In this document: one piece after another, positions 1 through 64,000 of the stretch
Layout: each line of letters begins with the position of its first letter
Position numbering within the stretch: the first letter of the stretch is position 1
DNA from: an uncultured Piscirickettsiaceae bacterium
GTDB lineage: Bacteria > Pseudomonadota > Gammaproteobacteria > GCF-002020875
Assembly: GCA_964344785.1 (NCBI GenBank)
Contig: CAYFOR010000002.1
Location: forward strand, 506-64,505
Direction of reading: 5' to 3'
Length of the DNA: 64,000 nucleotides
Translations under genes and position numbers: made by a program
The notes under the pieces: generated by a model
Told to the model about the DNA's origin: nothing
Databases searched by the model: none
What the model saw: only the letters and a program-made list of their open reading frames with translations

Positions 1-165
1 CAGGTGTTTATACGGATGTCCATCCCGCTTGATGGGCGCCGTCGGTTCGAGGGCAGGCTATTAGGGGTTGAAGATGGCGAGGTTATGTTGGAGATCGAGG
101 AGGAGCAGTTTCGTCTGCCCCTGACACAAGTGGAAAAGGCGCACCTTGTACCACTGTTTGATTGA
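1..165 (+). CDS. rimP: ribosome maturation factor RimP, C-terminal fragment (gene begins upstream of window)
   Basis: Open frame from base 1 to TGA at 163-165 (..GVEDGEVMLEIEEEQFRLPLTQVEKAHLVPLFD*), directly upstream of nusA as in the conserved rimP-nusA-infB operon. Confidence 0.55.
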   Translation, partial: QVFIRMSIPLDGRRRFEGRLLGVEDGEVMLEIEEEQFRLPLTQVEKAHLVPLFD

Positions 166-184
166 GTGAGAAGTTGAGAATTGT

Positions 185-1717
185 GTGATGAGCAAAGAGA
201 TTCTGCAAGTAGTTGAAGTGGTATCCAACGAGAAGGATGTCAGCAGAGAAGTGATCTTTCAGGCACTGGAGTCGGCCCTGGAGATGGCAACCAAGAAAAG
301 ATATACCGAGGATATTGGAGTACGGGTCTCCATTGATCGCTCGACAGGGGAGTATGAGACTTTCCAGACTTGGGAAGTACTGGATGGGGACGAACCTGGA
401 ATCACAATGGAGTTTCCGGATGCACAGCTCTGGTTGATTGATGCTGTGGATATCGACTCTGAGATCAAGCCGGGCGAATACATCGAAAAGCCGATCGAAT
501 CGGTCGCATTTGGGCGTATCGCTGCGCAGGCCGCAAAACAGGTCATCTTCCAGAAGGTACGGGAGGCAGAACGTGAGAAGGTGGCCGCCGAGTACCGTGA
601 CAAGGTGGGCACGCTGCTTGGTGGAATAGTCAAGCGGGTGGACCGTGGGAATGTCATCATTGATCTGGGCAGCAATGCAGAGGCAGTGATCCCCAAAAGC
701 CAGCAGATTCCACGTGATCCGATCCGCCCGGGGGACCGTGTACGTGGCAGCCTGATGGATATCCAGAGCGAGCAGAGAGGACCACAGCTCATCATGAGTC
801 GTATTGCTCCCGATGTATTGATTCAGCTCTTCACCCTTGAGGTGCCCGAGATCAGTGATGGTCTGATTGAATTAAAAGGGGCTGCACGTGATCCGGGATC
901 ACGTGCAAAGATTGCAGTGCAGAGCCTCGACCGTCGCATTGATCCGGTGGGCGCCTGCGTCGGTATTCGTGGCTCCCGTGTACAAGCCGTCTCCAATGAA
1001 CTGGCGGGTGAACGGGTTGATATTGTCCCGTGGGATGACAATCCCGCCCAGTTTGTGATCAATGCAATGTCACCTGCCGAGGTCGTATCCGTTGTGGTGG
1101 ATGAAGACCGTCATGCGATGGATATTGCGGTTGAGGAGGATAACCTCTCCCAGGCGATTGGTCGTGGTGGACAGAACATCCGTTTGGCCAGTGAGCTGAC
1201 CGGCTGGACGCTGAATGTGATGAGCGAAGAGGAGTTCGATGCCAAGGTGGAGTCCGAGGCTGCGGAGATCCAGACCAAGTTGATGGAACAGCTTGATGTG
1301 GATGAGGATGTCTCTCTGATTCTGGTACAGGAGGGGTTCAGTAGTGTTGAAGAGATTGCCTACGTGGAAGAGTCTGAAATGCTTGCCATCGAAGAGTTTG
1401 ACCAGGAGATCGTTACAGAGCTGAGAAATCGTGCACGCGACTACCTGCTGACCAAGGCGATCTCGCAGGAAGAGGCGCTGGAGGCTCGACTGCCTGAACA
1501 GGATCTGTTGGAACTGGAGGGAATGGAAGAGAGTCTGGCCTACAAAATGGCTGCTGCAGGAGTGGTTTCAGCAGAGGATCTGGCAGAACAGGCGGTTGAC
1601 GAGTTGATGGAAATTGATGGGCTTGAACTGACCGAAGAGCAGGCATCAGCGCTGATTATGAAGGCACGGGAGCCATGGTTTGCTGAGGAGCAGTCGGCTA
1701 CCGACCAACAGGCGTAA
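185..1717 (+). CDS. nusA: transcription termination/antitermination factor NusA
   Basis: 510-aa ORF; S1/KH-domain signature ([11 protein letters not shown]), acidic C-terminal repeats; followed by infB. Confidence 0.95.
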
Positions 1718-1743
1718 TATGGAATTGGAACGGAGAGAGCATC

Positions 1744-4293
1744 ATGTCACAGGTAACCATTGAACAGTTTGCAGAGGTGGTAAAGATTCCGGCGGACCGT
1801 TTGCTGGAGCAGCTCTCCAATGCAGGTGTTGCCAAGAGCAGTATTGAGGATGAGATCACCGAGCAGGAAAAGATGAAACTCCTGAGCTTTCTGCGTGAAT
1901 CGCACGGTACTGGTTCATCAACGGAGTCACCGAAAGGCAAGGTAACACTCAAAAGAAAGTCGACACTGAAAGTGGGAGGAGCCACCCGTTCATCGGGAGG
2001 CAAGAGTGTCAATGTCGAAGTACGCAAGAAACGGACAATCAACAAACCGATCGACCCGGTGACATTGCAGCAGCAGACGAAGCAGGCCAAGGTGGATGAG
2101 GAGCGACAACGCGTAGAGCGTGAACGCAGGGCTGAGGAAGAGCGGTTGTTGATGGAGCAGGCCGAGCAGCGTCGTCAACATCAGTTGAAGAAGAGGGAAG
2201 AGGAAGAGCGGGCTCGAGAGGAGGCCGAACGAGCCAAGGCCGAGGCTGAACGGCTCAAGCAGGAAGAGCAGGAGCGCAAGGCCAAGGAAGAGGAAGAGAA
2301 ACGTATCCTCGATCAGCAGGCTCGCCAGGTTGCCGAAAAGGCCGCATCCAAGAAGCAGCGTGATGATGAGCGTGGCGGGCGGCGCAAGGGCAAGGACGAA
2401 AAGCAGGCAACGCGCTATGGGCGTAAGGAGCTTCATGTTGCAGCAGGGAAGTCTGCCCGTAAACAGGCGAAAAAGAGCTCAAAGAAGGCCAAGTTTGAGA
2501 TTGAGACGGAACATGGCTTTACCAAGCCGACTGCACCTGTGATTCTGGAAGTACAGATTCCGGAAACCATTACCATTGGTGACCTGGCACAGAAGATGTC
2601 CACCAAGGCCGCCGAGCTGATCAAGGTAATGATGAATCTGGGCACCATGGCGACCATCAATCAGATGATTGATCAGGATACCGCAGCACTGCTGGTTGAA
2701 GAGATGGGCCATAAGGCCGTTCTGATGAATGAGAATGCGATTGAAGAAGAGCTGATGGCCTCCGATTCGGAAGGGGGGGATGGTGAGCAGCGAGCCCCTG
2801 TAGTGACCATTATGGGGCACGTTGACCATGGAAAGACCTCTCTGCTGGACTATATCCGCAAGACCCAGGTCACCCAGGGTGAGGCAGGCGGAATCACCCA
2901 GCATATCGGTGCGTATCGAGTCTCAACCGAGAAAGGGGATATTGCCTTTCTGGATACGCCTGGACATGCCGCCTTTACTGCGATGCGGGCGCGTGGTGCC
3001 AAGGTAACCGATATCGTCATTCTGGTGGTGGCAGCAGATGATGGTGTGATGCCTCAGACGGAAGAGGCGATTCAGCATGCCAAGGCGGCCGAGGTGCCGC
3101 TGGTGGTTGCAGTCAACAAGATTGACAAGCCGGAGTCTGACCCGGACCGGGTCAAGAATGAGCTCTCCAATAGAGAGGTGGTTCCGGAAGAGTGGGGTGG
3201 AGACGTCATGTTTGCGAATGTCTCGGCTCATACCGGTGAAGGTGTGGATGAGTTGCTGGATGCTGTATTGCTTCAGGCAGAGGTGCTGGAACTGACTGCT
3301 GCGGTCAAGGCGCCTGCAAAAGGAAATGTAGTGGAGTCACGAGTGGATCGTGGGCGTGGTGCAGTGGCTACCGTCATGGTACAGAGCGGTACGCTGCACA
3401 AGGGAGATATTCTGCTGGCAGGACGTGAATATGGTCGTGTGCGAGCAATGATCAATGAGTATGGAGAACAGCTTGATGTGGCTGGGCCATCCACCCCGGT
3501 AGAGATCCTGGGGCTGTCTGGTGTGCCAGAGGCCGGAGAAGAGGCGATTGTGGTACCGAATGAGCGCAAGGCACGTGAAGTGGCCAACTTCCGCCAAGGC
3601 AAATATCGCGATGTCCGTCTTGCCCAGCAGAAGCAGGCGAGTCTGGATCGAATGTTCGAGCAGATGCAGGATGGTGACGTTCACTCGGTCAATATTCTGA
3701 TCAAGGCCGATGTGCATGGCTCTGCAGAGGCACTGCGGGATGCATTGCTCAAGCTGGGTACCGAAGAGGTGAAGGTCAACGTGGTGTCATCAGGCGTGGG
3801 AGGGATCAACGAATCGGATGCCAACCTGGCAATTGCATCCAATGCAGTGGTGATCGGCTTCAATGTCCGCGCCGATGCTTCAGCCAAAAAGCTGATTGAG
3901 TCTGAAGAGATCGACCTGCACTACTACAGTGTGATCTATGATGCGATTGAAGAGGTCAAACGTGCGATGGAAGGGATGCTTGCGCCTGAACTCAAGGAAG
4001 AGATCATCGGCTTGGCTGAAGTGCGTGATGTATTCCGTTCACCCAAATTCGGTGCTATCGCGGGCTGTATGGTCTCTGAAGGAGTGGTCAAGCGTAACAA
4101 TCCGATTCGTGTATTGCGTGACAATGTGGTGATCTATGAGGGTGAGCTGGAGTCACTGCGGCGCTTCAAGGATGATGTGAATGAGGTTCGTTCAGGAACC
4201 GAGTGTGGTATTGGTGTGAAGAACTATAACGACGTTCGCGAAGGGGATCAGATTGAGGTCTTCGAGCGGATCGAGGTTTCGCGGTCACTTTGA
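1744..4293 (+). CDS. infB: translation initiation factor IF-2
   Basis: 849-aa ORF; Lys/Glu/Arg-rich N-terminal region; GTPase motifs [18 protein letters not shown]. Confidence 0.95.
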
Positions 4294-4306
4294 AGCGGAG
4301 ACGATC

Positions 4307-4690
4307 GTGGAATCGAGTGACCGTACTCGTCGTGTTGGTGAGCAGATCAAGAGAGCTGTAGGAATGCTCATCCAGCGTGAGTTGCGTGATCCGCGCCTGC
4401 AGTGGGTCACGGTAACGGCAGTCAAGGTGCCTGCTGATTTTTCACATGCGACCATCTACTTTACCCTGTTGAGTGGAGCAGGTGAGCTGGATGCCGCTCA
4501 TCAGGCACTGGAGCACTCTGCAGGGTTTCTGCGTATGCGGTTGGGAAAACAGCTGAAAATGAGGGTTGTACCCGAGCTTCACTTCAAGCATGACGAGTCG
4601 ATCGAGCGAGGCAGTTATATGGAACAGCTCATTGATGAGGTCGTGGCCGAAGATCGGTCAAAGCATCAGGAAGAGGGTAACCATGGCTAG
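4307..4690 (+). CDS. rbfA: ribosome-binding factor A
   Basis: GGAG RBS then GTG at 4307; product ..SDRTRRVGEQIKRAVGMLIQRELRDPRL.. matches RbfA; the longer track ORF (from 4253) overlaps the infB stop. Confidence 0.8.
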   Translation: MESSDRTRRVGEQIKRAVGMLIQRELRDPRLQWVTVTAVKVPADFSHATIYFTLLSGAGELDAAHQALEHSAGFLRMRLGKQLKMRVVPELHFKHDESIERGSYMEQLIDEVVAEDRSKHQEEGNHG

Positions 4691-5606
4691 CAGAAGGCGT
4701 AAAGGACGTAACCTCTCTGGTATACTGCTGCTGGATAAACCACATGGTGTGACTTCAAACGGGGCTCTGCAGCGGGTCAAATCTCTCTTTTTTGCCAACA
4801 AGGCGGGCCATACCGGTAGTCTTGATCCGATTGCCACTGGGATTTTGCCGGTCTGCTTCGGTGATGCCACCAAGTTTTCCGGATTTCTGCTGAATGCGGA
4901 CAAGAGCTATCTGGCCGAGTGCCAGCTAGGTGTGGTCACCCGTTCTGGAGACAGCGAAGGGGAGATTGTCAGTGAGCGTCCGGTTGGAGTGCTGACAGAA
5001 GAACAGATCGAGGCTGCGTTGGCACAGTTCGAAGGTGATATTGAGCAGATTCCGCCGATGCATTCTGCAATCAAGGTTAACGGACAGCCGCTCTACAAGC
5101 TTGCTCATCAAGGTATTGAAGTGGAGCGAGAGCCACGGGAGATCACGGTCTATGGTATGGAACTCGTGACCTATGATGATCAGCAGCACAAGCTGGTCAT
5201 TCGTGTTCACTGCTCAAAAGGGACCTATGTTCGTACGCTGGTTGAGGATATCGGAGAGGTGCTGGGGTGTGGTGCACATGTCAGTGCGTTGCGCAGAACT
5301 GCGCTTGGCCCTTACCATGAGCAGGATCTATATACCATGGATCAGCTTGAGACGATTCATCAAGAGCAGAGAAGGGAGGGGTTGGATGCGCTGCTACTGC
5401 CGTTGGATAGTGCAGTTGCCGAGTATGAAACGGTAATATTGGACCAGGATAGTAGCTACTACCTGCGCCAGGGGCAGCCGGTACAGAGTTCCGCTGCACC
5501 GGTGGAGGGTTGGGTACGTATATATGATATGAGTGAACGGTTTTTGGGGGTGGGCGAGATCGATCAGGATGGTCGGGTCGCCCCTCGCAGATTGGTGGCA
5601 CAATAA
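4683..5606 (+). CDS. truB: tRNA pseudouridine(55) synthase TruB
   Basis: ATG at 4683 gives MASRRRKGRNLSGILLLDKPHGVTSN..GHTGSLDP (TruB catalytic Asp motif); overlaps rbfA end. Confidence 0.9.
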   Translation: MASRRRKGRNLSGILLLDKPHGVTSNGALQRVKSLFFANKAGHTGSLDPIATGILPVCFGDATKFSGFLLNADKSYLAECQLGVVTRSGDSEGEIVSERPVGVLTEEQIEAALAQFEGDIEQIPPMHSAIKVNGQPLYKLAHQGIEVEREPREITVYGMELVTYDDQQHKLVIRVHCSKGTYVRTLVEDIGEVLGCGAHVSALRRTALGPYHEQDLYTMDQLETIHQEQRREGLDALLLPLDSAVAEYETVILDQDSSYYLRQGQPVQSSAAPVEGWVRIYDMSERFLGVGEIDQDGRVAPRRLVAQ

Positions 5607-5909
5607 GCCATCGTGTTGTAAGGCAGCTTCTGGAAAAAGAAATGACACCTTTTTTGCGGCAGTTGCCCAAGGCTTCATCCTAAAGAGGCTTTTTGTAGTT
5701 TGGAGATAACGATCCATCAGTATTTGTAACTGATTACCAGCCTGTGACCATTCGAGGCGAAGCGAAGCAGTTGCTTCTGAAGAGTTACGTTTGGAGTTGT
5801 CTTTCAGACAATAGGTTGTGGTAGGTTGTCACGATTCGATAGAATAGGCGCCCCCACAGATTTGGGAATATAGACTGCGTGAGCGCAGTAATGATTTTGG
5901 AGTAAGAAG

Positions 5910-6179
5910 ATGTCTGTATCTACAGAACAGAAAAGAGAGATTGTTGAGAAATATCAGCGTAGTGACAATGATACCGGGTCTCCCGAGGTTCAGGTTGCAC
6001 TGTTGACGGCCCGTATTCAGGATCTGACGGGCCACTTTAAGGAACACAAGAAGGATCACCACTCCCGCCAGGGACTGTTGAAGATGGTGAACCAGCGTCG
6101 CAAACTACTCGATTATCTGAAGCGGGAGGATGGGAGTCGTTACTCTCAGCTGATTGCCGAGCTCGGTCTGCGTCGTTAA
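5910..6179 (+). CDS. rpsO: 30S ribosomal protein S15
   Basis: 89-aa [39 protein letters not shown]..; conserved position before pnp. Confidence 0.95.
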
Positions 6180-6196
6180 TCATAAAATCCGATTGT

Positions 6197-6378
6197 AACG
6201 GTTCAGCTCACCTCTGAAATCTACCATCTCTGCGTTCGAAAATGGTCATGTATACCGATAACACTACGGGCAGTGCTCGTGGTCATCTTGGGATACATTT
6301 ACATTTTCTGCCTTGGGCTGGTGGAGTTTAGAGGCAATCTGAATCAGTTACAGGTACCGGTAAATAGTTACATCCGAT
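6197..6378 (+). repeat. MITE-like mosaic intergenic repeat, type A copy 1 (rpsO-pnp spacer)
   Basis: Left end aacggttcagctcacctctgaaatc; core ..gaaaatggtcat..cagtgctcg..; right ggtggagtttagagg plus tail module caatctgaatcagttacaggtaccggtaaatagttac; shares modules with copies near 15.5, 23.3, 29.1, 31.6 and 35.3 kb. Confidence 0.8.
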
Positions 6379-6442
6379 TTATCATCATTGTTATCGATTC
6401 AGGAAAAAGTCCTGGGTTGCTTACTGTCAGGGAAAAATAAAA

Positions 6443-8533
6443 GTGGAACCAATTATCAAGCGTTTCGAATATGGAAATCAGACGGTCACACTGGAGACCG
6501 GGGAAATTGCCCGCCAGGCATCAGGTGCAGTCAAGGTCAGCATGGGAGATACCGTCCTGCTGGTTACCGTGGTTGCGGAGAAAGAGGCTCGGGAGGGGCG
6601 TGACTTTTTCCCACTGACAGTCAACTATCAGGAGAAGTTCTATGCGGCAGGGGTCATTCCGGGAGGATTCTTCCGCAGAGAGGGACGTCCCACGGAGAAA
6701 GAGACGCTGACCTCAAGGTTGATCGACCGCCCAATCCGCCCACTCTTCCCGAAAGGGTTCATGAATGAGGTACAGGTGATCGCCACCGTGATGGCCTCTG
6801 ATCGGGATACCGATACCGAGATTCCGGCGATGATCGGAACCTCTGCTGCGTTGGCACTGTCTGGAGTTCCGTTTCAGGGACCGATTGGTGCCGCACGGGT
6901 TGGCTATCGTGATGGTGAATATCTGTTGAACCCTCCCCTGAGTGCCAAGGAAGAGTCTGATCTCGAACTGACCGTGGCTGGTACTGCGGATGCAGTGCTG
7001 ATGGTGGAGTCCGAAGCCAACATCCTTTCGGAAGAGGTGATGTTGGGTGCCGTGCTGTTTGGCCATGAGCAGATGCAGACCGTGATCGGGGCAATCAATG
7101 AAATGTGTGCCGAGCTTGAAGTCAAACAGTGGGAGTGGGAGCCTGCAGCGGAAGATACAGCATTGACCGAGGCGGTGGCCAAGGCGGGCGAAGATGCGGT
7201 TACCGATGTCTATCAGATTGCCGACAAGATGGAGCGCTACGGACGCATGGACGAGGTGCGTAGTCAGATTGTCGACGAATTGGTTACCGAGGATGGAGAG
7301 TGGGACGGCGACACCGTCAAGGCTGCCGTTTCCAAGCTGGAGAAAAAGGTTGTACGTGGTCGTATTATCGATGGACACCCCCGTATTGATGGTCGTGACA
7401 CCAAGACGGTCCGCCCTATTTTTGTAAAGACTGGAATTCTGCCACGTGTTCACGGTTCTGCACTCTTCACCCGTGGAGAGACCCAGGCAATGGTAGTCAC
7501 TACACTGGGTACCGACCGTGATGCACAGATCATTGATGCACTGGAGGGCAGCTTCAAGGACCCTTTCATGCTGCAATATAACTTTCCTCCATTTTCGGTT
7601 GGTGAAACCGGTCGTGTGGGCAGCCCCGGGCGCCGTGAAGTGGGTCATGGAAAACTGGCCAAACGGGGGGTGCAAGCCGTTGTCCCGTCGTTGGAAGAGT
7701 TCCCCTATACCATGCGCGTGGTCTCCGAGATTACCGAGTCCAATGGCTCCAGCTCGATGGCTTCTGTCTGTGGCAGCAGTCTGTCGATGATGGATGCAGG
7801 TGTACCGCTGAAAGCCCCGGTTGCCGGTATTGCAATGGGTTTGATCAAGGAGGGAGAGCAGTTTGCAGTATTGACGGACATCCTGGGTGATGAGGATCAC
7901 CTGGGTGATATGGACTTCAAGGTTGCGGGTACCACCGAGGGTGTGACTGCATTGCAGATGGATATCAAGATTACCGGGATTACCCGTGAAATCATGGAAA
8001 TCGCACTGGAGCAGGCACGCGAAGCCAGACTTCACATCCTGCAACAGATGAATACCGCTATCTCTACACCGCGGGAAGAGGTTTCGGAGTTTGCACCACG
8101 CTATCTCACCATGAAGATCGATCCGGACAAGATTCGTGATGTGATTGGCAAGGGTGGTGTGGTCATTCGTGCCATTCAGGAGGAGACCGGTGTCAAGATT
8201 GATCTGGATGATGATGGCAGTGTGAAGATTGCCGCAACCGATGGTGAGGCAGCGAAAGAGGCCAAACGCAGGATTGATGACATTGTTGCTGATGTCGAGG
8301 TGGACAAGATCTATGATGGCAAGGTAGTCAAGCTGATGGACTTCGGTGCATTTGTCAATATTCTTCCCGGCAAGGATGGTCTGGTCCACATCTCCCAGAT
8401 CTCTGCGGAGCGGGTGGAGAAAGTGAGTGACAAGCTGAGTGAGGGTGATCAGGTTCGGGTCAAGGTACTTGAAGTGGATCGTCAGGGCAGAATCCGTCTT
8501 AGCATGAAGGCTGTGCTGGAAGAGGAAGGGTAG
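6443..8533 (+). CDS. pnp: polyribonucleotide nucleotidyltransferase (PNPase)
   Basis: 696-aa ORF with GTG start ([26 protein letters not shown]..); two RNase PH domains, KH and S1 at C-terminus. Confidence 0.95.
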
Positions 8534-8560
8534 AAGGCGGAACGACACTGTTTTTCCGGG

Positions 8561-8591
8561 AAAAAAGGGGCCAGCGGTGGCCCCTTTTTTC
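8561..8591 (+). terminator. rho-independent terminator after pnp
   Basis: GC-rich hairpin AAAAAAGGGGCCAgcggTGGCCCCTTTTTT (stem 8567-8573 / 8578-8584) followed by a T-run; symmetric, could act bidirectionally. Confidence 0.65.
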
Positions 8592-8782
8592 TTGTAGAAT
8601 TTATCGCTGTTCAGCCCACTCCTGAACCCTTCTATTCGGCGTAGTGTGATCTCATGAATTTGGTTCAGGATGGTTGTTTGCGAGTGTAACCTCACACTTT
8701 ATCTGTTCTGTGTTGAAATGTTCTGCAATGAGTTATAGGGGAATCCAGACAGCTACATGAACGTGCTGATAGATGGCTTTGT

Positions 8783-9532
8783 TTGATGAAAATTCTTTTG
8801 AGTAACGATGATGGTGTTTTTGCGCCCGGACTACAGACACTCAGAGATCGGCTGCAGCGGTTGGCGGATGTTACCGTCGTTGCTCCGGACCGTAACCGTA
8901 GTGGTGCCAGCAACTCGTTGACACTGGACCATCCACTCCACCTCTTTCCTCAGGAGAATGGTGACTATGCCGTGGATGGCACGCCGACCGATTGCGTGCA
9001 CCTGGCGTTGACCGGGCTGCTTGATGAAGAGCCCGAGATGGTGATATCCGGGATCAATGCCGGTGCCAACATGGCAGATGATGTACTCTACTCGGGTACG
9101 GTAGCTGCAGCGATGGAGGGGCGACATCTGGGTAGACCGGCCATTGCGGTCTCACTCGCCTGTGCTGGTCACCAGTGTCACCACTTCGAGAGTGGAGCGA
9201 TTGCAGTTGAGCGGATTCTGGAGCGGTTGGGCGATCATCCACTGGAGCCGGACACGATTCTCAATATCAATGTGCCTGATCTTCCCTGGTCCGAGATCAA
9301 GGGGCTGAAGGTTACACGGTTGGGGAAACGCCACCGCTCAGAGCCTGTAGTCCAGACACAGGACCCTCGTGGCAAGGATATCTACTGGGTTGGGCCTGCG
9401 GGTGATGCTGACGATGGCGAGCCTGGAACAGATTTCGATGCCGTCGAACAGGGGTGGGTTTCAGTCACACCGATCCATACCGACCTGACCCGTCACTCAC
9501 TGTTATCCGAGATGGAGCGGTGGCTCCGATGA
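8783..9532 (+). CDS. surE: 5'/3'-nucleotidase SurE
   Basis: [19 protein letters not shown]..; DDG motif; canonical surE-pcm-nlpD-rpoS order. Confidence 0.9.
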
Positions 9533-10188
9533 GTGTGGAGGTCGGCTTCATTGGCGCAAGAGCGCGTGATCGGCTCATCTCCCTGTTGCGTGAAAAGGGG
9601 ATACGGAATCAGGATGTATTGAGTGCCATTCGTGACGTCCCGCGTCACCACTTTATGGATGAGGCCCTCCGGGCAAGGGCGTATGAGGATACTGCGCTGC
9701 CGATCGGCCATGAGCAGACCATCTCGCAGCCCTATATTGTTGCATTGATGACGGAGGCGCTGCTGCGGGGAGACAACAGACCGCAACGGGTTTTGGAGAT
9801 CGGTACCGGTTCAGGCTATCAGACGGCGGTGCTGGCAAAATTGATCCCGGAGGTTTACACCGTGGAACGGATTACCGCATTGACTCATCAGGCGCGTGAA
9901 CGCTTTGCCGAGATGGGGATGCTCAATATTGAGATGAAGCTGGATGATGGACACCTGGGCTGGGAAGAGCGGGCACCATTTGATGCAATTATCGTGACTG
10001 CGGCTCCGGCCGGGGTCCCCAAGCGTCTTTTTGAGCAACTTGAAATGGGAGGGAGAATGGTCCTGCCGGTTGGTGATGAGGGTGAAGTGCAGCGGCTGAT
10101 TGAGCTCATTCGGACAGAAGAGGGGATCGAGCAGAGTGATCTTGGTGCCGTTAAGTTCGTGCCGATGAAAAGAGGGGCAACAAGATGA
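9529..10188 (+). CDS. pcm: protein-L-isoaspartate O-methyltransferase
   Basis: ATG at 9529 overlapping the surE stop (ATGA); [11 protein letters not shown] and [18 protein letters not shown]-binding motif. Confidence 0.9.
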
Positions 10189-10763
10189 TGGAGTGGCTAC
10201 GTAGAATGAACCGCTGGGTGGCGGCGTGGGCAGACAAGCCACATGCAGAGCCGGTGTTGGCCAGCCTCAGTTTTGCTGAATCCAGCTTCTTTCCGATCCC
10301 TCCTGATGTGCTGTTGGCACCCATGACATTGGCTCACCCCGACAGGGGATGGCGTTATGCCATGTTGGTGACCGTGGCCTCGGTTATTGGTGGTATCTTC
10401 GGCTATCTGGTCGGCATGTATGGTATGGAGCTTGTGTCTCCACTGATTGAAGAGTGGGGGCTGCAACCAGCCTTCGACCATGCACGTGCCCAGTTTGACC
10501 AGTACGGAATATGGATTATCTTTCTGGCCGGGTTTTCACCGATACCCTACAAACTCTTCACCATCAGTGCTGGTGCCATGGCGATGTCGCTACCACTGTT
10601 TGTGATCGCCTCGCTGATTGGGCGTGGAGCCCGATTCTATCTGGTGGCCGCCTTTGTGATATGGGGTGGAGAGCGTTTCCTCCAGATGGAGCACCGCTGG
10701 ATGAACCGTATCGGCTGGATTGCCGTGGTTCTGGGATTGCTGGCCTATATTCTGTTGCGATGA
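10185..10763 (+). CDS. YqaA/DedA-family inner-membrane protein
   Basis: 192-aa hydrophobic ORF with 4-5 predicted TM segments; E..FFPIPPD..L SNARE-associated/YqaA-like motif. Confidence 0.55.
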   Translation: MMEWLRRMNRWVAAWADKPHAEPVLASLSFAESSFFPIPPDVLLAPMTLAHPDRGWRYAMLVTVASVIGGIFGYLVGMYGMELVSPLIEEWGLQPAFDHARAQFDQYGIWIIFLAGFSPIPYKLFTISAGAMAMSLPLFVIASLIGRGARFYLVAAFVIWGGERFLQMEHRWMNRIGWIAVVLGLLAYILLR

Positions 10764-11662
10764 ACTCACGTTGGTTGTGTACATTTTGCCTGTATGTGCT
10801 CATCATGGTGTTGACGGGGTGCGGTGGCCCCCGCAACGTGGCGGTGCCGATCGATAACTATACCCAACGAGCCTATGAGGTTCCCGAGCGTTATACGGTA
10901 CGGTCTGGTGACAGCCTCTACATGATTGCAATGGAGTTTGATCTGGACCATCTTGATGTTGCCGGATGGAACCATATTTCAGCCCCGTATGTGATCCATC
11001 GGGGGCAGGTGCTACGGCTTCGTCCACCAGCAAAACAGCGGACACCGGTCATCAGGAAGTGTGATGGAACATTCTATACAGTGATGCGTGGCGATAGTCT
11101 CGGTGAGATCGCTGCACGCTGTGGAGTTCAGCTCCATCAGTTGGCACAATGGAATCGATTGAGTCCACCTTATACCATCCAGGTTGGCCAACGACTTCGT
11201 CTGGCGGCACCTGCAAAGGCAGGCCATGCCACAAAGATGGCCAAGGCAGCCCGTCAGCCGAGAACGGCAACTCGTGATCGTGCTTCCAAAGGGGGGATAA
11301 GCCGCTTGAAGCGACCTGCCGGTGGTACGGTCGTGAAACGTTTCTCCAGCAAGAAGGGGGTAACCGGGATGGAGTTCAGTGGCAAAAAAGGGGACCCGGT
11401 TCGTGCTGCCGGAGATGGCAAGGTGGTGTATAGTGGTACCGGTCTGGTGCGATATGGCAAGTTGTTGATCATCAGCCATGATGGTAACCTGTTGACCGCC
11501 TATGCACACAATAGCGAGTTGCAGGTAACAGAGGGGGATCTGGTCAAGGCGGGACAACAGATTGCAAAGATGGGGAGTAGTGGGACAGATCGAGTCAAGC
11601 TGCATTTTGAGGTAAGGAAGGGCGGCAAACCGGTGAACCCAATGCTATATCTTGAAAAATAG
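10760..11662 (+). CDS. nlpD: murein hydrolase activator lipoprotein NlpD (LysM + M23 peptidase domains)
   Basis: ATG at 10760; lipobox LTGC; two LysM-like repeats (YTVRSGDSLYMIA, YTVMRGDSLGEIA); C-terminal M23 domain; upstream of rpoS. Confidence 0.85.
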   Translation: MNSRWLCTFCLYVLIMVLTGCGGPRNVAVPIDNYTQRAYEVPERYTVRSGDSLYMIAMEFDLDHLDVAGWNHISAPYVIHRGQVLRLRPPAKQRTPVIRKCDGTFYTVMRGDSLGEIAARCGVQLHQLAQWNRLSPPYTIQVGQRLRLAAPAKAGHATKMAKAARQPRTATRDRASKGGISRLKRPAGGTVVKRFSSKKGVTGMEFSGKKGDPVRAAGDGKVVYSGTGLVRYGKLLIISHDGNLLTAYAHNSELQVTEGDLVKAGQQIAKMGSSGTDRVKLHFEVRKGGKPVNPMLYLEK

Positions 11663-11670
11663 TGGCGTAA

Positions 11671-11706
11671 CTTGAATCAGTTACGGGCTTGGTGAATTAA
11701 GTTACG
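11671..11706 (+). repeat. partial copy of the MITE tail module immediately upstream of the rpoS start codon
   Basis: cttgaatcagttacgggcttggtgaattaagttacg resembles the tail module (c)tgaatcagttac.ggtac.ggt.aatagttac seen at 6.3, 15.6 and 35.4 kb. Confidence 0.4.
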
Positions 11707-11708
11707 TA

Positions 11709-12584
11709 ATGGCAACGGAAGAGGAAGAGTACACTGCTGGAAAACTGCATGGGAGCGAGCGTGATGCGATGCACCTCTACATGCAGGAGATCCGGGACTA
11801 CCCACTGCTGAATGCTGAAGAGGAGCAGCAGTGGGCACGCAAGGTTCAGAAGGGGGATATTGATGCACGTAACCGGTTGGTTGAGTCCAACCTGCGTCTG
11901 GTAGTCAGTATCGCCCGTCGATACCAGAATCATGGTGTCTCACTGATGGATCTGGTCGAAGAGGGGAATCTTGGTCTGATGCGTGCAGTTGAGAAATTTG
12001 ATCCTGATCGGGGATTCCGTTTCTCAACCTATGCAACCTGGTGGATTCGACAGAGTGTCGACCGGGCAGTGATGAGTCAGGGGCGTACGGTGCGCCTGCC
12101 GATCCATATCCTGCGCGAGATGCGCGGCTATCTGCGTGCCTCACGCGAGCTGGCACAGAGTAGCAACCACGAACCTTCCGTTGCAGAGGTTGCGGACTAT
12201 CTTGACCGTTCTGAAGAGAGTGTCGATCAGATGATTACCTTCAGTGAGCCAACGACTTCGATTGAGACACCGATTGCCAAGGGTTCGAATCAGACCATCG
12301 GTGAAGTGATCGAAGATGAGTCGCTGGCTGCTCAGGATGAGAGACTGTTGCAGGAGGAGATCTATAACCATCTCAGTGAGTGGTTGGATGGGCTGAAGGA
12401 GCGGGAACGAAAGGTAGTGGTACACCGTTTCGGGCTACTCGATCAGGAGGAGATGACGCTGGATGCATTGGGTGAGGTATTGGGGGTGACCCGTGAACGG
12501 GTTCGACAGATCCAGATGGGGGCATTGAGCCACCTTCATGATATTCTGATTCGAGCAGGGTATTGTGAAGAGAATGTGCTATAA
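11709..12584 (+). CDS. rpoS: RNA polymerase sigma factor RpoS (sigma-38)
   Basis: 291-aa sigma-70 family ORF after nlpD; region 2 ([38 protein letters not shown]), region 4 HTH; short region 1 (no upstream in-frame start). Confidence 0.85.
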
Positions 12585-12593
12585 AACCAGCGG

Positions 12594-13187
12594 TCATTCA
12601 TCCCGGATCAGCTGAGGTAAGCGCTGCTGATATTCATTACGGGAGATCTCCCGTGCTCCCAGGCGGCGTAGGTGGTCGGTCATCATCTGAATGTCGATCA
12701 TCCCGATCTCTTGATGCTTGAAGTCGTTGATCAGAGTGACCAGTGCAATCTTGGAGGCATCACCACTTCGGCTGAACATGGATTCACCACAGAACAGTTT
12801 TCCGATGGTGACTCCATAAAGCCCTCCAACCAGTTCATCGTCTTGCCAACACTCGACCGATAGCGCATATCCCAGTTCGTGGAGCCGGATATAGGCCTCA
12901 CTCATTTCATCGGTGATCCAGGTGCCATTTTGCTGCGGGTCCTTTCGTGGCGCCGCGCATGCGCTGATCACATCAGGGAATGCGTGATTCATGGTGACCC
13001 GGTAGGGTTGCTGGCGCAGTCTCTTTTTCAGGCTGCGTGGTACATGCAGCTCATCCGGAAACAGTACGGCCCGTGGATCAGGGGACCACCAGAGAATGGG
13101 TTCTCCCTCACTGTACCAGGGAAAAATCCCGTGAGAGTAGGCATTCAGCAGGCGTTGGGGCGAGAGGTCGCCACCTGCAGCAAGCAA
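12594..13187 (-). CDS. aat: leucyl/phenylalanyl-tRNA--protein transferase
   Basis: [39 protein letters not shown].. matches the Aat N-terminal signature; convergent with rpoS. Confidence 0.85.
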
Positions 13188-13289
13188 GCCATTGGGCTCG
13201 CCTAGTGCAAAGTGGCTGGGAGGAAAGGGGGCCGCCGGGTCATCATCCAGCCAGAACGGCCCCTTGATATCGAGTGTCTCTATTGTCGT

Positions 13290-14426
<1,137 letters not shown>

Positions 14427-14454
14427 TGATACGGTGTAAAGAATTGAGCGGAGA

Positions 14455-15531
14455 TTGTACATGAATGGTCTGGTGGTTGGGGTACCATCTGAAGTACGCG
14501 CATTTGAAGGGCGGGTAGCGCTGACACCACAGGCGGTATCATCGCTAAAGGCGGCGGGTAGTGATGTACTGATCCAACAGGGGGCAGGGCTTCTGAGTGG
14601 ATTTGATGATCACCAGTATCATGATGCTGGCGCCGAAATGGTCTCGGATGCGTTTTCGCTGTATCAGAGAGCAGAGCTGATTGTTAAGGTCAAGGAGCCC
14701 CAACGCAGTGAGATCCCGTTGCTGAGGAGAGGGCAGCTGCTCTTCTGTTATCTGCACCTTGCAGCAGACCTGGAGTTGATGGCGTTATTGGCAGAGACTG
14801 GATTGACGGCCATTGCCTTTGAGACGGTTGAAGTGGACGGCCGGCTACCGTTGTTGGCACCGATGAGCGCCATTGCCGGAAAACTGTCTGTACAGATTGG
14901 AACCCGGCTTCTGCATCAGCCACAAGGAGGAAAGGGGTTATTGCTGGGAGGGGTTGATGGTGTTGAGCCTGGGCGGGTAGTGATACTGGGGGGTGGCGTG
15001 GCAGGAGAGGCGGCACTCTCTGTTGCATCCGGTATTGGTGCGGAAGTCACACTGCTTGAGCGGACAGAGAGGCGAATCGAAATATTGAAACAGCGTTATC
15101 CGGGCATTGAGGGGGTGTTGTCATCCGGGGCCACGATCTCCGATCATGCAGCCGGAGCGGACCTGTTGATTGGAGCGGTACTGCTCAAGGGCGCGCGTGC
15201 CCCCAAGCTGGTCAGCAAGAAGGTGGTCGCGCAGATGGGGGCAGGCAGTGTGGTGATTGACATCTCGGTTGATCAGGGCGGTTGTATCGAAACCATTCGG
15301 CCAACGACCTATCAATCTCCAACCTATACCGTAGACGGCGTCACCCATTTTGGGGTCACCAACATGCCTGGCGCTGTACCAAGGACGGCTTCTCAGGCAC
15401 TTTCAGCAGCCATTCTTCCCTGGGTGATCAAATTATCTCAAGACAAATGGAGAGAGATGTCAGTGCTGACTGAGGCGATCAATATTGATCAGGGGGAAGT
15501 GGTCTATCCAGCGCTCAAGACCATGATCTGA
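14455..15531 (+). CDS. ald: alanine dehydrogenase (AlaDH/PNT family)
   Basis: 358-aa ORF; ..RVALTP..VKVKEP..FCYLHLAAD..AIAFETVE..LPLLAPMS..VVILGGGVAG..VIDISVDQGGC..TNMPGAVPRT motifs typical of AlaDH. Confidence 0.8.
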   Translation: MYMNGLVVGVPSEVRAFEGRVALTPQAVSSLKAAGSDVLIQQGAGLLSGFDDHQYHDAGAEMVSDAFSLYQRAELIVKVKEPQRSEIPLLRRGQLLFCYLHLAADLELMALLAETGLTAIAFETVEVDGRLPLLAPMSAIAGKLSVQIGTRLLHQPQGGKGLLLGGVDGVEPGRVVILGGGVAGEAALSVASGIGAEVTLLERTERRIEILKQRYPGIEGVLSSGATISDHAAGADLLIGAVLLKGARAPKLVSKKVVAQMGAGSVVIDISVDQGGCIETIRPTTYQSPTYTVDGVTHFGVTNMPGAVPRTASQALSAAILPWVIKLSQDKWREMSVLTEAINIDQGEVVYPALKTMI

Positions 15532-15534
15532 AGT

Positions 15535-15672
15535 AACTGTTCAGCTCACCCCTGAAATCCGCCATTTCCTGCCTTGAAGCGCAGCAATGCCTTTAGGCGG
15601 TCACTGACGAATTTCAGGAGCAATCTGAATCAATTACGGGTACTGGTGAATAGTTACGATCTGAATCGCTGT
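15535..15672 (+). repeat. MITE-like repeat, type A copy 2 (short form lacking internal core)
   Basis: aactgttcagctcacccctgaaatc begins 1 nt after the ald TGA; tail caatctgaatcaattacgggtactggtgaatagttac. Confidence 0.8.
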
Positions 15673-15874
15673 GCCGGAAAAAGCGGAACCCCATCCAACA
15701 AGTCCGTTCGTGTGTGCCTGGCTGCCTTTGATTTGTACACTGAAGCGTCGTGGATGAGGCTCATTCTGATCTTAGGTCAGGTTGTCGGTGTGTCAAGAAA
15801 AAAGTATCAGCACACTTTTTACGCTCCAAAATCCCGGAATATTCTGCCTGTACTTCGGGGTGCCACTTTCCAGC

Positions 15875-16564
15875 TCAAGGCTGCTTGAATAGAACAGTTT
15901 CTACAGCTTGACCCATCTTTTCCGAGGGCCACCGCTCTGGTGGCGATGGAGCAATCCGGGGTGAGTAGACCCGTGTTCCGTAGCCGGGTTGATCGATTAC
16001 AGTCCGTCCGGCACTGTTTTCTACATAGATTGCCTTCCCTGACAGCAGGGCAAACTCGAGCGATTCACCATGATCCAGTGAGCCTCCCCAAAAGCCCGTC
16101 CCTCGCACACCAATTACTGCCAAGGGGGTTTTGATCGTAAAGGGGTGTCCAGCCAGGTCGGCGATGCGTCCCGTGTCTACCTTGAAAGCGCCTGATGAAA
16201 TGTAAGTGCTGGCCAGGCCGGACCCTGCTTCGCCATCGTAACGATACTGCCTGAACTCGACCTGGGAGAGTGAGCCGGCAGTAATCAGTGCATCATCAAT
16301 CATCTGCAGGGTGATCCGGGTATCCGGTTTCGAGTGTAGTCGGTCACCCTCGAAAATCTGATCCCCAGTTGAGAGTTCACGGTCAGTACTTGTCGTTGAA
16401 ACAAGAACGGTACCTTGCAGTTGTGTCACCACACCGATCAGATGAGGCCGATCCTGTCTGTTGCTCTCTTCCCCGCTCAAGGATGGTGGCAGAGCGACAA
16501 GCGCAAGGAGGAGGGTCAGCACAGGTGCAACAAGGCGTGGTTGTGTATGTATCGGATGGTTCAT
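15875..16564 (-). CDS. FecR-domain periplasmic protein (signal peptide)
   Basis: Likely start MNHPIHTQPRLVAPVLTLLLALVALPPSLSG (signal peptide); FecR-like beta-rich domain; no adjacent ECF sigma factor. Confidence 0.5.
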   Translation of the reverse strand: MNHPIHTQPRLVAPVLTLLLALVALPPSLSGEESNRQDRPHLIGVVTQLQGTVLVSTTSTDRELSTGDQIFEGDRLHSKPDTRITLQMIDDALITAGSLSQVEFRQYRYDGEAGSGLASTYISSGAFKVDTGRIADLAGHPFTIKTPLAVIGVRGTGFWGGSLDHGESLEFALLSGKAIYVENSAGRTVIDQPGYGTRVYSPRIAPSPPERWPSEKMGQAVETVLFKQP

Positions 16565-16803
16565 GCAACTTCGGTGAGTCGTACTATCGGGCGGCTTGCA
16601 GATGGATCTATACAGTCTCGGCGACAATCTCAGTCTCGTCAAATAAATTGCGAATGGTGTAAATACGCTCTAACAGCACAAATGGTTCAGTGTTCAGGCC
16701 GATTCCGGTAAAATTCTTCGTTTTTCTAAAGCCGAGGGAAAAGCAGTTGGCGCGTACGAAGAGACAGGAAGAGCATAACCCGGCCAGCCGAACAGGTCGT
16801 GGC

Positions 16804-19062
16804 ATGAGAGAGGGGGCGCTTTTTCTCAGCGTTGCCGTAACGCTCTATCTGTGGGCATCACTCTATACTTTCAGCCTCAATGATCCGGCATGGAATTTTG
16901 CGGCACCGGTCACTCAATATCACAATTCAGGCGGTGTCTTCGGTGCCTGGTTTGCCGACATCCTCTTCACCATCCTGGGAATCATGGCATGGCTGTTGCC
17001 GCCAGTGGTTGGCTGGCTGGGGTGGCTGCTGTTTGTCGACCGGGCGCGCCTGCTCCGTTTCGATCCCCACCTGCTGGCAATTCGGGTGGGTGGGTTTCTG
17101 ATGACGGTTTTGGGCGGCGCAGGGCTATCCTATCTCCATTTTCACCGTTTTGATCAGGTGCTGCCTGCCAAGACCGGTGGTGTTCTGGGGGATTGGATCG
17201 GCAGCCTCTTCCTGTCGGTGATCGGTTCTTTCGGCAGTACGATTTTTCTATTGGCACTCTTTCTTACCGGGATGTCGCTCTTTACCCACCTCTCCTGGTT
17301 GGTGGTGATGGAGCGGATTGGTGCAGCAGTACTGGAAGGCATGTTGAGACTGCGTTCCATTCCGGAAAAGCTGAATGAGATCAAGGCAGGGCGACAGGCC
17401 AGAGAAGAGAGAGAGCAGCAGGTTGAGAAGGCGCGCAGCAAACCGCGACAGCGGAAAAAGCCGAAGATTGAGCCCAAGCTGGGGTCGATCGAGATCAGCG
17501 AACGGGCACTGAAGGAGACTCAGGGGTCGCTCTTCGATGAGTTGACGACCAACTATGCCAGTCAGGGGGACGTTGCTCCGCCACCACTCTCGCTGCTGGA
17601 TAAACCGGTCTCGCTGGAAGGCGGGTATTCCAGAGAGATGCTGGAGGCACTCTCCCGTCAGGTGGAACTGAAGTTGAGGGAGTTTGGCGTTGAGGTCGAG
17701 GTGGTTGCGGTACAGCCGGGACCAGTCATCACCCGTTTCGAACTCTCTCCGGCACCAGGTTTGAAGGCGAGCAAGATTACCAACCTCTCCAGTGATCTGG
17801 CCCGTTCATTGACACTCCAGAGTGTCCGTGTGGTGGAGGTGATTCCCGGTAAATCGACGATTGGCCTCGAGATACCCAACGAGATACGTGAGACGGTCTC
17901 TCTGTCGGAGATCCTGGCTTCAAACGAGTACGACAAGTCGAAGGGCGAACTCTCACTGGCATTGGGCAAGGATATCTCCGGGCAACCGCAAGTTGCCAAT
18001 CTTGCCAAGATGCCCCATCTGCTGGTTGCAGGCACGACAGGTTCCGGTAAGTCCGTCAGTGTCAATACCATGATCTTGAGTCTTCTTTTCAAATATTCAC
18101 CGGAGCATGTGCGGTTGATCATGGTGGACCCGAAGGTGGTGGAGCTGTCTGTGTATGACGGGATTCCTCATCTGCTGGCGCCTGTTGTTACGGACATGAA
18201 TGAAGCAGCCAGTGCACTGCGATGGAGCGTGGCGGAGATGGAGCGGCGCTACAAGTTGATGGCAAGCCTCAATGTACGCAGCATCAGCGGTTGCAACAAG
18301 AAGATACAGGAGGCGATTGAGGCCGGTGCACCACTGGTCGATCCGTTACAGGCGATGGATGAGGGGGAGGAGCATGAGCAGCCTCTGCTGGAGCATCTGC
18401 CCTATATCGTGGTAGTCGTTGATGAGATTGCCGACCTGATGATGTCCGTGGGCAAGAAGGTTGAGGAGCTGATTGTCCGCATTGCCCAGAAGGCGCGTGC
18501 CGCCGGAATTCATCTGATCCTTGCTACGCAGCGTCCGGATGCTACGGTGATCACCGGTCTGATCAAGTCCAATGTACCTTCACGCATTGCCTTCCAGGTC
18601 ACTTCAAGAACAGACTCCAGAGTGATTCTTGATCATAATGGTGCCGAGAGCCTGTTGGGCCGGGGCGACATGCTCTATCTGCCGATGGGGGCCGGTATTC
18701 CAAACCGTGTGCATGGTGCCTTTGTCGGTGACGATGAGGTACATCGGGTTGTTGAGCATCTGAAGAGTGGTTCCGAACCGCAATATATCGAGGACGTGTT
18801 ATCCACACCAGAGAGTGGTGAAGGGGCAACAGCTGCTGAAGGTATGGATGATGCCGAGAGTGATGCACTCTATGACGATGCAGTCCGTATCGTTACTGAG
18901 AGCCGAAATGCATCGGTTTCAAGTGTGCAGCGCCGTCTTCGGGTGGGTTACAACCGTGCCTCCCGTCTTGTTGAGGCAATGGAGTATGCGGGTGTGGTCA
19001 GTGCGGTAGGCCCCAACGGTCAACGTGAAGTGCTGGCTCCGCCACCGGTGGAAGTTGAGTGA
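16804..19062 (+). CDS. ftsK: DNA translocase FtsK
   Basis: N-terminal 4 TM segments, Pro/Gln-rich linker, C-terminal motor with Walker A GTTGSGKS and Walker B VVVVDE, gamma wHTH; alternative upstream start at 16690. Confidence 0.9.
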   Translation: MREGALFLSVAVTLYLWASLYTFSLNDPAWNFAAPVTQYHNSGGVFGAWFADILFTILGIMAWLLPPVVGWLGWLLFVDRARLLRFDPHLLAIRVGGFLMTVLGGAGLSYLHFHRFDQVLPAKTGGVLGDWIGSLFLSVIGSFGSTIFLLALFLTGMSLFTHLSWLVVMERIGAAVLEGMLRLRSIPEKLNEIKAGRQAREEREQQVEKARSKPRQRKKPKIEPKLGSIEISERALKETQGSLFDELTTNYASQGDVAPPPLSLLDKPVSLEGGYSREMLEALSRQVELKLREFGVEVEVVAVQPGPVITRFELSPAPGLKASKITNLSSDLARSLTLQSVRVVEVIPGKSTIGLEIPNEIRETVSLSEILASNEYDKSKGELSLALGKDISGQPQVANLAKMPHLLVAGTTGSGKSVSVNTMILSLLFKYSPEHVRLIMVDPKVVELSVYDGIPHLLAPVVTDMNEAASALRWSVAEMERRYKLMASLNVRSISGCNKKIQEAIEAGAPLVDPLQAMDEGEEHEQPLLEHLPYIVVVVDEIADLMMSVGKKVEELIVRIAQKARAAGIHLILATQRPDATVITGLIKSNVPSRIAFQVTSRTDSRVILDHNGAESLLGRGDMLYLPMGAGIPNRVHGAFVGDDEVHRVVEHLKSGSEPQYIEDVLSTPESGEGATAAEGMDDAESDALYDDAVRIVTESRNASVSSVQRRLRVGYNRASRLVEAMEYAGVVSAVGPNGQREVLAPPPVEVE

Positions 19063-19679
19063 AACAGCGATTTATAAAGCTCGTCATACTATTGCTGCTG
19101 GCTCCACATCTTGCCTGGGCCAGTGAAACTGCAGCTCTTGAATCATTCTTTGAATCACTGGAGACACTTCAGTGTGATTTCAAGCAGCGGGTATATGACG
19201 GGAATGGGGCTGTGGTCGAACAGACCGAGGGAACCATCGCCATCCGGCGTCCGGGTCAGTTTCGCTGGATCACAACAGTGCCGTATCAGCAGGAGGTGAT
19301 CGGGGATGGAGAGCGGATCTGGATCTATGATCCCGATCTGGAACAGGTGACGGTGCGGCGACAGAAAGGCGTATTGAACAGTACACCGGCACATCTGTTG
19401 ACCCAGCAATTTCCGTTGCGTGAGGCGTTCAATCTGGAAACGGTTGATCGTTCGGATTCCCTGCAGTGGATCGAACTCAAACCACTGCAGGAAGGGGGGG
19501 GATTCGAACGGTTGATGGTGGCGATGGCGCAGGGGGCGCTACGACAGATTGAGGTGGAGGATAGTATCGGGCAGCGCACCGAGATCATTCTGGTCGATGT
19601 ACGAACCAACCGGGCACTCTCTCCACAGCAATTTCAATTTGTCCCGCCTGCAGGCGTTGATATCGTTGGGGACTATTGA
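19059..19679 (+). CDS. lolA: outer-membrane lipoprotein carrier protein LolA
   Basis: 206 aa, signal peptide, F..L..L.A.F.Q pattern; conserved ftsK-lolA-rarA order. Confidence 0.9.
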
Positions 19680-20962
19680 TGGTGGTACCTCTGGCGGAGA
19701 GGATGCGTCCTGTATCACTGCAGCAGTTTGTCGGGCAGGCGCACCTGCTTGGAGAAGGAAAACCGCTACGACAGGCTATTGAGTCGGGCAATCTCCACTC
19801 GATGCTGCTGTGGGGGCCTCCCGGTACGGGCAAGACCACACTGGCGAGGCTGCTTGCTCACTATGCCAGTGCCGATTTTCTGGCTATTTCAGCGGTACTT
19901 TCAGGGGTGAAGGAGATCCGCAATGCGATTGAGCAGGCCAATCGGGCCAGGGAACTTGGCAGAGGAACCCTGCTGTTCGTCGATGAGGTACACCGTTTCA
20001 ACAAAAGTCAGCAGGATGCCTTTCTCCCCCATGTCGAGGATGGCACCTTCACCTTTATTGGCGCAACGACCGAAAATCCATCGTTTGAACTCAATAATGC
20101 ACTGCTCTCACGTGCCCGACTCTACCGTCTCAGGCCGCTGGACGAGACAGCACTGAGAGAGATTGTCGGACAGGCCATACAGCGTGAGGAGAGCAACATC
20201 GAGCTGTCGGATGAGGGGCTGGAACTGCTGATTTCGGTAGCGGACGGGGATGCGCGAAGAGCACTCAATATACTGGAGATCCTGATGCATGCAGTGGATC
20301 AGGAGGCCTCCGGGGAGAGAGTGGTCTCCCGGCAGTTGGTGGCACAGGTGGTGGCAGAGGGTTCTCGCCGTTTTGACAAGGCGGGAGACCTCTTTTACGA
20401 GCAGATTTCAGCACTGCACAAGTCGGTTCGTGGTTCCAATCCCGATGCGGCACTCTATTGGTTTGCGCGGATGGTGGATGGTGGAGTGGACCCCCTCTAC
20501 GTGGCCCGGCGAGTGGTACGTATGGCAAGCGAGGATATTGGCAATGCCGACCCACGTGCATTGCAGATGGCGTTGAATGGCTGGGAAAGCTTTGAGCGTC
20601 TGGGGAGCCCCGAAGGTGAGTTGGCCATTGCCCAGGCAATCTGCTATCTGGCGATCGCTCCCAAAAGCAATGCGCTGTACAAGGCGTGGAATGGTGTGAT
20701 GGCTGACGTGAAACAGGGTGGAACGGCAGAGGTCCCGGTTCATCTCCGTAACGCTCCAACCCGGGTGATGAAGGAGCTGGGGTATGGTCGCGCATATCGC
20801 TACGCCCATGATGAACCGGATGCCTATGCTGCTGGGGAGACCTATTTCCCGGAGGCAGTTGGAGAGCAGGTCTACTATCATCCGGTTGAACGCGGGATGG
20901 AGATCAAGATCAAGGAACGGTTGGAGTATCTGCGGGCACTGGATCGTGAAACGAGGAAATAG
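19676..20962 (+). CDS. rarA: replication-associated recombination protein A (AAA+ ATPase)
   Basis: [44 protein letters not shown]..; MgsA/RarA family. Confidence 0.9.
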
Positions 20963-21176
20963 CGATAGAAATCAAAATAGGATAGCTCTTAAGTGTGATG
21001 TGGCCTGATCTATTGCTGATCAGATCAGATGTCCATTGTGGTGGGAGGGTAGGGGGCATGGTTTCTGCTAGCCAGTCGCCATGTGTCAAATAATGGGGTT
21101 ATCCAGCTTTTTCCATTTTGGGGTAGCCGTATTGTGGACAATAATTACCTAATCTAGTGAGAGTGGCTGAATCAAC

Positions 21177-21428
21177 ATGTCTAGTGAAGAGTTGAAAACG
21201 TTTCTTGCAAGCTGGCTGGCGGAGATCGACGAGTTCTCTCTGAAGAGTCTGCATCATCGGTTGATCAAGAATGGTGTCTGCAAAAAGGGGACCTCCAGAC
21301 GGGACCTGGCGAGGGTCCTGATGGAGTTGGAGGATGAGGAGGTGTTGAGCCTGATTCGAATTGATGAATTTGATGAAGACGACCGCTTCAAGGATACTCC
21401 GATGTGGACTGCGTTCAGAAATGAATAG
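21177..21428 (+). CDS. hypothetical small acidic protein (83 aa), orphan
   Basis: ORF only; sits at a synteny breakpoint (rarA|yceD); no recognised domain. Confidence 0.3.
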   Translation: MSSEELKTFLASWLAEIDEFSLKSLHHRLIKNGVCKKGTSRRDLARVLMELEDEEVLSLIRIDEFDEDDRFKDTPMWTAFRNE

Positions 21429-21457
21429 GGTTGTTGCCGCACAACAGGTACGATGAC

Positions 21458-21967
21458 CTAATGCTTTAACTGCTCCAGTATCTGGAAGGGGTTCTGACGC
21501 TGCTCTTCAGGGAGTTCGGTCGAATCCTGAAGGAATTGAGTTGCGTTGCACTGATCCGGCTCATGACTGACGACGACGGGGATTGCCAGAATCAGTTCAT
21601 CCTCGATGAATTCATGCAGGGAGAAGTCGTGGTCATCAATCAATAGTGGTTCATACTGCTCCGGCAGCGTCTCCTCTTCCTGTTCGTGCTGGATCAATGC
21701 CATGTCGAATCGGCTCTCCAGTGTAACCTCCACCCGTTCCATGCAGCGCTGACAGGGGAGATTGACGGTTGCCTGGAGGGTCCCCTGTAGCAGGGGAATC
21801 TCAGCCTCGTCCATGCTGAATTGTATGTCAATAGAGACACTCCCCTGGTTGTCGGCAAGCATGGATTGGGCGCGCTCCATGGCCTCCAGATTCAGGCGCT
21901 GTTGAATCGATTTGCCAGCACGGGCAAAACTGATTGGAGAGAAGTGGTCGGGTAGATGGTCGGACAT
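21458..21967 (-). CDS. yceD: 23S rRNA accumulation protein YceD (DUF177)
   Basis: 169 aa, CQRCMERVEV Cys motif and acidic composition typical of YceD; divergent from maf. No rpmF follows it. Confidence 0.75.
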   Translation of the reverse strand: MSDHLPDHFSPISFARAGKSIQQRLNLEAMERAQSMLADNQGSVSIDIQFSMDEAEIPLLQGTLQATVNLPCQRCMERVEVTLESRFDMALIQHEQEEETLPEQYEPLLIDDHDFSLHEFIEDELILAIPVVVSHEPDQCNATQFLQDSTELPEEQRQNPFQILEQLKH

Positions 21968-22046
21968 GGTCGAGGGAATGGTATGATCTGCACCCCATTG
22001 AACGCAACCGTAATCTGAAACAGCTTAACTGATAGATACTTCAAAC

Positions 22047-22634
22047 ATGGTCATTCCACTGCCGCTTGTACTGGGTTCCAGCTCACCGTTCAGAAAAGAG
22101 TTGCTTACTCGTTTGAAACTGCCGTTTGAGACCTGCTCGCCGGATATCGATGAGACGGCATTGGACGGTGAAACGCCACAGCAGCTGGTGGAACGGTTAT
22201 CGATTGAGAAAGCCCGGGCCGTTGCCGGGCAGTTTCCGGCGCATCTGGTGATCGGTTCCGATCAGGTGGCTGTCAATGAGGGTCGTATCCTGGGCAAGCC
22301 GGGTAGCTTTGAGCGTGCGGTAGAGCAGTTGTCCGCAGCATCGGGCAGGAAGGTGCAGTTCTTTACCGGCCTGACCCTGCTCAATAGTGCCAATGGTCAG
22401 TATCAGAGTGAAGTGGTCCCGTTTGCAGTGCACTTCAGGCAGTTGAGTCAGAATCGGATTGAGCGATACCTGCAGGCTGAGCAGCCCTATAACTGTGCGG
22501 GCAGCTTCAAGTCCGAGGGGTTGGGGATTACCCTTTTCGATCGACTGGAGGGGGATGATCCCAGTGCATTGATGGGATTGCCACTCATCCGTCTGGTCAG
22601 GATGCTGGAGCGGGAAGGGGTAGAATTTCCCTGA
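22047..22634 (+). CDS. maf: Maf-like nucleoside-triphosphate pyrophosphatase
   Basis: 195 aa; LVLGSSSPFRKELL..GSDQV Maf signature. Confidence 0.85.
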   Translation: MVIPLPLVLGSSSPFRKELLTRLKLPFETCSPDIDETALDGETPQQLVERLSIEKARAVAGQFPAHLVIGSDQVAVNEGRILGKPGSFERAVEQLSAASGRKVQFFTGLTLLNSANGQYQSEVVPFAVHFRQLSQNRIERYLQAEQPYNCAGSFKSEGLGITLFDRLEGDDPSALMGLPLIRLVRMLEREGVEFP

Positions 22635-23277
22635 TCTTCAGGATTGAGTCGATGCAGGCGAGTGGTGCGAATTGTTGCAGTCGCTCCGCTTCATGGACAC
22701 CATAGCAGACTCCAATCGAGGCCATATTGGCCTGCTGGGCCATCTCCAGATCGTATTCGGTATCCCCAATCATGACCGCATTCTCTGCGTCGATCTGCAG
22801 CGCTTCCAGGATCTCAAACAGCATCTGGGGATGGGGTTTGGATCGGGTCTCATCTGCGCAGCGTGTGATGTCAAAGGTATCGTTCAAGCCGATTTCATTC
22901 AGTGTGTGGTCCAGACCACGTCGACTCTTGCCGGTTGCTACCGCTATTTTGACGCCGCCACGGCGTAGTTGATCAAGCAGTTCCATGACTCCGGGGAAGA
23001 GGTCTTCACGCACCTGTTTGACCTGCAGGAAATGGCTTCGGTAGTGGTCGGCGAGCGTATGGGCAAAAGCCGCATCACTCCCCGGGTAGAGCATGGAGCA
23101 GGCCTCCAAAAGACCCAGGCCAATCACATTGCTGACCTCGTTGTCACTGCGTGGTGCCAGCCCCATGTCCGATATTGCACCATGCATACAACGCACAATC
23201 AAATGCACGGAGTCCATTAGTGTTCCATCCCAGTCAAAGATGACCAATTTGATGGGGGCATTCATAAGTTGCGACAT
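22597..23277 (-). CDS. HAD-superfamily phosphatase (phosphoglycolate phosphatase-like)
   Basis: Motif I VIFDWDGTLMDS, motif III K, motif IV GDTEYD; the 3' end overlaps the maf end convergently. Confidence 0.7.
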   Translation of the reverse strand: MSQLMNAPIKLVIFDWDGTLMDSVHLIVRCMHGAISDMGLAPRSDNEVSNVIGLGLLEACSMLYPGSDAAFAHTLADHYRSHFLQVKQVREDLFPGVMELLDQLRRGGVKIAVATGKSRRGLDHTLNEIGLNDTFDITRCADETRSKPHPQMLFEILEALQIDAENAVMIGDTEYDLEMAQQANMASIGVCYGVHEAERLQQFAPLACIDSILKIREILPLPAPAS

Positions 23278-23280
23278 GAG

Positions 23281-23421
23281 TAACTGTTCATTGGTACTCG
23301 TAACTGATTCAGATTGCCTCTGAAATTCGTCAGATCAAGGCGTGAAATGTGAGTTTATACGTATAAATGTCCATTTCACAACACAGAGCTGGTGGATTTC
23401 AGAGGTGAGCTGAACAGTTGC
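23281..23421 (-). repeat. MITE-like repeat, type A copy 3 (inverted orientation), overlapping the rluC 3' end
   Basis: Tail module (revcomp) at 23281-23325, core caaggcgtgaaa..tttcacaacacaga, end ggtggatttcagaggtgagctgaacagtt; the end encodes the last 14 codons and stop of rluC. Confidence 0.8.
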
Positions 23422-24374
23422 CGACATGATTCACTCTCCTGGAGTCGTTGAAGCACCTGCTGCAATGGTTCTGGGAGCGGGGCCTCCAGCCGTACCGTTG
23501 TCTCATCCTTGGGGTGGGGAAAGGCGATTTGGTGTGCATGCAGGAAGAGTCGCCTCAGGCCCATGTCGGCCATCTGCCGGTTGAACCGGTCATCACCATA
23601 TCGCTTGTCGCCAGCCAGTGGATGGTGAATATGGGCACCATGAACCCGGATCTGGTGCGTACGACCGGTGATGATTTCCACCTCGGCCAGGGTTGCATGC
23701 TCGCATGAGAGTCGTGGCATGAAGTGGCTCTCTGCCTCTTTTCCCTTTGTGCTCACCTGTACCAGACGCTCTCCAGACTTCAGTACACTTTTTTGCAGGG
23801 GGGCCGTCACATGCTTCCCTTTTCTCATCCTCCCCTTGAGCAGGGCGAGATATTGCTTCGTCACCCGCTGTTCACGGATCGACTGGTGCAGAGCGCGCAG
23901 TGCACCACGTCGCTTGGCGATCAACAGCAATCCGGAGGTTGCACGATCCAGCCGATGGACCAGTTCATAGCCGCCGGCCTCTTCACGAAGTGCCCGAAAA
24001 GACTCGATGACACCAAACTGGATGCCGCTGCCTCCATGAACGGCGATGCCGGAAGGTTTGTTGATCGCAATCATGTGCCGATCTTCATAAATAATCGCAG
24101 ACTCCAGCCACTCGACCGATTCGACTTTGGGGGGGGGCTTCTGTTCAGTCGTCCGAATGGGTGGGATTCTCACCTGATCTCCAGACTGCAGGCGATAGGT
24201 CTGTTTGACGCGTTTCTTGTTGACCCTTACCTCGCCTTTGCGCAGGATACGGTAGATGCGGCTTCTGGGAACCCCTTTCAAGGCAGTGATGAGAAAATTA
24301 TCAATCCTCTGCCCTTCCTGCTCGTTGGAGATCTCTACCAAACGTACCTGGTTGGAAGTGGGAAGGTGATCCAT
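23376..24374 (-). CDS. rluC: 23S rRNA pseudouridine synthase RluC
   Basis: 332 aa; S4 domain plus RluA-family catalytic motif HRLDRATSGLLLIAK; C-terminal QLFSSPLKSTSSVL* is read from the repeat end. Confidence 0.85.
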   Translation of the reverse strand: MDHLPTSNQVRLVEISNEQEGQRIDNFLITALKGVPRSRIYRILRKGEVRVNKKRVKQTYRLQSGDQVRIPPIRTTEQKPPPKVESVEWLESAIIYEDRHMIAINKPSGIAVHGGSGIQFGVIESFRALREEAGGYELVHRLDRATSGLLLIAKRRGALRALHQSIREQRVTKQYLALLKGRMRKGKHVTAPLQKSVLKSGERLVQVSTKGKEAESHFMPRLSCEHATLAEVEIITGRTHQIRVHGAHIHHPLAGDKRYGDDRFNRQMADMGLRRLFLHAHQIAFPHPKDETTVRLEAPLPEPLQQVLQRLQESESCRQLFSSPLKSTSSVL

Positions 24375-24477
24375 ATGGCAGTTACTGCAGGATTGGGTTG
24401 TTTGAGGAGAGGGGATCTATACCCCTGACGGTCATGATTCAGAAACGTCGATTGTACCAGTTAAACCGCCAGTGCTC

Positions 24478-27400
24478 TCACTCTTCCTTGTCGGCCAGGG
24501 CGGATACATATTCCTTGAACGCCATATCGTCTGTCAGGATGTGGTGTTCCCACCAGCTGATGAGGTGGTTGGTGATGGAGATAATCTGTTGATCTCCCAG
24601 CTGGTTTCGATAAAGATCGGATAACTTATCCCAATATTCTCTGTGTCCGGCCCTGTGGCGATCCAATTCAGGATAGTTTGCCTGTTCCAGCAGCGCCTCC
24701 TCCCTTTCAACATGAGCCATCATCATGTCGTGCAGGTCTGAGAGTGCCTTGAGTACACGCTCCCTGTCAGGTGCATGTTCTTCTCGGTTGCAGAATTGGA
24801 TCAAGAGATTGATGTGCTCAACAATCCGTTGATGGTCAAGGTCCAGCACCGGGTGACCTACGAAGTAGTGATCACTCCAGATGATCATTTTCATCGCATC
24901 GGTTTGGTGGTTGTCCGATGCAGCCTGGTCCTGGGGCAGGTGTTTTTTCAATGCATCAACCAATGCATTTTTGTCGATTGGCTTGGCCAGAAAGCCATTG
25001 CAACCGGCCTGCTCGAACTGCTCCCGGTGTTTCGCCATCACATTGGCAGTCAGTGCATAGATTGGCGTGTCAATCCCTCTTTTCCGTAGGATTCTGGTTG
25101 CCTCGATACCATCCATCACAGGCATCTGCATATCCATCAATATCATGTCAAATGGCTCATGTGTGGCTAATTCAACCGCCTCTTGCCCATTTTCTGCAGT
25201 GGTCACCGAAATTCCCTTTCCTTCAAGAATGCGGCGTTCCAGCAGCCTCAGGGCCGCTGTATCCTCTACGATCAGTACGTGACCCTTGAACATCTGTGTG
25301 TATGTGGTGGACTGCTCTTGCTGCTGTTGGTCCGTTACGATTCTGAAATCACTGCGTCGATACGGGATTGTCAGCGTAAAGGTGGAGCCGCTTCCCTTGT
25401 TGCTTTTGGCTGTGATGTTGCCCCCCATCATCTGGGCAAGATTGAATGAGATATAGAGCCCCAGTCCGCTACCACCAAATCTTCGGGAAATGGAGCCATC
25501 GGCCTGCTCAAACTTCTGGAATAGTCTTGACTGCTCCTCGGTGCTCATACCGATTCCGGTATCTTCAATATCAAACCGCAGGTACCCGTTTTCAACCATG
25601 GTGGTCAATTTGATGCCTCCCTGTTCGGTGAACTTGATCGCGTTGCCGATCAGGTTGATCAGTATTTGGCTGATTCGATTACTGTCACCGATTAACTCAT
25701 ACACTTCATGGTTTTGTTCAACAATCTCCAGCGTAAGACCGGCATCCTGTACCCGGATGGCCAACATCCCCTCGATATTCTCCAGCAGTCTGCTCAGGTT
25801 GAAGGGAATTTCGTCAATGGTATATTTGCCTGATTCGATCTTGGACATATCGAGAATGTCGTTCACAAGATTCAGCTGAGCGGTTCCGGCCGTCTCAATA
25901 TCGTCAACGATCTTCTTCAGATCGGGAGAGGAGAGCCTTTCGGAGAGATATTCCGCATTGCCGATGATTGAGGTCAGTGGTGTACGCAGCTCATGGCTCA
26001 TGGAGGCCATGAACTCATCGCGTGCATCCATCCGTTCCTGTTCAAGTCTCAGCCGCTCCTGTTGAAGCTGGATTCTTGAACTGATATCGACAACGGTGGC
26101 CAGGATGCCCTCTTCGTTTCCATAGGTGATCGGGGAGAGTCCGACTTCTACCGGGATCATCTCTCCCCGCTTTGTCAAACCGAATAGCTCTCGTCCACTA
26201 CCCATCGGGCGTTTTCGAGCCTCTTCCACATAGCGTTTTCGGGCACCGATGTGTTGCTCTCTCTGCGATTCTGAAATCAATACCTCTACCGGCTGTCCGA
26301 CCAGCTCTCCGCTATCGTAACCAAACAGTGATTCAGCGGCTGCATTGCAACGCACAATCGTGCCATATCGGTTGGTGACCACCATACCGCTGGGTGCAGC
26401 GTCAAAGGTCTGCAGAATTTCCCGGGTCATTTGTTGAATGGTTTTTGCCAGGATGTAGCCCTCCTGGTCGAATCGGTCCGCATTCTGATCGATATCAACT
26501 GTGGTATCCCCCTGTCGAATGGTCTCGGCGATATGGGTCAGTCTTTTCAGGGAAAAACCGATTCTGGATGCCATGAAATAGGCCACAATCAGGCCTGCAA
26601 ATGCAACAAAAATCAGCAGTTGGAGTAGTCTGCTACGTAGTGCCTCATAGGAGTGGTAGACCTCGTTCTGGTCCATCTTGACCAGCAGCCCCCATTTCTG
26701 TTCAGGGATCTGTGTCGTCACGGCGACCACGGGTACTTCGCGGTAATCTACGATATCCTCATGCCAGCCGGTCTCTCCAGCCAGCGCACGAATGATGGGT
26801 ACATCGGTACGGTCTGCAGCAATGGTACGGGAAAGTGCCCTGTTCTCATCAAATCGAAGTGGTGTAAGGAAACGGGCATCTCCGTTATCCAACTGTTCGG
26901 CCAGAATCGTCTCACCACTCTCTCCCAGGCCGTCATAGCTGGCAGTGATTTGGCGTAGCTCATTGAGATTGCTGTTGATATGCAGTGTGCCAACGCTCCT
27001 GCCGTTCAATAGAAGTGGTGTAATGGTATGAAGGTACAGTCGGCCTTCACTGCTCTTTTCGGTAATGGAGACATTCCCGGACAGATCGGAATCGAAAAGT
27101 GTCAATTCTGGTATTCCAACCGAATCGGGGTTGGTTGACATGATGGTGATCCCGTCTGCGTCAACAATCTTGATCTCATCGAAGTCCTCCAGTGATTGAA
27201 ATATGTCCTCAATCGTAAGGCAGATCTCCTTCCGGTATGATGAGTCGAGTGACCGGTTGTACTGCTCCAAAAGCTGCCGAAGCTGCGTATGGCTGGCGAT
27301 CAGTTTGGCGCGCTGCTGCATGCGTTCAAGAAAGGTAGATACCCGTTGTTGCTGGATGGATGCGACGGAAAGCAGCTGGTCACGGGCATCCTGTTTCAGT

Positions 27401-27546
27401 TTGTTCCTGAACTCCTGCAAGGCCAATGTGGTGATGGTTCCGGCCACAATCACTCCAAACAGTATCAGCCCCAAGGTGATTCGGCTCAGGATTGAGTATC
27501 GCTTGCGCGTTTTGGGCCTATCGTGATTTTTGAAAATCGATTTCAT
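24478..27546 (-). CDS. hybrid sensor histidine kinase with C-terminal hemerythrin domain
   Basis: 1022 aa: TM1, ~280-aa periplasmic domain, TM2, PAS, H-box SHELRTPL, HATPase (GGSGLGLYIS), REC, then ~135-aa hemerythrin-like His/Glu/Asp ligand pattern (HPVLDLDHQRIVEH, HVEREE, HRAGHREYWD, WWEHHILTDD). Confidence 0.85.
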   Translation of the reverse strand: MKSIFKNHDRPKTRKRYSILSRITLGLILFGVIVAGTITTLALQEFRNKLKQDARDQLLSVASIQQQRVSTFLERMQQRAKLIASHTQLRQLLEQYNRSLDSSYRKEICLTIEDIFQSLEDFDEIKIVDADGITIMSTNPDSVGIPELTLFDSDLSGNVSITEKSSEGRLYLHTITPLLLNGRSVGTLHINSNLNELRQITASYDGLGESGETILAEQLDNGDARFLTPLRFDENRALSRTIAADRTDVPIIRALAGETGWHEDIVDYREVPVVAVTTQIPEQKWGLLVKMDQNEVYHSYEALRSRLLQLLIFVAFAGLIVAYFMASRIGFSLKRLTHIAETIRQGDTTVDIDQNADRFDQEGYILAKTIQQMTREILQTFDAAPSGMVVTNRYGTIVRCNAAAESLFGYDSGELVGQPVEVLISESQREQHIGARKRYVEEARKRPMGSGRELFGLTKRGEMIPVEVGLSPITYGNEEGILATVVDISSRIQLQQERLRLEQERMDARDEFMASMSHELRTPLTSIIGNAEYLSERLSSPDLKKIVDDIETAGTAQLNLVNDILDMSKIESGKYTIDEIPFNLSRLLENIEGMLAIRVQDAGLTLEIVEQNHEVYELIGDSNRISQILINLIGNAIKFTEQGGIKLTTMVENGYLRFDIEDTGIGMSTEEQSRLFQKFEQADGSISRRFGGSGLGLYISFNLAQMMGGNITAKSNKGSGSTFTLTIPYRRSDFRIVTDQQQQEQSTTYTQMFKGHVLIVEDTAALRLLERRILEGKGISVTTAENGQEAVELATHEPFDMILMDMQMPVMDGIEATRILRKRGIDTPIYALTANVMAKHREQFEQAGCNGFLAKPIDKNALVDALKKHLPQDQAASDNHQTDAMKMIIWSDHYFVGHPVLDLDHQRIVEHINLLIQFCNREEHAPDRERVLKALSDLHDMMMAHVEREEALLEQANYPELDRHRAGHREYWDKLSDLYRNQLGDQQIISITNHLISWWEHHILTDDMAFKEYVSALADKEE

Positions 27547-27911
27547 CAGCAGTCAGCATATCAAGCCATTTCATCAAGATCCGTTCAGTTCTGAAAGGGC
27601 AGAATAGGGCAGCAATGTTATCGCTGTGGGTTGGTGTATATATAAACCGGGAGTCTAATTTGCATCTATTGGTAATACTGCTGCCATGGACAAATTCTTG
27701 GACCGGTTGCTTGGCGCACCTGTTTTTCAACAGGGGGGTTCTTGGCTTCAGTATCAAATTAACTTGATTTCAACAATGGTGTTGATTGGTATATTAATCG
27801 ATTGGTATCAAAAAAGGAGAGGTTGTTGGGTGGTGGGCATGCCGGAGTGGGATGAGAGGTTGATTTATATGACCAACTGTTTTACTATGTTATTGGGTAG
27901 GATTGTGACGC

Positions 27912-29054
27912 ATGATGAAACTCATGAATAGAAAATGGGCGTTAACCGCTTCTTTGTTGGTGATGATCGGTATCTTCGTATTGGGAGGTATCAGTGCCCG
28001 TCTGACGATAGCGCAGGAGGAGCCAGAGATGGGTGATCAATCCAGGGTTGAACGAGCCATTTTTGCCGGTGGGTGCTTCTGGTGTATGGAGCCACCATTC
28101 GAAAAACTTGATGGTGTAGTCGATGTAGTTTCCGGTTTCACAGGTGGTGACACGGTGGACCCAACCTACAAGCAGGTAGTGACCGGTACTACAGGCCATC
28201 TGGAGGCGGTCGAGGTGACCTATGACCCGGCCAGGATCGATTATGGAACGCTGGTGGATACTTTCTGGCGACAGATTGACCCAACGGATGATGGTGGTTC
28301 CTTTGTGGATCGGGGAAGCCACTATCGTAGTGCAATCTTCTATCTGAATGCGGAACAGCAGGCGGCTGCAGAGCAGTCCAAAAGCGAGTTGGGACAGTCC
28401 GGGATGTTTGAGCAGCCCATTGTGACCGCCATTCTTCCAGCCAAACCCTTTTATCGGGCGGAGGATTATCATCAGAACTTCTACAAAACCAACCCGTTAC
28501 ACTATAAACGTTATCGTGCAGGATCTGGCCGGGATCAGTTTATTCAGTCGACCTGGATCAGTATGAAATCTGACCAGACTGATACCCCGAAGAAATATGT
28601 AAAGCCATCGGATGATGAACTCAAACGGCGCTTGACGCCACTGCAGTTTGAAGTGACGCAGGAGGAGGGAACCGAGCGTGCCTTCAACAATATCTACTGG
28701 GATAACAAGGCGGATGGGATCTATGTTGATATCGTTTCAGGAGAGCCGCTCTTCAGTTCCACCGACAAGTACGATTCTGGTACCGGCTGGCCGAGCTTCA
28801 CCCGTCCAATCGTAAAGGATGTACTCACCGAGAAAGAGGATCGTCGCCTCTGGTTCTCGGTACGAACAGAGGTGCGCAGTAAATTTGCGGACTCCCATCT
28901 TGGGCATGTCTTCGATGACGGCCCTGCACCGACCGGGCTACGTTACTGTATCAACTCCGCATCACTGCGCTTCATACCCAAAGAGGATCTGAAAAGTGAA
29001 GGGTATGAAGAGTTCATCAAGTTATTTGATCGCAACGACCCGGATCACCCCTGA
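27912..29054 (+). CDS. msrAB: secreted/periplasmic peptide methionine sulfoxide reductase MsrA-MsrB fusion
   Basis: Signal/anchor peptide; MsrA catalytic GCFWC; MsrB GTGWPSF and RYCINSASL; the stop lies inside the repeat end cacccctgaaa. Confidence 0.9.
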
Positions 29055-29183
29055 AACTCACCATCTCTGCGTTCGAAAATGGTCATGTATACGTATATAT
29101 GACCATTTTCTGCCTTGATCTGGTGAGTTTCAGAGGCAATCCGACCCGTTACGACAGTGTACTAAAACTACATTTGATTCAGA
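29045..29183 (+). repeat. MITE-like repeat, type A copy 4, overlapping the msrAB stop
   Basis: cacccctgaaactcaccatctctgcg; perfect hairpin cgaaaatggtcatgtatacgtatatatgaccattttctg; ggtgagtttcagaggcaat. Confidence 0.8.
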
Positions 29184-29270
29184 ATAACCAAGTCAGTACC
29201 CTCACCACTCTGAGGTAACGGGGAAATCCGTTGCCATCTCTCAACGTGACTGCTTGAGCCCTGGGAGGCT

Positions 29271-29825
29271 TTGCTGATGAGTGGTGATAACCATATGGAA
29301 GTGGTTGATTTGTTGGCTCGTACTGCACTGAAAGAGCGTGCTGCCTTCGAAAGGCTCTATCGGCTGACCTCGATGAAACTGTTTCCCCTGTTGCTGCGTA
29401 TATTAAAGCGAGAGGATCTTGCTCAGGAGTGTCTTCAGGAAGCCTACGTACAGATCTGGAATCGCGCAGAAGAGTATCGAAACGATCTGGCTGCACCGAT
29501 TACCTGGATGACGACCATTGCCCGTTATCGTGCATTGGACCTGCTTCGAAGGCGTAAACATGAAGTGCCACTGGAAGACGAGATGCTCTTGGATGGTGAT
29601 GAAGAGCGGGACGGATTATTGCAGCAACTGGAGGCAACAGAGGATGGAGTGGCGTTGGCCGAGTGTATGAAGCAGTTGAGTCAGCAGCAGCGGAACTGCA
29701 TCTACCTTGCGTACTTTGAGGGGAGTACTCACCCGGAAATCGCCTCCAGAATGGATGTGCCTGTTGGATCCGTCAAGACCTGGATTCGTCGAGGAATGAG
29801 CAGCTTGAAGGGGTGTCTGTCATGA
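29271..29825 (+). CDS. ECF-type RNA polymerase sigma-70 factor
   Basis: 184 aa; sigma-70 region 2 (..YVQIWNRAEEY..PITWMTTIARYRALDLLRRR) and region 4 HTH (HPEIASRMDVPVGSVKTWIRRG). Confidence 0.85.
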   Translation: MLMSGDNHMEVVDLLARTALKERAAFERLYRLTSMKLFPLLLRILKREDLAQECLQEAYVQIWNRAEEYRNDLAAPITWMTTIARYRALDLLRRRKHEVPLEDEMLLDGDEERDGLLQQLEATEDGVALAECMKQLSQQQRNCIYLAYFEGSTHPEIASRMDVPVGSVKTWIRRGMSSLKGCLS

Positions 29826-30496
29826 GTCAAGAGATTGAGGAGAGAGCAGCAGGGTATGTATTGGGTACGCTTGCGGGGGAGGAACGTGAATCATTCGAAA
29901 TGCAGATGCGCAAGGATCGCACACTTGCAGAGATGGTGGCCCAGTGGGAGCAGCGACTGCAGCCTCTGGCGGATACGGTTGGTGAGGTGCAGCCGCCTCA
30001 ACAGGTTTGGCGTAACATCGAACAACGCCTGGGCTTTGAAGATTCGGTTCGGCAACACTCATTCTGGGACAATCTGCGGCTCTGGCAGGGCATCAGTGCG
30101 GTGGCAACCGCCTTTGGAATCTGGTTCGCCTTTCTGGTCATCAATATGGCGCCGCAAGGCCCCGAGTTGCTCTATCTGGTTCAGGATCAGGGAAAGACAG
30201 AGTGGATTGTAAGAGCGAGCTATCAGCAGCCCCGGGTAGAGATCGAGGCTGTTGAACCACCGCATCTGCCACAAGGGCAGGTGTGCCAGCTCTGGCTGAC
30301 CCTGCCGGATGGGTCGGTCAGGCTGGTTGCCGAACTGCCCCACAGTGGAGAGGTGTCCGTTCCACTTTTCGGAGACATCAATCGATTGCTCTCACCAGGC
30401 ACCATGCTCTCCGTTACCGTGGAGAGCGCCGAGGAGAAAATGGATCGTATCCCCAGTGATACGATGGTTTCTCAAGGCCGCTGGATCAGAATCTAA
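29813..30496 (+). CDS. anti-sigma factor (RskA/ChrR-like), single TM
   Basis: Overlaps the sigma gene end; N-terminal AAGYVLGTL..ERESFE..WE.RL.PL anti-sigma motif; TM ISAVATAFGIWFAFLVINM; extracytoplasmic C-domain. Confidence 0.7.
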   Translation: MSVMSQEIEERAAGYVLGTLAGEERESFEMQMRKDRTLAEMVAQWEQRLQPLADTVGEVQPPQQVWRNIEQRLGFEDSVRQHSFWDNLRLWQGISAVATAFGIWFAFLVINMAPQGPELLYLVQDQGKTEWIVRASYQQPRVEIEAVEPPHLPQGQVCQLWLTLPDGSVRLVAELPHSGEVSVPLFGDINRLLSPGTMLSVTVESAEEKMDRIPSDTMVSQGRWIRI

Positions 30497-30505
30497 TCGT
30501 TTCTA

Positions 30506-31444
30506 GTGGCTGAGATACAGGCCGGTATGTTGAACAACCAGTCCTGCAACGAAGGTCTGCTGCAGGATATGCTGTTGCTGGACCATCTGGGAGACGTGGG
30601 GATGAGTGAAATGATTTCACTGATGCGTCTTCATGTCCAGGAGGTGACACGGTTCAGTTTGCTGGTTGCCTACAGGCTGCCCCTCTCTGCAGAGCAGCAA
30701 CGTGTGTTTGTGCGGGACTGTTCCGGTTATGAGATTGACCCGGAACCATTTTTACAGACGGTAGAAGGGGGGACTCGACTCTCAATTGCAGGTATACAGT
30801 TGCTGAAAATCTGTGCCAAGGTGCATGATATCGGCAAGCCATTCTTCCGACAGATCTACAGCCAGGCCCGAAGATTGACACAGCAGGAGTTCAATCAACA
30901 GAAACTGCATGCCAATCTGTCGCGTTTGATCGTGAAGGGGTGGCTCAATCAGCCCGGTCTCCACTTTTCCAACCCTGATCTGGTACGGATGGTGGCTGAT
31001 GTCGCTGCACAACATCAGGAGAAGTTTGATGGTACCGGCTACCCGGATGGCATCGCAGGAGAGGAGATCTCGCTGTTGGGGCGGCTGCTGGCGATTACCG
31101 ATGCAATCAGTGCGATTGTCAATCCACGCCCTTATGAGGCAGCAACGCCACTACAGGAGGCACTGGTTCGACTGGAGTCGGACAGTGGCAGACATTTTGA
31201 CCCGCTGCTGCTTGAACAGGCCATCACTGTGCTGCGCCAGGAGGTGACGGATGCTCCTCGTTTCAGTGGTGAGTGGGATGATATGTCTGAACACTCACCG
31301 GACTATCTTCAGTTTGTTGCCAATATCGATTACGCCGAGGTGGTTTCAAGCCGTGGCGAGGTTGGCCGTGGTGATCGCCAGACGCTGCAGCAGTTGCAGC
31401 AGTTGACACAGGAGGTTCTGGAGCGACCCATAAGAAAAAATTGA
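30506..31444 (+). CDS. HD-GYP-type domain protein (possibly degenerate)
   Basis: HD motif KVHDIGKPF and QHQEKFDGTGYPDG (HHExxDGxGYP with the first His replaced by Gln); ..ITDAISAIVNPRPY. Confidence 0.65.
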   Translation: MAEIQAGMLNNQSCNEGLLQDMLLLDHLGDVGMSEMISLMRLHVQEVTRFSLLVAYRLPLSAEQQRVFVRDCSGYEIDPEPFLQTVEGGTRLSIAGIQLLKICAKVHDIGKPFFRQIYSQARRLTQQEFNQQKLHANLSRLIVKGWLNQPGLHFSNPDLVRMVADVAAQHQEKFDGTGYPDGIAGEEISLLGRLLAITDAISAIVNPRPYEAATPLQEALVRLESDSGRHFDPLLLEQAITVLRQEVTDAPRFSGEWDDMSEHSPDYLQFVANIDYAEVVSSRGEVGRGDRQTLQQLQQLTQEVLERPIRKN

Positions 31445-31535
31445 AAAAAATCAAAAAAACTGAATCCATTGGTACGAACACCACGTATATCATACCGACT
31501 GGTGTTCACACTGTTGAACGGGTCGAAAACCGATA

Positions 31536-31730
31536 AGGAGCCTGGTGACAATTAAGTTGGACAGATTGCGCAGGATTTCGTTTCGTATTCAAGGCGTGAA
31601 AATGGGCGCATAACACTACGAGCAGTGCTCGAGGTCACCTTAGGGTATTCATTATATGTAACCGTTTTCACAACACAGAAGACGAAACGAAAGACAAGCA
31701 AGGTGTTCGAGTTATTTTTGCCAGGTTCCT
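31536..31730. repeat. MITE-like mosaic repeat, type B copy 2, directly upstream of the precursor gene
   Basis: aggagcctggtgacaa../..ttatttttgccaggttcct ends; core gacagattgcgcagg..caaggcgtgaaa..cactacgagcagtgctcg..tttcacaacacagaagacga. Confidence 0.8.
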
Positions 31731-31760
31731 TGGTCAATAAAATTCAATGGAGTAATAAAC

Positions 31761-32099
31761 ATGGACAAGAAGATCTCAACGCTGGCATTGGCAACTTCCG
31801 TTGCATTGGGAATGGGTGCATCGAGTACTACTTTTGCAGCAGATAACCCATTCGCCATCTCCGAGTTGCCGGCTGGTTATCAGTTGGCCAACAACATGGA
31901 AGGCAAATGTGGTGAAGGTAAGTGTGGTGGCTCCAAGCCCAAGGCCAGTGAAGAAGGCAAGTGCGGTGAAGGCAAGTGTGGCGGTTCCAAGCCCAAGGCG
32001 AGCGAAGGCAAATGTGGTGAAGGTAAGTGTGGTGGCGCCAAACCCAAGGCCAGTGAAGGCAAGTGCGGTGAAGGAAAATGTGGTGGTGGAAAGGTATAA
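31761..32099 (+). CDS. secreted Cys-rich repeat precursor peptide (bufferin-like, EGKCG-repeat class)
   Basis: 112 aa: Sec signal peptide (..GASSTTFA|ADNP), then 3.5 tandem units EGKCGEGKCGG[S/A]KPKAS (8 Cys); stop is 3 nt before the DUF692 gene. Confidence 0.8.
   Translation: MDKKISTLALATSVALGMGASSTTFAADNPFAISELPAGYQLANNMEGKCGEGKCGGSKPKASEEGKCGEGKCGGSKPKASEGKCGEGKCGGAKPKASEGKCGEGKCGGGKV
31899..32096 (+). repeat. 48-51-nt coding tandem repeat (x3.5) inside the precursor gene
   Basis: gaaggcaa(a/g)tg(t/c)ggtgaagg(t/c/a)aa(g/a)tgtgg(t/c)gg(c/t)(t/g)ccaa(g/a)cccaaggc(c/g)ag(t/c)ga units with mostly synonymous differences. Confidence 0.85.
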
Positions 32100-32102
32100 G
32101 CG

Positions 32103-32960
32103 ATGAAGCAACCCAACCCACCTATTTCCGGTGTTGGCCTGGGGCTCCGGCGTGATCTTCTGGACACGCTGGAGGTGCAGATCCCCGGTTCCATCGAGTT
32201 TATGGAGGCTGCTCCTGAAAACTGGATGGGGCTTGGGGGCAGGCTGCGCGACTCACTGGAACGGGTTGTGGAGCAGGTCCCGTTGATCTGTCATGGACTT
32301 TCACTCAATCTTGGAGGTTACAGTCCACTCGATCAACAATTTCTAAAAGAGCTCCGTCAGTTCCTGGATCTCTATCAGATTCCGGTCTACAGCGAGCACC
32401 TCAGCTACTGTGGAGACCATGGACATCTTTATGACCTGATGCCGATCCCGTTTACAGAAGAGGCGGTGCGCTATGTCGTCGAACGTATTCGGCAGGTTGA
32501 AGATGCCTTGGAGCGTCCACTCGTATTGGAGAATATCTCCTACTACGCCGCACCGGGACAACAGATGAGTGAACTGGAATTTATCCAGGCGGTGCTGGAA
32601 GAGTCCGGGTGTGAGATGTTGCTGGATGTAAATAATATTTATGTCAACAGTGTCAATCACCGTTACGACCCGGCACAGTTTCTAAGTGAGCTCAGTGACC
32701 GGAAGATAAGTTATATCCATGTGGCCGGGCACTACCATGAGGCTGAAGATCTGATCGTGGATACTCATGGGGCTGCCGTGGAAGATCCGGTGTGGGCGTT
32801 GCTGCAGCAGGCCTACGGACAGTTTGGTGCAGTGCCTACGCTGTTGGAACGTGATTTCAATATTCCGGCCCTGGAAGAGTTGCTGGCAGAGATGGCACAG
32901 ATTCGCCAATACCAGCAGGCAGTGAACAATAGTGCAGAGGAGTTTGCGGATGTTGCATGA
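32103..32960 (+). CDS. DUF692-family protein (MbnB/BufB-like peptide-modifying enzyme)
   Basis: 285 aa; GVGLGLRRDLL..EFMEAAPENWMG..LICHGLSLNLGG..YSEHLSYCG..LVLENISYY matches the DUF692 signature. Confidence 0.85.
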   Translation: MKQPNPPISGVGLGLRRDLLDTLEVQIPGSIEFMEAAPENWMGLGGRLRDSLERVVEQVPLICHGLSLNLGGYSPLDQQFLKELRQFLDLYQIPVYSEHLSYCGDHGHLYDLMPIPFTEEAVRYVVERIRQVEDALERPLVLENISYYAAPGQQMSELEFIQAVLEESGCEMLLDVNNIYVNSVNHRYDPAQFLSELSDRKISYIHVAGHYHEAEDLIVDTHGAAVEDPVWALLQQAYGQFGAVPTLLERDFNIPALEELLAEMAQIRQYQQAVNNSAEEFADVA

Positions 32961-33738
32961 TCAAACCGCTCCATCTTATCGCTTTCAGCAACTGCAGCAG
33001 CAGTTTGCCGCTCATATTCGTTCCCCCGAACGGCAACCGATACCAGATGGGATCGAGGCCAGAAGGATGGCGATCTATGAGGAGCTGTTCTTCAATAATG
33101 TAGAGGGAATACTCGCCAGTGGATTTCCGGTGATTCGAACGCTCTATAGTGAAGAGAAGTGGCATCAGTTGGTACGGGACTTTTTCCATCTGCACCCCTG
33201 CAAGAGCCCCTATTTTTCACAAATCCCGTATGAATTTGTCCAATACCTGATGAATGAACGGGATCAGAGTTCGGATGATCCGCCATTTCTGCTGGAGTTG
33301 GCCCACTACGAATGGGTTGAGCTGGAGCTGAGTATCGATCCAGCCTCTCCGCAGTGGGATGAGTACGGCATGGTGGATGAGACTCTGCACCATATCGCGG
33401 TCCTCTCTCCGTTGGTCAGGGTATTGAGTTACCACTATCCGGTACAGATGATATCTGCCGAGAATGCACCAGTGGAGGCGCCACCGCAGCCAACCTATCT
33501 GTTGCTCTATCGGGACCGCAATCATGAGATCCACTTTATGGAGTCGAATCCGTTGGTCAACCGTCTCGTTGAATGGGTTGGTGAAGGGCGGGGTGCGGTG
33601 CGGGTGTTGCTGATCCAGTTGGCGGAGGAGTTTGGGCTCCCTGCAGATGAGGGCTGGTTGATGCATGGCAAGCAGCTACTGGATGAACTGGCCGTGCGCG
33701 GAGTCATTCTGGGCTATCAGACAAGCGGAGAGGAGTGA
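32950..33738 (+). CDS. DUF2063-family protein (MbnC/BufC-like partner)
   Basis: Overlaps the DUF692 end by 11 nt; N-terminal ..FQQLQQQFAAHIRSPE.. DUF2063-type domain; alternative start 32932. Confidence 0.7.
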   Translation: MLHDQTAPSYRFQQLQQQFAAHIRSPERQPIPDGIEARRMAIYEELFFNNVEGILASGFPVIRTLYSEEKWHQLVRDFFHLHPCKSPYFSQIPYEFVQYLMNERDQSSDDPPFLLELAHYEWVELELSIDPASPQWDEYGMVDETLHHIAVLSPLVRVLSYHYPVQMISAENAPVEAPPQPTYLLLYRDRNHEIHFMESNPLVNRLVEWVGEGRGAVRVLLIQLAEEFGLPADEGWLMHGKQLLDELAVRGVILGYQTSGEE

Positions 33739-34334
33739 TGATCCGGTTATTGATACAATTTCAGAAATGGATGGATCTGGGCCGAAATATCGATTTTCTG
33801 GCGCCACTGGCCTTGCGGCTCTATCTGGTACCGGTATTCCTGACTGCGGGCATGAACAAGGTCAACGGCTTTGAAAATGTCGTGGAGTGGTTCGGTAATA
33901 GTGAGTGGGGATTGGGACTTCCCCTTCCCTGGCTGATGGCGCTGTTGGCGACTGCAGCGGAGGTGATTGGTTCGCTGATGCTGCTGTTTGGATTTGGCGT
34001 TCGCTGGGCTACGATTCCCCTGATGGTGACAATGATCGTTGCGATCGTGACGGTCCATCTTGAGCATGGTTGGCAGGCTGTTGTCGATGGTAATAGCCCG
34101 TTCCCTCCGGCAGATTTGGCAGAAGCCCAGGAGCGACTACAGGCCGCTCGCTCCATTCTGCAGGAACATGGACACTATGACTGGCTGACGGCCAGTGGCA
34201 ATTTTGTAATTTCAAACAATGGAGTGGAGTGGGCAGTGACCTATCTTGTCATGCTGCTTGCGCTTTTCATCAGTGGAGGGGGGCGTTATCTGAGCGCGGA
34301 TTTCTGGATCAGAAGAAGATATTTTCCAGAATAA
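33735..34334 (+). CDS. DoxX-family membrane protein
   Basis: ATGA overlap with the DUF2063 stop; 199 aa, 3-4 TM segments, DoxX-like LALRLYLVPVFLTAGMNK. Confidence 0.75.
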   Translation: MMIRLLIQFQKWMDLGRNIDFLAPLALRLYLVPVFLTAGMNKVNGFENVVEWFGNSEWGLGLPLPWLMALLATAAEVIGSLMLLFGFGVRWATIPLMVTMIVAIVTVHLEHGWQAVVDGNSPFPPADLAEAQERLQAARSILQEHGHYDWLTASGNFVISNNGVEWAVTYLVMLLALFISGGGRYLSADFWIRRRYFPE

Positions 34335-34577
34335 TCAATTCTTTAGTGAACTAGAGCGGCCCAACTAACATTCAGTGCAGGTGTTCAATCCGGGCCGCTC
34401 CGTTCGCTTATTATTATCTTTACCGTTACCCGGATAGACAATACGCATAATTACGTATATTTGCCGGGTTTTTATTTTTATTGTTTGTATACAATAAGTT
34501 ATTTGTTTTGGTGCCCTTTTCTTACAGCGGCAGTTGATCTGCAAATGGTTATCTCTTGTCAGGTATAATCCAGTTCC

Positions 34578-34964
34578 ATGCAACTAGTCGCAATCGCCGC
34601 AGGCGGTGCCATGGGTGCCGTTGTACGATATCTTGTATCCAATGGAGTCCACCAGTGGTTGGGGCGTGGTTTCCCGTGGGGAACCCTGGTAGTCAATGTA
34701 ATGGGCTCGTTGGTGATGGGACTCCTGTTTGTGTTGCTGACGGAGCGTTTGGCGCTTGACCCCTTCTGGCGGGCATTGACGCTTGTCGGTTTTCTCAGTG
34801 CTTTCACTACCTTTTCAACGTTTTCGATCGAGACCTTGAACCTGATGGAGAGTGGTGAGTGGCTGCTGGCGGTGGTGAACGTGTTGAGTAGTGTCATGCT
34901 CTGTCTGTTGGCAGCCTGGCTGGGAATGGTGGTTGGTCGGGAAAGCCTGGGGATTGCACCATGA
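34578..34964 (+). CDS. crcB: fluoride ion channel CrcB/Fluc
   Basis: 128 aa, 4 TM; GAMGAVVRY..FPWGTL.VN..G.FTTFSTFS signature. Confidence 0.9.
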   Translation: MQLVAIAAGGAMGAVVRYLVSNGVHQWLGRGFPWGTLVVNVMGSLVMGLLFVLLTERLALDPFWRALTLVGFLSAFTTFSTFSIETLNLMESGEWLLAVVNVLSSVMLCLLAAWLGMVVGRESLGIAP

Positions 34965-35272
34965 GAAAAGAGGTGGTGATGATGGCGCGTCTCTACCTCT
35001 CAGAGGAGCATGCCCAGCTGAAATCGCTGCTGCAACTGCTACACGACCAGGAACAGGTGCGTGGCGTTACGGTTTTCCGTGGTATTGCCGGTTATGGCGA
35101 TAATGGAGAGGTTCATGGAACAGGGCTGGTCGACCTTTCGTTCAATCTGCCGCTGGTCATTGAATTCTTTGATTCACCGGAAAAGGTGGAGCGGGTATTG
35201 AACGATTTGGCGGAGAGAATGGATTCTGCTCATATGGTCTACTGGACCGCTGAGCAGATGGTTAAGGATTGA
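34961..35272 (+). CDS. DUF190-family protein (crcB-associated)
   Basis: ATGA overlap with the crcB stop; 103 aa ..ARLYLSE..VRGVTVFRGIAGYG.. typical DUF190; its TGA abuts a repeat copy. Confidence 0.7.
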   Translation: MRKEVVMMARLYLSEEHAQLKSLLQLLHDQEQVRGVTVFRGIAGYGDNGEVHGTGLVDLSFNLPLVIEFFDSPEKVERVLNDLAERMDSAHMVYWTAEQMVKD

Positions 35273-35409
35273 AACTGTTCAGTTCACCCCTGAAATCCGC
35301 CATCTCTGCGTTGTGAAATGGTCATTTATACGTATAAACTCACTCACGCCTTGATCTGACGAATTTGAAGGGCAATTTGAATCAGTTACTGGTTCTGGTG
35401 AGTAATTAC
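35273..35409 (+). repeat. MITE-like repeat, type A copy 5 (upstream of serS)
   Basis: aactgttcagttcacccctgaaatc..ttgtgaaatggtcat..cgtataaa..gaatttgaagggcaatttgaatcagttactggttctggtgagtaattac. Confidence 0.8.
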
Positions 35410-35439
35410 TTGGTAAACATGTGGATGGAGTACATGTAA

Positions 35440-36747
<1,308 letters not shown>

Positions 36748-36750
36748 TCA

Positions 36751-38178
36751 ATGGATTATTTACCGATTTTCATGGATGTGCGTGGTCGGAGCTGTCTGAT
36801 TGTCGGCGGCGGTGAGGTAGCAGCCCGCAAGGTGGAGATGCTGCTTCGGGCAGGCGCGGAGGTGGAGGTGGTCTCCCCATCGTTGGGGAAGACACTGAGC
36901 GATTATCATCAAAATCACCAGGTGCGGTGGATTGAGGCGGCTTTCGGACCGGAACATCTTCAACAGCCTGTGCTGGTCTATGCGGCAACCGACCAGCAGG
37001 AGATCAACCAGCAGGTATCTGAACTGGCAAAGGAGAAGAATATTCCGGTCAATGTGGTGGATACCCCGGCGCTTTGCAACTTCATTACCCCTTCCATTAT
37101 TGATCGATCACCGGTTGTGGCAGCAGTCTCAACCGGTGGTGCATCCCCTGTACTGGCACGCCTGATCCGTTCAAGGCTGGAGTCGATGATACCGGCAGCG
37201 TATGGGCGCTTTGCCACAATGGCAGCAAAATTCCGCCAGCAGGTGCAACAGAAGATCCCCGCCAGCCATCGCCGACTCTTTTGGGAAAAGGCCTTTCAGG
37301 GACCCATCGCCGAGATGATCTTCTCGGGTCGCAACCGGGAGGCTGAACATGCAATGGAAGAGATGGTGGAGCACTGCTGTCGCAGTGATGGTGGAGAACC
37401 ACTCAACCAGGGAGAGGTCTATCTGGTTGGTGGGGGACCGGGCGATCCGGATCTGCTGACCTTTCGTGCGCTGCGGTTGATGCAGCAGGCCGATGTGGTG
37501 GTCTATGATCGCCTGATCTCTCCCGCGGTACTTGATCTGACACGTCGGGATGCAGAGCGGATGTACGTTGGAAAGGAGCGGGATAACCACTCCGTGCCTC
37601 AGGATCAGATCAATCAGCTACTGGTCGACCTGGCAAAGCAGGGCAAACGGGTGGTGCGGCTGAAAGGGGGGGACCCCTTTATCTTCGGACGCGGTGGTGA
37701 AGAGATCGAACTGCTGGCCGAACATCAGATTCCGTTTCAGGTGGTTCCCGGCATCACGGCCGCTTCCGGTATCTCATCGTATGCCGGCATTCCACTGACT
37801 CACCGTGACCATGCGCAGTCGGTTACCTTCGCCACCGGACACCTGAAGGATGGTACCTCCAACCTCAATTGGCAGGCACTGGCGCAGCCGGGGCAGACGG
37901 TGGTTTTCTATATGGGGCTGAAGGGGATCGAGACCATTGCCGATCAGCTCATCGCCCACGGAATGGACCCGGATACACCGGCGGCACTGGTGCAAAAGGG
38001 GACAACACCGGATCAGGAGGAGTATATCGGCAGCCTGCAAACCCTCCCGCAAATTGTAAAAACCTCCAAAATCAAACCGCCGACACTGATCATTATCGGT
38101 TCGGTGGTGACCCTGCATGACAAGCTTGACTGGTTCCAGCCAGATGAGCAGCGGGGTAATGAGCCGCGGGTATTCTGA
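36751..38178 (+). CDS. cysG: siroheme synthase (uroporphyrinogen-III methyltransferase / precorrin-2 dehydrogenase / ferrochelatase)
   Basis: 475 aa; N-terminal Rossmann [12 protein letters not shown]; C-terminal SUMT domain [28 protein letters not shown]. Confidence 0.9.
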
Positions 38179-38582
38179 TGACACAACAAGAGACCTCTAT
38201 ACCGACCATCCCGGATGAGTATTTTGTGGCGGCACTTCGGCTGATTGGGATGGCCAGCCTGGAGGGGGCTTATCATGCCTCGGAGTTTCGCAAGGTTGGG
38301 GAGGTGTATGACTTGTTAAGTGAGTTGCTGGAAGTGTATGCACAGGAGAAGAGCGATAATGCCCTGACTGAATCTCAGGAGGAGATGAGAGACCCCGGTC
38401 GGTTGACGATTGATCATCTCTTTATTATCGAAGTTGCGGTTGCCTTTGCCTTGGAACGGGGTAAACTGGAGTCACAGAGAACACTTGCCGAGGCGGTAAG
38501 GGACGGTTTTAAAGAGCATAATGATGCGATTCGTTCACAGGGTGAAGCTGTCGCCGACGAGGTGCAGCAACCAGTCGTCTAG
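38178..38582 (+). CDS. hypothetical protein (134 aa), translationally coupled to cysG
   Basis: ATGA overlap with the cysG stop; no recognised motif. Confidence 0.35.
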   Translation: MTQQETSIPTIPDEYFVAALRLIGMASLEGAYHASEFRKVGEVYDLLSELLEVYAQEKSDNALTESQEEMRDPGRLTIDHLFIIEVAVAFALERGKLESQRTLAEAVRDGFKEHNDAIRSQGEAVADEVQQPVV

Positions 38583-38728
38583 GAGGTAAAGGTTATATTC
38601 GGTTGTTCAGTCATCCGCTGGAACATATCTACTCTAGCGTAGGTGCGCTTGCTGGTTGAGTGAGTACGACAGAGTATTTTTCGGGAGCAAAAGAGACAGG
38701 TAGACAATAACAGGGAGCAACAGAAGAG

Positions 38729-39187
38729 ATGTTAGTGAAAGATATTATGAGCCGCGATGTTCGTTCGGTCACCCCGGAAACCCCGATGCGGGAGGTGGTT
38801 TCTGCAATGACGCTCTATCGGATCAGTGGGCTTCCGGTGCTTGAGGAGGGGCGTCTGGTCGGCTTCATTGCCGAGAAGGATGTGCTTCATCACCTTTTTC
38901 CATCACTTGAAGAGGCGATGAACCAGAGAGGGGCTTTCGACTTTGAAGATATGGAGGGGAACTACGCTCAGGTGGTGAACCTGAAGGTACGTGACTTGAT
39001 GGCGACCGGGGTCATCGGTGTCACTGAAGACATGCCGATCCTCAAGGCCACTTCACTGATGGTGCGCCATCGATTCCGTCGTATTCCGGTAGTGGATGGA
39101 GATCATCTGGTGGGGATGATGAGCCTGGGGGATGTCCATAAGGCGATTTTCAAGAAGACGATTGCCGATATCAGTATCAGGCTGTAA
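38729..39187 (+). CDS. CBS-pair domain protein
   Basis: 152 aa; two CBS motifs (..ISGLPVLEEGRLVGFIAEKDVL.., ..RIPVVDGDHLVGMMSLGDV..). Confidence 0.75.
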   Translation: MLVKDIMSRDVRSVTPETPMREVVSAMTLYRISGLPVLEEGRLVGFIAEKDVLHHLFPSLEEAMNQRGAFDFEDMEGNYAQVVNLKVRDLMATGVIGVTEDMPILKATSLMVRHRFRRIPVVDGDHLVGMMSLGDVHKAIFKKTIADISIRL

Positions 39188-39250
39188 CCGTAGATAGATC
39201 GTGCCTTTGTGACTGTATAAAAAGCAGTCAATGGCCAATGGAGGGGGATT

Positions 39251-40075
39251 GTGCGTGTATTGGGGGTGTTGATCGGGCTGATATGGAGTTCAGCACTTCT
39301 GGCAGAGGTGATTGAGGTCACCGTCTATGCCGACCGCAGTTATCCTCCCTACTCTTATGAAGATCAGGGGCAACCGAGTGGGGTCTATACCGAGATACTG
39401 AGGCAGGCTTTTGACCGGATGGAGGGGTACCGGGTTACCATTGTCCCTGTGCCATGGAAACGGGGGCTCTCCTACATCGAGAGCGGTCAGGGCTTTGCCA
39501 TCTATCCACCCTATTATCGCCCCGATCAACGTCCTTATATTCGTCCGTACTCAATGCCGATCATCGATGAGCGGGTTGTCGTGTTCTGTCATGAAGATGT
39601 CATGCAAGGCGCTGGTCGGCCTCATTGGCCCGAAGATTATTATGGGTTGTCCGTCGGCAACAATGCAGGTTTCGAGCTTGGAGGGATACGTTTCTGGCAA
39701 GCGGTCAAGGAAGGGAAGATCAAGCTGGATGAGTCTGGCGGTACCCGAAGCAATCTGTTGAAACTGGGCATGAAACGTGTCGATTGCTATATCAATGATC
39801 GATTATCGATTCTATTTGAGCTTGGCCAACTCAAGCGGATTGGGAAGTATCAGGAGGGAGCGGGGCATGCACGCCTGATTGAAGGGGCAACCATCTCCCT
39901 GGAGCAGGGCTTTATCGGTTTCACTGATCGCGACCAGGGACGATTTGGCTACAAGGATGACTTTATCAAACGGTTCAACACAATACTCTACGAGATGCGT
40001 AGAAGTGGTGAACTGGGCAGAATTGTTGATCGTTTTCTGGGAGGGAATGTGATCAATGACTCTGATCGCAGTTGA
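39251..40075 (+). CDS. periplasmic solute-binding protein (family-3-like), kinase-associated
   Basis: Signal peptide, 274 aa; upstream partner of a hybrid kinase. Confidence 0.5.
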   Translation: MRVLGVLIGLIWSSALLAEVIEVTVYADRSYPPYSYEDQGQPSGVYTEILRQAFDRMEGYRVTIVPVPWKRGLSYIESGQGFAIYPPYYRPDQRPYIRPYSMPIIDERVVVFCHEDVMQGAGRPHWPEDYYGLSVGNNAGFELGGIRFWQAVKEGKIKLDESGGTRSNLLKLGMKRVDCYINDRLSILFELGQLKRIGKYQEGAGHARLIEGATISLEQGFIGFTDRDQGRFGYKDDFIKRFNTILYEMRRSGELGRIVDRFLGGNVINDSDRS

Positions 40076-40087
40076 TACTCAAGTGGT

Positions 40088-43000
40088 ATGCAGTTGCTAT
40101 CCGCAGATTCCGGGTATCACATCAGTCTGAAGAGGAAGGTTCTGCTGGCTGTTGGTTTGATGGTGGGCATGGTGTTTGTTGTGGTGCTTTCCCTGAATAT
40201 CTGGAGTGAATACCAGAAACACAATGCCTGGGTCCATCAGCGCGGAGACCAGATGGCAGATTTTCTGGCGGGCGCATTGAAGCTGCCGCTATGGAATCTG
40301 GATCATGAGGTGGTCCATTCGGCGCTTCAGGTAGTTGCCAGTGATCCCGATTTTCTGGGGGCCTCCGTGATTGGAAGTGACGGCTCGGAGTATGTGGTCG
40401 GCACAGGAGAGCATGGTTATTCCATGATCACCTTCAGCAGGGATATCGTGTATGTGTCTCAGGAGAAAGAGCACCCATTGGGCAAGTTGCAGCTGGTCTT
40501 TTCGACAGAGCGATTGCGTATGTTTCTGTTTCAGAGAGTGGCCAGTGGAGTGCTTTGGTTCCTGCTTCTGCTGGCAGTGAATCTGCTGGTGATTTTCTAT
40601 GGCATACGCCTGATTACCAGGCCCATTGATCGACTGAAAGAGAATATGGATAGCTACTCAAGAGGGGAGTATGGCATCGAGGTATATGGTCTGGAACGTC
40701 GAGACGAGATTGGCCAGATTGCCCATATGCTGGAACTGCTGCGTATACACTCACTGGAGCGGGAGCAGATCAGACAGCAACTGGCCGATGCAAATAGTGA
40801 GCTGGAGTGGCGAGTAACCGAGCGCACCTATGAGCTGGCAAAGGAGGTTGAAGAACGCAAGCAGGCGGAGGTGCGTGCCAAGGCTGCAGATACAGCCAAA
40901 AGTCGCTTTTTGGCCAGTATGAGTCATGAGATACGCACGCCAATGAACGGTATCATCGGCCTGACCTATCTGGCCCTGAAAGACAGGCTTCCTCCCCATC
41001 AGGAGGATTATCTGAACAAGATACGTGCATCGGCAAAGACCTTGCTGGAGATCATCAATGATGTTCTGGATTTCTCAAAGATTGAAGCGGGTGAGATGCA
41101 GATTGAGCAGGTGCCGTTTGATCTGTGTGAGGTGCTCGATCAGATCTCCAATATCTTTGCGTTCGAGGCGGCCGAGAAGGGGATGGAGATTCTGTTCGAC
41201 CTTGATCAGCAGACGCCGATTGATCTGGTCGGTGACCCGGTCAGAATCCAGCAGATCCTGGTCAATCTGACCAATAATGCGATCAAGTTTACCGATCATG
41301 GGGCGGTTACCATTCGTATCCATCCTCAGTGGCTGGCAGATGATCAGGTCAATCTTTCGGTAGAGGTTGAAGATACCGGAATAGGCATTAGTGAAGAGAA
41401 TCGGGCACAGCTGTTCAAGTCATTTTCGCAGGCGGATCACTCCGTTGCGCGGAAATATGGGGGCACGGGGCTGGGCTTGGCGATCTCCAAGCAGTTGGTG
41501 GAGTTGATGGGAGGAGAGATCGGTGTTGACAGTACATTGGGTGTTGGGTCAATCTTCTATTTCACGCTCCCGCTCATGCTCCAGCATGGAGAGATCGTGT
41601 CGCCTGTAGAAGAGGTGGTGGATGCCCCGATTATGGTGGCTGATGATAATGATCGGGCACGAGATGTCATCGGAAAAATGCTGCGACAACAGCATTACAA
41701 TGTATCAACAGCAGGTTCCCTGCAAGAGCTGATCGCCCGGCTGCAACAGGCAGATGATGACGATCAACCTTTTCAGGTGCTGTTGCTGGATTGGGAAATG
41801 TCTAACCTTGGGGGGGAACAGGTGGTTCAACAGATTGAGCGGTTAGGGTTGACCAAGGCGCCTGCGATTATTGCGCTGACTACAGATGCTGGTGAGCTGG
41901 CCCGTCAGCATGTTGGTGCACAGATTGCTGCACATCTGGTCAAACCGGTATTGCCGACACCATTGCGTGTTGCTGTGAACGCTGTATTGCAGCAGGATGG
42001 ATCCGATAGGGGAGAGGAGAACCGTGTGGATTTGGAGGATGAACATGAGCCGCAAGATCATGCTACCCGTCGGGTCAATCTTGATGTGCTGCTGGTGGAA
42101 GACAATATGGTCAACCAGCAAGTGGCCAGGGAGATCCTGAAAGGCATTGGCGCAAGGGTTTCCATTGCCAATGATGGTGTGGAAGCCATCGAGATGGTCG
42201 AGAACAGTCGCTATGATGTGGTACTGATGGATATTCAGATGCCCAGAATGGATGGGCTCAGTGCGACCAGAAAGCTTCGGGAGCGCTATACCGCAGAGCA
42301 GTTGCCGATTATTGCGATGACTGCCAATGTGATGGCAGAAGACAGAGAGCGTGCCATGGCATCAGGTATGAATGGCTTCCTTGGAAAACCAATCAATATC
42401 CCCCTGCTGATCGATACCCTGATCTCCTGCTGTCATGGCAATCATGTTGATCAACACGGCTCTTCTGGTGAAGCGAAGAGTGAAATCAGTACAGATGAGA
42501 TTCGAGAGGAGAAAGTGATGGTTGCAGACGGCAAAGAAGAATATGAGTGGCCTGAACAGCTTCCCGGGCTCAATGTCAGTGAAGGCCTGGAACGACTCCT
42601 CGGCAGTCACGAGATCTATCAACAGGTGTTGAAGAGCTTTGTAGAGGACAACAGTGACTTCATGACAACCTTTGAACGGGAGTTGCAGGATGAAGACAAC
42701 GAAAACTGTCGTCGTACCATCCATACGCTGAAGGGAAGTGCAGCCAATATTTCAGCAAATGATCTTTCGGAAAAAAGCAGAGAGATCGAGCTGCTCGTTA
42801 TTGCAGGAGAGCCGGTTTCTGTAGAGTTGAGGGCGGAGCTGCGTGAACGGATTGATGAGGTGATGCACTCCATTGCGCTGTTGATCCCCAGTAATAATGA
42901 GAATGAACCGACGAATGCCCCAGGTGAGCTACGCCCGGCTACCGTCGATGAATTTGCCCATATGGAGCGGCTGCTGCAGGAGTTGAAGACAAAAGATCTG

Positions 43001-43150
43001 AACGCTGCGGAAACAATGAAGCAGGCCGAGCACTGGTTGCGGCATGTGCTGGAAGCGGTTGCAGTCAATCAACTCTCTGATATGATAGCAAAGTTGGACT
43101 TTTCAGCTGCAGCTCAACTGCTACAGCAGTGGGTTGAGGATAATCGTTAA
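40088..43150 (+). CDS. hybrid sensor histidine kinase (HAMP-HisKA-HATPase-REC-REC-HPt)
   Basis: 1020 aa; TM segments; H-box [11 protein letters not shown]; G-box [14 protein letters not shown]; two receiver domains (..VLLLDWEMS.., [21 protein letters not shown]); C-terminal HPt [10 protein letters not shown]. Confidence 0.85.
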
Positions 43151-44129
43151 ATCGCTAGGGAGTGCTGGTATCAGTGCTCTGGTCAAGGTCGAATGGATGG
43201 ATACAGAGGTCGGGCAACAGACTAAAGAGAAGGTGCTGATTGTTGATGATGCGCCCGCCAATATTACCCAGCTCAATCATCTCCTGGGGGATGAGTATCA
43301 GGTCTTCTTTGCGACCAATGGAGAGGATGGGCTCGAAATTGCCGGAGAACAGCAGCCTGATCTGGTTCTGATGGATGTTTCCATGCCGGGGATGGATGGA
43401 TACGAGGTGTGTCGGCATCTGAAGGCCAACGCCTCGACAGAGCAGATACTGGTCATTTTCGTGACGGCCCATACCGATGCCGGAGAAGAGGGAAAAGGGT
43501 TGCAGCTGGGGGCCGTTGACTACATACACAAACCCTTTTCTCCACAGTTGGTGCAGTTGCGTGTACGTACCCAGTTAACACTGAAGCGGCAACGCGACCA
43601 GTTGGAAGCACAGGTTCGGGAAGTCACGATGATGTTCCAGATCGCTGATATTCTGATTGAGCATGCAATTTCCGGGGGGGATAGTTCTGTAGGGGCAATG
43701 ATTGGGCGGATCACCTCTGGCCTGCGTCTGCTGACAAAGATCTCTGCCAGTGCCGCCATACTGCATGATCCCGAGGGGGGAAGTGTAGACCTGCCGGAGC
43801 TGGTGACAGAAATTGAACGTGGCGTGAAGGAAGTTACCGAGACACTGGATGAAACAGTGGTTGCATTCCAGGATATGGATCGCTTGTCACAACAGCTGCA
43901 GCAGATCAGCGGGAGCCTGCATGCCGCTTCAGCGCTGATCAATGATCCGCAAAGGATCAATCAGCCTGAGGAGTGGCAACAGATGTATGAGGAGATCCGG
44001 GGTACATTCGCAATGATGGATGCCCAGGTTCTGTATGAGTCCATCCTTGCCGGAGAGAGCAGGGAGTCCGCACTATTGAAAGCCGGGCAGATGAAAAAGG
44101 ATTCACAAGACCTGTTTGAAGCCTTTTAG
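43134..44129 (+). CDS. response regulator with uncharacterised C-terminal output domain
   Basis: REC domain (VLIVDDAPAN..DVSMPGMDG..KPF) plus ~200 aa of unknown function. Confidence 0.7.
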   Translation: MRIIVKSLGSAGISALVKVEWMDTEVGQQTKEKVLIVDDAPANITQLNHLLGDEYQVFFATNGEDGLEIAGEQQPDLVLMDVSMPGMDGYEVCRHLKANASTEQILVIFVTAHTDAGEEGKGLQLGAVDYIHKPFSPQLVQLRVRTQLTLKRQRDQLEAQVREVTMMFQIADILIEHAISGGDSSVGAMIGRITSGLRLLTKISASAAILHDPEGGSVDLPELVTEIERGVKEVTETLDETVVAFQDMDRLSQQLQQISGSLHAASALINDPQRINQPEEWQQMYEEIRGTFAMMDAQVLYESILAGESRESALLKAGQMKKDSQDLFEAF

Positions 44130-44190
44130 TGTGCGCCTTTGTCCCGTTCCAGGGGGGACAGGCTACGCACTCACTAGTTCGCAGGACTCT

Positions 44191-44574
44191 CTACTTCAGA
44201 ACCTGTGCCACGACCGCCAGCAGCTTCTCCGGACTGAATGGCTTATTGATCCAGCCTGTGGCATTCAACTCCCGACCACGCTGTTTTGCGTCAGCCGAGG
44301 TCTCGGTGGTAAGGAACAGGATCGGAGTATAACGATAATCTGCCATGTTTCTGATTCGTTCGACCATCTCGAACCCATCCATGACAGGCATGTTGATATC
44401 GGCAAGAACCAGATCAAACGGCTTACCAACCCGGTTACGACGTAATTCAACCAGTCCGATGGCATGTTTACCGTCCTCCGCAAGCGCAAGCTCGTATCCC
44501 CCTTTTTCCACCAGAGAGTACTCAATTGCACTACGCAAGGATGCTGAGTCATCCACTGCAAGAATTGTAGTCAT
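44191..44574 (-). CDS. single-domain CheY-like response regulator
   Basis: 127 aa; ILAVDDSASLR..DINMPVMDG..KPF. Confidence 0.85.
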   Translation of the reverse strand: MTTILAVDDSASLRSAIEYSLVEKGGYELALAEDGKHAIGLVELRRNRVGKPFDLVLADINMPVMDGFEMVERIRNMADYRYTPILFLTTETSADAKQRGRELNATGWINKPFSPEKLLAVVAQVLK

Positions 44575-44673
44575 TGGTCTGCTCCAAACAGCGCTATTAT
44601 CAGTGTCTTGTCGCCTAAGGCATTAGCGATTATGCCAGTAGCATGGTAGAAAAAAAAGGGGGCTCAAGGGAAT

Positions 44674-44750
44674 TGGCGTCCCCGAGACGATTTGAACGTC
44701 CGACCTAATGCTTAGGAGGCATTTGCTCTATCCAGCTGAGCTACGGGGAC
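44674..44750 (-). tRNA. tRNA-Arg (anticodon CCU)
   Basis: Reverse complement GTCCCCGTAGCTCAGCTGGATAGAGCAAATGCCTCCTAAGCATTAGGTCGGACGTTCAAATCGTCTCGGGGACGCCA folds as a cloverleaf: 7-bp acceptor stem, D arm GCTC/GAGC, anticodon stem AATGC/GCATT, loop CTCCTAA, T-loop TTCAAAT, encoded CCA. Confidence 0.9.
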
Positions 44751-44861
44751 TTAGACTAGTAGTACGATGGTCTAACGGGCGTGAATTCTATCAGGTGTTG
44801 GGGCGGATGGGGCAGATTTACCAGCTCCTGTCAGGCACCTCACTCTGATGGTGGAAGGGCG

Positions 44862-45494
44862 ATGAGTTCTACTGAGGGTGATCTTATGGAAAAGCAGTAT
44901 CAGATTCTGGAAAAGCAGATTGTTTTTGATGGTTTTTTCCAGATGGAAAAATACAGACTTCAGCACACGCTGTTTGAGGGCGGCTGGTCCAGGCCCTTTT
45001 CCAGAGAGCTTTTTGAACGTGGCCATGCGGTAGCAATGCTGCCATACGATCCTGTGAGGGATGCGGTGGTATTGATCGAACAGTTTCGAGTAGGAGCACT
45101 GGAGTCTGCCTCAACCCCGTGGTTGGTTGAGGTTGTTGCCGGGATGGTTGAGTCCGGTGAGGCGGAGCAGGCGGTTGCACTTCGTGAGTCGCAGGAGGAG
45201 GCGGGTTGTACGGTGAATCGACTGGAATTCATTGCCCGCTATTGGGTGAGTCCGGGGGGGACCTCCGAGACGATCGCCCTCTATTGCGGTGAAGTCGACT
45301 CCAGAAGTGTCGGTGGCGTACATGGTCTGGACCATGAAGATGAGGATATTCTGGTCCATGTGGTTCCCTACAGTGAGGTGGTGGAGATGGTGCATCAGCA
45401 GAAGATCGAGTCGGCCACTCCATTGATTGCAATACAGTGGTTGATGATGAATCGGCAGCGGCTACGACAGCAGTGGCAGAACACACCTGAATAG
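44862..45494 (+). CDS. nudF: ADP-ribose pyrophosphatase (Nudix)
   Basis: Start MSSTEGDL (ATG 44862) gives ~210 aa colinear with NudF; Nudix box GMVESGEAEQAVALRESQEEAG; track ORF begins earlier at 44781. Confidence 0.75.
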   Translation: MSSTEGDLMEKQYQILEKQIVFDGFFQMEKYRLQHTLFEGGWSRPFSRELFERGHAVAMLPYDPVRDAVVLIEQFRVGALESASTPWLVEVVAGMVESGEAEQAVALRESQEEAGCTVNRLEFIARYWVSPGGTSETIALYCGEVDSRSVGGVHGLDHEDEDILVHVVPYSEVVEMVHQQKIESATPLIAIQWLMMNRQRLRQQWQNTPE

Positions 45495-45513
45495 TTCTTG
45501 ATAGAATAACTGC

Positions 45514-45990
45514 ATGTATAGCACACAGAGAGATACGTTTTCTTCGCAGCGGCTGCAGCGTCGTCCCTTCATCCGCAAGTTGTTGCGTCATGATCTGAAG
45601 GCACTGTTGACCCTGTATGAGGAGAACAGCACCTTGCTGTTTCGGCTTGCACCGGAAGTCCGCTCATTTGCGGTTGGCATGGAGTACCGTATTTCCACAC
45701 CGCTGCCGCTGATGTTGATGGTGTTGGAACAGCAACCCTATACCACAACCTTGCTGTTGACCCATCGGTTTCACAATGCACAAGGTGCGGAAGAGGAGCC
45801 TTCTGCAAAAATTCGTCTCTACCATGACAGTGATCAGGCAGAGGTCATGTCCATGAGTCAGGGAGAGTCACTGCGCTCATTTCTCTCACTGGTGCGCAGT
45901 GGTGAAGAGAATCTGGATGCTCGCTGGCGGCTGAATCTCTTTTTGAATCATTGGCTTCGATACTGTCTTGAACAGGGATACCAATTTTGA
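45514..45990 (+). CDS. DUF1249-family protein (YqiB-like), nudF-associated
   Basis: 158 aa; conserved position downstream of nudF. Confidence 0.5.
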   Translation: MYSTQRDTFSSQRLQRRPFIRKLLRHDLKALLTLYEENSTLLFRLAPEVRSFAVGMEYRISTPLPLMLMVLEQQPYTTTLLLTHRFHNAQGAEEEPSAKIRLYHDSDQAEVMSMSQGESLRSFLSLVRSGEENLDARWRLNLFLNHWLRYCLEQGYQF

Positions 45991-46019
45991 CTTGAAAACA
46001 GTCCGGGTCGACCCCATTA
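45991..46019 (+). promoter_or_regulatory. sigma-32 (heat-shock) type promoter upstream of htpG
   Basis: CTTGAAAA (45991-45998), 13-15 nt spacer, CCCCATTAA (46012-46020); matches consensus CTTGAAA..CCCCATnT; ~240 nt upstream of htpG ATG. Confidence 0.5.
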
Positions 46020-46261
46020 AGCTGCGGGATCACCTTTTCTGACCCGGTGAGCAAGTATCAATGATTTCAAAAATATTGGCAGTATCTGGTTGCGACATGC
46101 TCAAGCACAGCCTGTTTCAGGACCACCGCGAGGCATACTTTGCAGAAGTGGTACCGCTCGACTGGCTGTATGCCTCCATGCACACAGACGGATACAGATC
46201 AAGACTGCCAATACTTCTGGAACGATCAATGTTATGAGTAACAAGTAGGAGAGAAAAAAGA

Positions 46262-48175
46262 ATGACAACGGAAGCGCATAAGGAGACCATGGGATTTCAG
46301 GCAGAGGTGAAGCAGCTGCTGAAGCTGGTAATCAACTCGCTTTACAGCCATAAGGAGATTTTTCTGCGTGAGCTGGTTTCAAATGGGGCTGATGCGTGCG
46401 ACAAGCTTCGGTTTGAAGGGCTGGCAGACGATAGCCTCTATGAGAACGAGCCTGAACTCAAGCTTGAAATCACTGCCGACAAAGAGGCCAAGACCCTGGT
46501 GATCGAGGATAACGGTATCGGCATGAACCGTCAGGAGGTGGTCGACAACATCGGTACCATCGCCCGGTCCGGAACCAAGGCCTTCTTTGAAAAACTGACC
46601 GGAGACCAGAAGCAGGACTCTCATCTGATTGGTCAGTTTGGTGTCGGTTTCTACTCTTCATTCATCATTGCCGACAAGGTGACGGTAGAGAGTCGTCGGG
46701 CCGGTCTCAGTGCTGACCAGGGGGTGCGCTGGGTGTCATCCGGTGAAGGGGACTACACACTGGAGACGATCGAGAAGGCACGAAGAGGCACACGAATCAC
46801 CCTCCATCTACGTGATGATGAAGAGGAGTTTCTGGACAAGTGGAAGCTGCGTTCCCTGATTCATAAGTACTCCGAGCATATTACGCTGCCCATCATGATG
46901 GAACCGGATGCGCCACCGCCGGCCGAAGAGGGCGAGGAGCCACCGGCAGTGGAGCCATGGGAGCAGGTCAACAAGGCGACCGCGCTATGGACACTCAACC
47001 GAAACGAGATCAGTGATGAGGAGTACAAGGAGTTTTACAAGAGTGTCGGCCACGACTGGCAGGACCCGATGGATTGGGTTCATGCCCGGGTGGAGGGGAA
47101 TCTGGAATATACCCAGTTGCTGTACATTCCATCCAAGGCACCGTTTGATCTGAATGACCGGGAACGCAAACATGGGGTCAAGCTCTATGTCCGCCGGGTC
47201 TTCATCATGGAAGATACCGAGAAGCTGATGCCGACCTATCTGCGCTTCGTGCGTGGCGTGATCGACTCCAATGACCTGCCGCTGAATGTCTCCCGTGAGA
47301 TTCTGCAGAGCAGCAAGGTGGTGGACCAGATCAAGAAGGGCTCGACCAAGAAGGTGCTGGGCATGATGGAAGGGATCGCCAAACAGGGAGAAGAGGCGTA
47401 CGAAAAGTTCTGGCTGGAGTTCGGTCCTGTGTTCAAGGAGGGGCTGGTTGAGGATGTTCCCAATCAGGAACGGATCGCCAAACTCTGTCGTTTTGCCACT
47501 TCAGAGAGCGAGGGTTCTGCCCAGAGTGTCTCTCTGGAGCAGTATGTGGAACGAATGAAAGAGGGGCAGAACAAGATCTACTACATTACCGGTGAAAGCC
47601 ATACGGCAACCAAAAACAGCCCTCATCTGGAGGTATTCCGTAAAAAGGGAATCGAGGTGCTGCTGCTGACCGACCATGTGGACGAGTGGGTGGTCAATCA
47701 CCTGCGTGAATTCGATGGAAAATCACTGGAGTCGATTACTCAGGGTGATCTGGACCTTGGAGAGTTGGAAGATTCCAAGGAGAAAGAGGAGCTGAAGAAA
47801 GAGGAAGAGACCTTCAAGGGAATGATCGAGCAGATGAAAGGGGTCCTCGAGAGCGAAGTGGAGGATATTCGTGTCACCAATCGTCTGACTGACTCCCCGG
47901 CCTGTCTGGTTGCCGGAACAGGAGCCGTCGATGCCAACATGGAGCGGATCATGAAGAGTATGGGGCAGGAGGTGCCACACACCAAACGTATCCTGGAGAT
48001 CAATGTGGAGCACCCTCTGGTTGAGCGGCTGCAAAGTGAGCAGGATGAGGAGCGTTTTGCGGACTGGAGCCGTATCCTGTTTGATCAGTCACTATTGGCT
48101 GAAGGCAGCCAGCTTGATGATCCTGCCAGCTTTACCAGACGTCTGAATGGTCTGTTGCAGACGCTTGCAGGTTAA
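46262..48175 (+). CDS. htpG: molecular chaperone HtpG (Hsp90)
   Basis: 637 aa; N-terminal GHKL ATPase motifs (ELVSNGADACDK, GQFGVGFYS). Confidence 0.95.
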   Translation: MTTEAHKETMGFQAEVKQLLKLVINSLYSHKEIFLRELVSNGADACDKLRFEGLADDSLYENEPELKLEITADKEAKTLVIEDNGIGMNRQEVVDNIGTIARSGTKAFFEKLTGDQKQDSHLIGQFGVGFYSSFIIADKVTVESRRAGLSADQGVRWVSSGEGDYTLETIEKARRGTRITLHLRDDEEEFLDKWKLRSLIHKYSEHITLPIMMEPDAPPPAEEGEEPPAVEPWEQVNKATALWTLNRNEISDEEYKEFYKSVGHDWQDPMDWVHARVEGNLEYTQLLYIPSKAPFDLNDRERKHGVKLYVRRVFIMEDTEKLMPTYLRFVRGVIDSNDLPLNVSREILQSSKVVDQIKKGSTKKVLGMMEGIAKQGEEAYEKFWLEFGPVFKEGLVEDVPNQERIAKLCRFATSESEGSAQSVSLEQYVERMKEGQNKIYYITGESHTATKNSPHLEVFRKKGIEVLLLTDHVDEWVVNHLREFDGKSLESITQGDLDLGELEDSKEKEELKKEEETFKGMIEQMKGVLESEVEDIRVTNRLTDSPACLVAGTGAVDANMERIMKSMGQEVPHTKRILEINVEHPLVERLQSEQDEERFADWSRILFDQSLLAEGSQLDDPASFTRRLNGLLQTLAG

Positions 48176-48227
48176 TCAGGGTAGTGCAAAGCCACAGCGT
48201 GTTGTAGGAGGTTTCCTCTTCAAGCTT

Positions 48228-49727
48228 GTGGCTTTGCGGCTCTGTGCAGCTCTATTGCTGCCGACGATGGTTGGACAGGCAGTGGCGGATATCCGCTCTG
48301 ACCTGGATGCGATTATCGACTCTCCCAAGACGCCTGCCGCACTTTGGGGAATCCGTATTGAAGAGACGGACTCCGATGAGGTGATCTACTCCCGTAATGG
48401 GGATACCCCCTTTATTCCTGCCTCGGTGGTCAAGCTGGTAACCACTGCGGTGGCACTGGATCAGCTTGGACCGGACTATACCTTTACCACACATCTGCGT
48501 TTTCCAAGGCTGGACCTTCCGGCCGATGGTGTCATCCGGGGGGATCTGCAAATCATAGGAGGCGGTGATCCGACGCTGGGGACGGCAGATGGCTCGAGTG
48601 GGCGCAAGATATTGCAACAGTGGGCAAAGCGGTTGGTCAAGGAGGGGGTCAAGCAGATTAACGGCCATATTGTCGGGGTGGACGATATTTTTCTTGATGA
48701 GCCACTGGGTCAGGGCTGGGCCTGGGATGATGAACCGTACCACTTCTCGGCCGAGTCTTCCGGGCTTACGGTGCATGGTGGCACGGCAGGCTATCGAATC
48801 GACGGTAATGAGAAACAACGCCTGCGAAGGAATCAGGTGCATCTCTATCCCGATAACGACTACCTGACTACGCATATCAGTATCGTGGATGACAAACATC
48901 GGGTTGAGATTACCCGGCTTCAGGGAACCAACCACTTTGTCGTGGAAGTGCCGCGGAAAATGAGAAAAAACCCACCGATGTCAGGCAAGGTCACCGTAAA
49001 AAATCCAACCAGCTGGACGGCAGCGCTGTTCAAACAGGCGTTGGAGAAGGCTGGAATCAAAGTGCGTGGTAAAGCGGTTGATAGTGACTATCTGCGTGAT
49101 TTCAAACCGGCTGAAGGACTGGTCTGGACCCACCATTCCAAGCCATTGAAAGAGATATTGTCGCTTGCCAACAAGCGAAGCATCAATCTGGTTGCGGAGC
49201 ACCTGTTGCGAGCCAGTGGTGTCCAAAGGGATAAACAGGGAGAGATCACGCGCAGTGGTTCTGTAAACAGTGGTCTGAACAAGGTAGGGGCATTCCTCGG
49301 TGAGGCCGGCATCAAACCGTACCGATACAAAATGGTCGATGGCTCCGGGCTGTCCCGATACAACCTGTTTCGGCCTTCTGATCTGGTGAGTCTGTTGAAG
49401 GCGATGGCAAGGCACCCACAGAAAAAGGTCTACCGTAACTCGCTCTCCCATGCGGGCAAGGATGGTACCTTGACGTGGCGTTTGCGTGGCACACCGCTGG
49501 CAGGACGGGTATGGGCCAAGACGGGCACCCTGAGTTCGATTCGGTCGATTGCCGGACAGATGAAAACTCCCAAAGGAAAAGAGTTATCATTTGCAATCAT
49601 GGTGAACAACTATGCGTCAGGAAGCCGGAAGATCCGCAACCGTATCGATCAGATTCTGTTGAAAACGGCAGAGTGGGTAGACCGGCCCAAACAGTCGAAG
49701 ACACGGACAAAAAAGGAGAAGAGGTGA
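48228..49727 (+). CDS. dacB: D-alanyl-D-alanine carboxypeptidase/endopeptidase (PBP4 family)
   Basis: Candidate GTG start at 48228 after AGGAGG (track ORF from 48147 overlaps htpG); signal peptide; SVVK active-site Ser motif; KTG motif (AKTGTLSSIRS). Confidence 0.75.
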   Translation: MALRLCAALLLPTMVGQAVADIRSDLDAIIDSPKTPAALWGIRIEETDSDEVIYSRNGDTPFIPASVVKLVTTAVALDQLGPDYTFTTHLRFPRLDLPADGVIRGDLQIIGGGDPTLGTADGSSGRKILQQWAKRLVKEGVKQINGHIVGVDDIFLDEPLGQGWAWDDEPYHFSAESSGLTVHGGTAGYRIDGNEKQRLRRNQVHLYPDNDYLTTHISIVDDKHRVEITRLQGTNHFVVEVPRKMRKNPPMSGKVTVKNPTSWTAALFKQALEKAGIKVRGKAVDSDYLRDFKPAEGLVWTHHSKPLKEILSLANKRSINLVAEHLLRASGVQRDKQGEITRSGSVNSGLNKVGAFLGEAGIKPYRYKMVDGSGLSRYNLFRPSDLVSLLKAMARHPQKKVYRNSLSHAGKDGTLTWRLRGTPLAGRVWAKTGTLSSIRSIAGQMKTPKGKELSFAIMVNNYASGSRKIRNRIDQILLKTAEWVDRPKQSKTRTKKEKR

Positions 49728-49969
49728 TGGAGTTGGCCGATATCAAAAATCGCATTGAGCAGGGCATTCCCGAGGCGACAGCGATTCTCAGTGGTGACGG
49801 TTGCAACTGTGAAGCTACCGTAATCAGCGACAGTTTTGACGGACAGGGGTTGTTGGCAAGACAACGGGCTGTGATGGCAACCGTCAATGATGCAATCCTC
49901 AGCGGAGAATTGCATGCGTTATCCATCAAGACATTTACTCGGGAGGCGTGGGAAAAAGAGGGGACATGA
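49727..49969 (+). CDS. BolA-family protein
   Basis: ATG at 49727 overlapping the dacB stop; 80 aa MELADIKNRIEQ..LSGDGCNCEATVIS..LSIKTFT. Confidence 0.75.
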   Translation: MELADIKNRIEQGIPEATAILSGDGCNCEATVISDSFDGQGLLARQRAVMATVNDAILSGELHALSIKTFTREAWEKEGT

Positions 49970-50973
49970 AGAGGAACGGTTTGTTCAGAAAGGGGGATGG
50001 ACAGGGGGCTTTGTTACTTTCAATATTGCTCTCGTTGAGCGCAATGGCCCACGCCGGTGAGCCGTCACGCTGTCTGTTGCTCTACTCCTACCATCAGGGG
50101 TATGCCTGGAATGATGGTGTGGATCAAGGGGCCACTTCAGTTCTGGAAGGGGTATGTGAAATCAAGCGCTTCTTCATGGACTCCAAAAGAAATCCGGATG
50201 AGCGTTATATTCGTGACAAGGCGGAAGAGGCGCTTACCTTGATCAATCGCTGGCAACCGGATGTGATCATGGCAGCCGATGACAATGTTTCACGTTACCT
50301 GGTGATGCCCCACCTCAAGTCGGGCACGATTCCGGTGGTTTTTTGTGGGATCAATGTGACGGCGGAACCATACGGTTTTCCACTTGGCAATATGACAGGT
50401 ATGGTGGAGGTCTCTCCTCTGGCGCCATTGATGGTGCAGGCGACTGCTGCATTGAGATCCAAAGCTGAGCGTCATGAGATGGATACGGTCGTGATGACGG
50501 TGATTGATGCCGATCGTTACACTGCCCGTAAACAGTTCAAACACATTCATCAGGAGTTTAGTGACCAACACATGGTTGTCCGTCCACGCTTTGTGCAGAC
50601 ATTTGATGAGTGGAAAGAGAGGTTCCTGGAAGCACAGCAGGGAGATATTGTATTTCTGCTGAACAACTCGGGCATTGCAGATTGGGATGATGAAGAGGCA
50701 AGGCGCTTTGTGATGCAACATACACGTAAACTCTCCATCACCATCCATGGCTGGATGCGTCACCTGACGGTACTAACCATGTCCAAGGTTCCACAAGAGC
50801 AGGGCGAGTGGGCTGCCGAGGCAATGAAGCGTATTTTGCAAGGGGAAGAGCCGGGTCAGATCTCCATGGTCACAAATCGACGTTGGAAGAGTTATATTCA
50901 GTCTGAGTTGCTCGCATTAAGTGGTGTCACGCTTTCCGATGCCATCCTACAGCGCTCGGAAGTGGTCGAATAA
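49966..50973 (+). CDS. periplasmic ABC-type substrate-binding-like protein (COG2984/DUF534-like), kinase-associated
   Basis: ATGA overlap with the bolA-like stop; signal peptide; LLLYSYHQGYAWNDGV.. pattern. Confidence 0.5.
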   Translation: MKRNGLFRKGDGQGALLLSILLSLSAMAHAGEPSRCLLLYSYHQGYAWNDGVDQGATSVLEGVCEIKRFFMDSKRNPDERYIRDKAEEALTLINRWQPDVIMAADDNVSRYLVMPHLKSGTIPVVFCGINVTAEPYGFPLGNMTGMVEVSPLAPLMVQATAALRSKAERHEMDTVVMTVIDADRYTARKQFKHIHQEFSDQHMVVRPRFVQTFDEWKERFLEAQQGDIVFLLNNSGIADWDDEEARRFVMQHTRKLSITIHGWMRHLTVLTMSKVPQEQGEWAAEAMKRILQGEEPGQISMVTNRRWKSYIQSELLALSGVTLSDAILQRSEVVE

Positions 50974-50996
50974 CAGCGATAGATCTGGAATAGAAG

Positions 50997-51974
50997 ATGG
51001 TCAATAGAGCCTGGTTGATGTGCATCTTTCTCTGCTTTTCCGCCGAGGTGTCGGCTCAGAAGGGACTTGAATCACTGGTGCTGCAGTTGCGGTGGGTCAC
51101 ACAAGCCCAGTTTGCGGGCTACTATGTGGCGCTGGATCGAGGGATTTATGAACGTTATGGACTGGATGTGACCATTCTGCCCGGAGGACCCAATTTAAGT
51201 GGTAGCAATAATCTCGTTTCAGGAGCGGCCGATATCACTATCGAGTGGCTTCCTCATGCCCTGGTCATGCGTAATGGTGGCGTACCGTTAGTGAATATTG
51301 CCCAGATTTTCCACCGTTCCGGTTATACACTCTCATGCAGAAGGGATCGGGGGATTCAAGGAGTGGCTGACTTGCAGGGCAGGAGGATTGGCTCCTGGTT
51401 TGTTGGTGATGAGGTCAAGATCAAGGTTCTGCTTGGAAGTGGCGGGATCGAAGCGGAACTCTATCCTCTCAACTTCAACCTCAATGACCTGATCAGTGGG
51501 GAAGCGGATTGCATATCGACCATGCGTTATAACGAGTATCTCAGTCTGCTTGAAAAGGGGATGGATGAGAAACAGATCACCACCTTCGACTTTGATCAGT
51601 TGGGTGTCTCTATTCTGGAAGATGGGCTTTATGTGTTGGAGGAGCATCTGCAGGATGAAATGATGCGATCACGGCTCTCCCGTTTTGTTGCCGCAACCAT
51701 AGAAGGGTGGCTCTTTACGCTGGATCATCCGGATGAGGCACTTGAGATTGTGCTCGACAATGATCCCACTGGAGCCCTGGATGAGGAACACGAACGAAAT
51801 ATGCTGAAGGTGATCAGCACACTGCTTCACCATGACCGCAGTGAGATCGGGCGTTTGCGCCCGGAGCAGTATGTTCAGACGGTGAATCATCTACTGATAG
51901 GGGGGGAGTTGCTACACTCGATTCATGGCGGCTATACGGATGTGATCTGGTTGCAGGCCCAGCAGTTGGAGTAG
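50997..51974 (+). CDS. NMT1/SsuA-like periplasmic substrate-binding protein
   Basis: Signal peptide; LVLQLRWVTQAQFAGYYVALDRGIYERYGLDVTIL.. Confidence 0.6.
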   Translation: MVNRAWLMCIFLCFSAEVSAQKGLESLVLQLRWVTQAQFAGYYVALDRGIYERYGLDVTILPGGPNLSGSNNLVSGAADITIEWLPHALVMRNGGVPLVNIAQIFHRSGYTLSCRRDRGIQGVADLQGRRIGSWFVGDEVKIKVLLGSGGIEAELYPLNFNLNDLISGEADCISTMRYNEYLSLLEKGMDEKQITTFDFDQLGVSILEDGLYVLEEHLQDEMMRSRLSRFVAATIEGWLFTLDHPDEALEIVLDNDPTGALDEEHERNMLKVISTLLHHDRSEIGRLRPEQYVQTVNHLLIGGELLHSIHGGYTDVIWLQAQQLE

Positions 51975-51981
51975 TACTGTC

Positions 51982-52362
51982 ATGCTAACCATCAGTCAGC
52001 GGCTTTCGATCATATTTGGCGGAATGATGTTGCTGATCATGCTGATTTCTGTCACAGGGTGGCTCCTGGCCGACCGGCTCTCATCAGCTCACCACCGGAC
52101 ACTGGTCAATGCAATACCGTTGGCACTCAGCGCAAATCACTTCAATGAAGAGGTTCGCAAACTGACCCATCAAGTGGTCGAGCTGCAGTATGTCCGTTCC
52201 GAGAATGATCGTTGGGAGCATCTGTTCAATATCAATGAGACGGAAGAGCAGGTGATCCGGCTCCACAGAAAGCTGTTTTTGGAGGTGCCGGACACGATAC
52301 GCCCTCTACGGGAGCGTCTATCCGAGCTTTTGCGCCAGATTAGATTGGCATCTATGTTGTAG
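51982..52362 (+). CDS. N-terminal transmembrane segment of a sensor kinase, separated from the kinase body by a stop and frame change (possible frameshift or pseudogene)
   Basis: 126-aa ORF with [25 protein letters not shown]; stops 18 nt before the 692-aa kinase ORF, which is in another frame and lacks a first TM. Confidence 0.4.
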
Positions 52363-52379
52363 ACGAGCATGTCCAGGAG

Positions 52380-54458
52380 TTGGTCAAATGGAACCGCCTG
52401 CTGGAGTCTTACCCGGAACAGATCAACGAGGCCCACCAACAGTTGCTGACAGCGTTGACCCCGGAGATCAATCTGCTCTGGAATGATCTGCAGCAGCAAT
52501 CTGAAAGTGGTGCCTCACTGCGTATTCGCTCGAAAAAGATCGACCAGCAGCGGCGGCTCTATGCCTCTATTACAGCCGCGACCCAGATCGGACAGAATCT
52601 TCAGTCTGTTCTGATTATAGAGGAGAGGCAGGAGGTACGGGATCTGGAGCGCAAGAGCCGACAGCTTCTCAGAAGGGTTGAGCGGAACCTGAAAGGTATT
52701 GAGGGCAATCAGGCCGTTGAGCATGGCGTACAGCAATTGAAGTCGCTGTTTGTGCTATTCGAGTACCAGTATGAACGGATCGATCAACTCAAGTCCGGGC
52801 GGGCGACCGGTGACCGGATTGCCGGGCTTCAACACCAGATGAACGAAGAGGTGTCCCGGGTGGTTGATCTGGTTCAGAAAATGGCATCGGATGAGATGCA
52901 GAACAATGATCAGATGTTGTTGCATGCAAAAGAGATGGTGACACTATTTGCCGTGTTGGCAATGGTAATCGCACTGACGGGTGGTTGGTATGTGAGCCAG
53001 CGTGCGGGGGTTCGAATGAAAAAGATGATCGAGGCGACCCGGCAGCTTTCAAGTGGGAACCTTGAGGCTGCGATCCCTTACCGAAGTTACAAGGATGAGC
53101 TGGGCGATATGGCCAATGCGCTCGAGGTCTTTCGAAATCAGGCATTGGAACGAAACCGACTCTCGGCTGAACTTGAACATTCAAAGCAGGTGCTTGAGCA
53201 ACGTGTGGTGGAACGTACCTCTGCACTGGAGCTGGAAATGGAGCAGCATAAACGGACCATGTCGAAGCTGGAACAAAATTCCCGCTACAAGACCGAGTTT
53301 TTGGCAAAAATGAGCCATGAGATTTGCACCCCAATGAATGCCATTGTCGGCTTGGGCGGGCTGGTACTGCAGACCGAACTGAATCCTCAACAGCGAGAGT
53401 ATCTTGAAAAGATGGACCATTCGGCGCACTCGCTGCTTCACCTGTTGAATGAGGTGCTTGATCTTTCCAAGATCGAGGCGGGAAAGATCGAAATTGAATC
53501 GGCTGAACTGGATATTCATACGTTGCTGAATAATTTGCAGGCCACACTCAATAGTGGTTTGGCAGTGAAGAAGGGGTTATTCCTGGAGGTGGAGATTGAT
53601 CGGCGGATTGCCAGTCAACTGATGGGGGATGCACACCGAATTTCTCAGGTTTTGACGAATTTTTGTAGTAACGGATTGAAGTTTACCGAGCAGGGCGGTG
53701 TCAGGTTGGTCGCCAGCCTGTTGGATGAGGATGTGGCGGGTCAACAAATCCGTTTTTCTGTGATTGATAGTGGAATCGGCATGTCGAAACAGCAGCAAGA
53801 GAAGATCTTTGAAGCTTTTTCCCAGGCAGATAGTTCAACCACGCGTCAGTTTGGGGGAACCGGATTGGGTCTTGCAATCAGCAAGCAGTTGGTGGCGTTG
53901 ATGGGAGGGGGGCAGATTGAGGTCGAGAGCTCTCCCGGGAAAGGCAGTACCTTCTCATTTACATTATGGCTTTCTCTGCCCCAACGAAGGGATAATGAAG
54001 TGGATGAGGTCGCACTGCCCAAACTGAGTGGCAGGTTGCTGTCCGGATTACATGTGTTGGTTGTCGATGATGTTCCAACCAATCGCCTGGTTGCCCGGGC
54101 CGTTCTTGAGGGACATGGTGTAGAGGTTGTCGAGGCTGAGAGTGGTGAACAGACACTGGAGCTTTTGGAGAGCTGGTCGATGTATGGTGATGAGACATTC
54201 TGGGCCGACTTTATCCTGCTGGATCTCCGTATGCCGGGGATGAGCGGTGCTGAGACCAGTCTTGAGATCCGCAAGCGTTTCCCGGATCAGCGGATACCGA
54301 TTATTGCACTGACAGCCGATGTGATGGAGGGGAGTCGTGATGAAGTGTTGGCTGCGGATATGGATGGATTTATTGGCAAGCCATTGATTTTTGATGATTT
54401 AATGCAAGAGTGTTACCGTCTTTCGATTATCAGTCCTGCCTCCGATACGGATAGATGA
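52380..54458 (+). CDS. hybrid sensor histidine kinase (TM-HAMP-HisKA-HATPase-REC)
   Basis: 692 aa; internal [26 protein letters not shown]-box [12 protein letters not shown]-box [14 protein letters not shown], receiver [21 protein letters not shown]. Confidence 0.85.
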
Positions 54459-54516
54459 TCATATATTAGACTATAATTATATTATAATTTTTGATCTTGT
54501 GTTATAATCGGCATCT

Positions 54517-55809
54517 ATGGGCGAGATCAATACAGACGAGATACCGAGAATATTGGTTGTAGATGACCAACCCGTCAACCTGCAGGTGGTGGGTGGAATT
54601 CTGCGTGACCAGAGTAAGTATCGGATCAGCTTTGCACAGAGTGGTGAGGAAGCGTTGCGTCTGGTTGATTCACTCAAGCCCGATCTGATTCTGCTGGATG
54701 TAATGATGCCGGAAATGAGTGGCTTTGATGTATGTCGAGAACTCAAGGAGCATTCCGGGTGGGAGCAGATTCCGGTTGTCTTTCTCACGGCAATGGGTGA
54801 AACAGAGGATATTGTGAAGGGCTTTTCCATGGGAGGGGCGGACTACATCACCAAACCTTTTGAGGCGGCAGTGCTGCTTGCCCGGGTGGATACTCACCTC
54901 AGACTTCGCCGCTATCACCAGCATGAAGAGGAGAAGAGAGGTCTGGAGCGGATTACGGCCTACCAGAATGGTCTTTCCGAGATGGGGGCCTCTGTATTGC
55001 ATAACCTTGGTAATGCCATGGTAGGGGTCAATAGTCGTGTGATTCCGATTCGTACCCTCATCGGCAAACTGAAAAAACTCTCCAGGGCGCTGCTCATGGG
55101 ATATGAGACGCTGGAGCGTGAGGGGGACCATAAGGGACAGATTCTCGAACTGCTTGAGCTCAGTGCACAGCTATTGTCGGATGAGTATGCGTCGGAGCTG
55201 GAGGAGGATGTGCTTGAGTTGGAGCGTTCCATCCGTCATGTCAACTCCATGATCAATGCGCAGCGCAGCCTCTCTGGCAATGGGCTGACCTCATCACGTT
55301 TCCTGCTGGAGTCCATGCTGGGGGATGTCTCGATATTGGTGCATGATGAACTGAACGAGCATGAGATTGGATTGGAGATCGTGGACGAAAGCAGGATTTC
55401 AGAGGTATTTCTGCCTCGTAGCCCGCTTGGACAGGCAGTTGTGAACATGATCAGAAATGGACAGGAGGCGATTATCGAGCGAATTACCGAGGGAGGGCTT
55501 GATGCGGGCGCGGGAAAGATAACGCTCTCTGTCCGATCAGAAGAAGAGGTGTCAGACCCGCCTTTCTGGCTGTTGGAGATCCAGGATAACGGCGTTGGAA
55601 TTGCTCAGGACCGGTTGTCTATGGTCATGCGGAGCGGCTTCTCCACCAAGGTGGATGGAAGTGGTATCGGACTCCATAGTGCAGGAAATCTGGCCTCCTC
55701 GGTGGGTGGCACTTTGGAGGTGTTCAGTGATGGACCCGGTACAGGGGCGACCATTCGTCTGCGTCTCCCGGTCGAGTGTCAGCAAAACTGTAGTCACGCA
55801 CGGAAGTAG
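54517..55809 (+). CDS. response-regulator/histidine-kinase fusion (REC-HisKA-like-HATPase)
   Basis: 430 aa; N-terminal REC (ILVVDDQPVN..DVMMPEMSG..KPF); C-terminal ATPase boxes (DNGVGIAQD, GSGIGLHSAGN). Confidence 0.8.
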   Translation: MGEINTDEIPRILVVDDQPVNLQVVGGILRDQSKYRISFAQSGEEALRLVDSLKPDLILLDVMMPEMSGFDVCRELKEHSGWEQIPVVFLTAMGETEDIVKGFSMGGADYITKPFEAAVLLARVDTHLRLRRYHQHEEEKRGLERITAYQNGLSEMGASVLHNLGNAMVGVNSRVIPIRTLIGKLKKLSRALLMGYETLEREGDHKGQILELLELSAQLLSDEYASELEEDVLELERSIRHVNSMINAQRSLSGNGLTSSRFLLESMLGDVSILVHDELNEHEIGLEIVDESRISEVFLPRSPLGQAVVNMIRNGQEAIIERITEGGLDAGAGKITLSVRSEEEVSDPPFWLLEIQDNGVGIAQDRLSMVMRSGFSTKVDGSGIGLHSAGNLASSVGGTLEVFSDGPGTGATIRLRLPVECQQNCSHARK

Positions 55810-57632
55810 GCGCCCAGTTCCGGCAGGTCAATCTCGGTCAACTTCAGTGGCAATCGATCATTGAGTGCTGCAGGCTGCCTTAACCTCGCCTTGCACTCCA
55901 GGGCCAGCTCCGCAATCAGAAAGGTCCCTCTCTGTTTCTGGGTATCGACCAGTATCCCCTCTCCCTGCCATGATTGCTGACGCTGCAGCCAGATCAGGGT
56001 CCAGTGCAGGTTGGAGGCGCGTTCCGCCCGCCGGATGTTTCCGATGGTCGCCTCTGCCGCACCAACCCGTTCGGTCAGCATCTCACTGTCAAGCAGGGGC
56101 TGCTGTCTGATCCAGGCGCGGAGCTGCTGATGGGCCACCAGATCAAGATAGCGGCGTAGCGGGCTGGTGACCTGACTGTATTCCGCCATACCCAATCCGG
56201 CATGTGGTTCCGGAAAGCTTTTCAGCTGGCTGCGCTGAAAGCGGCGACGAAAGGCATACATCTCTGCAATGGTTTCAGGCGGCGGGTAGGGGACACCCTG
56301 TTCGTCCGGTTCAGGTGGTGGTTGAGTTGAGTAGGGGAAGGGGATGTTGTGCTGTTGTGCAAAACGGGCTGCTGCCTCGCCAGCCATCAACATGAATTCA
56401 GTCACCAGGTCCCGGCTTCGAAGTGCAGGGAGAGGCGTAACGGTAATCTCATCACTCACTACCCTGATCTTTGCTTCGGGTAGCTCCAGTCGAATGGCCC
56501 CCTGGTGAAGCCGCCGTTTCTGGTAACGCAGAGACAACTGATAGAGTCGGGAAAAGGGCTCCTGGTCGATGTGTGCATCAACCTCCTGATAACTGGTGCG
56601 GATCACCTGTACCCAGCTCGGTACGATCTCGATCACTTCAATGGAGGCGTCATCGGTGAGTCGAAAATGGAAGGATAGTGCAGGGGATCTGCTTTGCAGG
56701 CCAAGTCCCAACTGCTCAGTGACAGCGGCTGGCAGCATGGTGATGGTCTGTTCCGGCAGGTAGAGGTTTGCCCCATGGGCACGCGCCTGCAGGTCAAGAT
56801 CGCTATCCGGTGCAACCAGGGCGGCCACATCGGCAACATGGACCCAGATGGTATCACCGTCCAGCGAAATGGCATCGTCCGGGTCTTGGTTTCCTTCATC
56901 ATCAATCGCCCAGGCACTCAGGTGGGTCAGATCCATCCGCTCTTCATCAGGCAGTGAGGGGGGAACACCTGTGGCTGACTGGAGCTCCAGAGCAAAGCGT
57001 GCGGGGTAAGGGTTATGACTGGACGACCAGTAGCCCGTATCCAGTAGCAGTCGATGCGCGACTCCCGGACGCTGTTCCTGTCCCAGATCCCGCAGAATGC
57101 GGCTGACCTCACTGCGTCCCAGCGCAACCATTTCGACATCACTGAGTTCGGTATGGTCCTCTGGAGTAATCTTGCCCTCTTTCAACCGTTGCATGAAGGC
57201 ACGCTTCTGCTCCATAGCCGCCTGTTTCGAGGCACGTTGCTGCTTGATCTGTTCGATACGCTCTGCCGGGTGGGTAGATATCTTCTCCGGTGTGCCATGG
57301 AAATAGAGATCATCCATCACCAGTTGCCAACTGGACCAGGCAGAGGGTGGGCTGTACTCTCCGTAGACCAGCTCACTCAGTTCGGACAGCGGGACACTCT
57401 CGTCCCCCAGCAGTTCCCATGCTTCAGTGGCCTCACCATCAGCAGTGGTTGTTTCCAGTTGTGAAAGCGAACTGACAGGGCCCGGGTGGAGTAGCTGGAT
57501 ATCCTTGTCACGGACCCGTTTACTGCTGCCATTGGGGAGTTGCAGCTCAATCTTGTCACTGATTGCAGTGATTCGAGCTGGGCCACTCTTATAGAGTACC
57601 AGGCTGTCAGGCACATATTGGTCTGATGTCAT
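55794..57632 (-). CDS. RNB-domain exoribonuclease (RNase II/R family)
   Basis: 612 aa; RNB motif ..DPDDAISLD..IWVHVADVAALV.. Confidence 0.75.
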   Translation of the reverse strand: MTSDQYVPDSLVLYKSGPARITAISDKIELQLPNGSSKRVRDKDIQLLHPGPVSSLSQLETTTADGEATEAWELLGDESVPLSELSELVYGEYSPPSAWSSWQLVMDDLYFHGTPEKISTHPAERIEQIKQQRASKQAAMEQKRAFMQRLKEGKITPEDHTELSDVEMVALGRSEVSRILRDLGQEQRPGVAHRLLLDTGYWSSSHNPYPARFALELQSATGVPPSLPDEERMDLTHLSAWAIDDEGNQDPDDAISLDGDTIWVHVADVAALVAPDSDLDLQARAHGANLYLPEQTITMLPAAVTEQLGLGLQSRSPALSFHFRLTDDASIEVIEIVPSWVQVIRTSYQEVDAHIDQEPFSRLYQLSLRYQKRRLHQGAIRLELPEAKIRVVSDEITVTPLPALRSRDLVTEFMLMAGEAAARFAQQHNIPFPYSTQPPPEPDEQGVPYPPPETIAEMYAFRRRFQRSQLKSFPEPHAGLGMAEYSQVTSPLRRYLDLVAHQQLRAWIRQQPLLDSEMLTERVGAAEATIGNIRRAERASNLHWTLIWLQRQQSWQGEGILVDTQKQRGTFLIAELALECKARLRQPAALNDRLPLKLTEIDLPELGAYFRA

Positions 57633-57822
57633 GGAGAGAGGATACCGTGATTGGAAAGCAGCCGATAGATTGACATTGAGCGTCGGTGGCGTTACAAGGT
57701 GCCTCCAGATTGATTTGGGCGTGTTGATACGCTCTCGGACAGCCTCCTAGGGCCTTCTCTTGCAGTGGAATATCAGCAATGGCCTCTTAAATCCGGTACG
57801 TTTTTTTCCGGCAATAGCCTAA

Positions 57823-58305
57823 ATGACTGTGATGAAATTAAAAAAACTGATCGTACTACTATTTGTCGGAGCTGCTGTCATTGTGGCCGGCGTGGTGATG
57901 GTATTGAGGTATGAGTCTGGGGAAGCGTTGGAGACAGTGCGCTTGGAGGTAGTGGAAGATTGTGCACTGGACCGGCAGAGGTGCGAGGTTGTACTGCCGG
58001 ATGGGCAGCGGCTTCAGTTTGAGATGACACCGAAGCCGCTCTCTACCAGTGCGCCGCTGACACTCACTGCTCGCCTCTCCAATCCTGAAATCGATCGGGT
58101 AGAGGTGCTGTTTGAAGGCAAGGATATGTACATGGGATTTCTCCAGTATCGTCTGAAGCCGGATGGTGATGGGTTGCTCTATCAGGGGCAGGGCAGCCTT
58201 TCGATCTGTACCCGCAAACATATGGAGTGGTTTGCGGTCGTTCGCATCCTGCAGCAGGGCAGGTGGACCGAGGTCCCGATACCATTTGAGACCTACCAGC
58301 ATTGA
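57823..58305 (+). CDS. hypothetical membrane-anchored protein (160 aa)
   Basis: N-terminal TM LIVLLFVGAAVIVAGVVMVL; beta-rich C-domain; no secure family assignment. Confidence 0.4.
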   Translation: MTVMKLKKLIVLLFVGAAVIVAGVVMVLRYESGEALETVRLEVVEDCALDRQRCEVVLPDGQRLQFEMTPKPLSTSAPLTLTARLSNPEIDRVEVLFEGKDMYMGFLQYRLKPDGDGLLYQGQGSLSICTRKHMEWFAVVRILQQGRWTEVPIPFETYQH

Positions 58306-60191
58306 TCCGTATCGATCAATTTGCAGTGCGGCGTGGCCCCAATCTGCTTTTCCGTGCCGATGACCTGACGATCCATCCAGGGCAGAAGATCGGCATCACT
58401 GGCGGCAACGGCTGCGGAAAATCGAGCCTGTTTGCAGTGATTCTCGGTCAACATGATGCCGATGAGGGCAGCCTGTCACTACCTGGGCAGTGGGAGATTG
58501 CACATGTGGCGCAGGAGACCTCTGCACTTGATCGTACGGCCATTGATCTGGTGATGGATGGAGACCGGCAGATGCGTCGGCTGCAGCAGGCACTCTTAAT
58601 GGCTGAACAGATTGGAGATGGAGAGGAACAGGGGAGGCTCTATGCGGAGCTGGAGGCGATTGATGGCTTCAATGCACGCACCCGGGCGGCAAAGCTGATG
58701 CAGGGGTTGGGTTTCAGTGTGGATCAGGAGATGCTACCCGTTCACTCGTTTTCAGGCGGATGGAGGATGCGTCTCAATCTGGCCCAGGCCCTGATGGCGC
58801 GCTCTGACCTGTTGTTGCTGGATGAACCGACCAACCATCTGGATCTTGATGCGGTGTTCTGGCTTGAGGCGTGGCTCAAACAGTACCGGGGTACACTACT
58901 GTTGATCTCGCATGATCGCGATGTGCTGGATCGGGTGGTGGATGGCATCATCCATATCGAACATCAGCAGATGAGTTTGAATACGGGAAACTACAGCGCC
59001 TTTGAACGGGTCCGTGCCGAGCGAATGGCTCAGCAACAGTCGGCCTGGGTACGGCAGCAGTGTGAACGGGAGCAGATCCATCGGTTTGTGGAGCGATTTC
59101 GGGCAAAGGCGACCAAGGCGAAACAGGTACAGAGTCGGATCAAGGCGCTGGAACGAATGGAGGAGATCGCCCCGGCACATGTCGACTCTCCGTTTACCTT
59201 TCACTTCTTCGAACCGGAGAAAAACCCCTATCCTTTGCTCAGGATTGAACAGTGTCGGGCCGGATATGGTGACGTTGTGGTTTTGGACGATGTTTCGATC
59301 ACCCTGAATCCGGGGGATCGGCTGGCATTGCTGGGACGAAACGGGGCAGGGAAATCGACCCTGATGAAACTGCTGTCAAGCAGAGATACCTTGATACAGG
59401 GAGAACGTAGTGAAGCACAGGCGCTCACGATCGGCTATTTTGCCCAGCATCAGTTGGAACAACTGGATCTAAACGCTTCACCGCTGCTGCATCTGCAACG
59501 AAATCATCCGAACGAAACGGAACAGTCGCTACGTGACTATCTGGGAAGCTTCGCCTTTCATGGCGATCAGGTGCTGGAGCCGGTTGCCCCGCTGTCCGGT
59601 GGTGAGAAGGCACGGCTGGTACTGGCGCTGATCATTCGTCAATGTCCCAACCTGCTGCTGCTGGACGAGCCGACCAATCACCTCGATCTGGAGATGCGGC
59701 ATGCACTGACTGTTGCACTGCAGAATTTCCAGGGGGCACTGGTCGTGGTCTCACATGATCGATATCTGCTGGAGGGGGTGGCAGACCGGTTTCTGATCGT
59801 GGCCAACGGGCAGGTTGAGCCCTTTAAGGGGGACCTGGATGACTATGCTCGCTGGTTGCGCAGCAGTGCCGCCGAACCCTTGGTCACAGCAGCAGAAGAG
59901 CCAGTGGCCCTTCGGTCAGGCTCAAGAAAAGAGCAGCGTCGCTTGGAGGCGGAACAGCGGCAGCGACTGGCGCCACTCAAACGGGAGATTGACAAAGTGG
60001 AGAAACAGGTTGACAGGTTGGAGCAGCAGATTGCCGAGATTGATCAACAGTTAGCCGACCCGGGCATCTACCAGGCAAATGAAAAAAAGAGGCTGACCGA
60101 GTTGCTGCAGCGAAAGGGAGAGGTTCAGCCGCAGCTGGAGAGCAGTGAAGAGCAGTTGCTGGAGCTGTATGAGGCGCTGGAGGCGCAATAG
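58302..60191 (+). CDS. yheS: ABC-F family ATPase (YheS-like)
   Basis: 629 aa; two ABC domains (GNGCGKSS.., LSGGWRMRLNLA.., LLLDEPTNHLD) and a C-terminal coiled coil; colinear with YheS. Confidence 0.85.
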   Translation: MIRIDQFAVRRGPNLLFRADDLTIHPGQKIGITGGNGCGKSSLFAVILGQHDADEGSLSLPGQWEIAHVAQETSALDRTAIDLVMDGDRQMRRLQQALLMAEQIGDGEEQGRLYAELEAIDGFNARTRAAKLMQGLGFSVDQEMLPVHSFSGGWRMRLNLAQALMARSDLLLLDEPTNHLDLDAVFWLEAWLKQYRGTLLLISHDRDVLDRVVDGIIHIEHQQMSLNTGNYSAFERVRAERMAQQQSAWVRQQCEREQIHRFVERFRAKATKAKQVQSRIKALERMEEIAPAHVDSPFTFHFFEPEKNPYPLLRIEQCRAGYGDVVVLDDVSITLNPGDRLALLGRNGAGKSTLMKLLSSRDTLIQGERSEAQALTIGYFAQHQLEQLDLNASPLLHLQRNHPNETEQSLRDYLGSFAFHGDQVLEPVAPLSGGEKARLVLALIIRQCPNLLLLDEPTNHLDLEMRHALTVALQNFQGALVVVSHDRYLLEGVADRFLIVANGQVEPFKGDLDDYARWLRSSAAEPLVTAAEEPVALRSGSRKEQRRLEAEQRQRLAPLKREIDKVEKQVDRLEQQIAEIDQQLADPGIYQANEKKRLTELLQRKGEVQPQLESSEEQLLELYEALEAQ

Positions 60192-60242
60192 TGTGATGTG
60201 CCGATAGGAGGCTCTGGCCGCAAGGAGTCTCTGTTGTACGGG

Positions 60243-60923
60243 TTACAGCTGCCATTTGATTGGAGTGAGTCCATGCTCCTTCAGGTATTGGTTGGTCTGG
60301 GAAAAGGGCCTGCTGCCAAAGAAGCCGCGATGGGCAGAGAGTGGAGAAGGGTGTGGTGAGCGGATCACCAAGTGACGTTTGCGATCAATTTTTGCCCCCT
60401 TTTTCTGCGCGTAACCGCCCCAGAGGATAAAGACCAGGTGTTCACGCTCACGATTCAGGTGTTCAATGGCGGCATCGGTGAAGATCTCCCAACCCTTGCC
60501 CTGATGAGCCCCGGCACGCCCGGACTCCACGGTCAATACCGCATTGAGAAGCAAAACTCCCTGGCTCGCCCATGGAATCAGGGTGCCGTGCTCATTGTGA
60601 ATACCCAGATCGGACGCCAGCTCCTTGTAGATATTGACCAGGGATGGCGGAATGGTGATGCCGGGCTGTACCGAAAAGCAGAGTCCATGGGCCTGACCGG
60701 GACCGTGGTAGGGGTCCTGGCCGATGATCACCACCTTGACCTGATCAAACGGGGTGTGGTCGAAGGCGTTGAACCACTGGTTGGCCGGTGGCAGGACGGT
60801 GGCCCCCTGTGATCTGCGCTGTAGTAGAAACTGACGAAGCTCGACCATATAGGGCTGGTCAAACTCCGGCAATAGCATCTGTTTCCAGCTCTCTTCCAGT
60901 TTGATCTGATTGGGATTGACCAT
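60243..60923 (-). CDS. ung: uracil-DNA glycosylase
   Basis: 226 aa; GQDPYHGPGQAHGLCFSV and HPSPLS motifs. Confidence 0.9.
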   Translation of the reverse strand: MVNPNQIKLEESWKQMLLPEFDQPYMVELRQFLLQRRSQGATVLPPANQWFNAFDHTPFDQVKVVIIGQDPYHGPGQAHGLCFSVQPGITIPPSLVNIYKELASDLGIHNEHGTLIPWASQGVLLLNAVLTVESGRAGAHQGKGWEIFTDAAIEHLNREREHLVFILWGGYAQKKGAKIDRKRHLVIRSPHPSPLSAHRGFFGSRPFSQTNQYLKEHGLTPIKWQL

Positions 60924-60927
60924 GGTG

Positions 60928-61140
60928 TTAATAGTGGGGTGGGGGCGTCTCTTCAGATAGTGGTTTGATCAACGAAGGCGTCAGCTCCCGAATTTGCTGC
61001 TCGGACTGACTGAGGCGCTGATTCAGTATCATCACTTCATGCTGCAACTGTGCAACCGTATCATTGAGTTGCTGGATATGGTCATCCTGGAAGGCCAGAC
61101 GGCTCTCCAGCAGCTCCAGCCGGTTTTCCATGTCATTCAT
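60928..61140 (-). CDS. slyX: SlyX-family protein
   Basis: 70-aa coiled-coil MNDMENRLELLESRLAFQDDHIQQLNDTVAQ.. Confidence 0.7.
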   Translation of the reverse strand: MNDMENRLELLESRLAFQDDHIQQLNDTVAQLQHEVMILNQRLSQSEQQIRELTPSLIKPLSEETPPPHY

Positions 61141-63022
61141 TGTTCATCTCCTCCAACGTCTCCCAGCGCTGGTAGGCTTCTTCCAGTTCTTGCTCCAATG
61201 TCTGTAGCTGGTCGGTTACGCTCGCTACTTCGTCACCACTTTGCTGGTAGAAGGCAGGATCGGCCAGTTTCTCCTGAAGTTGGGACTGCTTCTCTTCCAG
61301 CGCTTCAATCTGTCTGGGCAGAGACTCCAGTTCTCGTTTCTCCTTGTACCCCATCTTTTTCACGCTTGAACCGGCTTTTTGCCTTGCAGCCGACTTTTCC
61401 GCTGAGGGCTTTTGCAGTGGCTGCTCTGCAGTCTTGCGTTGCCGCAGCCAGTCGTCATAGCCACCCACATATTCGTTGATGACACCCTCTCCCTCAAAAA
61501 CCAGTGTACTGGTGACCACATTGTTCAAGAAAGCCCGGTCATGACTGACCAGCAGCAGTGTTCCCTCGTATTCCAGCAACAGCTCTTCCAGAAGCTCCAG
61601 TGTCTCCACGTCCAGGTCATTGGTGGGCTCATCCATTACCAGCAGGTTGGCAGGTTTGGAGAAGAGTCGGGCCAGTAGCAGCCGGTTGCGTTCTCCACCG
61701 GAGAGGCTGCTGACCGGGCTGCGGGTGCGTTTGGGTGAGAAAAGAAAATCCTGCAGATAGCTGATGACATGGCGGCTCTTGCCATTGATGGTGACGTTGT
61801 CACTGCCGTCGGCAACACTATCCTGTACTGTCTGCTCCTCTTTAAGCTGGTTCCGTAACTGGTCGAAGTAGGCAATCTGCAGCCTTGTACCGTGCCGGAC
61901 CTCGCCACTGTCCGGTTTCAGTTCATCCAGCAGAATGCGCAGCAGGGTGCTTTTGCCGACTCCGTTGGGGCCGATGATACCGATCCGGTCGCTGCGTTCA
62001 ATCTCAACCGTGAGATTACGGATGAGCGGGGCGTCCTGATAGCGGTGGGAGAGCCCCTTGGCGCGAATCACCTTCTTCCCCGATGCCTCGGCCTGCTGAC
62101 TGCCCATTCGGGCATTGCCGCTGCGTTCACGGCGTTGGCTGCGTTCCTCGCGCATCTTTTTCAGGGCACGTACCCGCCCCTCGTTGCGGGTGCGGCGTGC
62201 CTTAATCCCCTGACGAATCCACACCTCTTCCTGAGCCAGCTTTTTGTCAAACAGTGCATTGGTGCGTGCCTCCTCTTCCAGTGCCTTGGCTTTCTGTTGC
62301 AGATAGCTGTCGTAGTTGCCGGGCCAACTGGTGAGGGTGCCGCGATCCAGTTCGATGATTCGGGTCGCCAGGCGGCGCAGGAAGGCGCGGTCGTGGGTGA
62401 TGAAGAGCAGGGTGGTCTGGCTGCCCAACAGAAACTCCTCCAGCCACTGAATCGATTCGATATCCAGATGGTTGGTTGGCTCATCCAGCAGCAACAGGTC
62501 CGGGTTCTGCACCAGGGCCTGGGCCAACAGCACCCGCCGCTTCATGCCGCCGGAGAGGCTGGCAAACGGCGCCTCCGGGTCGAGCCCCATTTTCGAAAGA
62601 GTGGTCTCGATCTGTTGCTGCAGATTCCAGCCATGTGCCGCTTCAATCTGCTGTTGTACCTGAGCCATCTTCTGCAACAGGGCATCACTCTGGTCTGTCG
62701 CCAACTGCAGTGAGAGGTGGTGATATTCTGCAATCTGCCGACCCATCTCCCCAACCCCTTCGGCAGTGACATCATAGATGGTGCCGCTTACCTCCCTTGG
62801 AACCTCCTGCTTGAGTCGGGCGATCCGGGTGGCACCACGTTCCATGGCACCATCCTCCGGGATCACATCACCGGCAATCACCTTCAACAGGGTCGATTTT
62901 CCGGTACCGTTGCGTCCCACCAGACAGAGTCGTTCCCCTTTCTCGATCACCAGATCGGCGTGATCAAGCAGGGGAAGGTCGCCATAGGCGAGCTGGATAT
63001 CCTGTAACTGCAGAAGAGGCAT
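61133..63022 (-). CDS. uup: ABC-F family ATPase (Uup-like)
   Basis: 629 aa; MPLLQLQDIQLAYGDLPLLDHADLVIEKGERLCLVGRNGTGKSTLLK.. colinear with Uup; C-terminal coiled coil. Confidence 0.85.
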   Translation of the reverse strand: MPLLQLQDIQLAYGDLPLLDHADLVIEKGERLCLVGRNGTGKSTLLKVIAGDVIPEDGAMERGATRIARLKQEVPREVSGTIYDVTAEGVGEMGRQIAEYHHLSLQLATDQSDALLQKMAQVQQQIEAAHGWNLQQQIETTLSKMGLDPEAPFASLSGGMKRRVLLAQALVQNPDLLLLDEPTNHLDIESIQWLEEFLLGSQTTLLFITHDRAFLRRLATRIIELDRGTLTSWPGNYDSYLQQKAKALEEEARTNALFDKKLAQEEVWIRQGIKARRTRNEGRVRALKKMREERSQRRERSGNARMGSQQAEASGKKVIRAKGLSHRYQDAPLIRNLTVEIERSDRIGIIGPNGVGKSTLLRILLDELKPDSGEVRHGTRLQIAYFDQLRNQLKEEQTVQDSVADGSDNVTINGKSRHVISYLQDFLFSPKRTRSPVSSLSGGERNRLLLARLFSKPANLLVMDEPTNDLDVETLELLEELLLEYEGTLLLVSHDRAFLNNVVTSTLVFEGEGVINEYVGGYDDWLRQRKTAEQPLQKPSAEKSAARQKAGSSVKKMGYKEKRELESLPRQIEALEEKQSQLQEKLADPAFYQQSGDEVASVTDQLQTLEQELEEAYQRWETLEEMNNE

Positions 63023-63043
63023 CAGTAAGGCTACTCGGCAAAT

Positions 63044-64000
63044 TTATGATGCAGCAGTATCCGTTTTGAAGAAGCCAACCAGTTTTTTCAAATGGGATGC
63101 CTGCCCACTCAATGCTTCTGCAGCAGAAGTGGTCTCTTCAACCAGTGCGGCGTTCTGCTGGGTGACATGATCCATGCTCGCAATCGAAGTGTTTACCTGA
63201 TTGATGCCCGTTGCCTGCTCGGAAGATGCCGAAGCGATTTCCGCTACGATATCGTTCACTTTCTGGATGGACTGGTTGATGTCGGTTAGAGAGGTACCTG
63301 TCTCAGTAACAAACTTGGAGCCTTCACCAACCGTTGTCACGCTATTCTCAATTAACGATTTGATTTCATTGGATGCATCGGCAGAGCGTTGTGCCAGTGT
63401 ACGAACCTCGCCTGCAACCACTGCAAAACCACGACCATTATCGCCTGCTCGCGCGGCTTCTACCGCTGCATTCAGCGCAAGCAGGTTGGTCTGGAATGCA
63501 ATGCCGTCAATCATCGTGATGATTTCAGCAATTTTATTGCTTGACTCTGTAATATGGGCCATGGAATCTACCGCCTTGCGAGCAATGTCTGCACCGCCAT
63601 CCGCTGCATTGCGCGCATGCGTTGAAAGCTGGTTGGCCTGCTGGGCAGCATCCGTGTTTTGTCCCACCGTTGCCGTCATCTCTTCCATGGACGCCGATGT
63701 CTCTTCCAGAACGGCGGCCTGCTCCTGTGTACGCTGACTGAGCTCTTTGGAGCCCGCAGCTACCTGATTGGACGCGTGTGCAACCGAGTCGGATACCCGA
63801 AGAATCTCTGTTACCGTGGTGTTCAGTTTGACTGCAGAGGCATTGATCGCCTCTTTGAGTACACGTAGTTCACCGTGATAGTCCCTGGTAATGCTCTTCG
63901 TCAAGTCGCCTTCACTTTGAGCGACCACAACACCTGTAATATCGGATATGGCACCTTCCAGTGCGTCCATTGATCGGTTCACGATGTTTTTCAGCTTGAG
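63044..64000 (-). CDS. methyl-accepting chemotaxis protein, C-terminal signalling domain (N-terminal part beyond window)
   Basis: Highly conserved MCP signalling region (..[28 protein letters not shown]..), methylation heptads; frame stays open to the window edge. Confidence 0.8.

Follow-up and report, generated by a model that had tools for sequence, protein, structure and literature searches.

The intergenic repeats carried by the window, the whole 64,000-nt stretch of DNA analysed from an uncultured Piscirickettsiaceae bacterium, are confirmed as real and far beyond chance, and the best explanation for their type A form, to which as a whole we give a probability of about 0.85, is that of a MITE, which codes for nothing, derives from an insertion sequence by deletion and is presumably moved by a transposase acting in trans. 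The repeats with their ends, target duplications, empty sites, multi-genome spread and absent coding capacity are directly demonstrated, and since terminal inverted repeats and 8-bp duplications occur together with empty orthologous sites and with a spread to many unrelated loci of eight or more related genomes, the MITE reading of type A is demonstrated as well. An earlier note on this DNA had listed seven copies of a non-autonomous, MITE-like intergenic family with two related types; all seven exist (a 21-nt left-end pattern has four matches in the window versus 0.01 expected), both types are recovered by repeat search and MAFFT, and the classification holds for type A, while type B stands as a related repeat without proof of its transposition. 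The family is an ordinary kind of selfish DNA, this particular one previously undescribed, and its hosts are an uncultured marine-type gammaproteobacterium and its relatives.

In the window, type A is represented by six copies and a 39-nt remnant and type B by two copies; each of these is intergenic and situated within the first 36 kb. A search by nhmmer with a 47-copy profile found no additional copies between 36 and 64 kb. The elements measure 125–225 nt and their only ORFs are read-throughs or spurious, as had been noted before, with the correction that the 12-residue peptide described as shared by two such ORFs occurs only once in exact form, the second type B copy differing by one residue. 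Type A has the termini GTAACTGTTCAG...CTGAATAGTTAC, and among 47 aligned copies the left terminal repeat GTAACT(G/A)TTCAG is opposed by the inverted right end CTGAATAGTTAC. What had been taken for an optional tail module (..GGTACTGGTGAATAGTTAC) is an integral part of type A which carries the true right terminus. The right end bears two direct copies of the terminus, an unusual feature for which the proposed explanation does not account. At this outer terminus, 18 of 33 tailed copies drawn from the window and eight related MAGs are flanked by perfect 8-bp duplications and another six by duplications with 7/8 agreement (24/33 at 7/8 or better), with a chance expectation for 8/8 agreement of about 1.5e-5 per copy, and flanks taken at the inner terminus instead score only 0–4. 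The target duplications show that the copies arrived by transposition; those of type A in the window score 8/8, 8/8, 8/8 and 7/8, plus 6/8 for the remnant.

The long form of type A (177 nt, 6195–6371, plus strand) lies between rpsO and pnp, is bordered by the 8/8 duplication ATCCGATT (6187–6194 and 6372–6379), contains a 35-nt apex module at about 6259–6295 and folds into a hairpin of -67.8 kcal/mol (z -6.4). Directly after the pnp terminator hairpin follows a heavily decayed sixth copy (about 8603–8767, plus strand; nhmmer E=5.6e-6 over positions 5–132 of the 47-copy profile), of which the earlier note had recognized positions 8615–8640 as a degenerate end-like sequence, a real feature that is part of the whole decayed copy. 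The fragment before rpoS (11667–11705, plus strand), located between nlpD and rpoS, is likewise a genuine type A piece; it is not a tail only, as had been thought, since it retains 6 nt of the left end besides the right end (GTAACT + TGAATCAGTTACGGGCTTGGTGAATTAAGTTAC) and represents a 39-nt internally deleted remnant, too short for nhmmer and judged by direct comparison with the type A consensus. Its flanks ATAGTGGC (11659–11666) and GTAATGGC (11706–11713), which agree at 6/8 positions, include the nlpD stop codon and the rpoS ATG respectively. A core-deleted form of 125 nt (15533–15657, plus strand; z -4.0) lies directly after ald with the 8/8 duplication GATCTGAA (15525–15532, containing the ald stop TGA, and 15658–15665), and a short form of 142 nt (23280–23421, minus strand; z -4.0) occupies the junction of rluC and a HAD-phosphatase gene with the 8/8 duplication TCATGTCG (23272–23279 and 23422–23429, reverse strand); here the rluC reading frame extends 45 nt into the element, which encodes 15 residues. 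The 140-nt copy at 29032–29171 (plus strand; profile E about 1e-30 or lower; z -8.1) has diverged ends and flanks ATTTGATC (29024–29031) and ATTTGATT (29172–29179) with 7/8 agreement, and the msrAB stop codon (29052–29054) is located inside it. Between a DUF190 gene and serS, the 139-nt copy at 35271–35409 (plus strand) has a decayed target duplication (3/8) and has lost its hairpin (z -0.11); an identical copy is present on metagenome contig L001.

Shared modules link these copies, as had been observed before: caaggcgtgaaa/tttcacaacacaga is common to the 14.3, 23.3 and 31.6 kb copies and cactacgRgcagtgctcg to the 6.2 and 31.6 kb copies. The sharing is real, but the size variants do not stem from the swapping of cores that had been proposed. 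They align as nested indels, such as the 35-nt apex module or the deleted core, and are better described by a longer form whose modules were inserted or deleted in nested fashion, together with one flipped apex module. The 15.5 kb copy, rightly reported to lack the core, is without the central hairpin and has arisen by deletion from a longer version of 225 nt, as found in L026.

The profile search for further copies and duplications that the earlier note had recommended gave 73 non-overlapping nhmmer matches in the window and loci from eight gammaproteobacterial MAGs, 47 of which span the full length, a sample biased towards well-preserved copies as the related loci were gathered by the exact 21-nt left-end pattern. 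Its further suggestion to look for empty sites in relatives was equally productive: a relative with an Ald protein 70% identical retains the trxB-ald-ftsK-lolA order with two insertion sites of the window, the trxB-ald and ald-ftsK spacers, empty, and its trxB-ald spacer of 69 nt, compared to 214 nt in the window, contains neither an A nor a B element. Mean identity among copies within a genome is 97.6% in ERP019367_co1_32, 93.9% in S140_32 and 72.9% in the window, so that by sequence divergence the window copies are old relics, and the related MAGs carry young bursts. Copies from different MAGs are about 82–92% identical; between the window and MAG ERP019367_co1_32, copies share about 80% identity and orthologous proteins only about 63%. 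In one MAG, the ends of many contigs fall about 54 nt within the element.

Mechanistically, a transposase of the DDE type, whose gene lies elsewhere or has since disappeared, would bind the terminal inverted repeats GTAACT(G/A)TTCAG, cut the target with an 8-bp stagger and insert the element, with repair of the stagger giving rise to the 8-bp direct repeats. Only intergenic insertions would persist, many of them right at stop/start junctions, where duplication of the 8 bp could restore the stop or start codon; later the copies would degenerate, or internal segments would be lost and gained. The GTAA ends and the 8-bp duplication tentatively point to a parent of the IS66 family, an assignment which we consider at best about evenly balanced and which relies on the length of the duplication and four bases at the termini. 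Members of this family possess 8-bp direct repeats and terminal repeats of 20–30 bp that begin with GTAAGCG (PMC11946415), one IS66 end being GTAACCGTCCGGGCA (PMC12888890), and the GTAAC ends with 8-bp duplication of type A agree with these descriptions. IS256-family elements likewise produce duplications of about 8 nt, and the ends of ISPsy17, GAGACTGTCAG, are also somewhat similar to type A ends (PMC3189936). In agreement with the earlier note, neither the elements nor the ten large window ORFs tested showed any transposase, and in the limited sample of related loci, which does not prove absence, no IS66-type DDE transposase (TnpC with TnpA/TnpB) was encountered near any copy. Neither the related loci, some 400 kb in all, nor plasmids and viral contigs yielded an autonomous element with type A ends, with no BLASTN match of A and B against 72,556 plasmids and no match of either type in viral-contig scans, and all-against-all BLASTP of 335 locus proteins revealed no repeated protein. 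ORFs beside the end-only fragments L016, L010 and L050, considered as a parent insertion sequence, turned out to be ordinary housekeeping genes. No published work on MITEs in Sedimenticola turned up in a literature search.

Type B is a related sister palindromic family, as judged by an interior homologous to the reverse complement of type A with central hairpin and arm sequences common to both; its mobility is unproven, as transposition cannot be demonstrated with no visible target duplication. The 159-nt element at 14268–14426 (plus strand), with a hairpin of -82.7 kcal/mol (z -11.6), fills most of the divergent trxB-ald intergenic region, and the 195-nt long form at 31536–31730 (plus strand), with a 35-nt apex module at about 31609–31643, lies 30 nt upstream of hvfA. 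The terminal repeats, formerly called perfect, are complementary at 17 of 18 positions in the 14.3 kb copy and at fewer in the 31.5 kb copy. A metagenome scan returned 16 loci with only two real copies; in ten of the other 14, 19 nt match by chance the portion of an IS3-like orfA gene that encodes the helix-turn-helix, and the remaining four are unrelated chance matches. Target duplications of 2–10 nt were sought at four type B copies and none was found, which would be expected if type B were not a transposon at all, but an immobile form derived from type A by palindromisation, or else an independent palindromic repeat whose spread, through recombination or otherwise, involves no target duplication. 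The almost perfectly complementary arms, as arm-to-arm conversion would give, the match to the reverse complement of type A and the palindromised right ends also seen in some type A copies (GGGGTGAGCTGAAC) fit this explanation, which we nevertheless consider somewhat unlikely, as type B is present at unrelated positions both in the window and on two metagenome contigs, its outer repeats in the metagenome differ yet stay complementary, as would fit ends co-evolving with a transposase, and four old copies are a small number from which to rule out duplications that have since decayed.

A quite improbable explanation is that selection maintains the elements at gene ends mainly as functional signals in RNA or DNA, be it as terminators, portable promoters or hairpins that stabilise transcripts or are cleaved by RNase III. 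RNA folding, another check suggested earlier, shows long hairpins in most copies (z -4 to -11.6), no more than tens of nt separate the copies from gene ends, the five well-preserved type A copies of the window are all oriented like the flanking genes and type B occupies a divergent promoter region and the region upstream of hvfA. However, in tandem gene contexts, with genes called by a codon-usage scorer, 18 copies have the same and 14 the opposite orientation overall, and 13 versus 14 outside the window; the transcribed strand folds no better than the opposite strand (mean difference 0.5 kcal/mol, p=0.75); and no sigma-70-like promoter or intrinsic-terminator motifs occur inside any full-length element, their counts being equal to shuffles with a single terminator-like match touching the family, within chance, at the rpoS-upstream remnant (11685–11666, minus strand). 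The fold of the 35.3 kb copy is gone, the covariation term of the consensus fold amounts to only -0.61 kcal/mol and the target duplications show arrival by transposition. With orientation, sense-strand folding and motif scans all negative, the proposed roles as terminators, stabilisers or mobile promoters, like regulatory roles in general, have no support. Rfam covariance models at the gathering score detected only one tRNA in the whole window and no element; at E<=1 the sole match over an element was a spurious miRNA model (24.5 bits versus a gathering score of 90). It is similarly improbable that some copies have been co-opted to serve stress and RNA-decay genes as sites of regulation or of RNase III-type processing or, separately, that type B spreads without leaving a target duplication. 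Candidates for co-option are the very stable type B hairpins between trxB/ald and their former promoters and before hvfA, and the type A hairpins at the rpsO-pnp leader and the nlpD-rpoS junction. REP/REPIN-type elements moved by a RAYT (IS200/IS605-like) transposase would also be palindromic, intergenic and multi-copy; this origin is hardly credible, as REPINs leave no 8-bp target duplication, which here is present at 7/8 or better in 24/33 copies, and no RAYT-like gene was seen in the related loci or among the ten large window ORFs.

As a MITE family, the repeats leave the general understanding of how MITEs work unchanged. They matter for annotation, since they create false ORFs and altered gene ends (15 additional residues of RluC, the msrAB stop inside an element), and for assembly, as the repeat breaks short-read assemblies; they also mark mobile-element exchange among uncultured gammaproteobacteria, and individual copies might serve as strain markers.

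Among known systems, the ERIC/IRU elements of Enterobacteriaceae and Vibrio are imperfect palindromes of about 125 nt which are intergenic and co-transcribed with their neighbours. The present family resembles them as an imperfect, intergenic palindrome with size variants by insertions at fixed internal sites, but has no evident sequence relationship and resides in another host lineage, and ERIC is without clear target duplications in contrast to the 8 bp of type A. Correia elements (CREE) of Neisseria, for which promoters and RNase III sites are documented, unlike for types A and B, are similarly MITEs of 100–160 nt with terminal inverted repeats, internal-deletion variants, insertion beside genes and long hairpins in mRNA; they differ in the duplicated TA and in their terminal repeats. 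With IS66, type A shares ends (GTAACTGTTCAG) that start with GTAA and the 8-bp target duplication, whereas similarity is weak beyond the first 5 nt, the type A right end has two direct copies of the terminus and tnpA/tnpB/tnpC genes with type A ends were not found in related loci. MITEPsy1 of Pseudomonas syringae, an IS5-related element of 100 nt with a 4-nt duplication, has ends that match a resident insertion sequence, and its transposition has been shown experimentally (PMC3189936), compared to a mobility deduced from sequence for type A; as type A, it is a bacterial MITE with a target duplication which inserts at gene 3' ends, where it creates new C-termini (PMC3189936).

Type A is a genuine, previously undescribed family of MITEs (miniature inverted-repeat transposable elements), ordinary in kind, and type B is a related palindromic family. 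All copies listed in the earlier note were borne out by repeat detection and alignment, and the 21-nt left-end pattern, expected 0.01 times in the window, has 4 matches there. Searching with a profile of 47 copies detects, in addition, a heavily decayed sixth type A copy at ~8603-8767 (E=5.6e-6) and no element beyond 36 kb, and the short piece upstream of rpoS (11667-11705) is a 39-nt remnant with an internal deletion. The window's inventory is thus six copies of type A, one remnant and two copies of type B, all intergenic. Type A copies lie between rpsO and pnp, after pnp, after ald, between rluC and a HAD phosphatase gene (minus strand), between msrAB and an ECF sigma factor gene, and between a DUF190 gene and serS; the remnant separates nlpD from rpoS, and the type B copies occupy the gap between the divergent trxB and ald and that between an HD-domain gene and hvfA.

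Scanning one genome per species located the left-end pattern in 53 stretches, nearly all from uncultured gammaproteobacterial MAGs (three labelled Piscirickettsiaceae, S140_32, S141_57, Dive96_bin10.234 and one Sedimenticola MAG); the few matches in unrelated phyla are due to chance. Among 73 non-overlapping type A copies recovered by nhmmer, 47 are full length. In the alignment the left end reads GTAACTGTTCAGCTCACCCCTGAAATC, and the right side runs ...CAATCTGAA(T)CAGTTAC followed by a 20- or 31-nt spacer ending in CTGAATAGTTAC. With the boundaries fixed in this way, the "tail", previously regarded as an add-on module, becomes the true right terminus, and the inner CTGAA(T)CAGTTAC is a second, internal copy of the right end. 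Flanks scored at the outer terminus form perfect 8-bp direct repeats in 18/33 copies, with a 7/8 match in 6 more, and those at the inner terminus match no better than chance. Window examples are ATCCGATT (6.2 kb copy), GATCTGAA (15.5 kb), TCATGTCG (23.3 kb) and the flanks ATTTGATC / ATTTGATT (29.0 kb), and the flanks of the rpoS remnant match at 6/8 positions. These duplications are the mark of cut-and-insert transposition in which the target is cut with an 8-bp stagger. One duplication, GTTGCCGG followed by AT, is common to copies in two different MAGs (L004 6177-6370 and L007 4043-4165), which may reflect target preference or orthology of the two sites.

Type A occurs in several sizes: 141-142 nt (20-nt-tail subfamily; window and ERP019367 MAGs), 152 nt (31-nt-tail subfamily; S140_32, S141_57 and Sedimenticola), 177 nt (carrying a 35-nt apex module in the hairpin), 225 nt (locus L026, two further modules) and 125 nt (window copy at 15.5 kb, an L026-like form minus the central hairpin). 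Given these relations, the "mosaic" of swapped cores proposed earlier is retained mostly as nested insertions and deletions, and not as core exchange.

Type B is a near-perfect hairpin of 159-195 nt (-82.7 kcal/mol, z -11.6). Most of it can be aligned to reverse-complemented type A, the arm ...CAGATTGC... and the central hairpin included, and it is a repeat family related to type A. In the 31.5 kb copy the apex module is oriented relative to the arms opposite to that in long type A copies, suggesting that the loop flipped between the inverted arms or that the module was acquired independently. A metagenome scan added two copies (L067, L068), in which both arms carry a different outer 17-18 nt and are complementary nonetheless. 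Since no target duplication is seen at any of the four copies, mobility of type B is unproven. Matches to the 19-nt type B pattern in soil contigs L056-L065 are chance and unrelated to type B; they fall in the part of an IS3-like orfA gene that encodes its helix-turn-helix (..TVGQIAREYQVHPVQVTQWK..).

In the closest relative by Ald (70% identity) the order aat-trxB-ald-ftsK-lolA is conserved, and its trxB-ald spacer measures 69 nt versus the window's 214 nt (the 159-nt type B element and 54 nt besides); this 7-kb region of the relative is without any A or B element. Between ald and ftsK the window carries a FecR-domain gene (15875-16642, minus strand), absent from the syntenic relative, a lineage-specific insertion adjoining the 15.5 kb MITE. 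A non-coding block 3' of ald (..CCCCATCCA..GTCCGT.CGTGTGTGCCTGGCTGCCTTTGAT..; window ~15683-15735, comparison locus L073 ~4117-4160) is ~85% identical between genomes with Ald proteins only 70% identical and may be conserved regulatory or small-RNA sequence.

Copies within a genome are 97.6% identical in ERP019367_co1_32 and 93.9% in S140_32, but only 72.9% in the window, where they are relics. Between better-sampled MAGs identity is ~82-92%. Copies of the window and ERP019367_co1_32 are ~80% identical versus ~63% for orthologous proteins, hence a hint of horizontal spread, with the caveat that pattern-based sampling favours conserved copies. Many ERP019367_co1_32 contigs (L002, L008, L015, L022, L032, L033, L042) break off ~54 nt into the left end of the MITE, a repeat that disrupts short-read assemblies.

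Insertions in the window sit exactly at gene junctions. The rluC frame extends 45 nt into the element, gaining a 15-residue element-encoded tail (23376-23421), and the msrAB stop codon lies within an element (29032-29054). The ald stop (15529-15531) and the HAD phosphatase ATG come from the duplicated 8 bp, as do the stop codon of nlpD and the start codon of rpoS (11660-11711). Most copies fold into the long hairpin (z -4 to -8), which is gone in the 35.3 kb copy (z -0.11). All 5 well-preserved type A copies of the window are oriented with the flanking genes; across all tandem gene contexts 18 copies share the orientation versus 14 opposite, and outside the window 13 versus 14, with 8 further copies in convergent and 3 in divergent gaps. 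The transcribed strand has no folding advantage (mean difference 0.5 kcal/mol, p=0.75); whatever the gene context, folding is better by ~11 kcal/mol on the reverse-complement strand, and this asymmetry therefore goes back to the master copy. Full-length elements contain no promoter-like or terminator-like motif, the sole overlapping match being a minus-strand terminator-like site in the rpoS remnant (11685-11666), and motif counts overall equal those of shuffles. Rfam gave no match to the elements, and the consensus fold carries almost no covariation signal (-0.61 kcal/mol). The default reading is that the elements are selfish DNA tolerated between genes.

Elsewhere in the window, 31761-33738 holds an hvfA-hvfB-hvfC operon for a metal-binding peptide that is ribosomally made and modified, in which a 51-54-nt tandem repeat (31899-32109) encodes the KCGEGKCGG motifs that recur in the HvfA precursor. 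An inverted pair of paralogous 629-aa genes (58302-60191, plus strand; 61133-63022, minus strand), ABC-F-type by Pfam in the one of the two tested, gives rise to I2 and I9, long inverted repeats in the repeat scan.

A parent element of type A or B was not found. Ten large window ORFs contain no transposase domain, no protein is repeated among the loci, and plasmid and viral sequences do not match the elements; genes adjoining end-only fragments are housekeeping genes. Ends of the IS66 family begin with GTAAGCG, in one case GTAACCG, and are flanked by 8-bp direct repeats (PMC11946415, PMC12888890), to which type A bears a likeness in its GTAAC ends and 8-bp duplication. As IS256-family elements, one of which ends in GAGACTGTCAG, also give ~8-nt duplications (PMC3189936), the parent may only tentatively be assigned to the IS66 family.

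Follow-up and report, generated by a model that had tools for sequence, protein, structure and literature searches.

When a mobile repeat lies across the end of a gene, does the gene keep its own C-terminus or does it take one from the repeat? The question is raised by rluC in a 64,000-nucleotide stretch of DNA from an uncultured Piscirickettsiaceae bacterium, which is analysed here at its full length and is called the window below. We are highly confident that the repeat is a MITE which duplicates 8 bp of its target, and that two of its insertions have exchanged the ends of RluC and MsrAB for tails that the element encodes. The identities of the four genes discussed most (rluC, msrAB, ald and a DUF190 gene) are confirmed by Pfam.

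Structurally the repeat is a MITE in every respect. An alignment of the copies gives its ends as GTAAC...GTTAC, which are imperfect terminal inverted repeats; the canonical termini are GTAACTATTCAGC...GCTGAATAGTTAC, with an extra inner arm of about 32 nt, and inverted arms are present in the copies of the window too. The copy at rluC folds into a single long imperfect hairpin (-46.8 kcal/mol, z -4.0). The element has no coding capacity for a transposase, and the canonical copy contains stops in all six frames.

One genome per species was scanned with a pattern of 20 nt taken from the left arm, giving at least 120 loci (labelled L below) in about 20 MAGs. The loci listed come nearly all from Gammaproteobacteria MAGs: Sedimenticola, 'Gammaproteobacteria bacterium' S140_32, S141_57, S012_118 and Dive96, 'Piscirickettsiaceae' and Methylococcales. 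A profile built from the window copies has at least 178 non-overlapping matches in the window and these loci together, and at least 79 of the matches are full-length. The canonical length is about 152 nt, and most of the 79 full-length copies are exactly that long, while the sizes span 121-187 nt. The target-site duplication is 8 bp: among the 77 copies with readable flanks, 63 agree at seven or more positions (47 copies at 8/8 and 16 at 7/8). Together, the duplications and the copy number indicate that the family has been mobile. Many contigs of k=151 assemblies stop within a MITE copy, as is expected for a repeat of such length, so that the family probably breaks assemblies. The Rfam 15 covariance models, run over the window, gave no match to the MITE at gathering score and reported one tRNA alone. 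A literature search found no paper on this family, which appears to be undescribed so far.

Five full copies are found in the window (nhmmer E 1e-25 to 1e-41), with boundaries fixed by the duplications, the duplicated 8-mers directly adjoining both ends. A search for such duplications had been proposed in the preliminary description of this DNA, and four of the five copies have them, at 8/8, 8/8, 8/8 and 7/8. Copy A (6195..6371, forward strand, 177 nt) is a long variant with a central 36-nt insert and is flanked by ATCCGATT at 6187-6194 and 6372-6379 (8/8). It was missing from the earlier list of copies; it sits between rpsO (stop 6177-6179) and pnp (start 6443), 15 nt past the rpsO stop, and its duplicated target begins 7 nt past that stop. 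Copy B (15533..15657, forward, 125 nt) has its central palindrome deleted and is flanked by GATCTGAA at 15525-15532 and 15658-15665 (8/8). Copy C (23280..23421, reverse strand, 142 nt, E 1.8e-41) has its left end, GCAACTGTTCAGC..., toward rluC, and its duplicate TCATGTCG stands on the reverse strand at 23422..23429 (left) and 23272..23279 (right), identical at 8/8 positions. Copy D (29032..29171, forward, 140 nt), at 76% identity to the family consensus the most decayed of the five, lies between ATTTGATC at 29024-29031 and ATTTGATT at 29172-29179 (7/8). Copy E (35271..35409, forward, 139 nt) has no target-site duplication (3/8).

A sixth, strongly decayed copy is detected with the family profile at about 8607..8765 on the forward strand (nhmmer E 1.9e-5), at a distance of some 70 nt from the pnp stop, the terminator hairpin of pnp lying just before it. 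That hairpin, at 8560-8597, is a textbook intrinsic terminator (GGGGCCAGCGGTGGCCCC then TTTTTT) and directly precedes the copy.

The copies of the window are more diverged than those elsewhere: their identity to the family consensus is 76-89%, the median in other loci being 94.5%, and only two of five start with GTAAC against 71 of 76. They are old, decaying insertions and probably immobile.

As it stands, rluC (23376..24374, reverse strand; Pfam S4 and PseudoU_synth_2) encodes 332 aa, and its product ends in ...QESESCRQLFSSPLKSTSSVL before the stop. The preliminary description had assigned the last 14 codons and the stop to the end of the element, and the translation bears this out: the 46 nt at 23376..23421 (reverse strand) are the left end of copy C, and they supply the third base of an Arg codon, 14 codons (QLFSSPLKSTSSVL) and TGA. 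Compared with the left ends of copies B and E, these 46 nt have an identity of 92-93%, and the 11-mer AACTGTTCAGC occurs six times at up to one mismatch, where 1.08 occurrences are expected.

The intact duplication allows the empty site to be rebuilt. Removal of the copies at rluC and msrAB gives ...TCATGTCGCAACTTATGA... and ...ATTTGATYCAGAATAA..., respectively, and excision of copy C with one duplicate restores ...CAGGAGAGTGAATCATGTCGCAACTTATGAATG..., from which RluC would end in ...LQESESCRNL, an ancestral form of 320 aa. This end matches those of the close orthologues (...ESCR[NSHTQ][FL]). The 20 closest orthologues compared (64-72% identity) end in ...[CH][RHK]xx, 17 of the 20 in ...SCRx[FL] or ...PCRx[FL]; examples are ...ESCRNF, ...ESCRSF, ...ESCRHF, ...PCHTL and ...GCRTL. 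In alignment, the closest orthologues, of 318-330 aa, cover about 94-95% of the query, and the 14-residue tail is absent from all 20. This comparison with element-free orthologues had been set beforehand as the check, and its outcome favours remodelling.

A second comparison comes from a relative (locus L121, contig CAYFOU010000003.1) with a syntenic rluC-HAD-maf-yceD order and msrAB nearby, in which no element is found at the rluC-HAD junction. Its uninterrupted junction, GAATCATGCCGCAGCTTCTGA, is colinear with the reconstructed site of the window, GAATCATGTCGCAACTTATGA. Since the end restored by excision fits both the orthologues and this relative, the tail QLFSSPLKSTSSVL with its stop is element-encoded. 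The insertion has cut off the final Asn-Leu and the stop, and reading now goes on for 14 codons into the element up to a TGA of the element itself.

The length of the tail depends on a single base. Copy C starts with GCAAC and not with the canonical GTAAC, a T-to-C difference at element base 2 that turns TAA into CAA. Only because this terminal TAA is lost are there 14 codons and not none; with the canonical GTAAC the frame would stop at once, at ...ESCR.

The same insertion affects the neighbouring gene, which encodes a HAD hydrolase (Pfam) at 22597-23277 on the reverse strand. Its start ATG, assigned by ORF logic and the gene call of one relative, lies in the right copy of TCATGTCG. In that relative, L121, the call starts at the corresponding ATG, within the last 16 nt of rluC and behind AGGAGA. 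In the window, the ATG in the right duplicate is now without a Shine-Dalgarno sequence, while the left duplicate (23422..23429) still encodes Ser-Cys-(Arg) of rluC and also contains a duplicated ATG with the old Shine-Dalgarno AGGAGA upstream. At this duplicated ATG a putative new ORF of 30 codons opens (MSATVQLTSEIHQLCVVKWTFIRINSHFTP and a stop; 23335..23427, reverse strand), which otherwise consists entirely of element sequence. From the sequence and L121 it would seem that the insertion struck the 16-nt overlap of rluC and HAD, that the 8-bp duplication preserved the rluC codons together with a copy of the HAD ATG, and that this ATG was parted from its Shine-Dalgarno sequence. The duplication may thus have spared both overlapping genes and yet uncoupled them.

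In msrAB (27912-29054, forward strand; Pfam and translation) the stop had been placed inside the end of a copy near 29.05 kb, and this is again what the translation gives. The part from 29032 to 29054 belongs to copy D and contributes two bases of an Arg codon, the residues NDPDHP and TGA. Excising copy D with one duplicate restores an MsrAB that ends in ...KLFD(S/P)E. Here, the last two codons and the stop have been swapped for seven codons and a TGA of the element. The frame used is the 7-codon one, whose canonical N[CY]SAHP before the stop has decayed to NDPDHP. Orthologues of MsrAB end in ...LF followed by two to four variable residues, and owing to this variation they corroborate the reconstruction weakly. 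Taken together, reconstruction and translation support a remodelling of the MsrAB end by copy D.

For ald and the DUF190 gene, the element had been described as beginning 1-3 nt after the TGA. This is correct for ald, which ends in ...KTMI with its TGA at 15529-15531, inside the left duplicate GATCTGAA; copy B begins 1 nt after that TGA. Because the stop lies inside the duplicated target, the Ald protein is unchanged. It does not hold for the DUF190 gene, which ends in ...MVKD with TGA at 35270-35272: this TGA consists of one flanking T and bases 1-2 of copy E (GA, where the canonical element has GT), which places the start of the element within the stop itself. If the canonical GT stood there, reading would continue to ...DCNCSVHP and a stop, and a single T-to-A change at element base 2 would be the simplest origin of the present stop. 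As copy E lacks a duplication, the native end of the DUF190 gene and the history of the copy are not reconstructable. The tails of DUF190 orthologues are variable, with 5-11 residues after a conserved H[IV]VxW, and the protein of the window is of normal length. The proposal that insertions have remodelled C-termini therefore stands for RluC and MsrAB, on the duplications, the reconstructed empty sites, the orthologue ends and L121, and fails for Ald.

How such tails can arise repeatedly is suggested by the element itself. A non-autonomous DNA transposon with inverted repeats starting in GTAAC would duplicate 8 bp, favouring A/T on both sides of the 8-mer, and bring its own stops into any frame. 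Read forward, the canonical element gives tails of 1, 7 or 28 codons and, in reverse, of 1, 11 or 17, the one-codon tail being the TAA within the terminal GTAAC. With stops in three frames both ways, an insertion near a gene end truncates or extends the protein only slightly, and this presumably explains why such insertions survive. The N[CY]SAHP tail is found at two further loci, where ...ELPDG has become ...ELPGNCSAHP (L039) and ...KTRQ has become ...KTRRNYSAHP (L104), each followed by a stop. Altered gene ends are also seen in L018, L053, L037 and L094.

The position of the copies allows for other explanations. For each of the five full copies of the window, the duplicated target falls between -10 and +7 nt of a stop (of rpsO, ald, rluC, msrAB and the DUF190 gene), as would be expected if the transposition machinery actively targeted stops, TGA specifically, or gene 3' ends, so that placement reflected site recognition and not survival. 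For the family we reconstructed 80 insertion sites with duplications and used as the null all positions except those deep within ORFs of 80 aa or more. The duplication overlaps a stop at 12.5% of sites against 4.7% in the null, and lies 1-10 nt downstream of one at 12.5% against 4.6%, each about 2.7-fold, where the gene calls are crude (greedy longest ORFs) and the fold values approximate. Within 20 nt of a stop we find 32 of the 80 sites, against 25% of tolerated positions (p 0.003). The bias towards stop codons is thus real across the family but modest: roughly every second copy has no stop within 50 nt, and duplications inside the last 30 nt of genes are not enriched over the null among the 80 sites. 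A preference for TGA-containing targets, suggested in the preliminary description, has to be rejected, as TGA occurs in 18.8% of the 80 targets against 16.4% of the background and the offset between stop and duplication differs at every site, with no fixed register. The orientation relative to the upstream gene, which the window had suggested to be biased (5/5), is 19:13 in the family and not significant (p 0.38). The sole sequence signal is A/T at the flanks: the context is WW-N8-WW, with 78-88% A/T at positions -2, -1, +1 and +2, while TTA and TAA are enriched in the targets. Further, compared with the null of tolerated positions, insertion sites have more A/T and less structure, which argues against targeting of hairpins or terminators, and the bias is stronger in the old copies of the window than in the young copies elsewhere, as selection predicts. 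The suggested preference for gene 3' ends accordingly remains as a modest excess at and just after stops, which an AT preference combined with purifying selection fits equally well. These two probably make up the bias, and they explain it at least as well as active targeting, which we regard as unlikely.

It could also be that the element is kept at gene ends for its use to the host, for example as a terminator or promoter or as a hairpin for mRNA stabilisation or processing, and that the tails are a by-product. It does form a stable long hairpin and sits just after stops in many genomes, and proposals of this sort exist for other bacterial MITEs (PMC5896051, PMC2229807). However, a consensus scan in and around copies C and E gave no sigma-70-like promoter and no intrinsic terminator, Rfam has no match, and the decay of the window copies, with their divergence from the consensus and internal deletions, speaks against constraint, while the duplications, and the bursts of nearly identical copies in other genomes, are what a selfish transposon shows. 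We find this explanation improbable. That the resemblance between tails and repeat ends is coincidental, or that the tails are native and the repeats derived from a gene end, is refuted by the duplications, which bracket the entire element, by the orthologue ends (no orthologue of RluC or MsrAB has the tail) and by the empty site of L121; with the same ends found in more than 170 copies in unrelated contexts, we give it practically no weight.

Some targets recur. The same 8-mer, GTTGCCGG, has been struck three times independently in other genomes (L039, L020, L046), and further insertions lie in or beside GCCGGGTTAATAACCCGGC-like palindromes (L119, L038, L093, L032). These sites may represent a local hot spot in another short repeat. 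Targeting of hairpins, terminators or REP sequences, a candidate prompted by the recurring GTTGCCGG targets, was rejected as a general rule on the AT-richness and low structure of the sites.

Next, we consider what may have moved the element. About 0.9 Mb of loci yielded neither a cognate autonomous element nor a transposase with MITE ends, a BLAST of plasmid records for such an element was empty, and an all-against-all clustering of 1,521 ORFs from the loci gave no multi-copy protein. Several candidates were discarded. Stray GTAACTRTTCAG ends outside the MITE matches lead to other MITE subfamilies or remnants and not to a parent, and a 480-aa ORF in L026 and L077 has neither a Pfam match nor flanking inverted repeats. 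Locus L043 looked like an insertion sequence with a MITE left end, but a metagenome scan and a comparison of the ends show an IS30-like element (GCGGATTCAAC...TTGAATCCGCG) inserted in a MITE copy at base 31. The site is at 3017-3197 of L043 (WFXP01000042.1), with relatives L124, L135 and L136; the transposase of the IS30-like element starts MKSYTQLTQEERYQIEAL, and the MITE sequence at the insertion point, ...GAAATCCGCC, resembles the end of the IS30-like element itself. We take this case to recall the way in which IS30-type elements target sequences that resemble their own inverted repeats.

The termini recall the IS66 family, which has 8-bp direct repeats and terminal inverted repeats of 20-30 bp starting GTAAGCG (PMC11946415, citing TnCentral). 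The MITE shares the 8-bp duplication and GTAA termini; however, its ends read GTAACT(A/G)TTCAGC, so that the first four bases alone match, and no IS66-type transposase was found in the approximately 0.9 Mb of loci.

Small mobile repeats at gene ends are known from other bacteria. The Correia elements of Neisseria and the Rickettsia palindromic elements (RPEs) are small palindromic mobile repeats found at or inside gene ends, where they can add coding sequence; the former duplicate TA, and the latter enter genes in-frame. To our knowledge neither makes 8-bp duplications, and we know of no sequence similarity between them and the present family. REP and BIME sequences are palindromes of 20-40 nt that are mobilised by RAYT without target-site duplication, and with a length of about 150 nt and 8-bp duplications the present element is not one of them.

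Documented parallels are the QMITE1 and QMITE2 elements of Coxiella burnetii, which are non-autonomous, bounded by inverted repeats and reach 1-50 bp into the 3' ends of functional genes, among them ubiB, pntAA, mutT, nagZ, ogt, recN and ruvB (PMC5896051). In the Dugway strain QMITE2 supplies the last 33 residues of EnhC, while in RSA 493 an indel brings a stop into place immediately ahead of that insert; QMITE2 copies are said to have unique direct repeats, with no defined 8-bp duplication given (PMC5896051). The likeness is that of an inverted-repeat element which overlaps gene 3' ends and supplies C-terminal residues. In contrast, sequence family and host lineage are different, and here the ancestral C-termini can be exactly reconstructed from the duplications. 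The enterobacterial RU-1 and RU-2 repeats (ERIC/IRU-type) are also fused to gene 3' ends, with the normal stop removed and a tail added (Delihas 2007, PMC2759123; Delihas 2008, PMC2229807), as in the amidase ECA3499 of E. carotovora, with an RU-encoded tail of about 35 residues (PMC2759123; PMC2229807). There too a point mutation within the element sets the length of the tail, as the T-to-C and T-to-A differences at base 2 do here. The sequences and hosts differ, however, and insertion duplications were not used there to reconstruct empty sites.

The window also contains a second repeat family, at 14268-14428 and 31540-31732, whose two copies are 87-95% identical over about 175 nt and have inverted ends of their own (AGGAGCCTGGCAAAAAC...). 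The two are found upstream of ald and of a Cys/Gly-repeat gene, and no target-site duplication is seen at either. The centre of this family is related, in reversed orientation, to the core of the MITE, and one copy has the same optional 36-nt insert as copy A; judged by these shared parts, the two families look like chimeric MITEs with a common core module. The insert, of about 36 nt (ACACTACGnGCAGTGCTCGnGGTCA..., containing a small palindrome), is found in the central palindrome of some MITE copies (window 6258-6295 and 31610-31647, and L095) and defines the 177-nt long variant, which recurs in other genomes. Nearby, a 112-aa ORF (31761-32099) contains EGKCGEGKCGG(S/A)KPKASE repeats, encoded by four tandem units, each 51-54 nt long, at 31899-32109, and we take it to resemble low-complexity Cys/Gly-rich periplasmic proteins.

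Several MITE subfamilies have a common 13-nt terminus and different interiors. In a Sedimenticola MAG (L068, JBEVXT010000272.1) two inverted 247-nt variants with the same GTAACTATTCAGC ends, at 2618-2864 and 3534-3780, have interiors with GTAGGAGCGAACTTGTTCGCGA-type palindromes and flank a 154-aa ORF, presumably YbaK-like.

The C-termini annotated for RluC, MsrAB and several proteins of related MAGs are thus transposon scars and not native ends, which matters to annotation, to the alignment of orthologues and to whatever is inferred from such tails. Replacement of gene ends by a MITE is a documented process in bacteria, with the QMITEs of Coxiella and the enterobacterial RU/ERIC repeats as analogues, and what is known of MITE behaviour is unchanged by these results; the family itself appears to be undescribed, and it is abundant in MAGs of vent and sediment Gammaproteobacteria. 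The locus offers a worked example, in which intact duplications and an element-free syntenic relative let the swap of a stop and last residues be followed stepwise: how long the tail is depends on a single changed base in the element end, and where two genes overlap at stop and start, an 8-bp duplication can leave both of them spared by an insertion.

A more speculative reading, which we hold to be rather doubtful, is that the family, or its transposase, truly prefers bases at or just after stops as a 'safe haven', and that its six-frame stops, with a TAA in both GTAAC termini, are an adaptation that keeps insertions at gene ends harmless. If so, Sedimenticola-like sulfur oxidisers would regularly gain new C-terminal peptides from the element (N[CY]SAHP before a stop and QLFSSPLK..., which recur), as well as overlapping gene pairs that have become uncoupled.

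Follow-up and report, generated by a model that had tools for sequence, protein, structure and literature searches.

Upstream of a RiPP operon in the window (the whole 64 kb stretch of DNA that was analysed) lie three contiguous genes, encoding an ECF sigma factor, an anti-sigma factor and an HD-GYP protein. This arrangement raises the question of whether the sigma/anti-sigma pair controls the operon, whether it is dedicated to it, and whether the HD-GYP protein belongs to the same module. The earlier note took the operon for a bufferin-like one, under an envelope-stress or metal-responsive regulator with a possible link to c-di-GMP signalling. The relevant features of the locus are as follows.

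24478-27546, minus strand: hemerythrin hybrid kinase, from domain matches
27912-29054, plus strand: msrAB, a membrane-anchored or periplasmic MsrA-MsrB fusion (PMSR and SelR domains)
29060-29141: REP-like palindromic repeat in the gap between msrAB and the sigma gene (copies at 6223-6339, 23312-23376 and 35300-35336)
29277-29825, plus strand: ECF sigma factor gene (open reading frame 29271-29825; likely start ATG 29277 after GGGAGG)
29375-29402, plus strand: sigma-type promoter motif within the sigma gene, GAAACT-N16-CGTATA, predicted driver of the anti-sigma and HD-GYP genes
29822-30496, plus strand: gene of an RskA-type single-pass anti-sigma factor (open reading frame 29813-30496; likely start ATG 29822)
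30506-31444, plus strand: gene of a stand-alone HD-GYP domain protein with an HQE variant motif (HD_5 and HD domains)
31462-31489, plus strand: predicted hvfABCX promoter of sigma-dependent type, GAATCC-N16-CGTATA
31556-31732: long-hairpin repeat element inside the hvfA leader (second copy at 14287-14428)
31761-32099, plus strand: hvfA, oxazolin-type precursor (NCBIfam KCGExKCG_twice)
32103-32960, plus strand: hvfB, MNIO maturase (NF003818, HvfB)
32932-33738, plus strand: hvfC, partner protein, DUF2063/NGO1945_C (NF050145)
33735-34334, plus strand: hvfX, DoxX-family membrane protein (NF050144)

The sigma, anti-sigma and HD-GYP genes of the earlier note were all recovered by a check of open reading frames and domains. 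The overlap reported for the first two is a 4-nt ATGA, in which the anti-sigma ATG at 29822 meets the sigma stop codon. The reported 9-nt gap between the anti-sigma and HD-GYP genes holds with the GTG start of the open reading frame 30506-31444; an alternative start, ATG 30527, lies 30 nt past the anti-sigma stop and coincides with the start of a 305-aa database copy of the protein (P0001). A single repeat element (31556-31732) separates the HD-GYP gene from the RiPP operon, as had been described, and the operon sits between the HD-GYP gene and crcB. The MsrA-MsrB fusion and the hemerythrin kinase are both present upstream, but the kinase does not hold as a conserved neighbour.

The RiPP operon is real, but it is not a bufferin operon: NCBIfam models identify it as an Hvf/oxazolin operon, hvfABCX. 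HvfA possesses a signal peptide, four EGKCGEGKCG repeats and 8 Cys residues, and scores 90.3 bits with KCGExKCG_twice (cut-off 19.5), while its 84 bits with the HvfA equivalog model are below the cut-off of 95. The models for HvfB (NF003818, 423.7 bits, cut-off 360), HvfC (NF050145, 294.9 bits, cut-off 142) and HvfX (NF050144, 232.5 bits, cut-off 80) are all exceeded. The precursor, which matches the HvfA models, gives no Pfam match, neither to DUF2282 nor to Buf_6/12Cys. The MNIO reaches only 273 bits with the BufB model, below the cut-off of 310. A Buf1/Buf2 bufferin operon was rejected on these grounds. Oxazolin/Hvf peptides are a recently described copper-binding RiPP family and a virulence factor in H. 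influenzae; peptides of HvfA type bind Cu(I) (PMC11252979).

The sigma protein consists of 182 aa and contains Sigma70_r2 (6e-11) and Sigma70_r4_2 (6.5e-16) domains according to a domain search; it scores 78 bits with TIGR02937 (cut-off 42.9). With sigma-2 and sigma-4 domains only, a small size and an overlapping anti-sigma gene, it has the features of an ECF (group IV) sigma factor. Its best PDB match in a phmmer search is M. tuberculosis SigK (4NQW, E = 5e-23), and the phmmer alignment to 4NQW retains the redox cysteine pair of SigK, C130 and C180 corresponding to C133 and C183 of the M. tuberculosis protein (AECM/TECL and KGCL/RNCL); family statistics on the conserved cysteines of SigK-type proteins are available (PMC7509140). 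Both the NCBIfam SigK subfamily model NF007228 (139 bits, cut-off 226) and PRK12514 (142 bits, cut-off 265) stay below their cut-offs.

The anti-sigma factor has 224 aa and comprises a cytoplasmic N-terminal domain, a single transmembrane helix (hydrophobic segment at residues ~90-108) and a periplasmic RskA_C domain (PF10099, 32.4 bits, gathering score 29.4). It contains no ZAS motif (HxxxCxxC), there being no Cys or His in the N-terminal domain, and gives no match to a cupin domain. Because the ZAS residues and the cupin domain are both missing, the protein is RskA-like and not ChrR-like; the former description as an RskA/ChrR-like single-pass anti-sigma factor is retained in its RskA-like, single-pass part, and the ChrR-like part is rejected. 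Nor does this membrane protein with RskA_C resemble the small cytoplasmic ZAS anti-sigma factors of RpoE2-HrsE and SigE-MseR. An RskA-like anti-sigma gene directly downstream, the cysteine pair and a target motif of ECF18 consensus characterise the pair. By these sequence features, it is SigK/RskA-like, of ECF18/19 type, and would belong to group ECF18, ECF19 or ECF214. It is not of the NrsF type found in Buf1 clusters, and the idea of a bufferin-type sigma/anti-sigma pair has to be dropped.

The published ECF18 promoter consensus is xGCATCC / xxCGTATx (PMC13492112), and the target motif was found only after this consensus had been taken from the literature. A blind bipartite search (5-mer, N15-18, 4-mer) of nine upstream regions, a set that mixed regions with and without sites, gave nothing above shuffled controls. 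The earlier note had proposed a search upstream of 31761 for an ECF-type promoter as against sigma-70 motifs; it revealed GAATCC-N16-CGTATA at 31462-31489, 271 nt upstream of hvfA, and no sigma-70-like site on the plus strand. This is the sole perfect match to GMATCY-N16-CGTAT in the 64 kb. The pattern G[AC]A[AT]C[CT]-N16-CGTAT[AT], which fits the published GCATCC/CGTAT consensus, occurs in the window at this intergenic position and once more inside the sigma gene. PWM scores are bimodal, with sites at 17 or above and background at 15 or below; exactly two sites are present in the window, and the hvfA site scores 21.2. The strict motif has 17 matches in 372 kb (window and loci), all on the sigma strand, whereas shuffled sequences average 0.155 matches and never exceed 2; the definition of the degenerate motif drew in part on the L014 and window sites, and L012, L013, L042 and L043 are independent confirmations. 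Across the loci, the distance from a site to the start codon downstream of it is 32-122 nt. The exact GCATCC-N16-CGTATA is found at position 12097 of L012, with GAATCC and GAAACT variants elsewhere.

In the window, neither the region ahead of msrAB (27547-27911) nor that ahead of the sigma gene (29142-29276) contains the motif, there being only a weak AAATCC-N15-CGTGAC; the regulon therefore differs from that of the relatives, and the motif does not account for the transcription of the sigma gene itself. A scan of 27.5-34.7 kb for sigma-70 promoters and terminators found none on the plus strand, the counts being not above chance. Among known RNA families, the sole match, ahead of the kinase gene and on the opposite strand, is to the c-di-GMP-I riboswitch; it was not accepted, being sub-threshold and lacking conservation of the GGCAAA core.

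The relatives compared are Thiotrichales/Piscirickettsiaceae-type MAGs, whose loci (L numbers) were retrieved with the narrower anti-sigma alignment A2, the wider alignment A1 being too divergent. The order msrAB-sigma-anti-sigma is kept in L006/L029, L012, L014/L028, L009 and L015, that is, in five or six lineages, none of which has hvf at this locus; L028 shares the gene order of the window, but without hvf. As judged from these gene orders, msrAB is the conserved (ancestral) neighbour of the pair and the adjacency of hvf is unique to the window lineage. The motif stands ahead of msrAB in L014/L028 and ahead of DUF3179-msrAB in L012, and is also located upstream of P460-like cytochrome genes and of a gene pair encoding a Met-rich DUF6789 protein and a Glu-synthase-domain protein. 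The periplasmic oxidative-stress theme suggested for the locus is thus borne out in the relatives. Orthologous targets in L012 and L013/L026 both possess the motif, though the gene order differs.

Two further lineages, L042 and L043, have the motif upstream of hvfA. The hexamers of these sites are identical to those of the window at 6/6+6/6 and 5/6+5/6 positions, respectively, and the spacers at only 7/16 and 5/16. The hvf operon of L043 and the sigma locus of L015 belong to different contigs of the same MAG (GCA_018671205.1), so that hvf carries the motif there though unlinked from the sigma gene. Sites are found upstream of hvfA (window, L042, L043) or of msrAB (L014/L028, L012), never of both within one locus. 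With an ECF18-type motif kept upstream of hvfA in two other lineages, the proposed regulation of the RiPP operon by the pair is very probable; the notion of a cluster-dedicated regulator does not stand, msrAB being the conserved partner.

The second site in the window, inside the sigma gene, occupies an identical position in all the sigma genes examined that have the strict pattern, down to 41% identity. Its CGT-ATA codons are invariant in 7/7 genes, while none of the 36 other columns with a conserved residue keeps a single codon; ATA accounts for 7% of Ile codons. The codon before CGT-ATA always ends in G, though the amino acid varies. Such conservation at the codon level suggests that the sigma gene contains a promoter serving the anti-sigma and HD-GYP genes.

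The HD-GYP protein (HD_5, 7e-21) carries the VHDIGK (H107/D108) and HQEKFDGTGYP motifs. Its AlphaFold model (pLDDT 91) has PA4781, PmGH and DvhD as best structural matches. In the alignment to PmGH (4MCW), the second His of the HHE metal motif (PmGH H276/H277) is replaced with Gln, giving HQE, in 16 of the 18 subfamily members, and the full HHE-containing ligand set is accordingly missing from the protein. No variation is seen across the subfamily alignment in GYP or in the other mapped metal ligands; the equivalent of PmGH E185 is left unmapped there. The protein shares the fold, the HD dyad, the GYP motif and five mapped metal ligands with PmGH, PA4781 (4R8Z) and DvhD (9RBZ). It differs from them in the Gln residue, in the absence of a REC or PAS sensor domain, and in having a conserved N-terminal motif of its own, LDHLGDxGMSEM..RLHVQEV, as well as a ~70-aa C-terminal tail (RFSGxW).

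The HD-GYP gene directly follows the anti-sigma gene in L013/L026 and L014/L028 as well, with gaps of 9 nt in the window, 19 nt (open reading frame) or ~59 nt (tblastn match) in L013 and 49 nt in L014. It is missing from the L006/L029 and L012 loci; in L001 it follows msrAB without a sigma pair. More distant subfamily members (41-56% identity) in L004 and L022-L025 are not linked to a sigma gene. In the window, the gene is probably co-transcribed with the anti-sigma gene, as the arrangement suggests. On the basis of this predicted co-transcription, the HD-GYP protein, with its atypical HQE metal motif, may tie c-di-GMP to the module.

Taken together, it is fairly probable that the SigK/RskA-type pair heads a small periplasmic oxidative/metal-stress regulon that includes hvf at this locus, and is not a regulator dedicated to the cluster, since its conserved partner is msrAB and hvf is absent from the sigma loci of relatives. 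The same gene orders, including that of L028, are also what would be seen if msrAB, the ancestral neighbour, and other, unlinked genes were the only targets of the pair, with hvf adjacent by accident and driven by another regulator or by read-through, which the lack of a terminator between the HD-GYP gene and hvfA would permit. Adjacency alone is indeed weak evidence, given that in C. metallidurans control of the gig (bufferin) operon by the adjacent rpoQ-rsqA pair could not be demonstrated (PMC13492112). Such an accident is nonetheless unlikely: in three independent lineages hvfA is preceded by the motif seen at msrAB and other targets, with hexamers kept while the spacers have diverged, one genome has sigma and hvf on different contigs, and no sigma-70-type site lies upstream of hvfA. 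The motif could also be read by a paralogous ECF18-type sigma factor encoded elsewhere in the genome. A module like that of bufferins, SigF/NrsF (RpoQ/RsqA), sensing copper and serving this gene cluster alone, is distinctly unlikely. The Cu(I) binding of HvfA-type peptides would suit it, as would the sigma/NrsF genes often present in Buf1 clusters, which are copper-induced in Caulobacter. However, the anti-sigma factor here is of RskA and not NrsF type, the precursor and maturase are Hvf and not Buf proteins, and sigma genes have not been described as frequent in oxazolin clusters; moreover, the conserved partners of the pair are msrAB and other redox genes, and the characterised regulator of an hvf operon answers to HOCl and H2O2.

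The place of the HD-GYP gene in the regulon is less firm. It could well be an unrelated housekeeping gene, merely syntenic and outside the sigma output, or encode a catalytically impaired protein without a role in c-di-GMP turnover, though we lean somewhat against both. The unrelated contexts of the distant subfamily members, the L001 arrangement and the loci that lack the gene agree with mere synteny, whereas the 9-59 nt gap to the anti-sigma gene is kept in three lineages, no plus-strand terminator was found in the window and a conserved sigma-type promoter lies upstream within the sigma gene. As for impairment, the change from HHE to HQE is set against the invariance of the remaining mapped ligands and GYP, and against a confidently predicted HD-GYP fold.

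Under the favoured reading, a regulon shared by hvf and other periplasmic stress genes, envelope redox stress would free the sigma factor from the anti-sigma factor via the sigma cysteine pair and/or proteolysis of the RskA-type protein. RNA polymerase with this sigma factor would then fire the hvf promoter, so that HvfA/oxazolin is made, matured by HvfBC and secreted as a Cu(I)-binding peptide. The same polymerase would also fire the promoter within the sigma gene, giving more anti-sigma factor (negative feedback) and the co-transcribed HD-GYP protein, through which the concentration of a cyclic dinucleotide could fall. The hvf operon and the sigma-type promoter belonging to it may have been inserted at this locus or lost from it in relatives, and the hairpin repeat would have lengthened the hvfA leader later. 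The leader, which folds with the repeat into a long hairpin (z = -6.8), has 271 nt here as against 56-64 nt in L042 and L043, both without the repeat; the repeat is 90-95% identical to the copy at 14287-14428.

A wider reading is offered tentatively, at somewhat less than even confidence. It holds that sigma genes of ECF18/19 type (SigK/RskA-like) contain their own sigma-dependent promoter, kept by synonymous-site selection from Thiotrichales to high-GC Betaproteobacteria. This promoter would transcribe the anti-sigma gene as negative feedback and, in this clade, the HQE HD-GYP enzyme gene as well, thus coupling periplasmic redox stress to oxazolin and cyclic-dinucleotide signalling. Feedback through a conserved promoter inside the sigma gene may be general in this ECF family. 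No description of such an arrangement was found in the literature on HD-GYP proteins with an ECF sigma and anti-sigma factor, or on internal ECF promoters. The motif may also be usable for predicting SigK/RskA-like regulons in uncultured marine Gammaproteobacteria.

Among known systems, the sigma factor has its best structural relative in SigK of the M. tuberculosis SigK-RskA pair (ECF19; 4NQW), with both redox cysteines kept, adjacent genes, and RskA_C and one transmembrane helix in the anti-sigma factor. Identity is, however, ~30%, the score is under the NCBIfam SigK cut-off, and the targets are mpt70/mpt83 there and hvf and msrAB here. The SigF-NrsF pair of Caulobacter and the RpoQ-RsqA pair of Cupriavidus resemble the locus in that an ECF pair is encoded beside an operon with MNIO, DUF2063, DoxX and a signal-peptide RiPP precursor (buf/gig), but belong to ECF16, with multi-pass NrsF anti-sigma factors, DUF2282 or Buf2 precursors and copper induction.

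Both msrAB and a DoxX/hvf cluster are under RpoE2 in H. influenzae and under SigE in N. meningitidis (PMC7907618). RpoE2, the best-studied analogue, responds to HOCl and H2O2 (PMC7907618), and a copper response of the pair in the window finds no support. In RpoE2-HrsE, an ECF sigma factor with a co-transcribed anti-sigma factor is encoded near msrAB and controls msrAB and a four-gene DoxX/hvf cluster (HvfA, HvfB, HvfC, HvfX), the common theme being envelope defence against oxidative damage (PMC7907618). This likeness is one of gene content and regulon, not of sigma sequence alignment: HrsE is a 67-aa cytoplasmic ZAS peptide, as opposed to the 224-aa single-pass RskA-type protein and SigK-like sigma factor here; hvf is unlinked there and adjacent here; and an HD-GYP gene is not reported there. 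SigE (Ecf)-MseR of N. meningitidis/gonorrhoeae, as far as it is described in the same source (PMC7907618), controls msrAB and a cluster encoding a DoxX protein and three hypothetical proteins; its anti-sigma factor is of ZAS type, and it is likened by regulon, not by promoter motif or sigma family.

The comparison indicates that sigma-hvf wiring, already known in Haemophilus and Neisseria, is built here, to judge from the predicted proteins, from a different regulator family. To our knowledge, the regulation of Hvf peptides outside H. influenzae is essentially undescribed. A different ECF family appears to have converged on the regulon logic of RpoE2/sigma-E, in which MsrAB repair is combined with an Hvf peptide, and this convergence argues that Hvf peptides serve in defence against periplasmic oxidative damage and not in copper homeostasis alone.

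The three open reading frames reported in the earlier note between msrAB (encoding an MsrA–MsrB fusion, 27912–29054, plus strand) and the hvfABCX operon are present in the window at the coordinates given there. Judging by sequence, the first two encode a SigK/RskA-like regulatory pair and not a SigK orthologue. The features are as follows.

29271/29277–29825, plus strand: ECF sigma factor gene; the product has Sigma70_r2 and Sigma70_r4_2 domains and passes the ECF superfamily model TIGR02937
29822 (most likely ATG start), plus strand: anti-sigma factor gene; the product passes Pfam RskA_C
30506–31444, plus strand: HD-GYP gene; the product is an HD_5/HD protein containing VHDIGK and DGTGYP
316-nt gap between the HD-GYP gene and hvfA: contains a repeat element, 31556–31732

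The sigma stop codon and the anti-sigma start overlap as ATGA. Among solved structures, the sigma factor is closest to M. tuberculosis SigK, in complex with RskA (4NQW, E = 5e-23), and both redox cysteines of SigK have aligned counterparts in the window protein; the score of that protein lies below the curated NCBIfam SigK cut-off, hence the name SigK/RskA-like. In the literature, sigma factors of the SigK type that pair with RskA anti-sigma factors fall in ECF18/ECF19, and the cysteine pair is described as a second, redox-sensitive layer of control. The anti-sigma factor contains one hydrophobic segment only (residues ~90–108). It had been described as RskA/ChrR-like; the RskA part of this description stands, and the ChrR part is ruled out, since neither Cys nor His occurs in the N-terminal domain, which therefore lacks a ZAS motif, and a cupin domain is absent.

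Homologues of the HD-GYP protein and of the anti-sigma factor (50–52% identity for the latter) were followed to the contigs that encode them, which belong to uncultured Thiotrichales/Piscirickettsiaceae-type Gammaproteobacteria. These loci (L numbers; those joined by a slash share an arrangement) have a common backbone, Maf-HAD-RluC ... crcB-DUF190-serS-cysG, and vary between RluC and crcB.

L006/L029/L015: msrAB-sigma-anti-sigma; the gap from msrAB to sigma is only 9 nt
L014/L028/L009: msrAB-sigma-anti-sigma-HD-GYP
L012: DUF3179-msrAB-sigma-anti-sigma, then other genes
L013/L026: sigma-anti-sigma-HD-GYP-DUF3179
L001: msrAB-HD-GYP, sigma pair absent

The hvf genes are absent from this interval in all the lineages listed, and the gene order of L028 is that of the window without hvfABCX. 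The neighbour conserved with the pair is thus msrAB, and only in the window lineage does hvf adjoin it. The sequence directly after hvfX is similar to that directly after the HD-GYP gene in L028, so that hvfABCX is either there as a complete block or missing as one. Two loci have an inserted MITE-like element with terminal inverted repeats (GGGCACCTCTAAAAAT ... ATTTTTAGAGGTGCC): in L001 (~7840–8000) it lies upstream of the HD-GYP gene, in L006 (~6130–6297) upstream of msrAB.

A blind search for a common bipartite motif found none; the promoter motif was reached by starting from the published ECF18 consensus (−35 xGCATCC, −10 xxCGTATx; PMC13492112). Upstream of 31761, where the earlier note had proposed looking for an ECF-type or sigma-70 promoter, GAATCC-N16-CGTATA is located at 31462–31489, the sole perfect GMATCY-N16-CGTAT match on both strands of the 64-kb window. 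From msrAB to crcB, the plus strand showed neither a sigma-70-like promoter nor a terminator. The strict pattern G[AC]A[AT]C[CT]-N16-CGTATA has 17 matches in 372 kb (window and fetched loci), all on the same strand as the sigma gene, against a mean of 0.155 in shuffled sequence; a PWM gives the sites at least 17 bits and the background at most 15. Intergenic sites lie 32–122 nt upstream of start codons:

L014/L028: upstream of msrAB
L012: upstream of DUF3179-msrAB
L012 and L013/L026: upstream of a P460-like cytochrome gene pair
L012 and L013/L026, in differing gene order: upstream of genes for a Met-rich DUF6789 membrane protein and a Glu-synthase-domain protein

Exact GCATCC-N16-CGTATA occurs at one L012 site. 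The P460-like cytochromes and the DUF6789/Glu-synthase-domain pair are candidate members of the same regulon; no homologues of them were found in the 64-kb window. The regions with the P460-like periplasmic cytochromes and the DUF6789 and Glu-synthase-domain FMN proteins are 10750–12579 and 12674–14314 in L012 and 15410–19186 in L013/L026. In L028, GAAACT-N16-CGTATT at 11708 (minus strand), between the HD-GYP gene and crcB, points back into HD-GYP on the opposite strand; it may be fortuitous or may mark an antisense promoter.

Adjacency by itself does not establish control, as the C. metallidurans case indicates (PMC13492112). The decisive test of the hvf link is the motif upstream of hvfA in L042 and L043, the contigs of the two closest HvfB homologues for which contigs were available. 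L042 has GAATCC-N16-CGTATA 64 nt before the hvfA ATG, and L043 has GAATCT-N16-CGTATT 56 nt before it. The hexamers are identical to those of the window site at 12/12 and 10/12 positions, respectively, versus 7/16 and 5/16 for the N16 spacer; the downstream sequence has diverged as well. L043 and the sigma locus L015 belong to the same MAG (GCA_018671205.1), in which hvf has the motif though the sigma gene sits on a different contig.

A further match, GAAACT-N16-CGTATA at 29375–29402, lies within the sigma gene, about 100 nt into the reading frame. Wherever the pattern was found in a related sigma gene, including high-GC betaproteobacterial genes of 41–50% identity, it is at the homologous position. 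G[AC]AACT-N16-CGTATA, with its rare ATA codon, is kept in the SigK/RskA-like sigma genes of L016, L021, L031–L033, L036, L037 and L039–L041, from distant Betaproteobacteria of high GC content (Janthinobacterium, for example). When seven sigma genes were aligned by codon, the Arg-Ile pair within the −10 element was CGT-ATA in all seven (ATA makes up 7% of Ile codons in the window genes), and the codon preceding the −35 element ended in G throughout, with a variable amino acid (M, P, S, T, A); outside the motif, 36 columns have a conserved amino acid with degenerate codons, and not one of them keeps a single codon. These contrasts show selection at the DNA level. The motif is read as a putative sigma-dependent internal promoter for the anti-sigma gene, giving negative feedback, which would additionally drive the HD-GYP gene in the window, L013 and L014, where the anti-sigma to HD-GYP gap is 9–59 nt. 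No description of a sigma-dependent promoter inside such sigma genes was found in the searched literature. In E. coli, a sigma-E-dependent rseA promoter lies inside rpoE.

The HD-GYP gene follows the anti-sigma gene after 9 nt, as noted earlier, if a GTG start is used. By fold and motifs the protein is an HD-GYP protein and a putative enzyme; its confident AlphaFold model (pLDDT 91) best matches PA4781, PmGH and c-di-GMP-bound DvhD. The subfamily is sharply bounded (~19 full-length homologues, then a score drop from 227 to 87 bits). Its members lack a sensor domain; an N-terminal motif and the C-terminal tail are conserved among them, as is the signature HQEKxDGxGYP. The canonical HHE has Gln for its second His (PmGH H277) in 16 of 18 members; the remaining mapped metal ligands are invariant. 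More distant members (41–56% identity) have unrelated gene contexts. In L003 (8905–9698), the gene for a 53%-identical homologue and a different ECF sigma gene, which is accompanied by a zf-HC2 anti-sigma gene, are convergent; adjacent genes encode a multihaem/thioredoxin protein and a Cornifin-like repeat protein. A full-length c-di-GMP-I riboswitch match at 27668–27750 (minus strand), 122–204 nt upstream of the gene for the hemerythrin hybrid histidine kinase, has a GAAA-tetraloop hairpin; it was discounted, being below threshold (27.4 bits vs a gathering score of 35) and without the conserved GGCAAA core.

The operon was called bufferin-like in the earlier note, which does not hold in the strict sense: by NCBIfam models the four genes are hvfA, hvfB, hvfC and hvfX, of the oxazolin family (PMC11252979, PMC12452194), and the maturase scores below the BufB cut-off. 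HvfA is an EGKCG-repeat precursor with eight Cys and a signal peptide. The repeat that the note placed before the operon has a second copy at 14287–14428 (~140–180 nt, 90–95% identity), and the hvfA leader with it folds into a long hairpin (z = −6.8). The leader is unusually long (271 nt) because this repeat is inserted after the promoter and ahead of the conserved ribosome-binding region. Each copy ends ~25 nt short of a plus-strand start codon, that of hvfA in one case and of an alanine-dehydrogenase-like gene in the other, and the hvfA copy carries an additional ~40-nt insert related to 6258–6285. A family of REP-like palindromic intergenic repeats has copies at 29060–29141 (between msrAB and sigma), 6223–6339, 23312–23376 and 35300–35336.

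Control of the RiPP operon by the sigma pair, as proposed earlier, has good in silico support, for an Hvf operon and not a bufferin one, so that the earlier reading is upheld in part; the suggested link to c-di-GMP signalling is conjectural. The sequences establish which genes are there, the motif with its enrichment, orientation and positions, its conservation before hvfA, and the constraint on the copy within the sigma gene; the mechanism built on them is inferred. The RskA-type anti-sigma factor would keep the sigma factor at the membrane, and envelope redox stress would free it through the sigma cysteine pair and/or RskA proteolysis. Sigma–RNA polymerase would then transcribe hvfABCX from 31462–31489 and the anti-sigma and HD-GYP genes from 29375–29402; HvfBC would mature HvfA, to be exported as a Cu(I)-binding peptide.

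The module is best read as a small stress regulon centred on msrAB, with which the pair is conserved, and not as a regulator dedicated to copper. The bufferin paradigm (SigF/NrsF, induced by copper) is further removed; the closest analogues are RpoE2-HrsE of H. influenzae and SigE-MseR of Neisseria, which are responsive to HOCl and H2O2 and have msrAB and the DoxX/hvf cluster under their control (PMC7907618). The anti-sigma factors of these two systems are ZAS peptides of 67 aa, whereas that of the window is RskA-like; the same regulon logic would be reached here with a different regulator family.

Follow-up and report, generated by a model that had tools for sequence, protein, structure and literature searches.

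The best-described relatives of the locus reported here are the EGKCG-repeat precursors and their modifying enzymes. A 2024 study characterised HvfA/oxazolin of nontypeable Haemophilus influenzae (NTHi) (PMC11252979). Fontiphorin, from Fontimonas thermophila (FonABC), and gonophorin, from Neisseria gonorrhoeae (NgoABC), followed in 2025 as products of an MNIO-PME1 pair that turns EGKCG into a 5-thiooxazole (bioRxiv 10.1101/2025.11.18.689057), and the iron cofactor of HvfB was dissected in 2026; further papers on the oxazolin system are available (bioRxiv 10.64898/2026.06.05.730506 and 10.64898/2026.07.17.739211). The HvfA-type EGKCG core comprises the modified sites in both oxazolin and fontiphorin (PMC11252979; bioRxiv 10.1101/2025.11.18.689057). 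The oxazolin modification was reassigned to 5-thiooxazole in 2025-26 by two groups (one of them in bioRxiv 10.1101/2025.11.18.689057), and the properties published for EGKCG precursors comprise a mass change of -4 Da per Cys, a chromophore at 302-305 nm, a 5-thiooxazole identified by NMR and the binding of Cu(I), along with thiooxazole Cys that are alkylatable in the homologues. The literature has not settled on a physiological role for the class, with copper sequestration, copper acquisition or oxidative stress under consideration.

A published survey places about 2,000 members in the 'Buf_EGKCG/oxazolin' family, the third-largest cluster among signal-peptide precursors. EGKCG is the commonest 5-mer repeat in captophorin precursors (bioRxiv 10.1101/2025.11.18.689057), and NCBI holds curated HvfA, HvfB, HvfC and HvfX models. 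An earlier sequence-only reading of the DNA analysed here had called the class minor and had held that none of its members was biochemically characterised; both statements are contradicted by this literature. Our searches returned 6,493 HvfA homologues at E <= 1e-3 and at least 569 HvfB loci. The commonest gene order is A-B-C-X, found in 34 of 80 related loci, and the hvfX gene is a frequent, not universal, component of the clusters.

The hvfABCX operon and its products

We analysed a 64-kb stretch of DNA (the window) from an uncultured environmental gammaproteobacterium. Its + strand carries, at 31761-34334, four translationally coupled ORFs, hvfA-hvfB-hvfC-hvfX, which we are confident represent a complete but typical hvfABCX operon (synonyms Buf_EGKCG/oxazolin, the Lys-Cys group of 'captophorins'). 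As hvfABCX has already been studied in Haemophilus, Neisseria and Fontimonas, the locus adds a member to a known family and is no new system. Its features are as follows.

31761..32099, + strand: hvfA, RiPP precursor, 112 aa, HvfA / Buf_EGKCG / oxazolin family
31761..31838, + strand: residues 1-26, a predicted Sec signal peptide with its cleavage site after TFA (from n/h/c layout and homologue alignment)
31839..31880, + strand: conserved post-signal motif ADNPFAISELPAGY, residues 27-40
31899..32087, + strand: core of four EGKCGEGKCGG blocks (8 Cys) and three (S/A)KPKAS linkers
32103..32960, + strand: hvfB, 285 aa, MNIO (DUF692) multi-iron oxidase
32950..33738, + strand: hvfC, DUF2063 + NGO1945_C protein, PME type 1, RRE-containing; alternative GTG start at 32932
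33738..34334, + strand: hvfX, DoxX-family membrane protein; alternative GTG start at 33735

The hvfA-hvfB junction is a 3-nt gap, hvfB and hvfC overlap by 11 nt (ATG 32950) or 29 nt (GTG 32932), and hvfC and hvfX by 1 nt (ATG 33738) or 4 nt (GTG 33735); the Shine-Dalgarno-like sequences GGAG, GGAAAGG, GAGGAG and GGAGAGGAG stand 5' of the four start codons. HvfB, HvfC and HvfX exceed the cut-offs of their own NCBIfam models, the precursor exceeds that of the HvfA-family domain and the Pfam matches are concordant, with scores far above chance for both the precursor (NF050137, E = 4e-26) and the enzyme (PF05114, E = 1.4e-104). Elsewhere in the 64-kb window there is neither a second precursor nor a second MNIO.

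HvfA scores 90.3 bits against NF050137 (cut-off 19.5) and 84.3 against the NTHi-type equivalog model NF050188, under its cut-off of 95, and is therefore a family member and no strict HvfA equivalog; the latter score counts against reading the locus as one for an hvf copper peptide. The protein aligns end to end with its homologues at 53-70% identity and has no match in Pfam, DUF2282 included. Its predicted signal region, which aligns with 39 homologues of like layout, consists of MDKK, ISTLALATSVALGMGA and SSTTFA as n-, h- and c-regions, with an A-x-A-like site before AD. The EGKCGEGKCGG blocks that follow start at residues 47, 65, 82 and 99, are joined by three (S/A)KPKAS(E) linkers and hold all 8 Cys of the protein within KCG motifs. 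In the DNA, Tandem Repeats Finder detects 3.6 copies of a 51-nt unit at an 83% match (31899-32086). The repeat period of 17-18 residues, with two EGKCG per repeat, agrees with the published family definition, as does the core set RiPP-MNIO-DUF2063-DoxX; with four double motifs and 8 Cys the protein is the modal form, at the short, modal end of the surveyed range of 31-506 residues and with no EF-hand fusion. The four tightly coupled genes that the sequence-only reading had placed at 31761-34334 were found there as + strand ORFs, and Pfam and NCBIfam profile searches agree with the precursor/DUF692/DUF2063/DoxX gene set it had named (PF05114, PF09836 and PF07681 all match). Its assignment of the precursor to the EGKCG and not the DUF2282 class holds, as do the 112 aa, the EGKCG repeats and the 8 Cys, while the signal peptide stands as a predicted layout only.

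The segment just after the signal peptide, ADNPFAISELPAGY, is conserved: the pattern xPFxxxxLxxG[YF] occurs in 111 of the 120 best HvfA homologues, and P30, F31 and G39 are invariant in an alignment of 40 sequences. It is probably the region at which HvfC docks through its RRE, because optimal modification of NTHi HvfA requires the N-terminal region of that protein (PMC11252979). HvfA here also lacks the two N-terminal Cys that help recognition of NTHi HvfA, a further point against the hvf copper-peptide reading. An AlphaFold2 prediction of HvfA from a 40-sequence alignment gave no confident fold (mean pLDDT 44.5, below 40 in the repeat region), so that there is no usable model and the published beta-helix idea for longer members is neither backed nor countered.

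HvfB scores 423.7 against its equivalog model NF003818 (cut-off 360) and matches the MNIO structure PDB 3BWW (E = 4.5e-75), which is reported to share 72% identity with NTHi HvfB. Each of the nine inferred iron ligands (H64, H99, E143, D175, N178, H206, D220, H222 and E249) is present and at least 97% conserved among 81 sequences. N178, D220 and H222 correspond to N175, D242 and H244 of NTHi HvfB, where mutation abolishes activity. HvfC matches PF09836 (E = 7.9e-29), PF22106 (E = 6.6e-25) and NF050145 (294.9, cut-off 142), and is homologous to NgoC (PDB 3DEE, E = 2.8e-7). HvfX matches PF07681 (E = 3.6e-21) and NF050144 (232.5, cut-off 80), has four TM segments by hydropathy and retains conserved residues that include E75, R89, H107, W112, Y147, D188 and W190; its function is stated as unknown in the literature (PMC11252979).

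Expected product and characterised relatives

The closest comparison is with NTHi hvfXABC (HvfA = NTHI1441), which shares all four protein families with the window locus. Both have (A)EGKCGEGKCG double motifs (the modification sites in NTHi, and expected to be so here), a Sec signal peptide (predicted here), the MNIO iron-ligand set, a DUF2063/RRE partner and a DoxX protein. They differ in that the window precursor has four double motifs and 8 modifiable Cys where that of NTHi has three and 6, lacks a disulfide pair of the N-terminal Cys38/Cys43 type and has Lys/Pro-rich SKPKAS linkers. Moreover, by gene numbering doxX (NTHI1440) adjoins the precursor gene (NTHI1441) in NTHi, whereas hvfX comes after hvfC in the window, and NTHi is a pathogen whereas the window's host is environmental. 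Repeat number and spacing also set the window precursor apart from fontiphorin and gonophorin, which bind Cu multivalently (up to four Cu in fontiphorin; bioRxiv 10.1101/2025.11.18.689057).

These characterised homologues suggest what chemistry the product would undergo, how it would be exported, how much copper it would bind and what role it would have in the cell. HvfA would be synthesised with its Sec signal peptide and, in the cytoplasm, be docked by HvfC, probably via the conserved NPF...L..GY segment; HvfC would activate HvfB, an iron- and O2-dependent MNIO expected to carry out a four-electron oxidation of each of the eight EGKCG Cys to 5-thiooxazole. The modified peptide would then be exported and its signal peptide removed, steps that have been demonstrated for NTHi HvfA (Sec export and signal peptidase I cleavage; PMC11252979). 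In the periplasm, or once secreted, the product would bind Cu(I) through thiooxazole N/S donors with, by analogy, about one Cu per EGKCGEGKCG double motif and hence about four per HvfA peptide. In line with the sequence-only reading, the Cys are expected to become thiooxazoles and the product to be a multivalent periplasmic binder of copper, which would act as a copper-sequestering buffer under envelope stress, with HvfX (DoxX) as a putative conserved membrane partner. The 64-kb window holds no copper-homeostasis neighbours, an observation that speaks against this reading.

The msrAB-sigma factor module and the hvfA leader

Directly upstream of hvfABCX, on the same strand and contiguous with it, lies a module of genes that, along with the intervening leader and the region downstream of hvfX, bears on how the operon may be expressed.

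27912..31444, + strand: adjacent, separately conserved module (Pfam/NCBIfam), outside the hvf cassette
27912-29054, + strand: msrAB
29271-29825, + strand: ECF sigma factor
29813-30496, + strand: RskA-type single-TM anti-sigma factor
30506-31444, + strand: HD-domain protein
31445..31760, + strand: hvfA leader, 316 nt
31462..31489, + strand: candidate ECF-type promoter GAATC-N16-ACGTATA, a motif match found post hoc
31536-31732, + strand: copy of a dispersed palindromic repeat, most of the hvfA leader
34345..34408, + strand: stem-loop after hvfX, dG = -29.7 kcal/mol, z = -5.5, equalled in stability by none of 200 shuffles

By analogy with other hvf systems, it is possible that this module regulates hvf. 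A metagenome scan with the anti-sigma protein yielded one relative, the syntenic locus L083, which has the msrAB-ECF sigma-anti-sigma-HD module and lacks hvf; hvfABCX is therefore an indel beside a conserved module, an inference resting on a single comparison, as the scan returned L083 alone. Among 80 other loci, none showed the module as a neighbour of hvf. Composition gives no signal of horizontal transfer (GC 0.50-0.54 across the cassette and its flanks), and no convincing direct repeats or target-site duplications surround the cassette.

Folded in full, the leader has dG = -108 kcal/mol (z = -7.3). Since a copy with 72% identity over 197 nt lies at 14268-14428 (E = 9e-32) and the apex module of the palindrome recurs at 6258-6295, we read this giant hairpin as a dispersed palindromic repeat and rejected the alternative of a dedicated regulatory RNA. 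An Rfam scan of the whole window found one tRNA only; neither the hvfA leader nor the region upstream of crcB matched a riboswitch or other known RNA. The candidate promoter GAATC-N16-ACGTATA has one exact match in the window; outside this genome, the sole exact match in 83 loci lies 42 nt upstream of msrAB in L083, which weakly links window hvfA to that msrAB. A promoter motif common to msrAB, the sigma gene and hvfA was also sought, and no bipartite motif occurs upstream of all three; TGTTGA-N13-CGAT is present in two of these upstream regions (~0.1 expected by chance). The stem-loop at 34345..34408 is followed 3' by a U-rich stretch and is likely the operon terminator; its 5' arm, TGAACTAG(A/G)GCGGCC, follows the HD gene in L083.

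This neighbourhood raises the possibility, which we regard as tentative and distinctly the less probable course, that the enzymology is as described above and the operon belongs mainly to an envelope oxidative (HOCl / methionine-oxidation) regulon of the adjacent ECF sigma/anti-sigma pair and msrAB, and is not copper-specific. In Neisseria the DoxX, precursor, MNIO and DUF2063 genes form one transcript with those for sigmaE and its anti-sigma factor, and msrAB is in the same regulon, and in H. influenzae HOCl induces all four hvf genes together with msrAB in an RpoE2-dependent manner. The contiguity of the window genes from msrAB to hvfX on one strand, the recurrence of the candidate promoter at L083 msrAB and, by leader scan, a + strand with no terminator-like site or sigma-70-like promoter between the HD gene and hvfA are all consistent with such an arrangement, and in one further locus (L003) an msr gene directly follows hvfC. 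However, the sigma/anti-sigma/HD module is kept without hvf in L083 and is missing beside hvf in the other 80 loci, and the motif, found post hoc, precedes neither the msrAB of the window itself nor either of the two sigma genes. The module also differs in kind: the biosynthetic genes of Neisseria share one operon with an ECF sigma factor and a cytoplasmic ZAS anti-sigma factor, and the anti-sigma factors of Neisseria and Haemophilus are small and cytoplasmic, whereas in the window the sigma module lies upstream as a separable unit, with an anti-sigma factor of the RskA type that spans the membrane and lacks a ZAS motif. Membership of an oxidative regulon would in any case be compatible with copper binding.

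A more specific scenario, which we consider unlikely, is that in this lineage a self-contained hvfABCX entered an msrAB-linked operon of ECF sigma, RskA-type anti-sigma and HD-domain genes, landing after the final gene and ahead of the terminator, and is now driven by read-through or by the ECF-type promoter GAATC-N16-ACGTATA, which it would have in common with msrAB. This would be an independent, convergent re-creation of the Neisseria/Haemophilus sigmaE-msrAB-hvf regulon, with the palindromic mobile repeat of the leader modulating the transcript. If true, a copper-binding thiooxazole peptide would sit under a periplasm-sensing oxidative-stress sigma factor.

Methanobactins, bufferins and the place of the locus in its family

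Methanobactin biosynthesis by MbnABC resembles that expected here in that an enzyme of the MNIO superfamily turns the Cys of a ribosomal peptide into a Cu(I) ligand. It differs in its distant MNIO clade, its MbnC partner, a leader/core peptide with no Sec signal, an oxazolone/thioamide product and a role in copper acquisition. That the window encodes a methanobactin-like chalkophore, with oxazolone/thioamide pairs and secreted to acquire copper, seems very improbable to us. The 2024 oxazolin study did assign oxazolone/thioamide and raise a chalkophore role (PMC11252979), wording that NCBIfam names still use, but the modification has since been reassigned, as described above, and the characterised relatives respond to excess metal or stress, not to copper starvation. 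Furthermore, HvfB scores 43 against the MbnB equivalog TIGR04159 (cut-off 325), HvfC is a DUF2063/PME1 partner and not MbnC, and the neighbourhood contains neither a TonB-dependent receptor nor MbnT-like or MbnP/H-like genes.

Weaker still, and in our view close to negligible, is the case for a strict-sense bufferin (Buf1/DUF2282 or Buf2/6-12Cys, from Caulobacter vibrioides and others): bufferins have the same gene set, with a closely related MNIO, a PME1 partner and DoxX, their precursor is exported by Sec, their Cys become thiooxazoles and they act in copper stress, and the MNIOs are close enough to form a single sequence-similarity cluster up to a high threshold, but the window precursor has Lys-Cys repeats and no DUF2282, and HvfB falls short of the BufB equivalog NF050167 (273, cut-off 310) while exceeding its own. 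The hvf locus is a sister class to the strict bufferins.

As an hvfABCX operon, the locus is a clean, minimal environmental example of its family, with 8 Cys, no N-terminal disulfide and four intact, coupled genes, and on that account lends itself to comparisons of repeat number and linker composition and to study of what HvfX does. Its presence here and absence from the syntenic relative indicate that the hvf operon behaves as a portable cassette. The msrAB-ECF sigma neighbourhood in which it is found recalls the regulons established by experiment in Neisseria and Haemophilus, and so bears on the question posed by the class as a whole, namely whether the peptides protect against copper, against oxidative stress or against both.

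The hvfABCX operon and its place in a characterised family

Four ORFs on the + strand at 31761-34334, with products of 112, 285, 262/268 and 198/199 aa, are tightly packed and each has its own Shine-Dalgarno sequence. The hvfA-hvfB spacing is 3 nt, hvfB and hvfC overlap by 11 nt with ATG 32950 or by 29 nt with GTG 32932, and hvfC and hvfX overlap by 1 or 4 nt. The N-terminus of HvfA, the precursor, runs from a basic start through a hydrophobic core to a TFA|AD cleavage-type site, directly followed by the conserved segment ADNPFAISELPAGY. Beyond this segment the core comprises four EGKCGEGKCGG blocks and three (S/A)KPKAS linkers, with all eight Cys within KCG motifs, and a 51-nt DNA repeat (3.6 copies, 83% match) keeps step with the protein blocks. 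An AlphaFold2 model of HvfA lacked a confident fold (pLDDT 44.5), which fits a flexible unmodified precursor but is uninformative.

Pfam searches matched the hvfB product to MbnB_TglH_ChrH (E = 1.4e-104), the hvfC product to DUF2063 and NGO1945_C, and the hvfX product to DoxX, and returned no match for the HvfA precursor. The NCBIfam models were more specific.

Scores of the four products against NCBIfam models
Precursor, NF050137 (HvfA-family domain): score 90.3, cut-off 19.5
Precursor, NF050188 (NTHi HvfA equivalog): score 84.3, cut-off 95
Enzyme, NF003818 (HvfB): score 423.7, cut-off 360
Enzyme, NF050167 (BufB): score 273, cut-off 310
Enzyme, TIGR04159 (MbnB): score 43, cut-off 325
Partner, NF050145 (HvfC): score 294.9, cut-off 142
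Membrane protein, NF050144 (HvfX): score 232.5, cut-off 80

Given these scores relative to their cut-offs, the locus is an hvfABCX operon, of the sister class to the bufferins and remote from methanobactin. The sequence-only reading had described the four genes and the repeat precursor accurately, and its identification of the gene set is borne out by the Pfam and NCBIfam matches. HvfB aligns to the MNIO structure 3BWW (E = 4.5e-75) and HvfC matches NgoC (3DEE). HvfB has H64, H99, E143, D175, N178, H206, D220, H222 and E249, each with a conservation of 97% or more; we assign these nine as iron ligands by comparison with the ligand pattern of MbnB, whose spacing agrees with theirs. Through the 3BWW alignment, N178, D220 and H222 are counterparts of the residues essential in HvfB of nontypeable Haemophilus influenzae (NTHi), N175, D242 and H244.

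The operon has the canonical, modal form of its family, which is very large and already characterised. Searching with the precursor returned 6,493 homologues at E <= 1e-3; among the best 120 of these, four KCGxxKCG double motifs occur in 84 and eight Cys in 69, both exactly as in the window HvfA, and 111 have xPFxxxxLxxG[YF] after the signal peptide. Its repeat period of 17 residues is among the commonest in the homologues (16-18 residues). At least 569 HvfB loci occur in species-representative genomes, the nearest (68% identity) in an uncultured gammaproteobacterium and the next-nearest in Marinobacterium, Thiohalophilus, Amphritea and Neptuniibacter. The gene orders A-B-C-X (34/80 fetched loci) and A-B-C (28/80) are the two commonest arrangements. 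ENA metagenome contigs from project PRJEB17505 encode an identical precursor. The window HvfA departs from NTHi HvfA only in having one more double motif and Lys/Pro-rich linkers and in lacking the N-terminal Cys pair of the NTHi protein. In several close precursor homologues (P0025-P0029, P0044, P0069-P0071, P0079, P0091 and P0102) an EF-hand pair interrupts the series of EGKCG double motifs and is not confined to C-terminal fusions; the Buf_EGKCG|EF-hand chimaeras already published are a related case.

The EGKCG class is already well studied. NTHi HvfA is a 95-aa protein with three AEGKCGEGKCG motifs. HvfB and HvfC modify six of its Cys, with a change of -4 Da at each and a chromophore at 302 nm; the modified protein, oxazolin, binds Cu(I) (PMC11252979). 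Its modification was first assigned as oxazolone/thioamide and later as 5-thiooxazole, by the original authors and by an independent study, which also characterised fontiphorin (Fontimonas thermophila; up to 4 Cu bound per peptide) and gonophorin (Neisseria gonorrhoeae) and proposed the name 'captophorins' (bioRxiv 10.1101/2025.11.18.689057). HvfB in its active state relies on a mixed-valent diiron cluster, which is assembled only when HvfC is present, and a genomic survey has defined 'Buf_EGKCG/oxazolin', with ~2,000 members. The earlier claim that no member of this class had been characterised biochemically is therefore incorrect, and the 2024-2026 literature, together with the curated models, refutes the novelty of the system.

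In the window itself, gene content and intact residues are what is seen; the remaining mechanism is drawn from homologues. HvfC would dock the precursor, probably via the NPF...GY segment, and HvfBC, with its diiron(II/III) site and O2, would oxidise all eight Cys to 5-thiooxazoles, for a predicted mass change of -32 Da on full modification. Sec export and signal-peptidase cleavage would yield an 86-residue Gly/Lys/Glu-rich peptide, for which ~4 Cu(I) are predicted, since the published model assigns one Cu(I) to every two modified residues (PMC11252979). HvfX contains four hydrophobic segments, and the conserved H107/W112 stand at the start of a loop of ~50 residues.

The msrAB-sigma module and the hvf cassette

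The window is gammaproteobacterial core chromosome (nusA-infB-truB-rpsO-pnp, surE-nlpD-rpoS, ftsK-lolA, serS-cysG, htpG), and no copper-homeostasis genes were found in its 64 kb. Immediately upstream of the operon lie the following genes.

27912-29054, + strand: MsrAB, membrane-anchored
29271-29825, + strand: ECF sigma factor
29813-30496, + strand: RskA-type, single-TM anti-sigma factor
30506-31444, + strand: HD-domain protein, directly upstream of the hvfA leader

The position of this module beside hvf is notable in view of two precedents from experiment. One is Neisseria, where sigmaE and its anti-sigma factor share a transcript with the DoxX-precursor-MNIO-DUF2063 genes and msrAB is the other regulon member; the second is H. 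influenzae, where exposure to HOCl leads to RpoE2-driven expression of msrAB and hvf alike. The HD/HD_5 (HD-GYP-like) protein lacks a receiver domain, begins 9 nt past the anti-sigma gene and holds the same position in the syntenic metagenomic relative L083; the arrangement points to a sigma/anti-sigma/phosphodiesterase-like operon.

L083 (metagenome contig Ga0209250_1000139, 3969-12209) is syntenic with window 23376-38178, with the order rluC-msrAB-sigma-anti-sigma-HD-crcB-DUF190-serS-cysG and 51-87% amino-acid identity. The hvf genes are missing from L083, where HD and crcB are only 155 nt apart. Downstream of hvfX the window has a strong hairpin (dG = -29.7, z = -5.5), and the 5' arm of this hairpin occurs after the HD gene in L083. 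These two findings make the leader plus hvfABCX (~2.9 kb) an indel between the HD stop codon and the post-HD terminator. GC content gave no sign of recent foreign origin of the cassette, and no direct repeats were found flanking it. In the other 80 loci the sigma module is not beside hvf; it travels with msrAB, not with hvf.

The + strand of the 316-nt HD-hvfA gap showed neither a terminator-like site nor a sigma-70-like promoter, and co-transcription of hvf with the sigma operon is possible. One motif match lies upstream of hvfA.

31462-31489: GAATC-N16-ACGTATA, candidate ECF-type promoter

This motif, found post hoc, has a single exact match in the window, and the only exact match outside the window genome in 83 loci is at L083 4997-5024, 42 nt upstream of msrAB. 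It is upstream neither of the window's own msrAB nor of either sigma gene. As an ECF-type promoter of hvfA it is a weak lead. A looser variant, GAAATCC-N14-ACGTGAC, is present at 29223, upstream of the window sigma gene.

Divergent from msrAB, a 1,022-aa hybrid sensor kinase (24478-27546, - strand) carries dCache, PAS, HisKA, HATPase, receiver and C-terminal hemerythrin domains and may sense O2, iron or redox state beside the stress module. L083 lacks this large kinase between rluC and msrAB; what it has instead is a short hemerythrin-like ORF on its own at L083:1707-2081. The hvf terminator is directly followed by a crcB (fluoride channel)-DUF190 pair (34578-35272), with no fluoride riboswitch at the Rfam gathering threshold in the 240 nt upstream. 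An msr-like gene directly follows hvfC in the fetched locus L003 (7687-8157), and two Nitrosomonas loci (L034, L045) have one no more than a few kb from hvf, a further hint of an Msr-hvf functional link in some lineages.

The hvfA leader and palindromic repeats

The 316-nt hvfA leader forms one long hairpin (dG = -108 kcal/mol, z = -7.3). We rejected a dedicated riboswitch, as 31536-31732 is a copy of a repeat found elsewhere in the window. This palindromic repeat, family A, recurs at 14265-14428 (72% identity over 197 nt, aligned from 14268 to 14428, E = 9e-32); its copies are ~163-197 nt, each one long imperfect hairpin (z = -7.3 in the hvfA leader, -7.9 at 14265-14428). One makes up most of the leader and the other lies between ORF 13212-14330 and an alanine dehydrogenase gene. 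The repeat is not in Rfam, has no U-tract after it and looks MITE/REP-like. ORF 13212-14330 (372 aa, 13 Cys, no Pfam match), whose 3' end enters the repeat, could be either a genuine orphan gene or an ORF-calling artefact.

Palindromic hairpins of a second family, B (~90-130 nt), sit immediately downstream of genes.

6215-6345: between rpsO and pnp
29052-29144: just after msrAB
35291-35376: after DUF190, before serS
23306-23405, reverse orientation: by the rluC 3' end

At its apex, the copy between rpsO and pnp contains a 38-nt module 87% identical to the hvfA-leader apex (31610-31647), which suggests nested or modular repeats. The cassette indel, the adjoining msrAB-ECF module and a leader filled by a repeat are minor local features that could inform how hvf-type operons are regulated.
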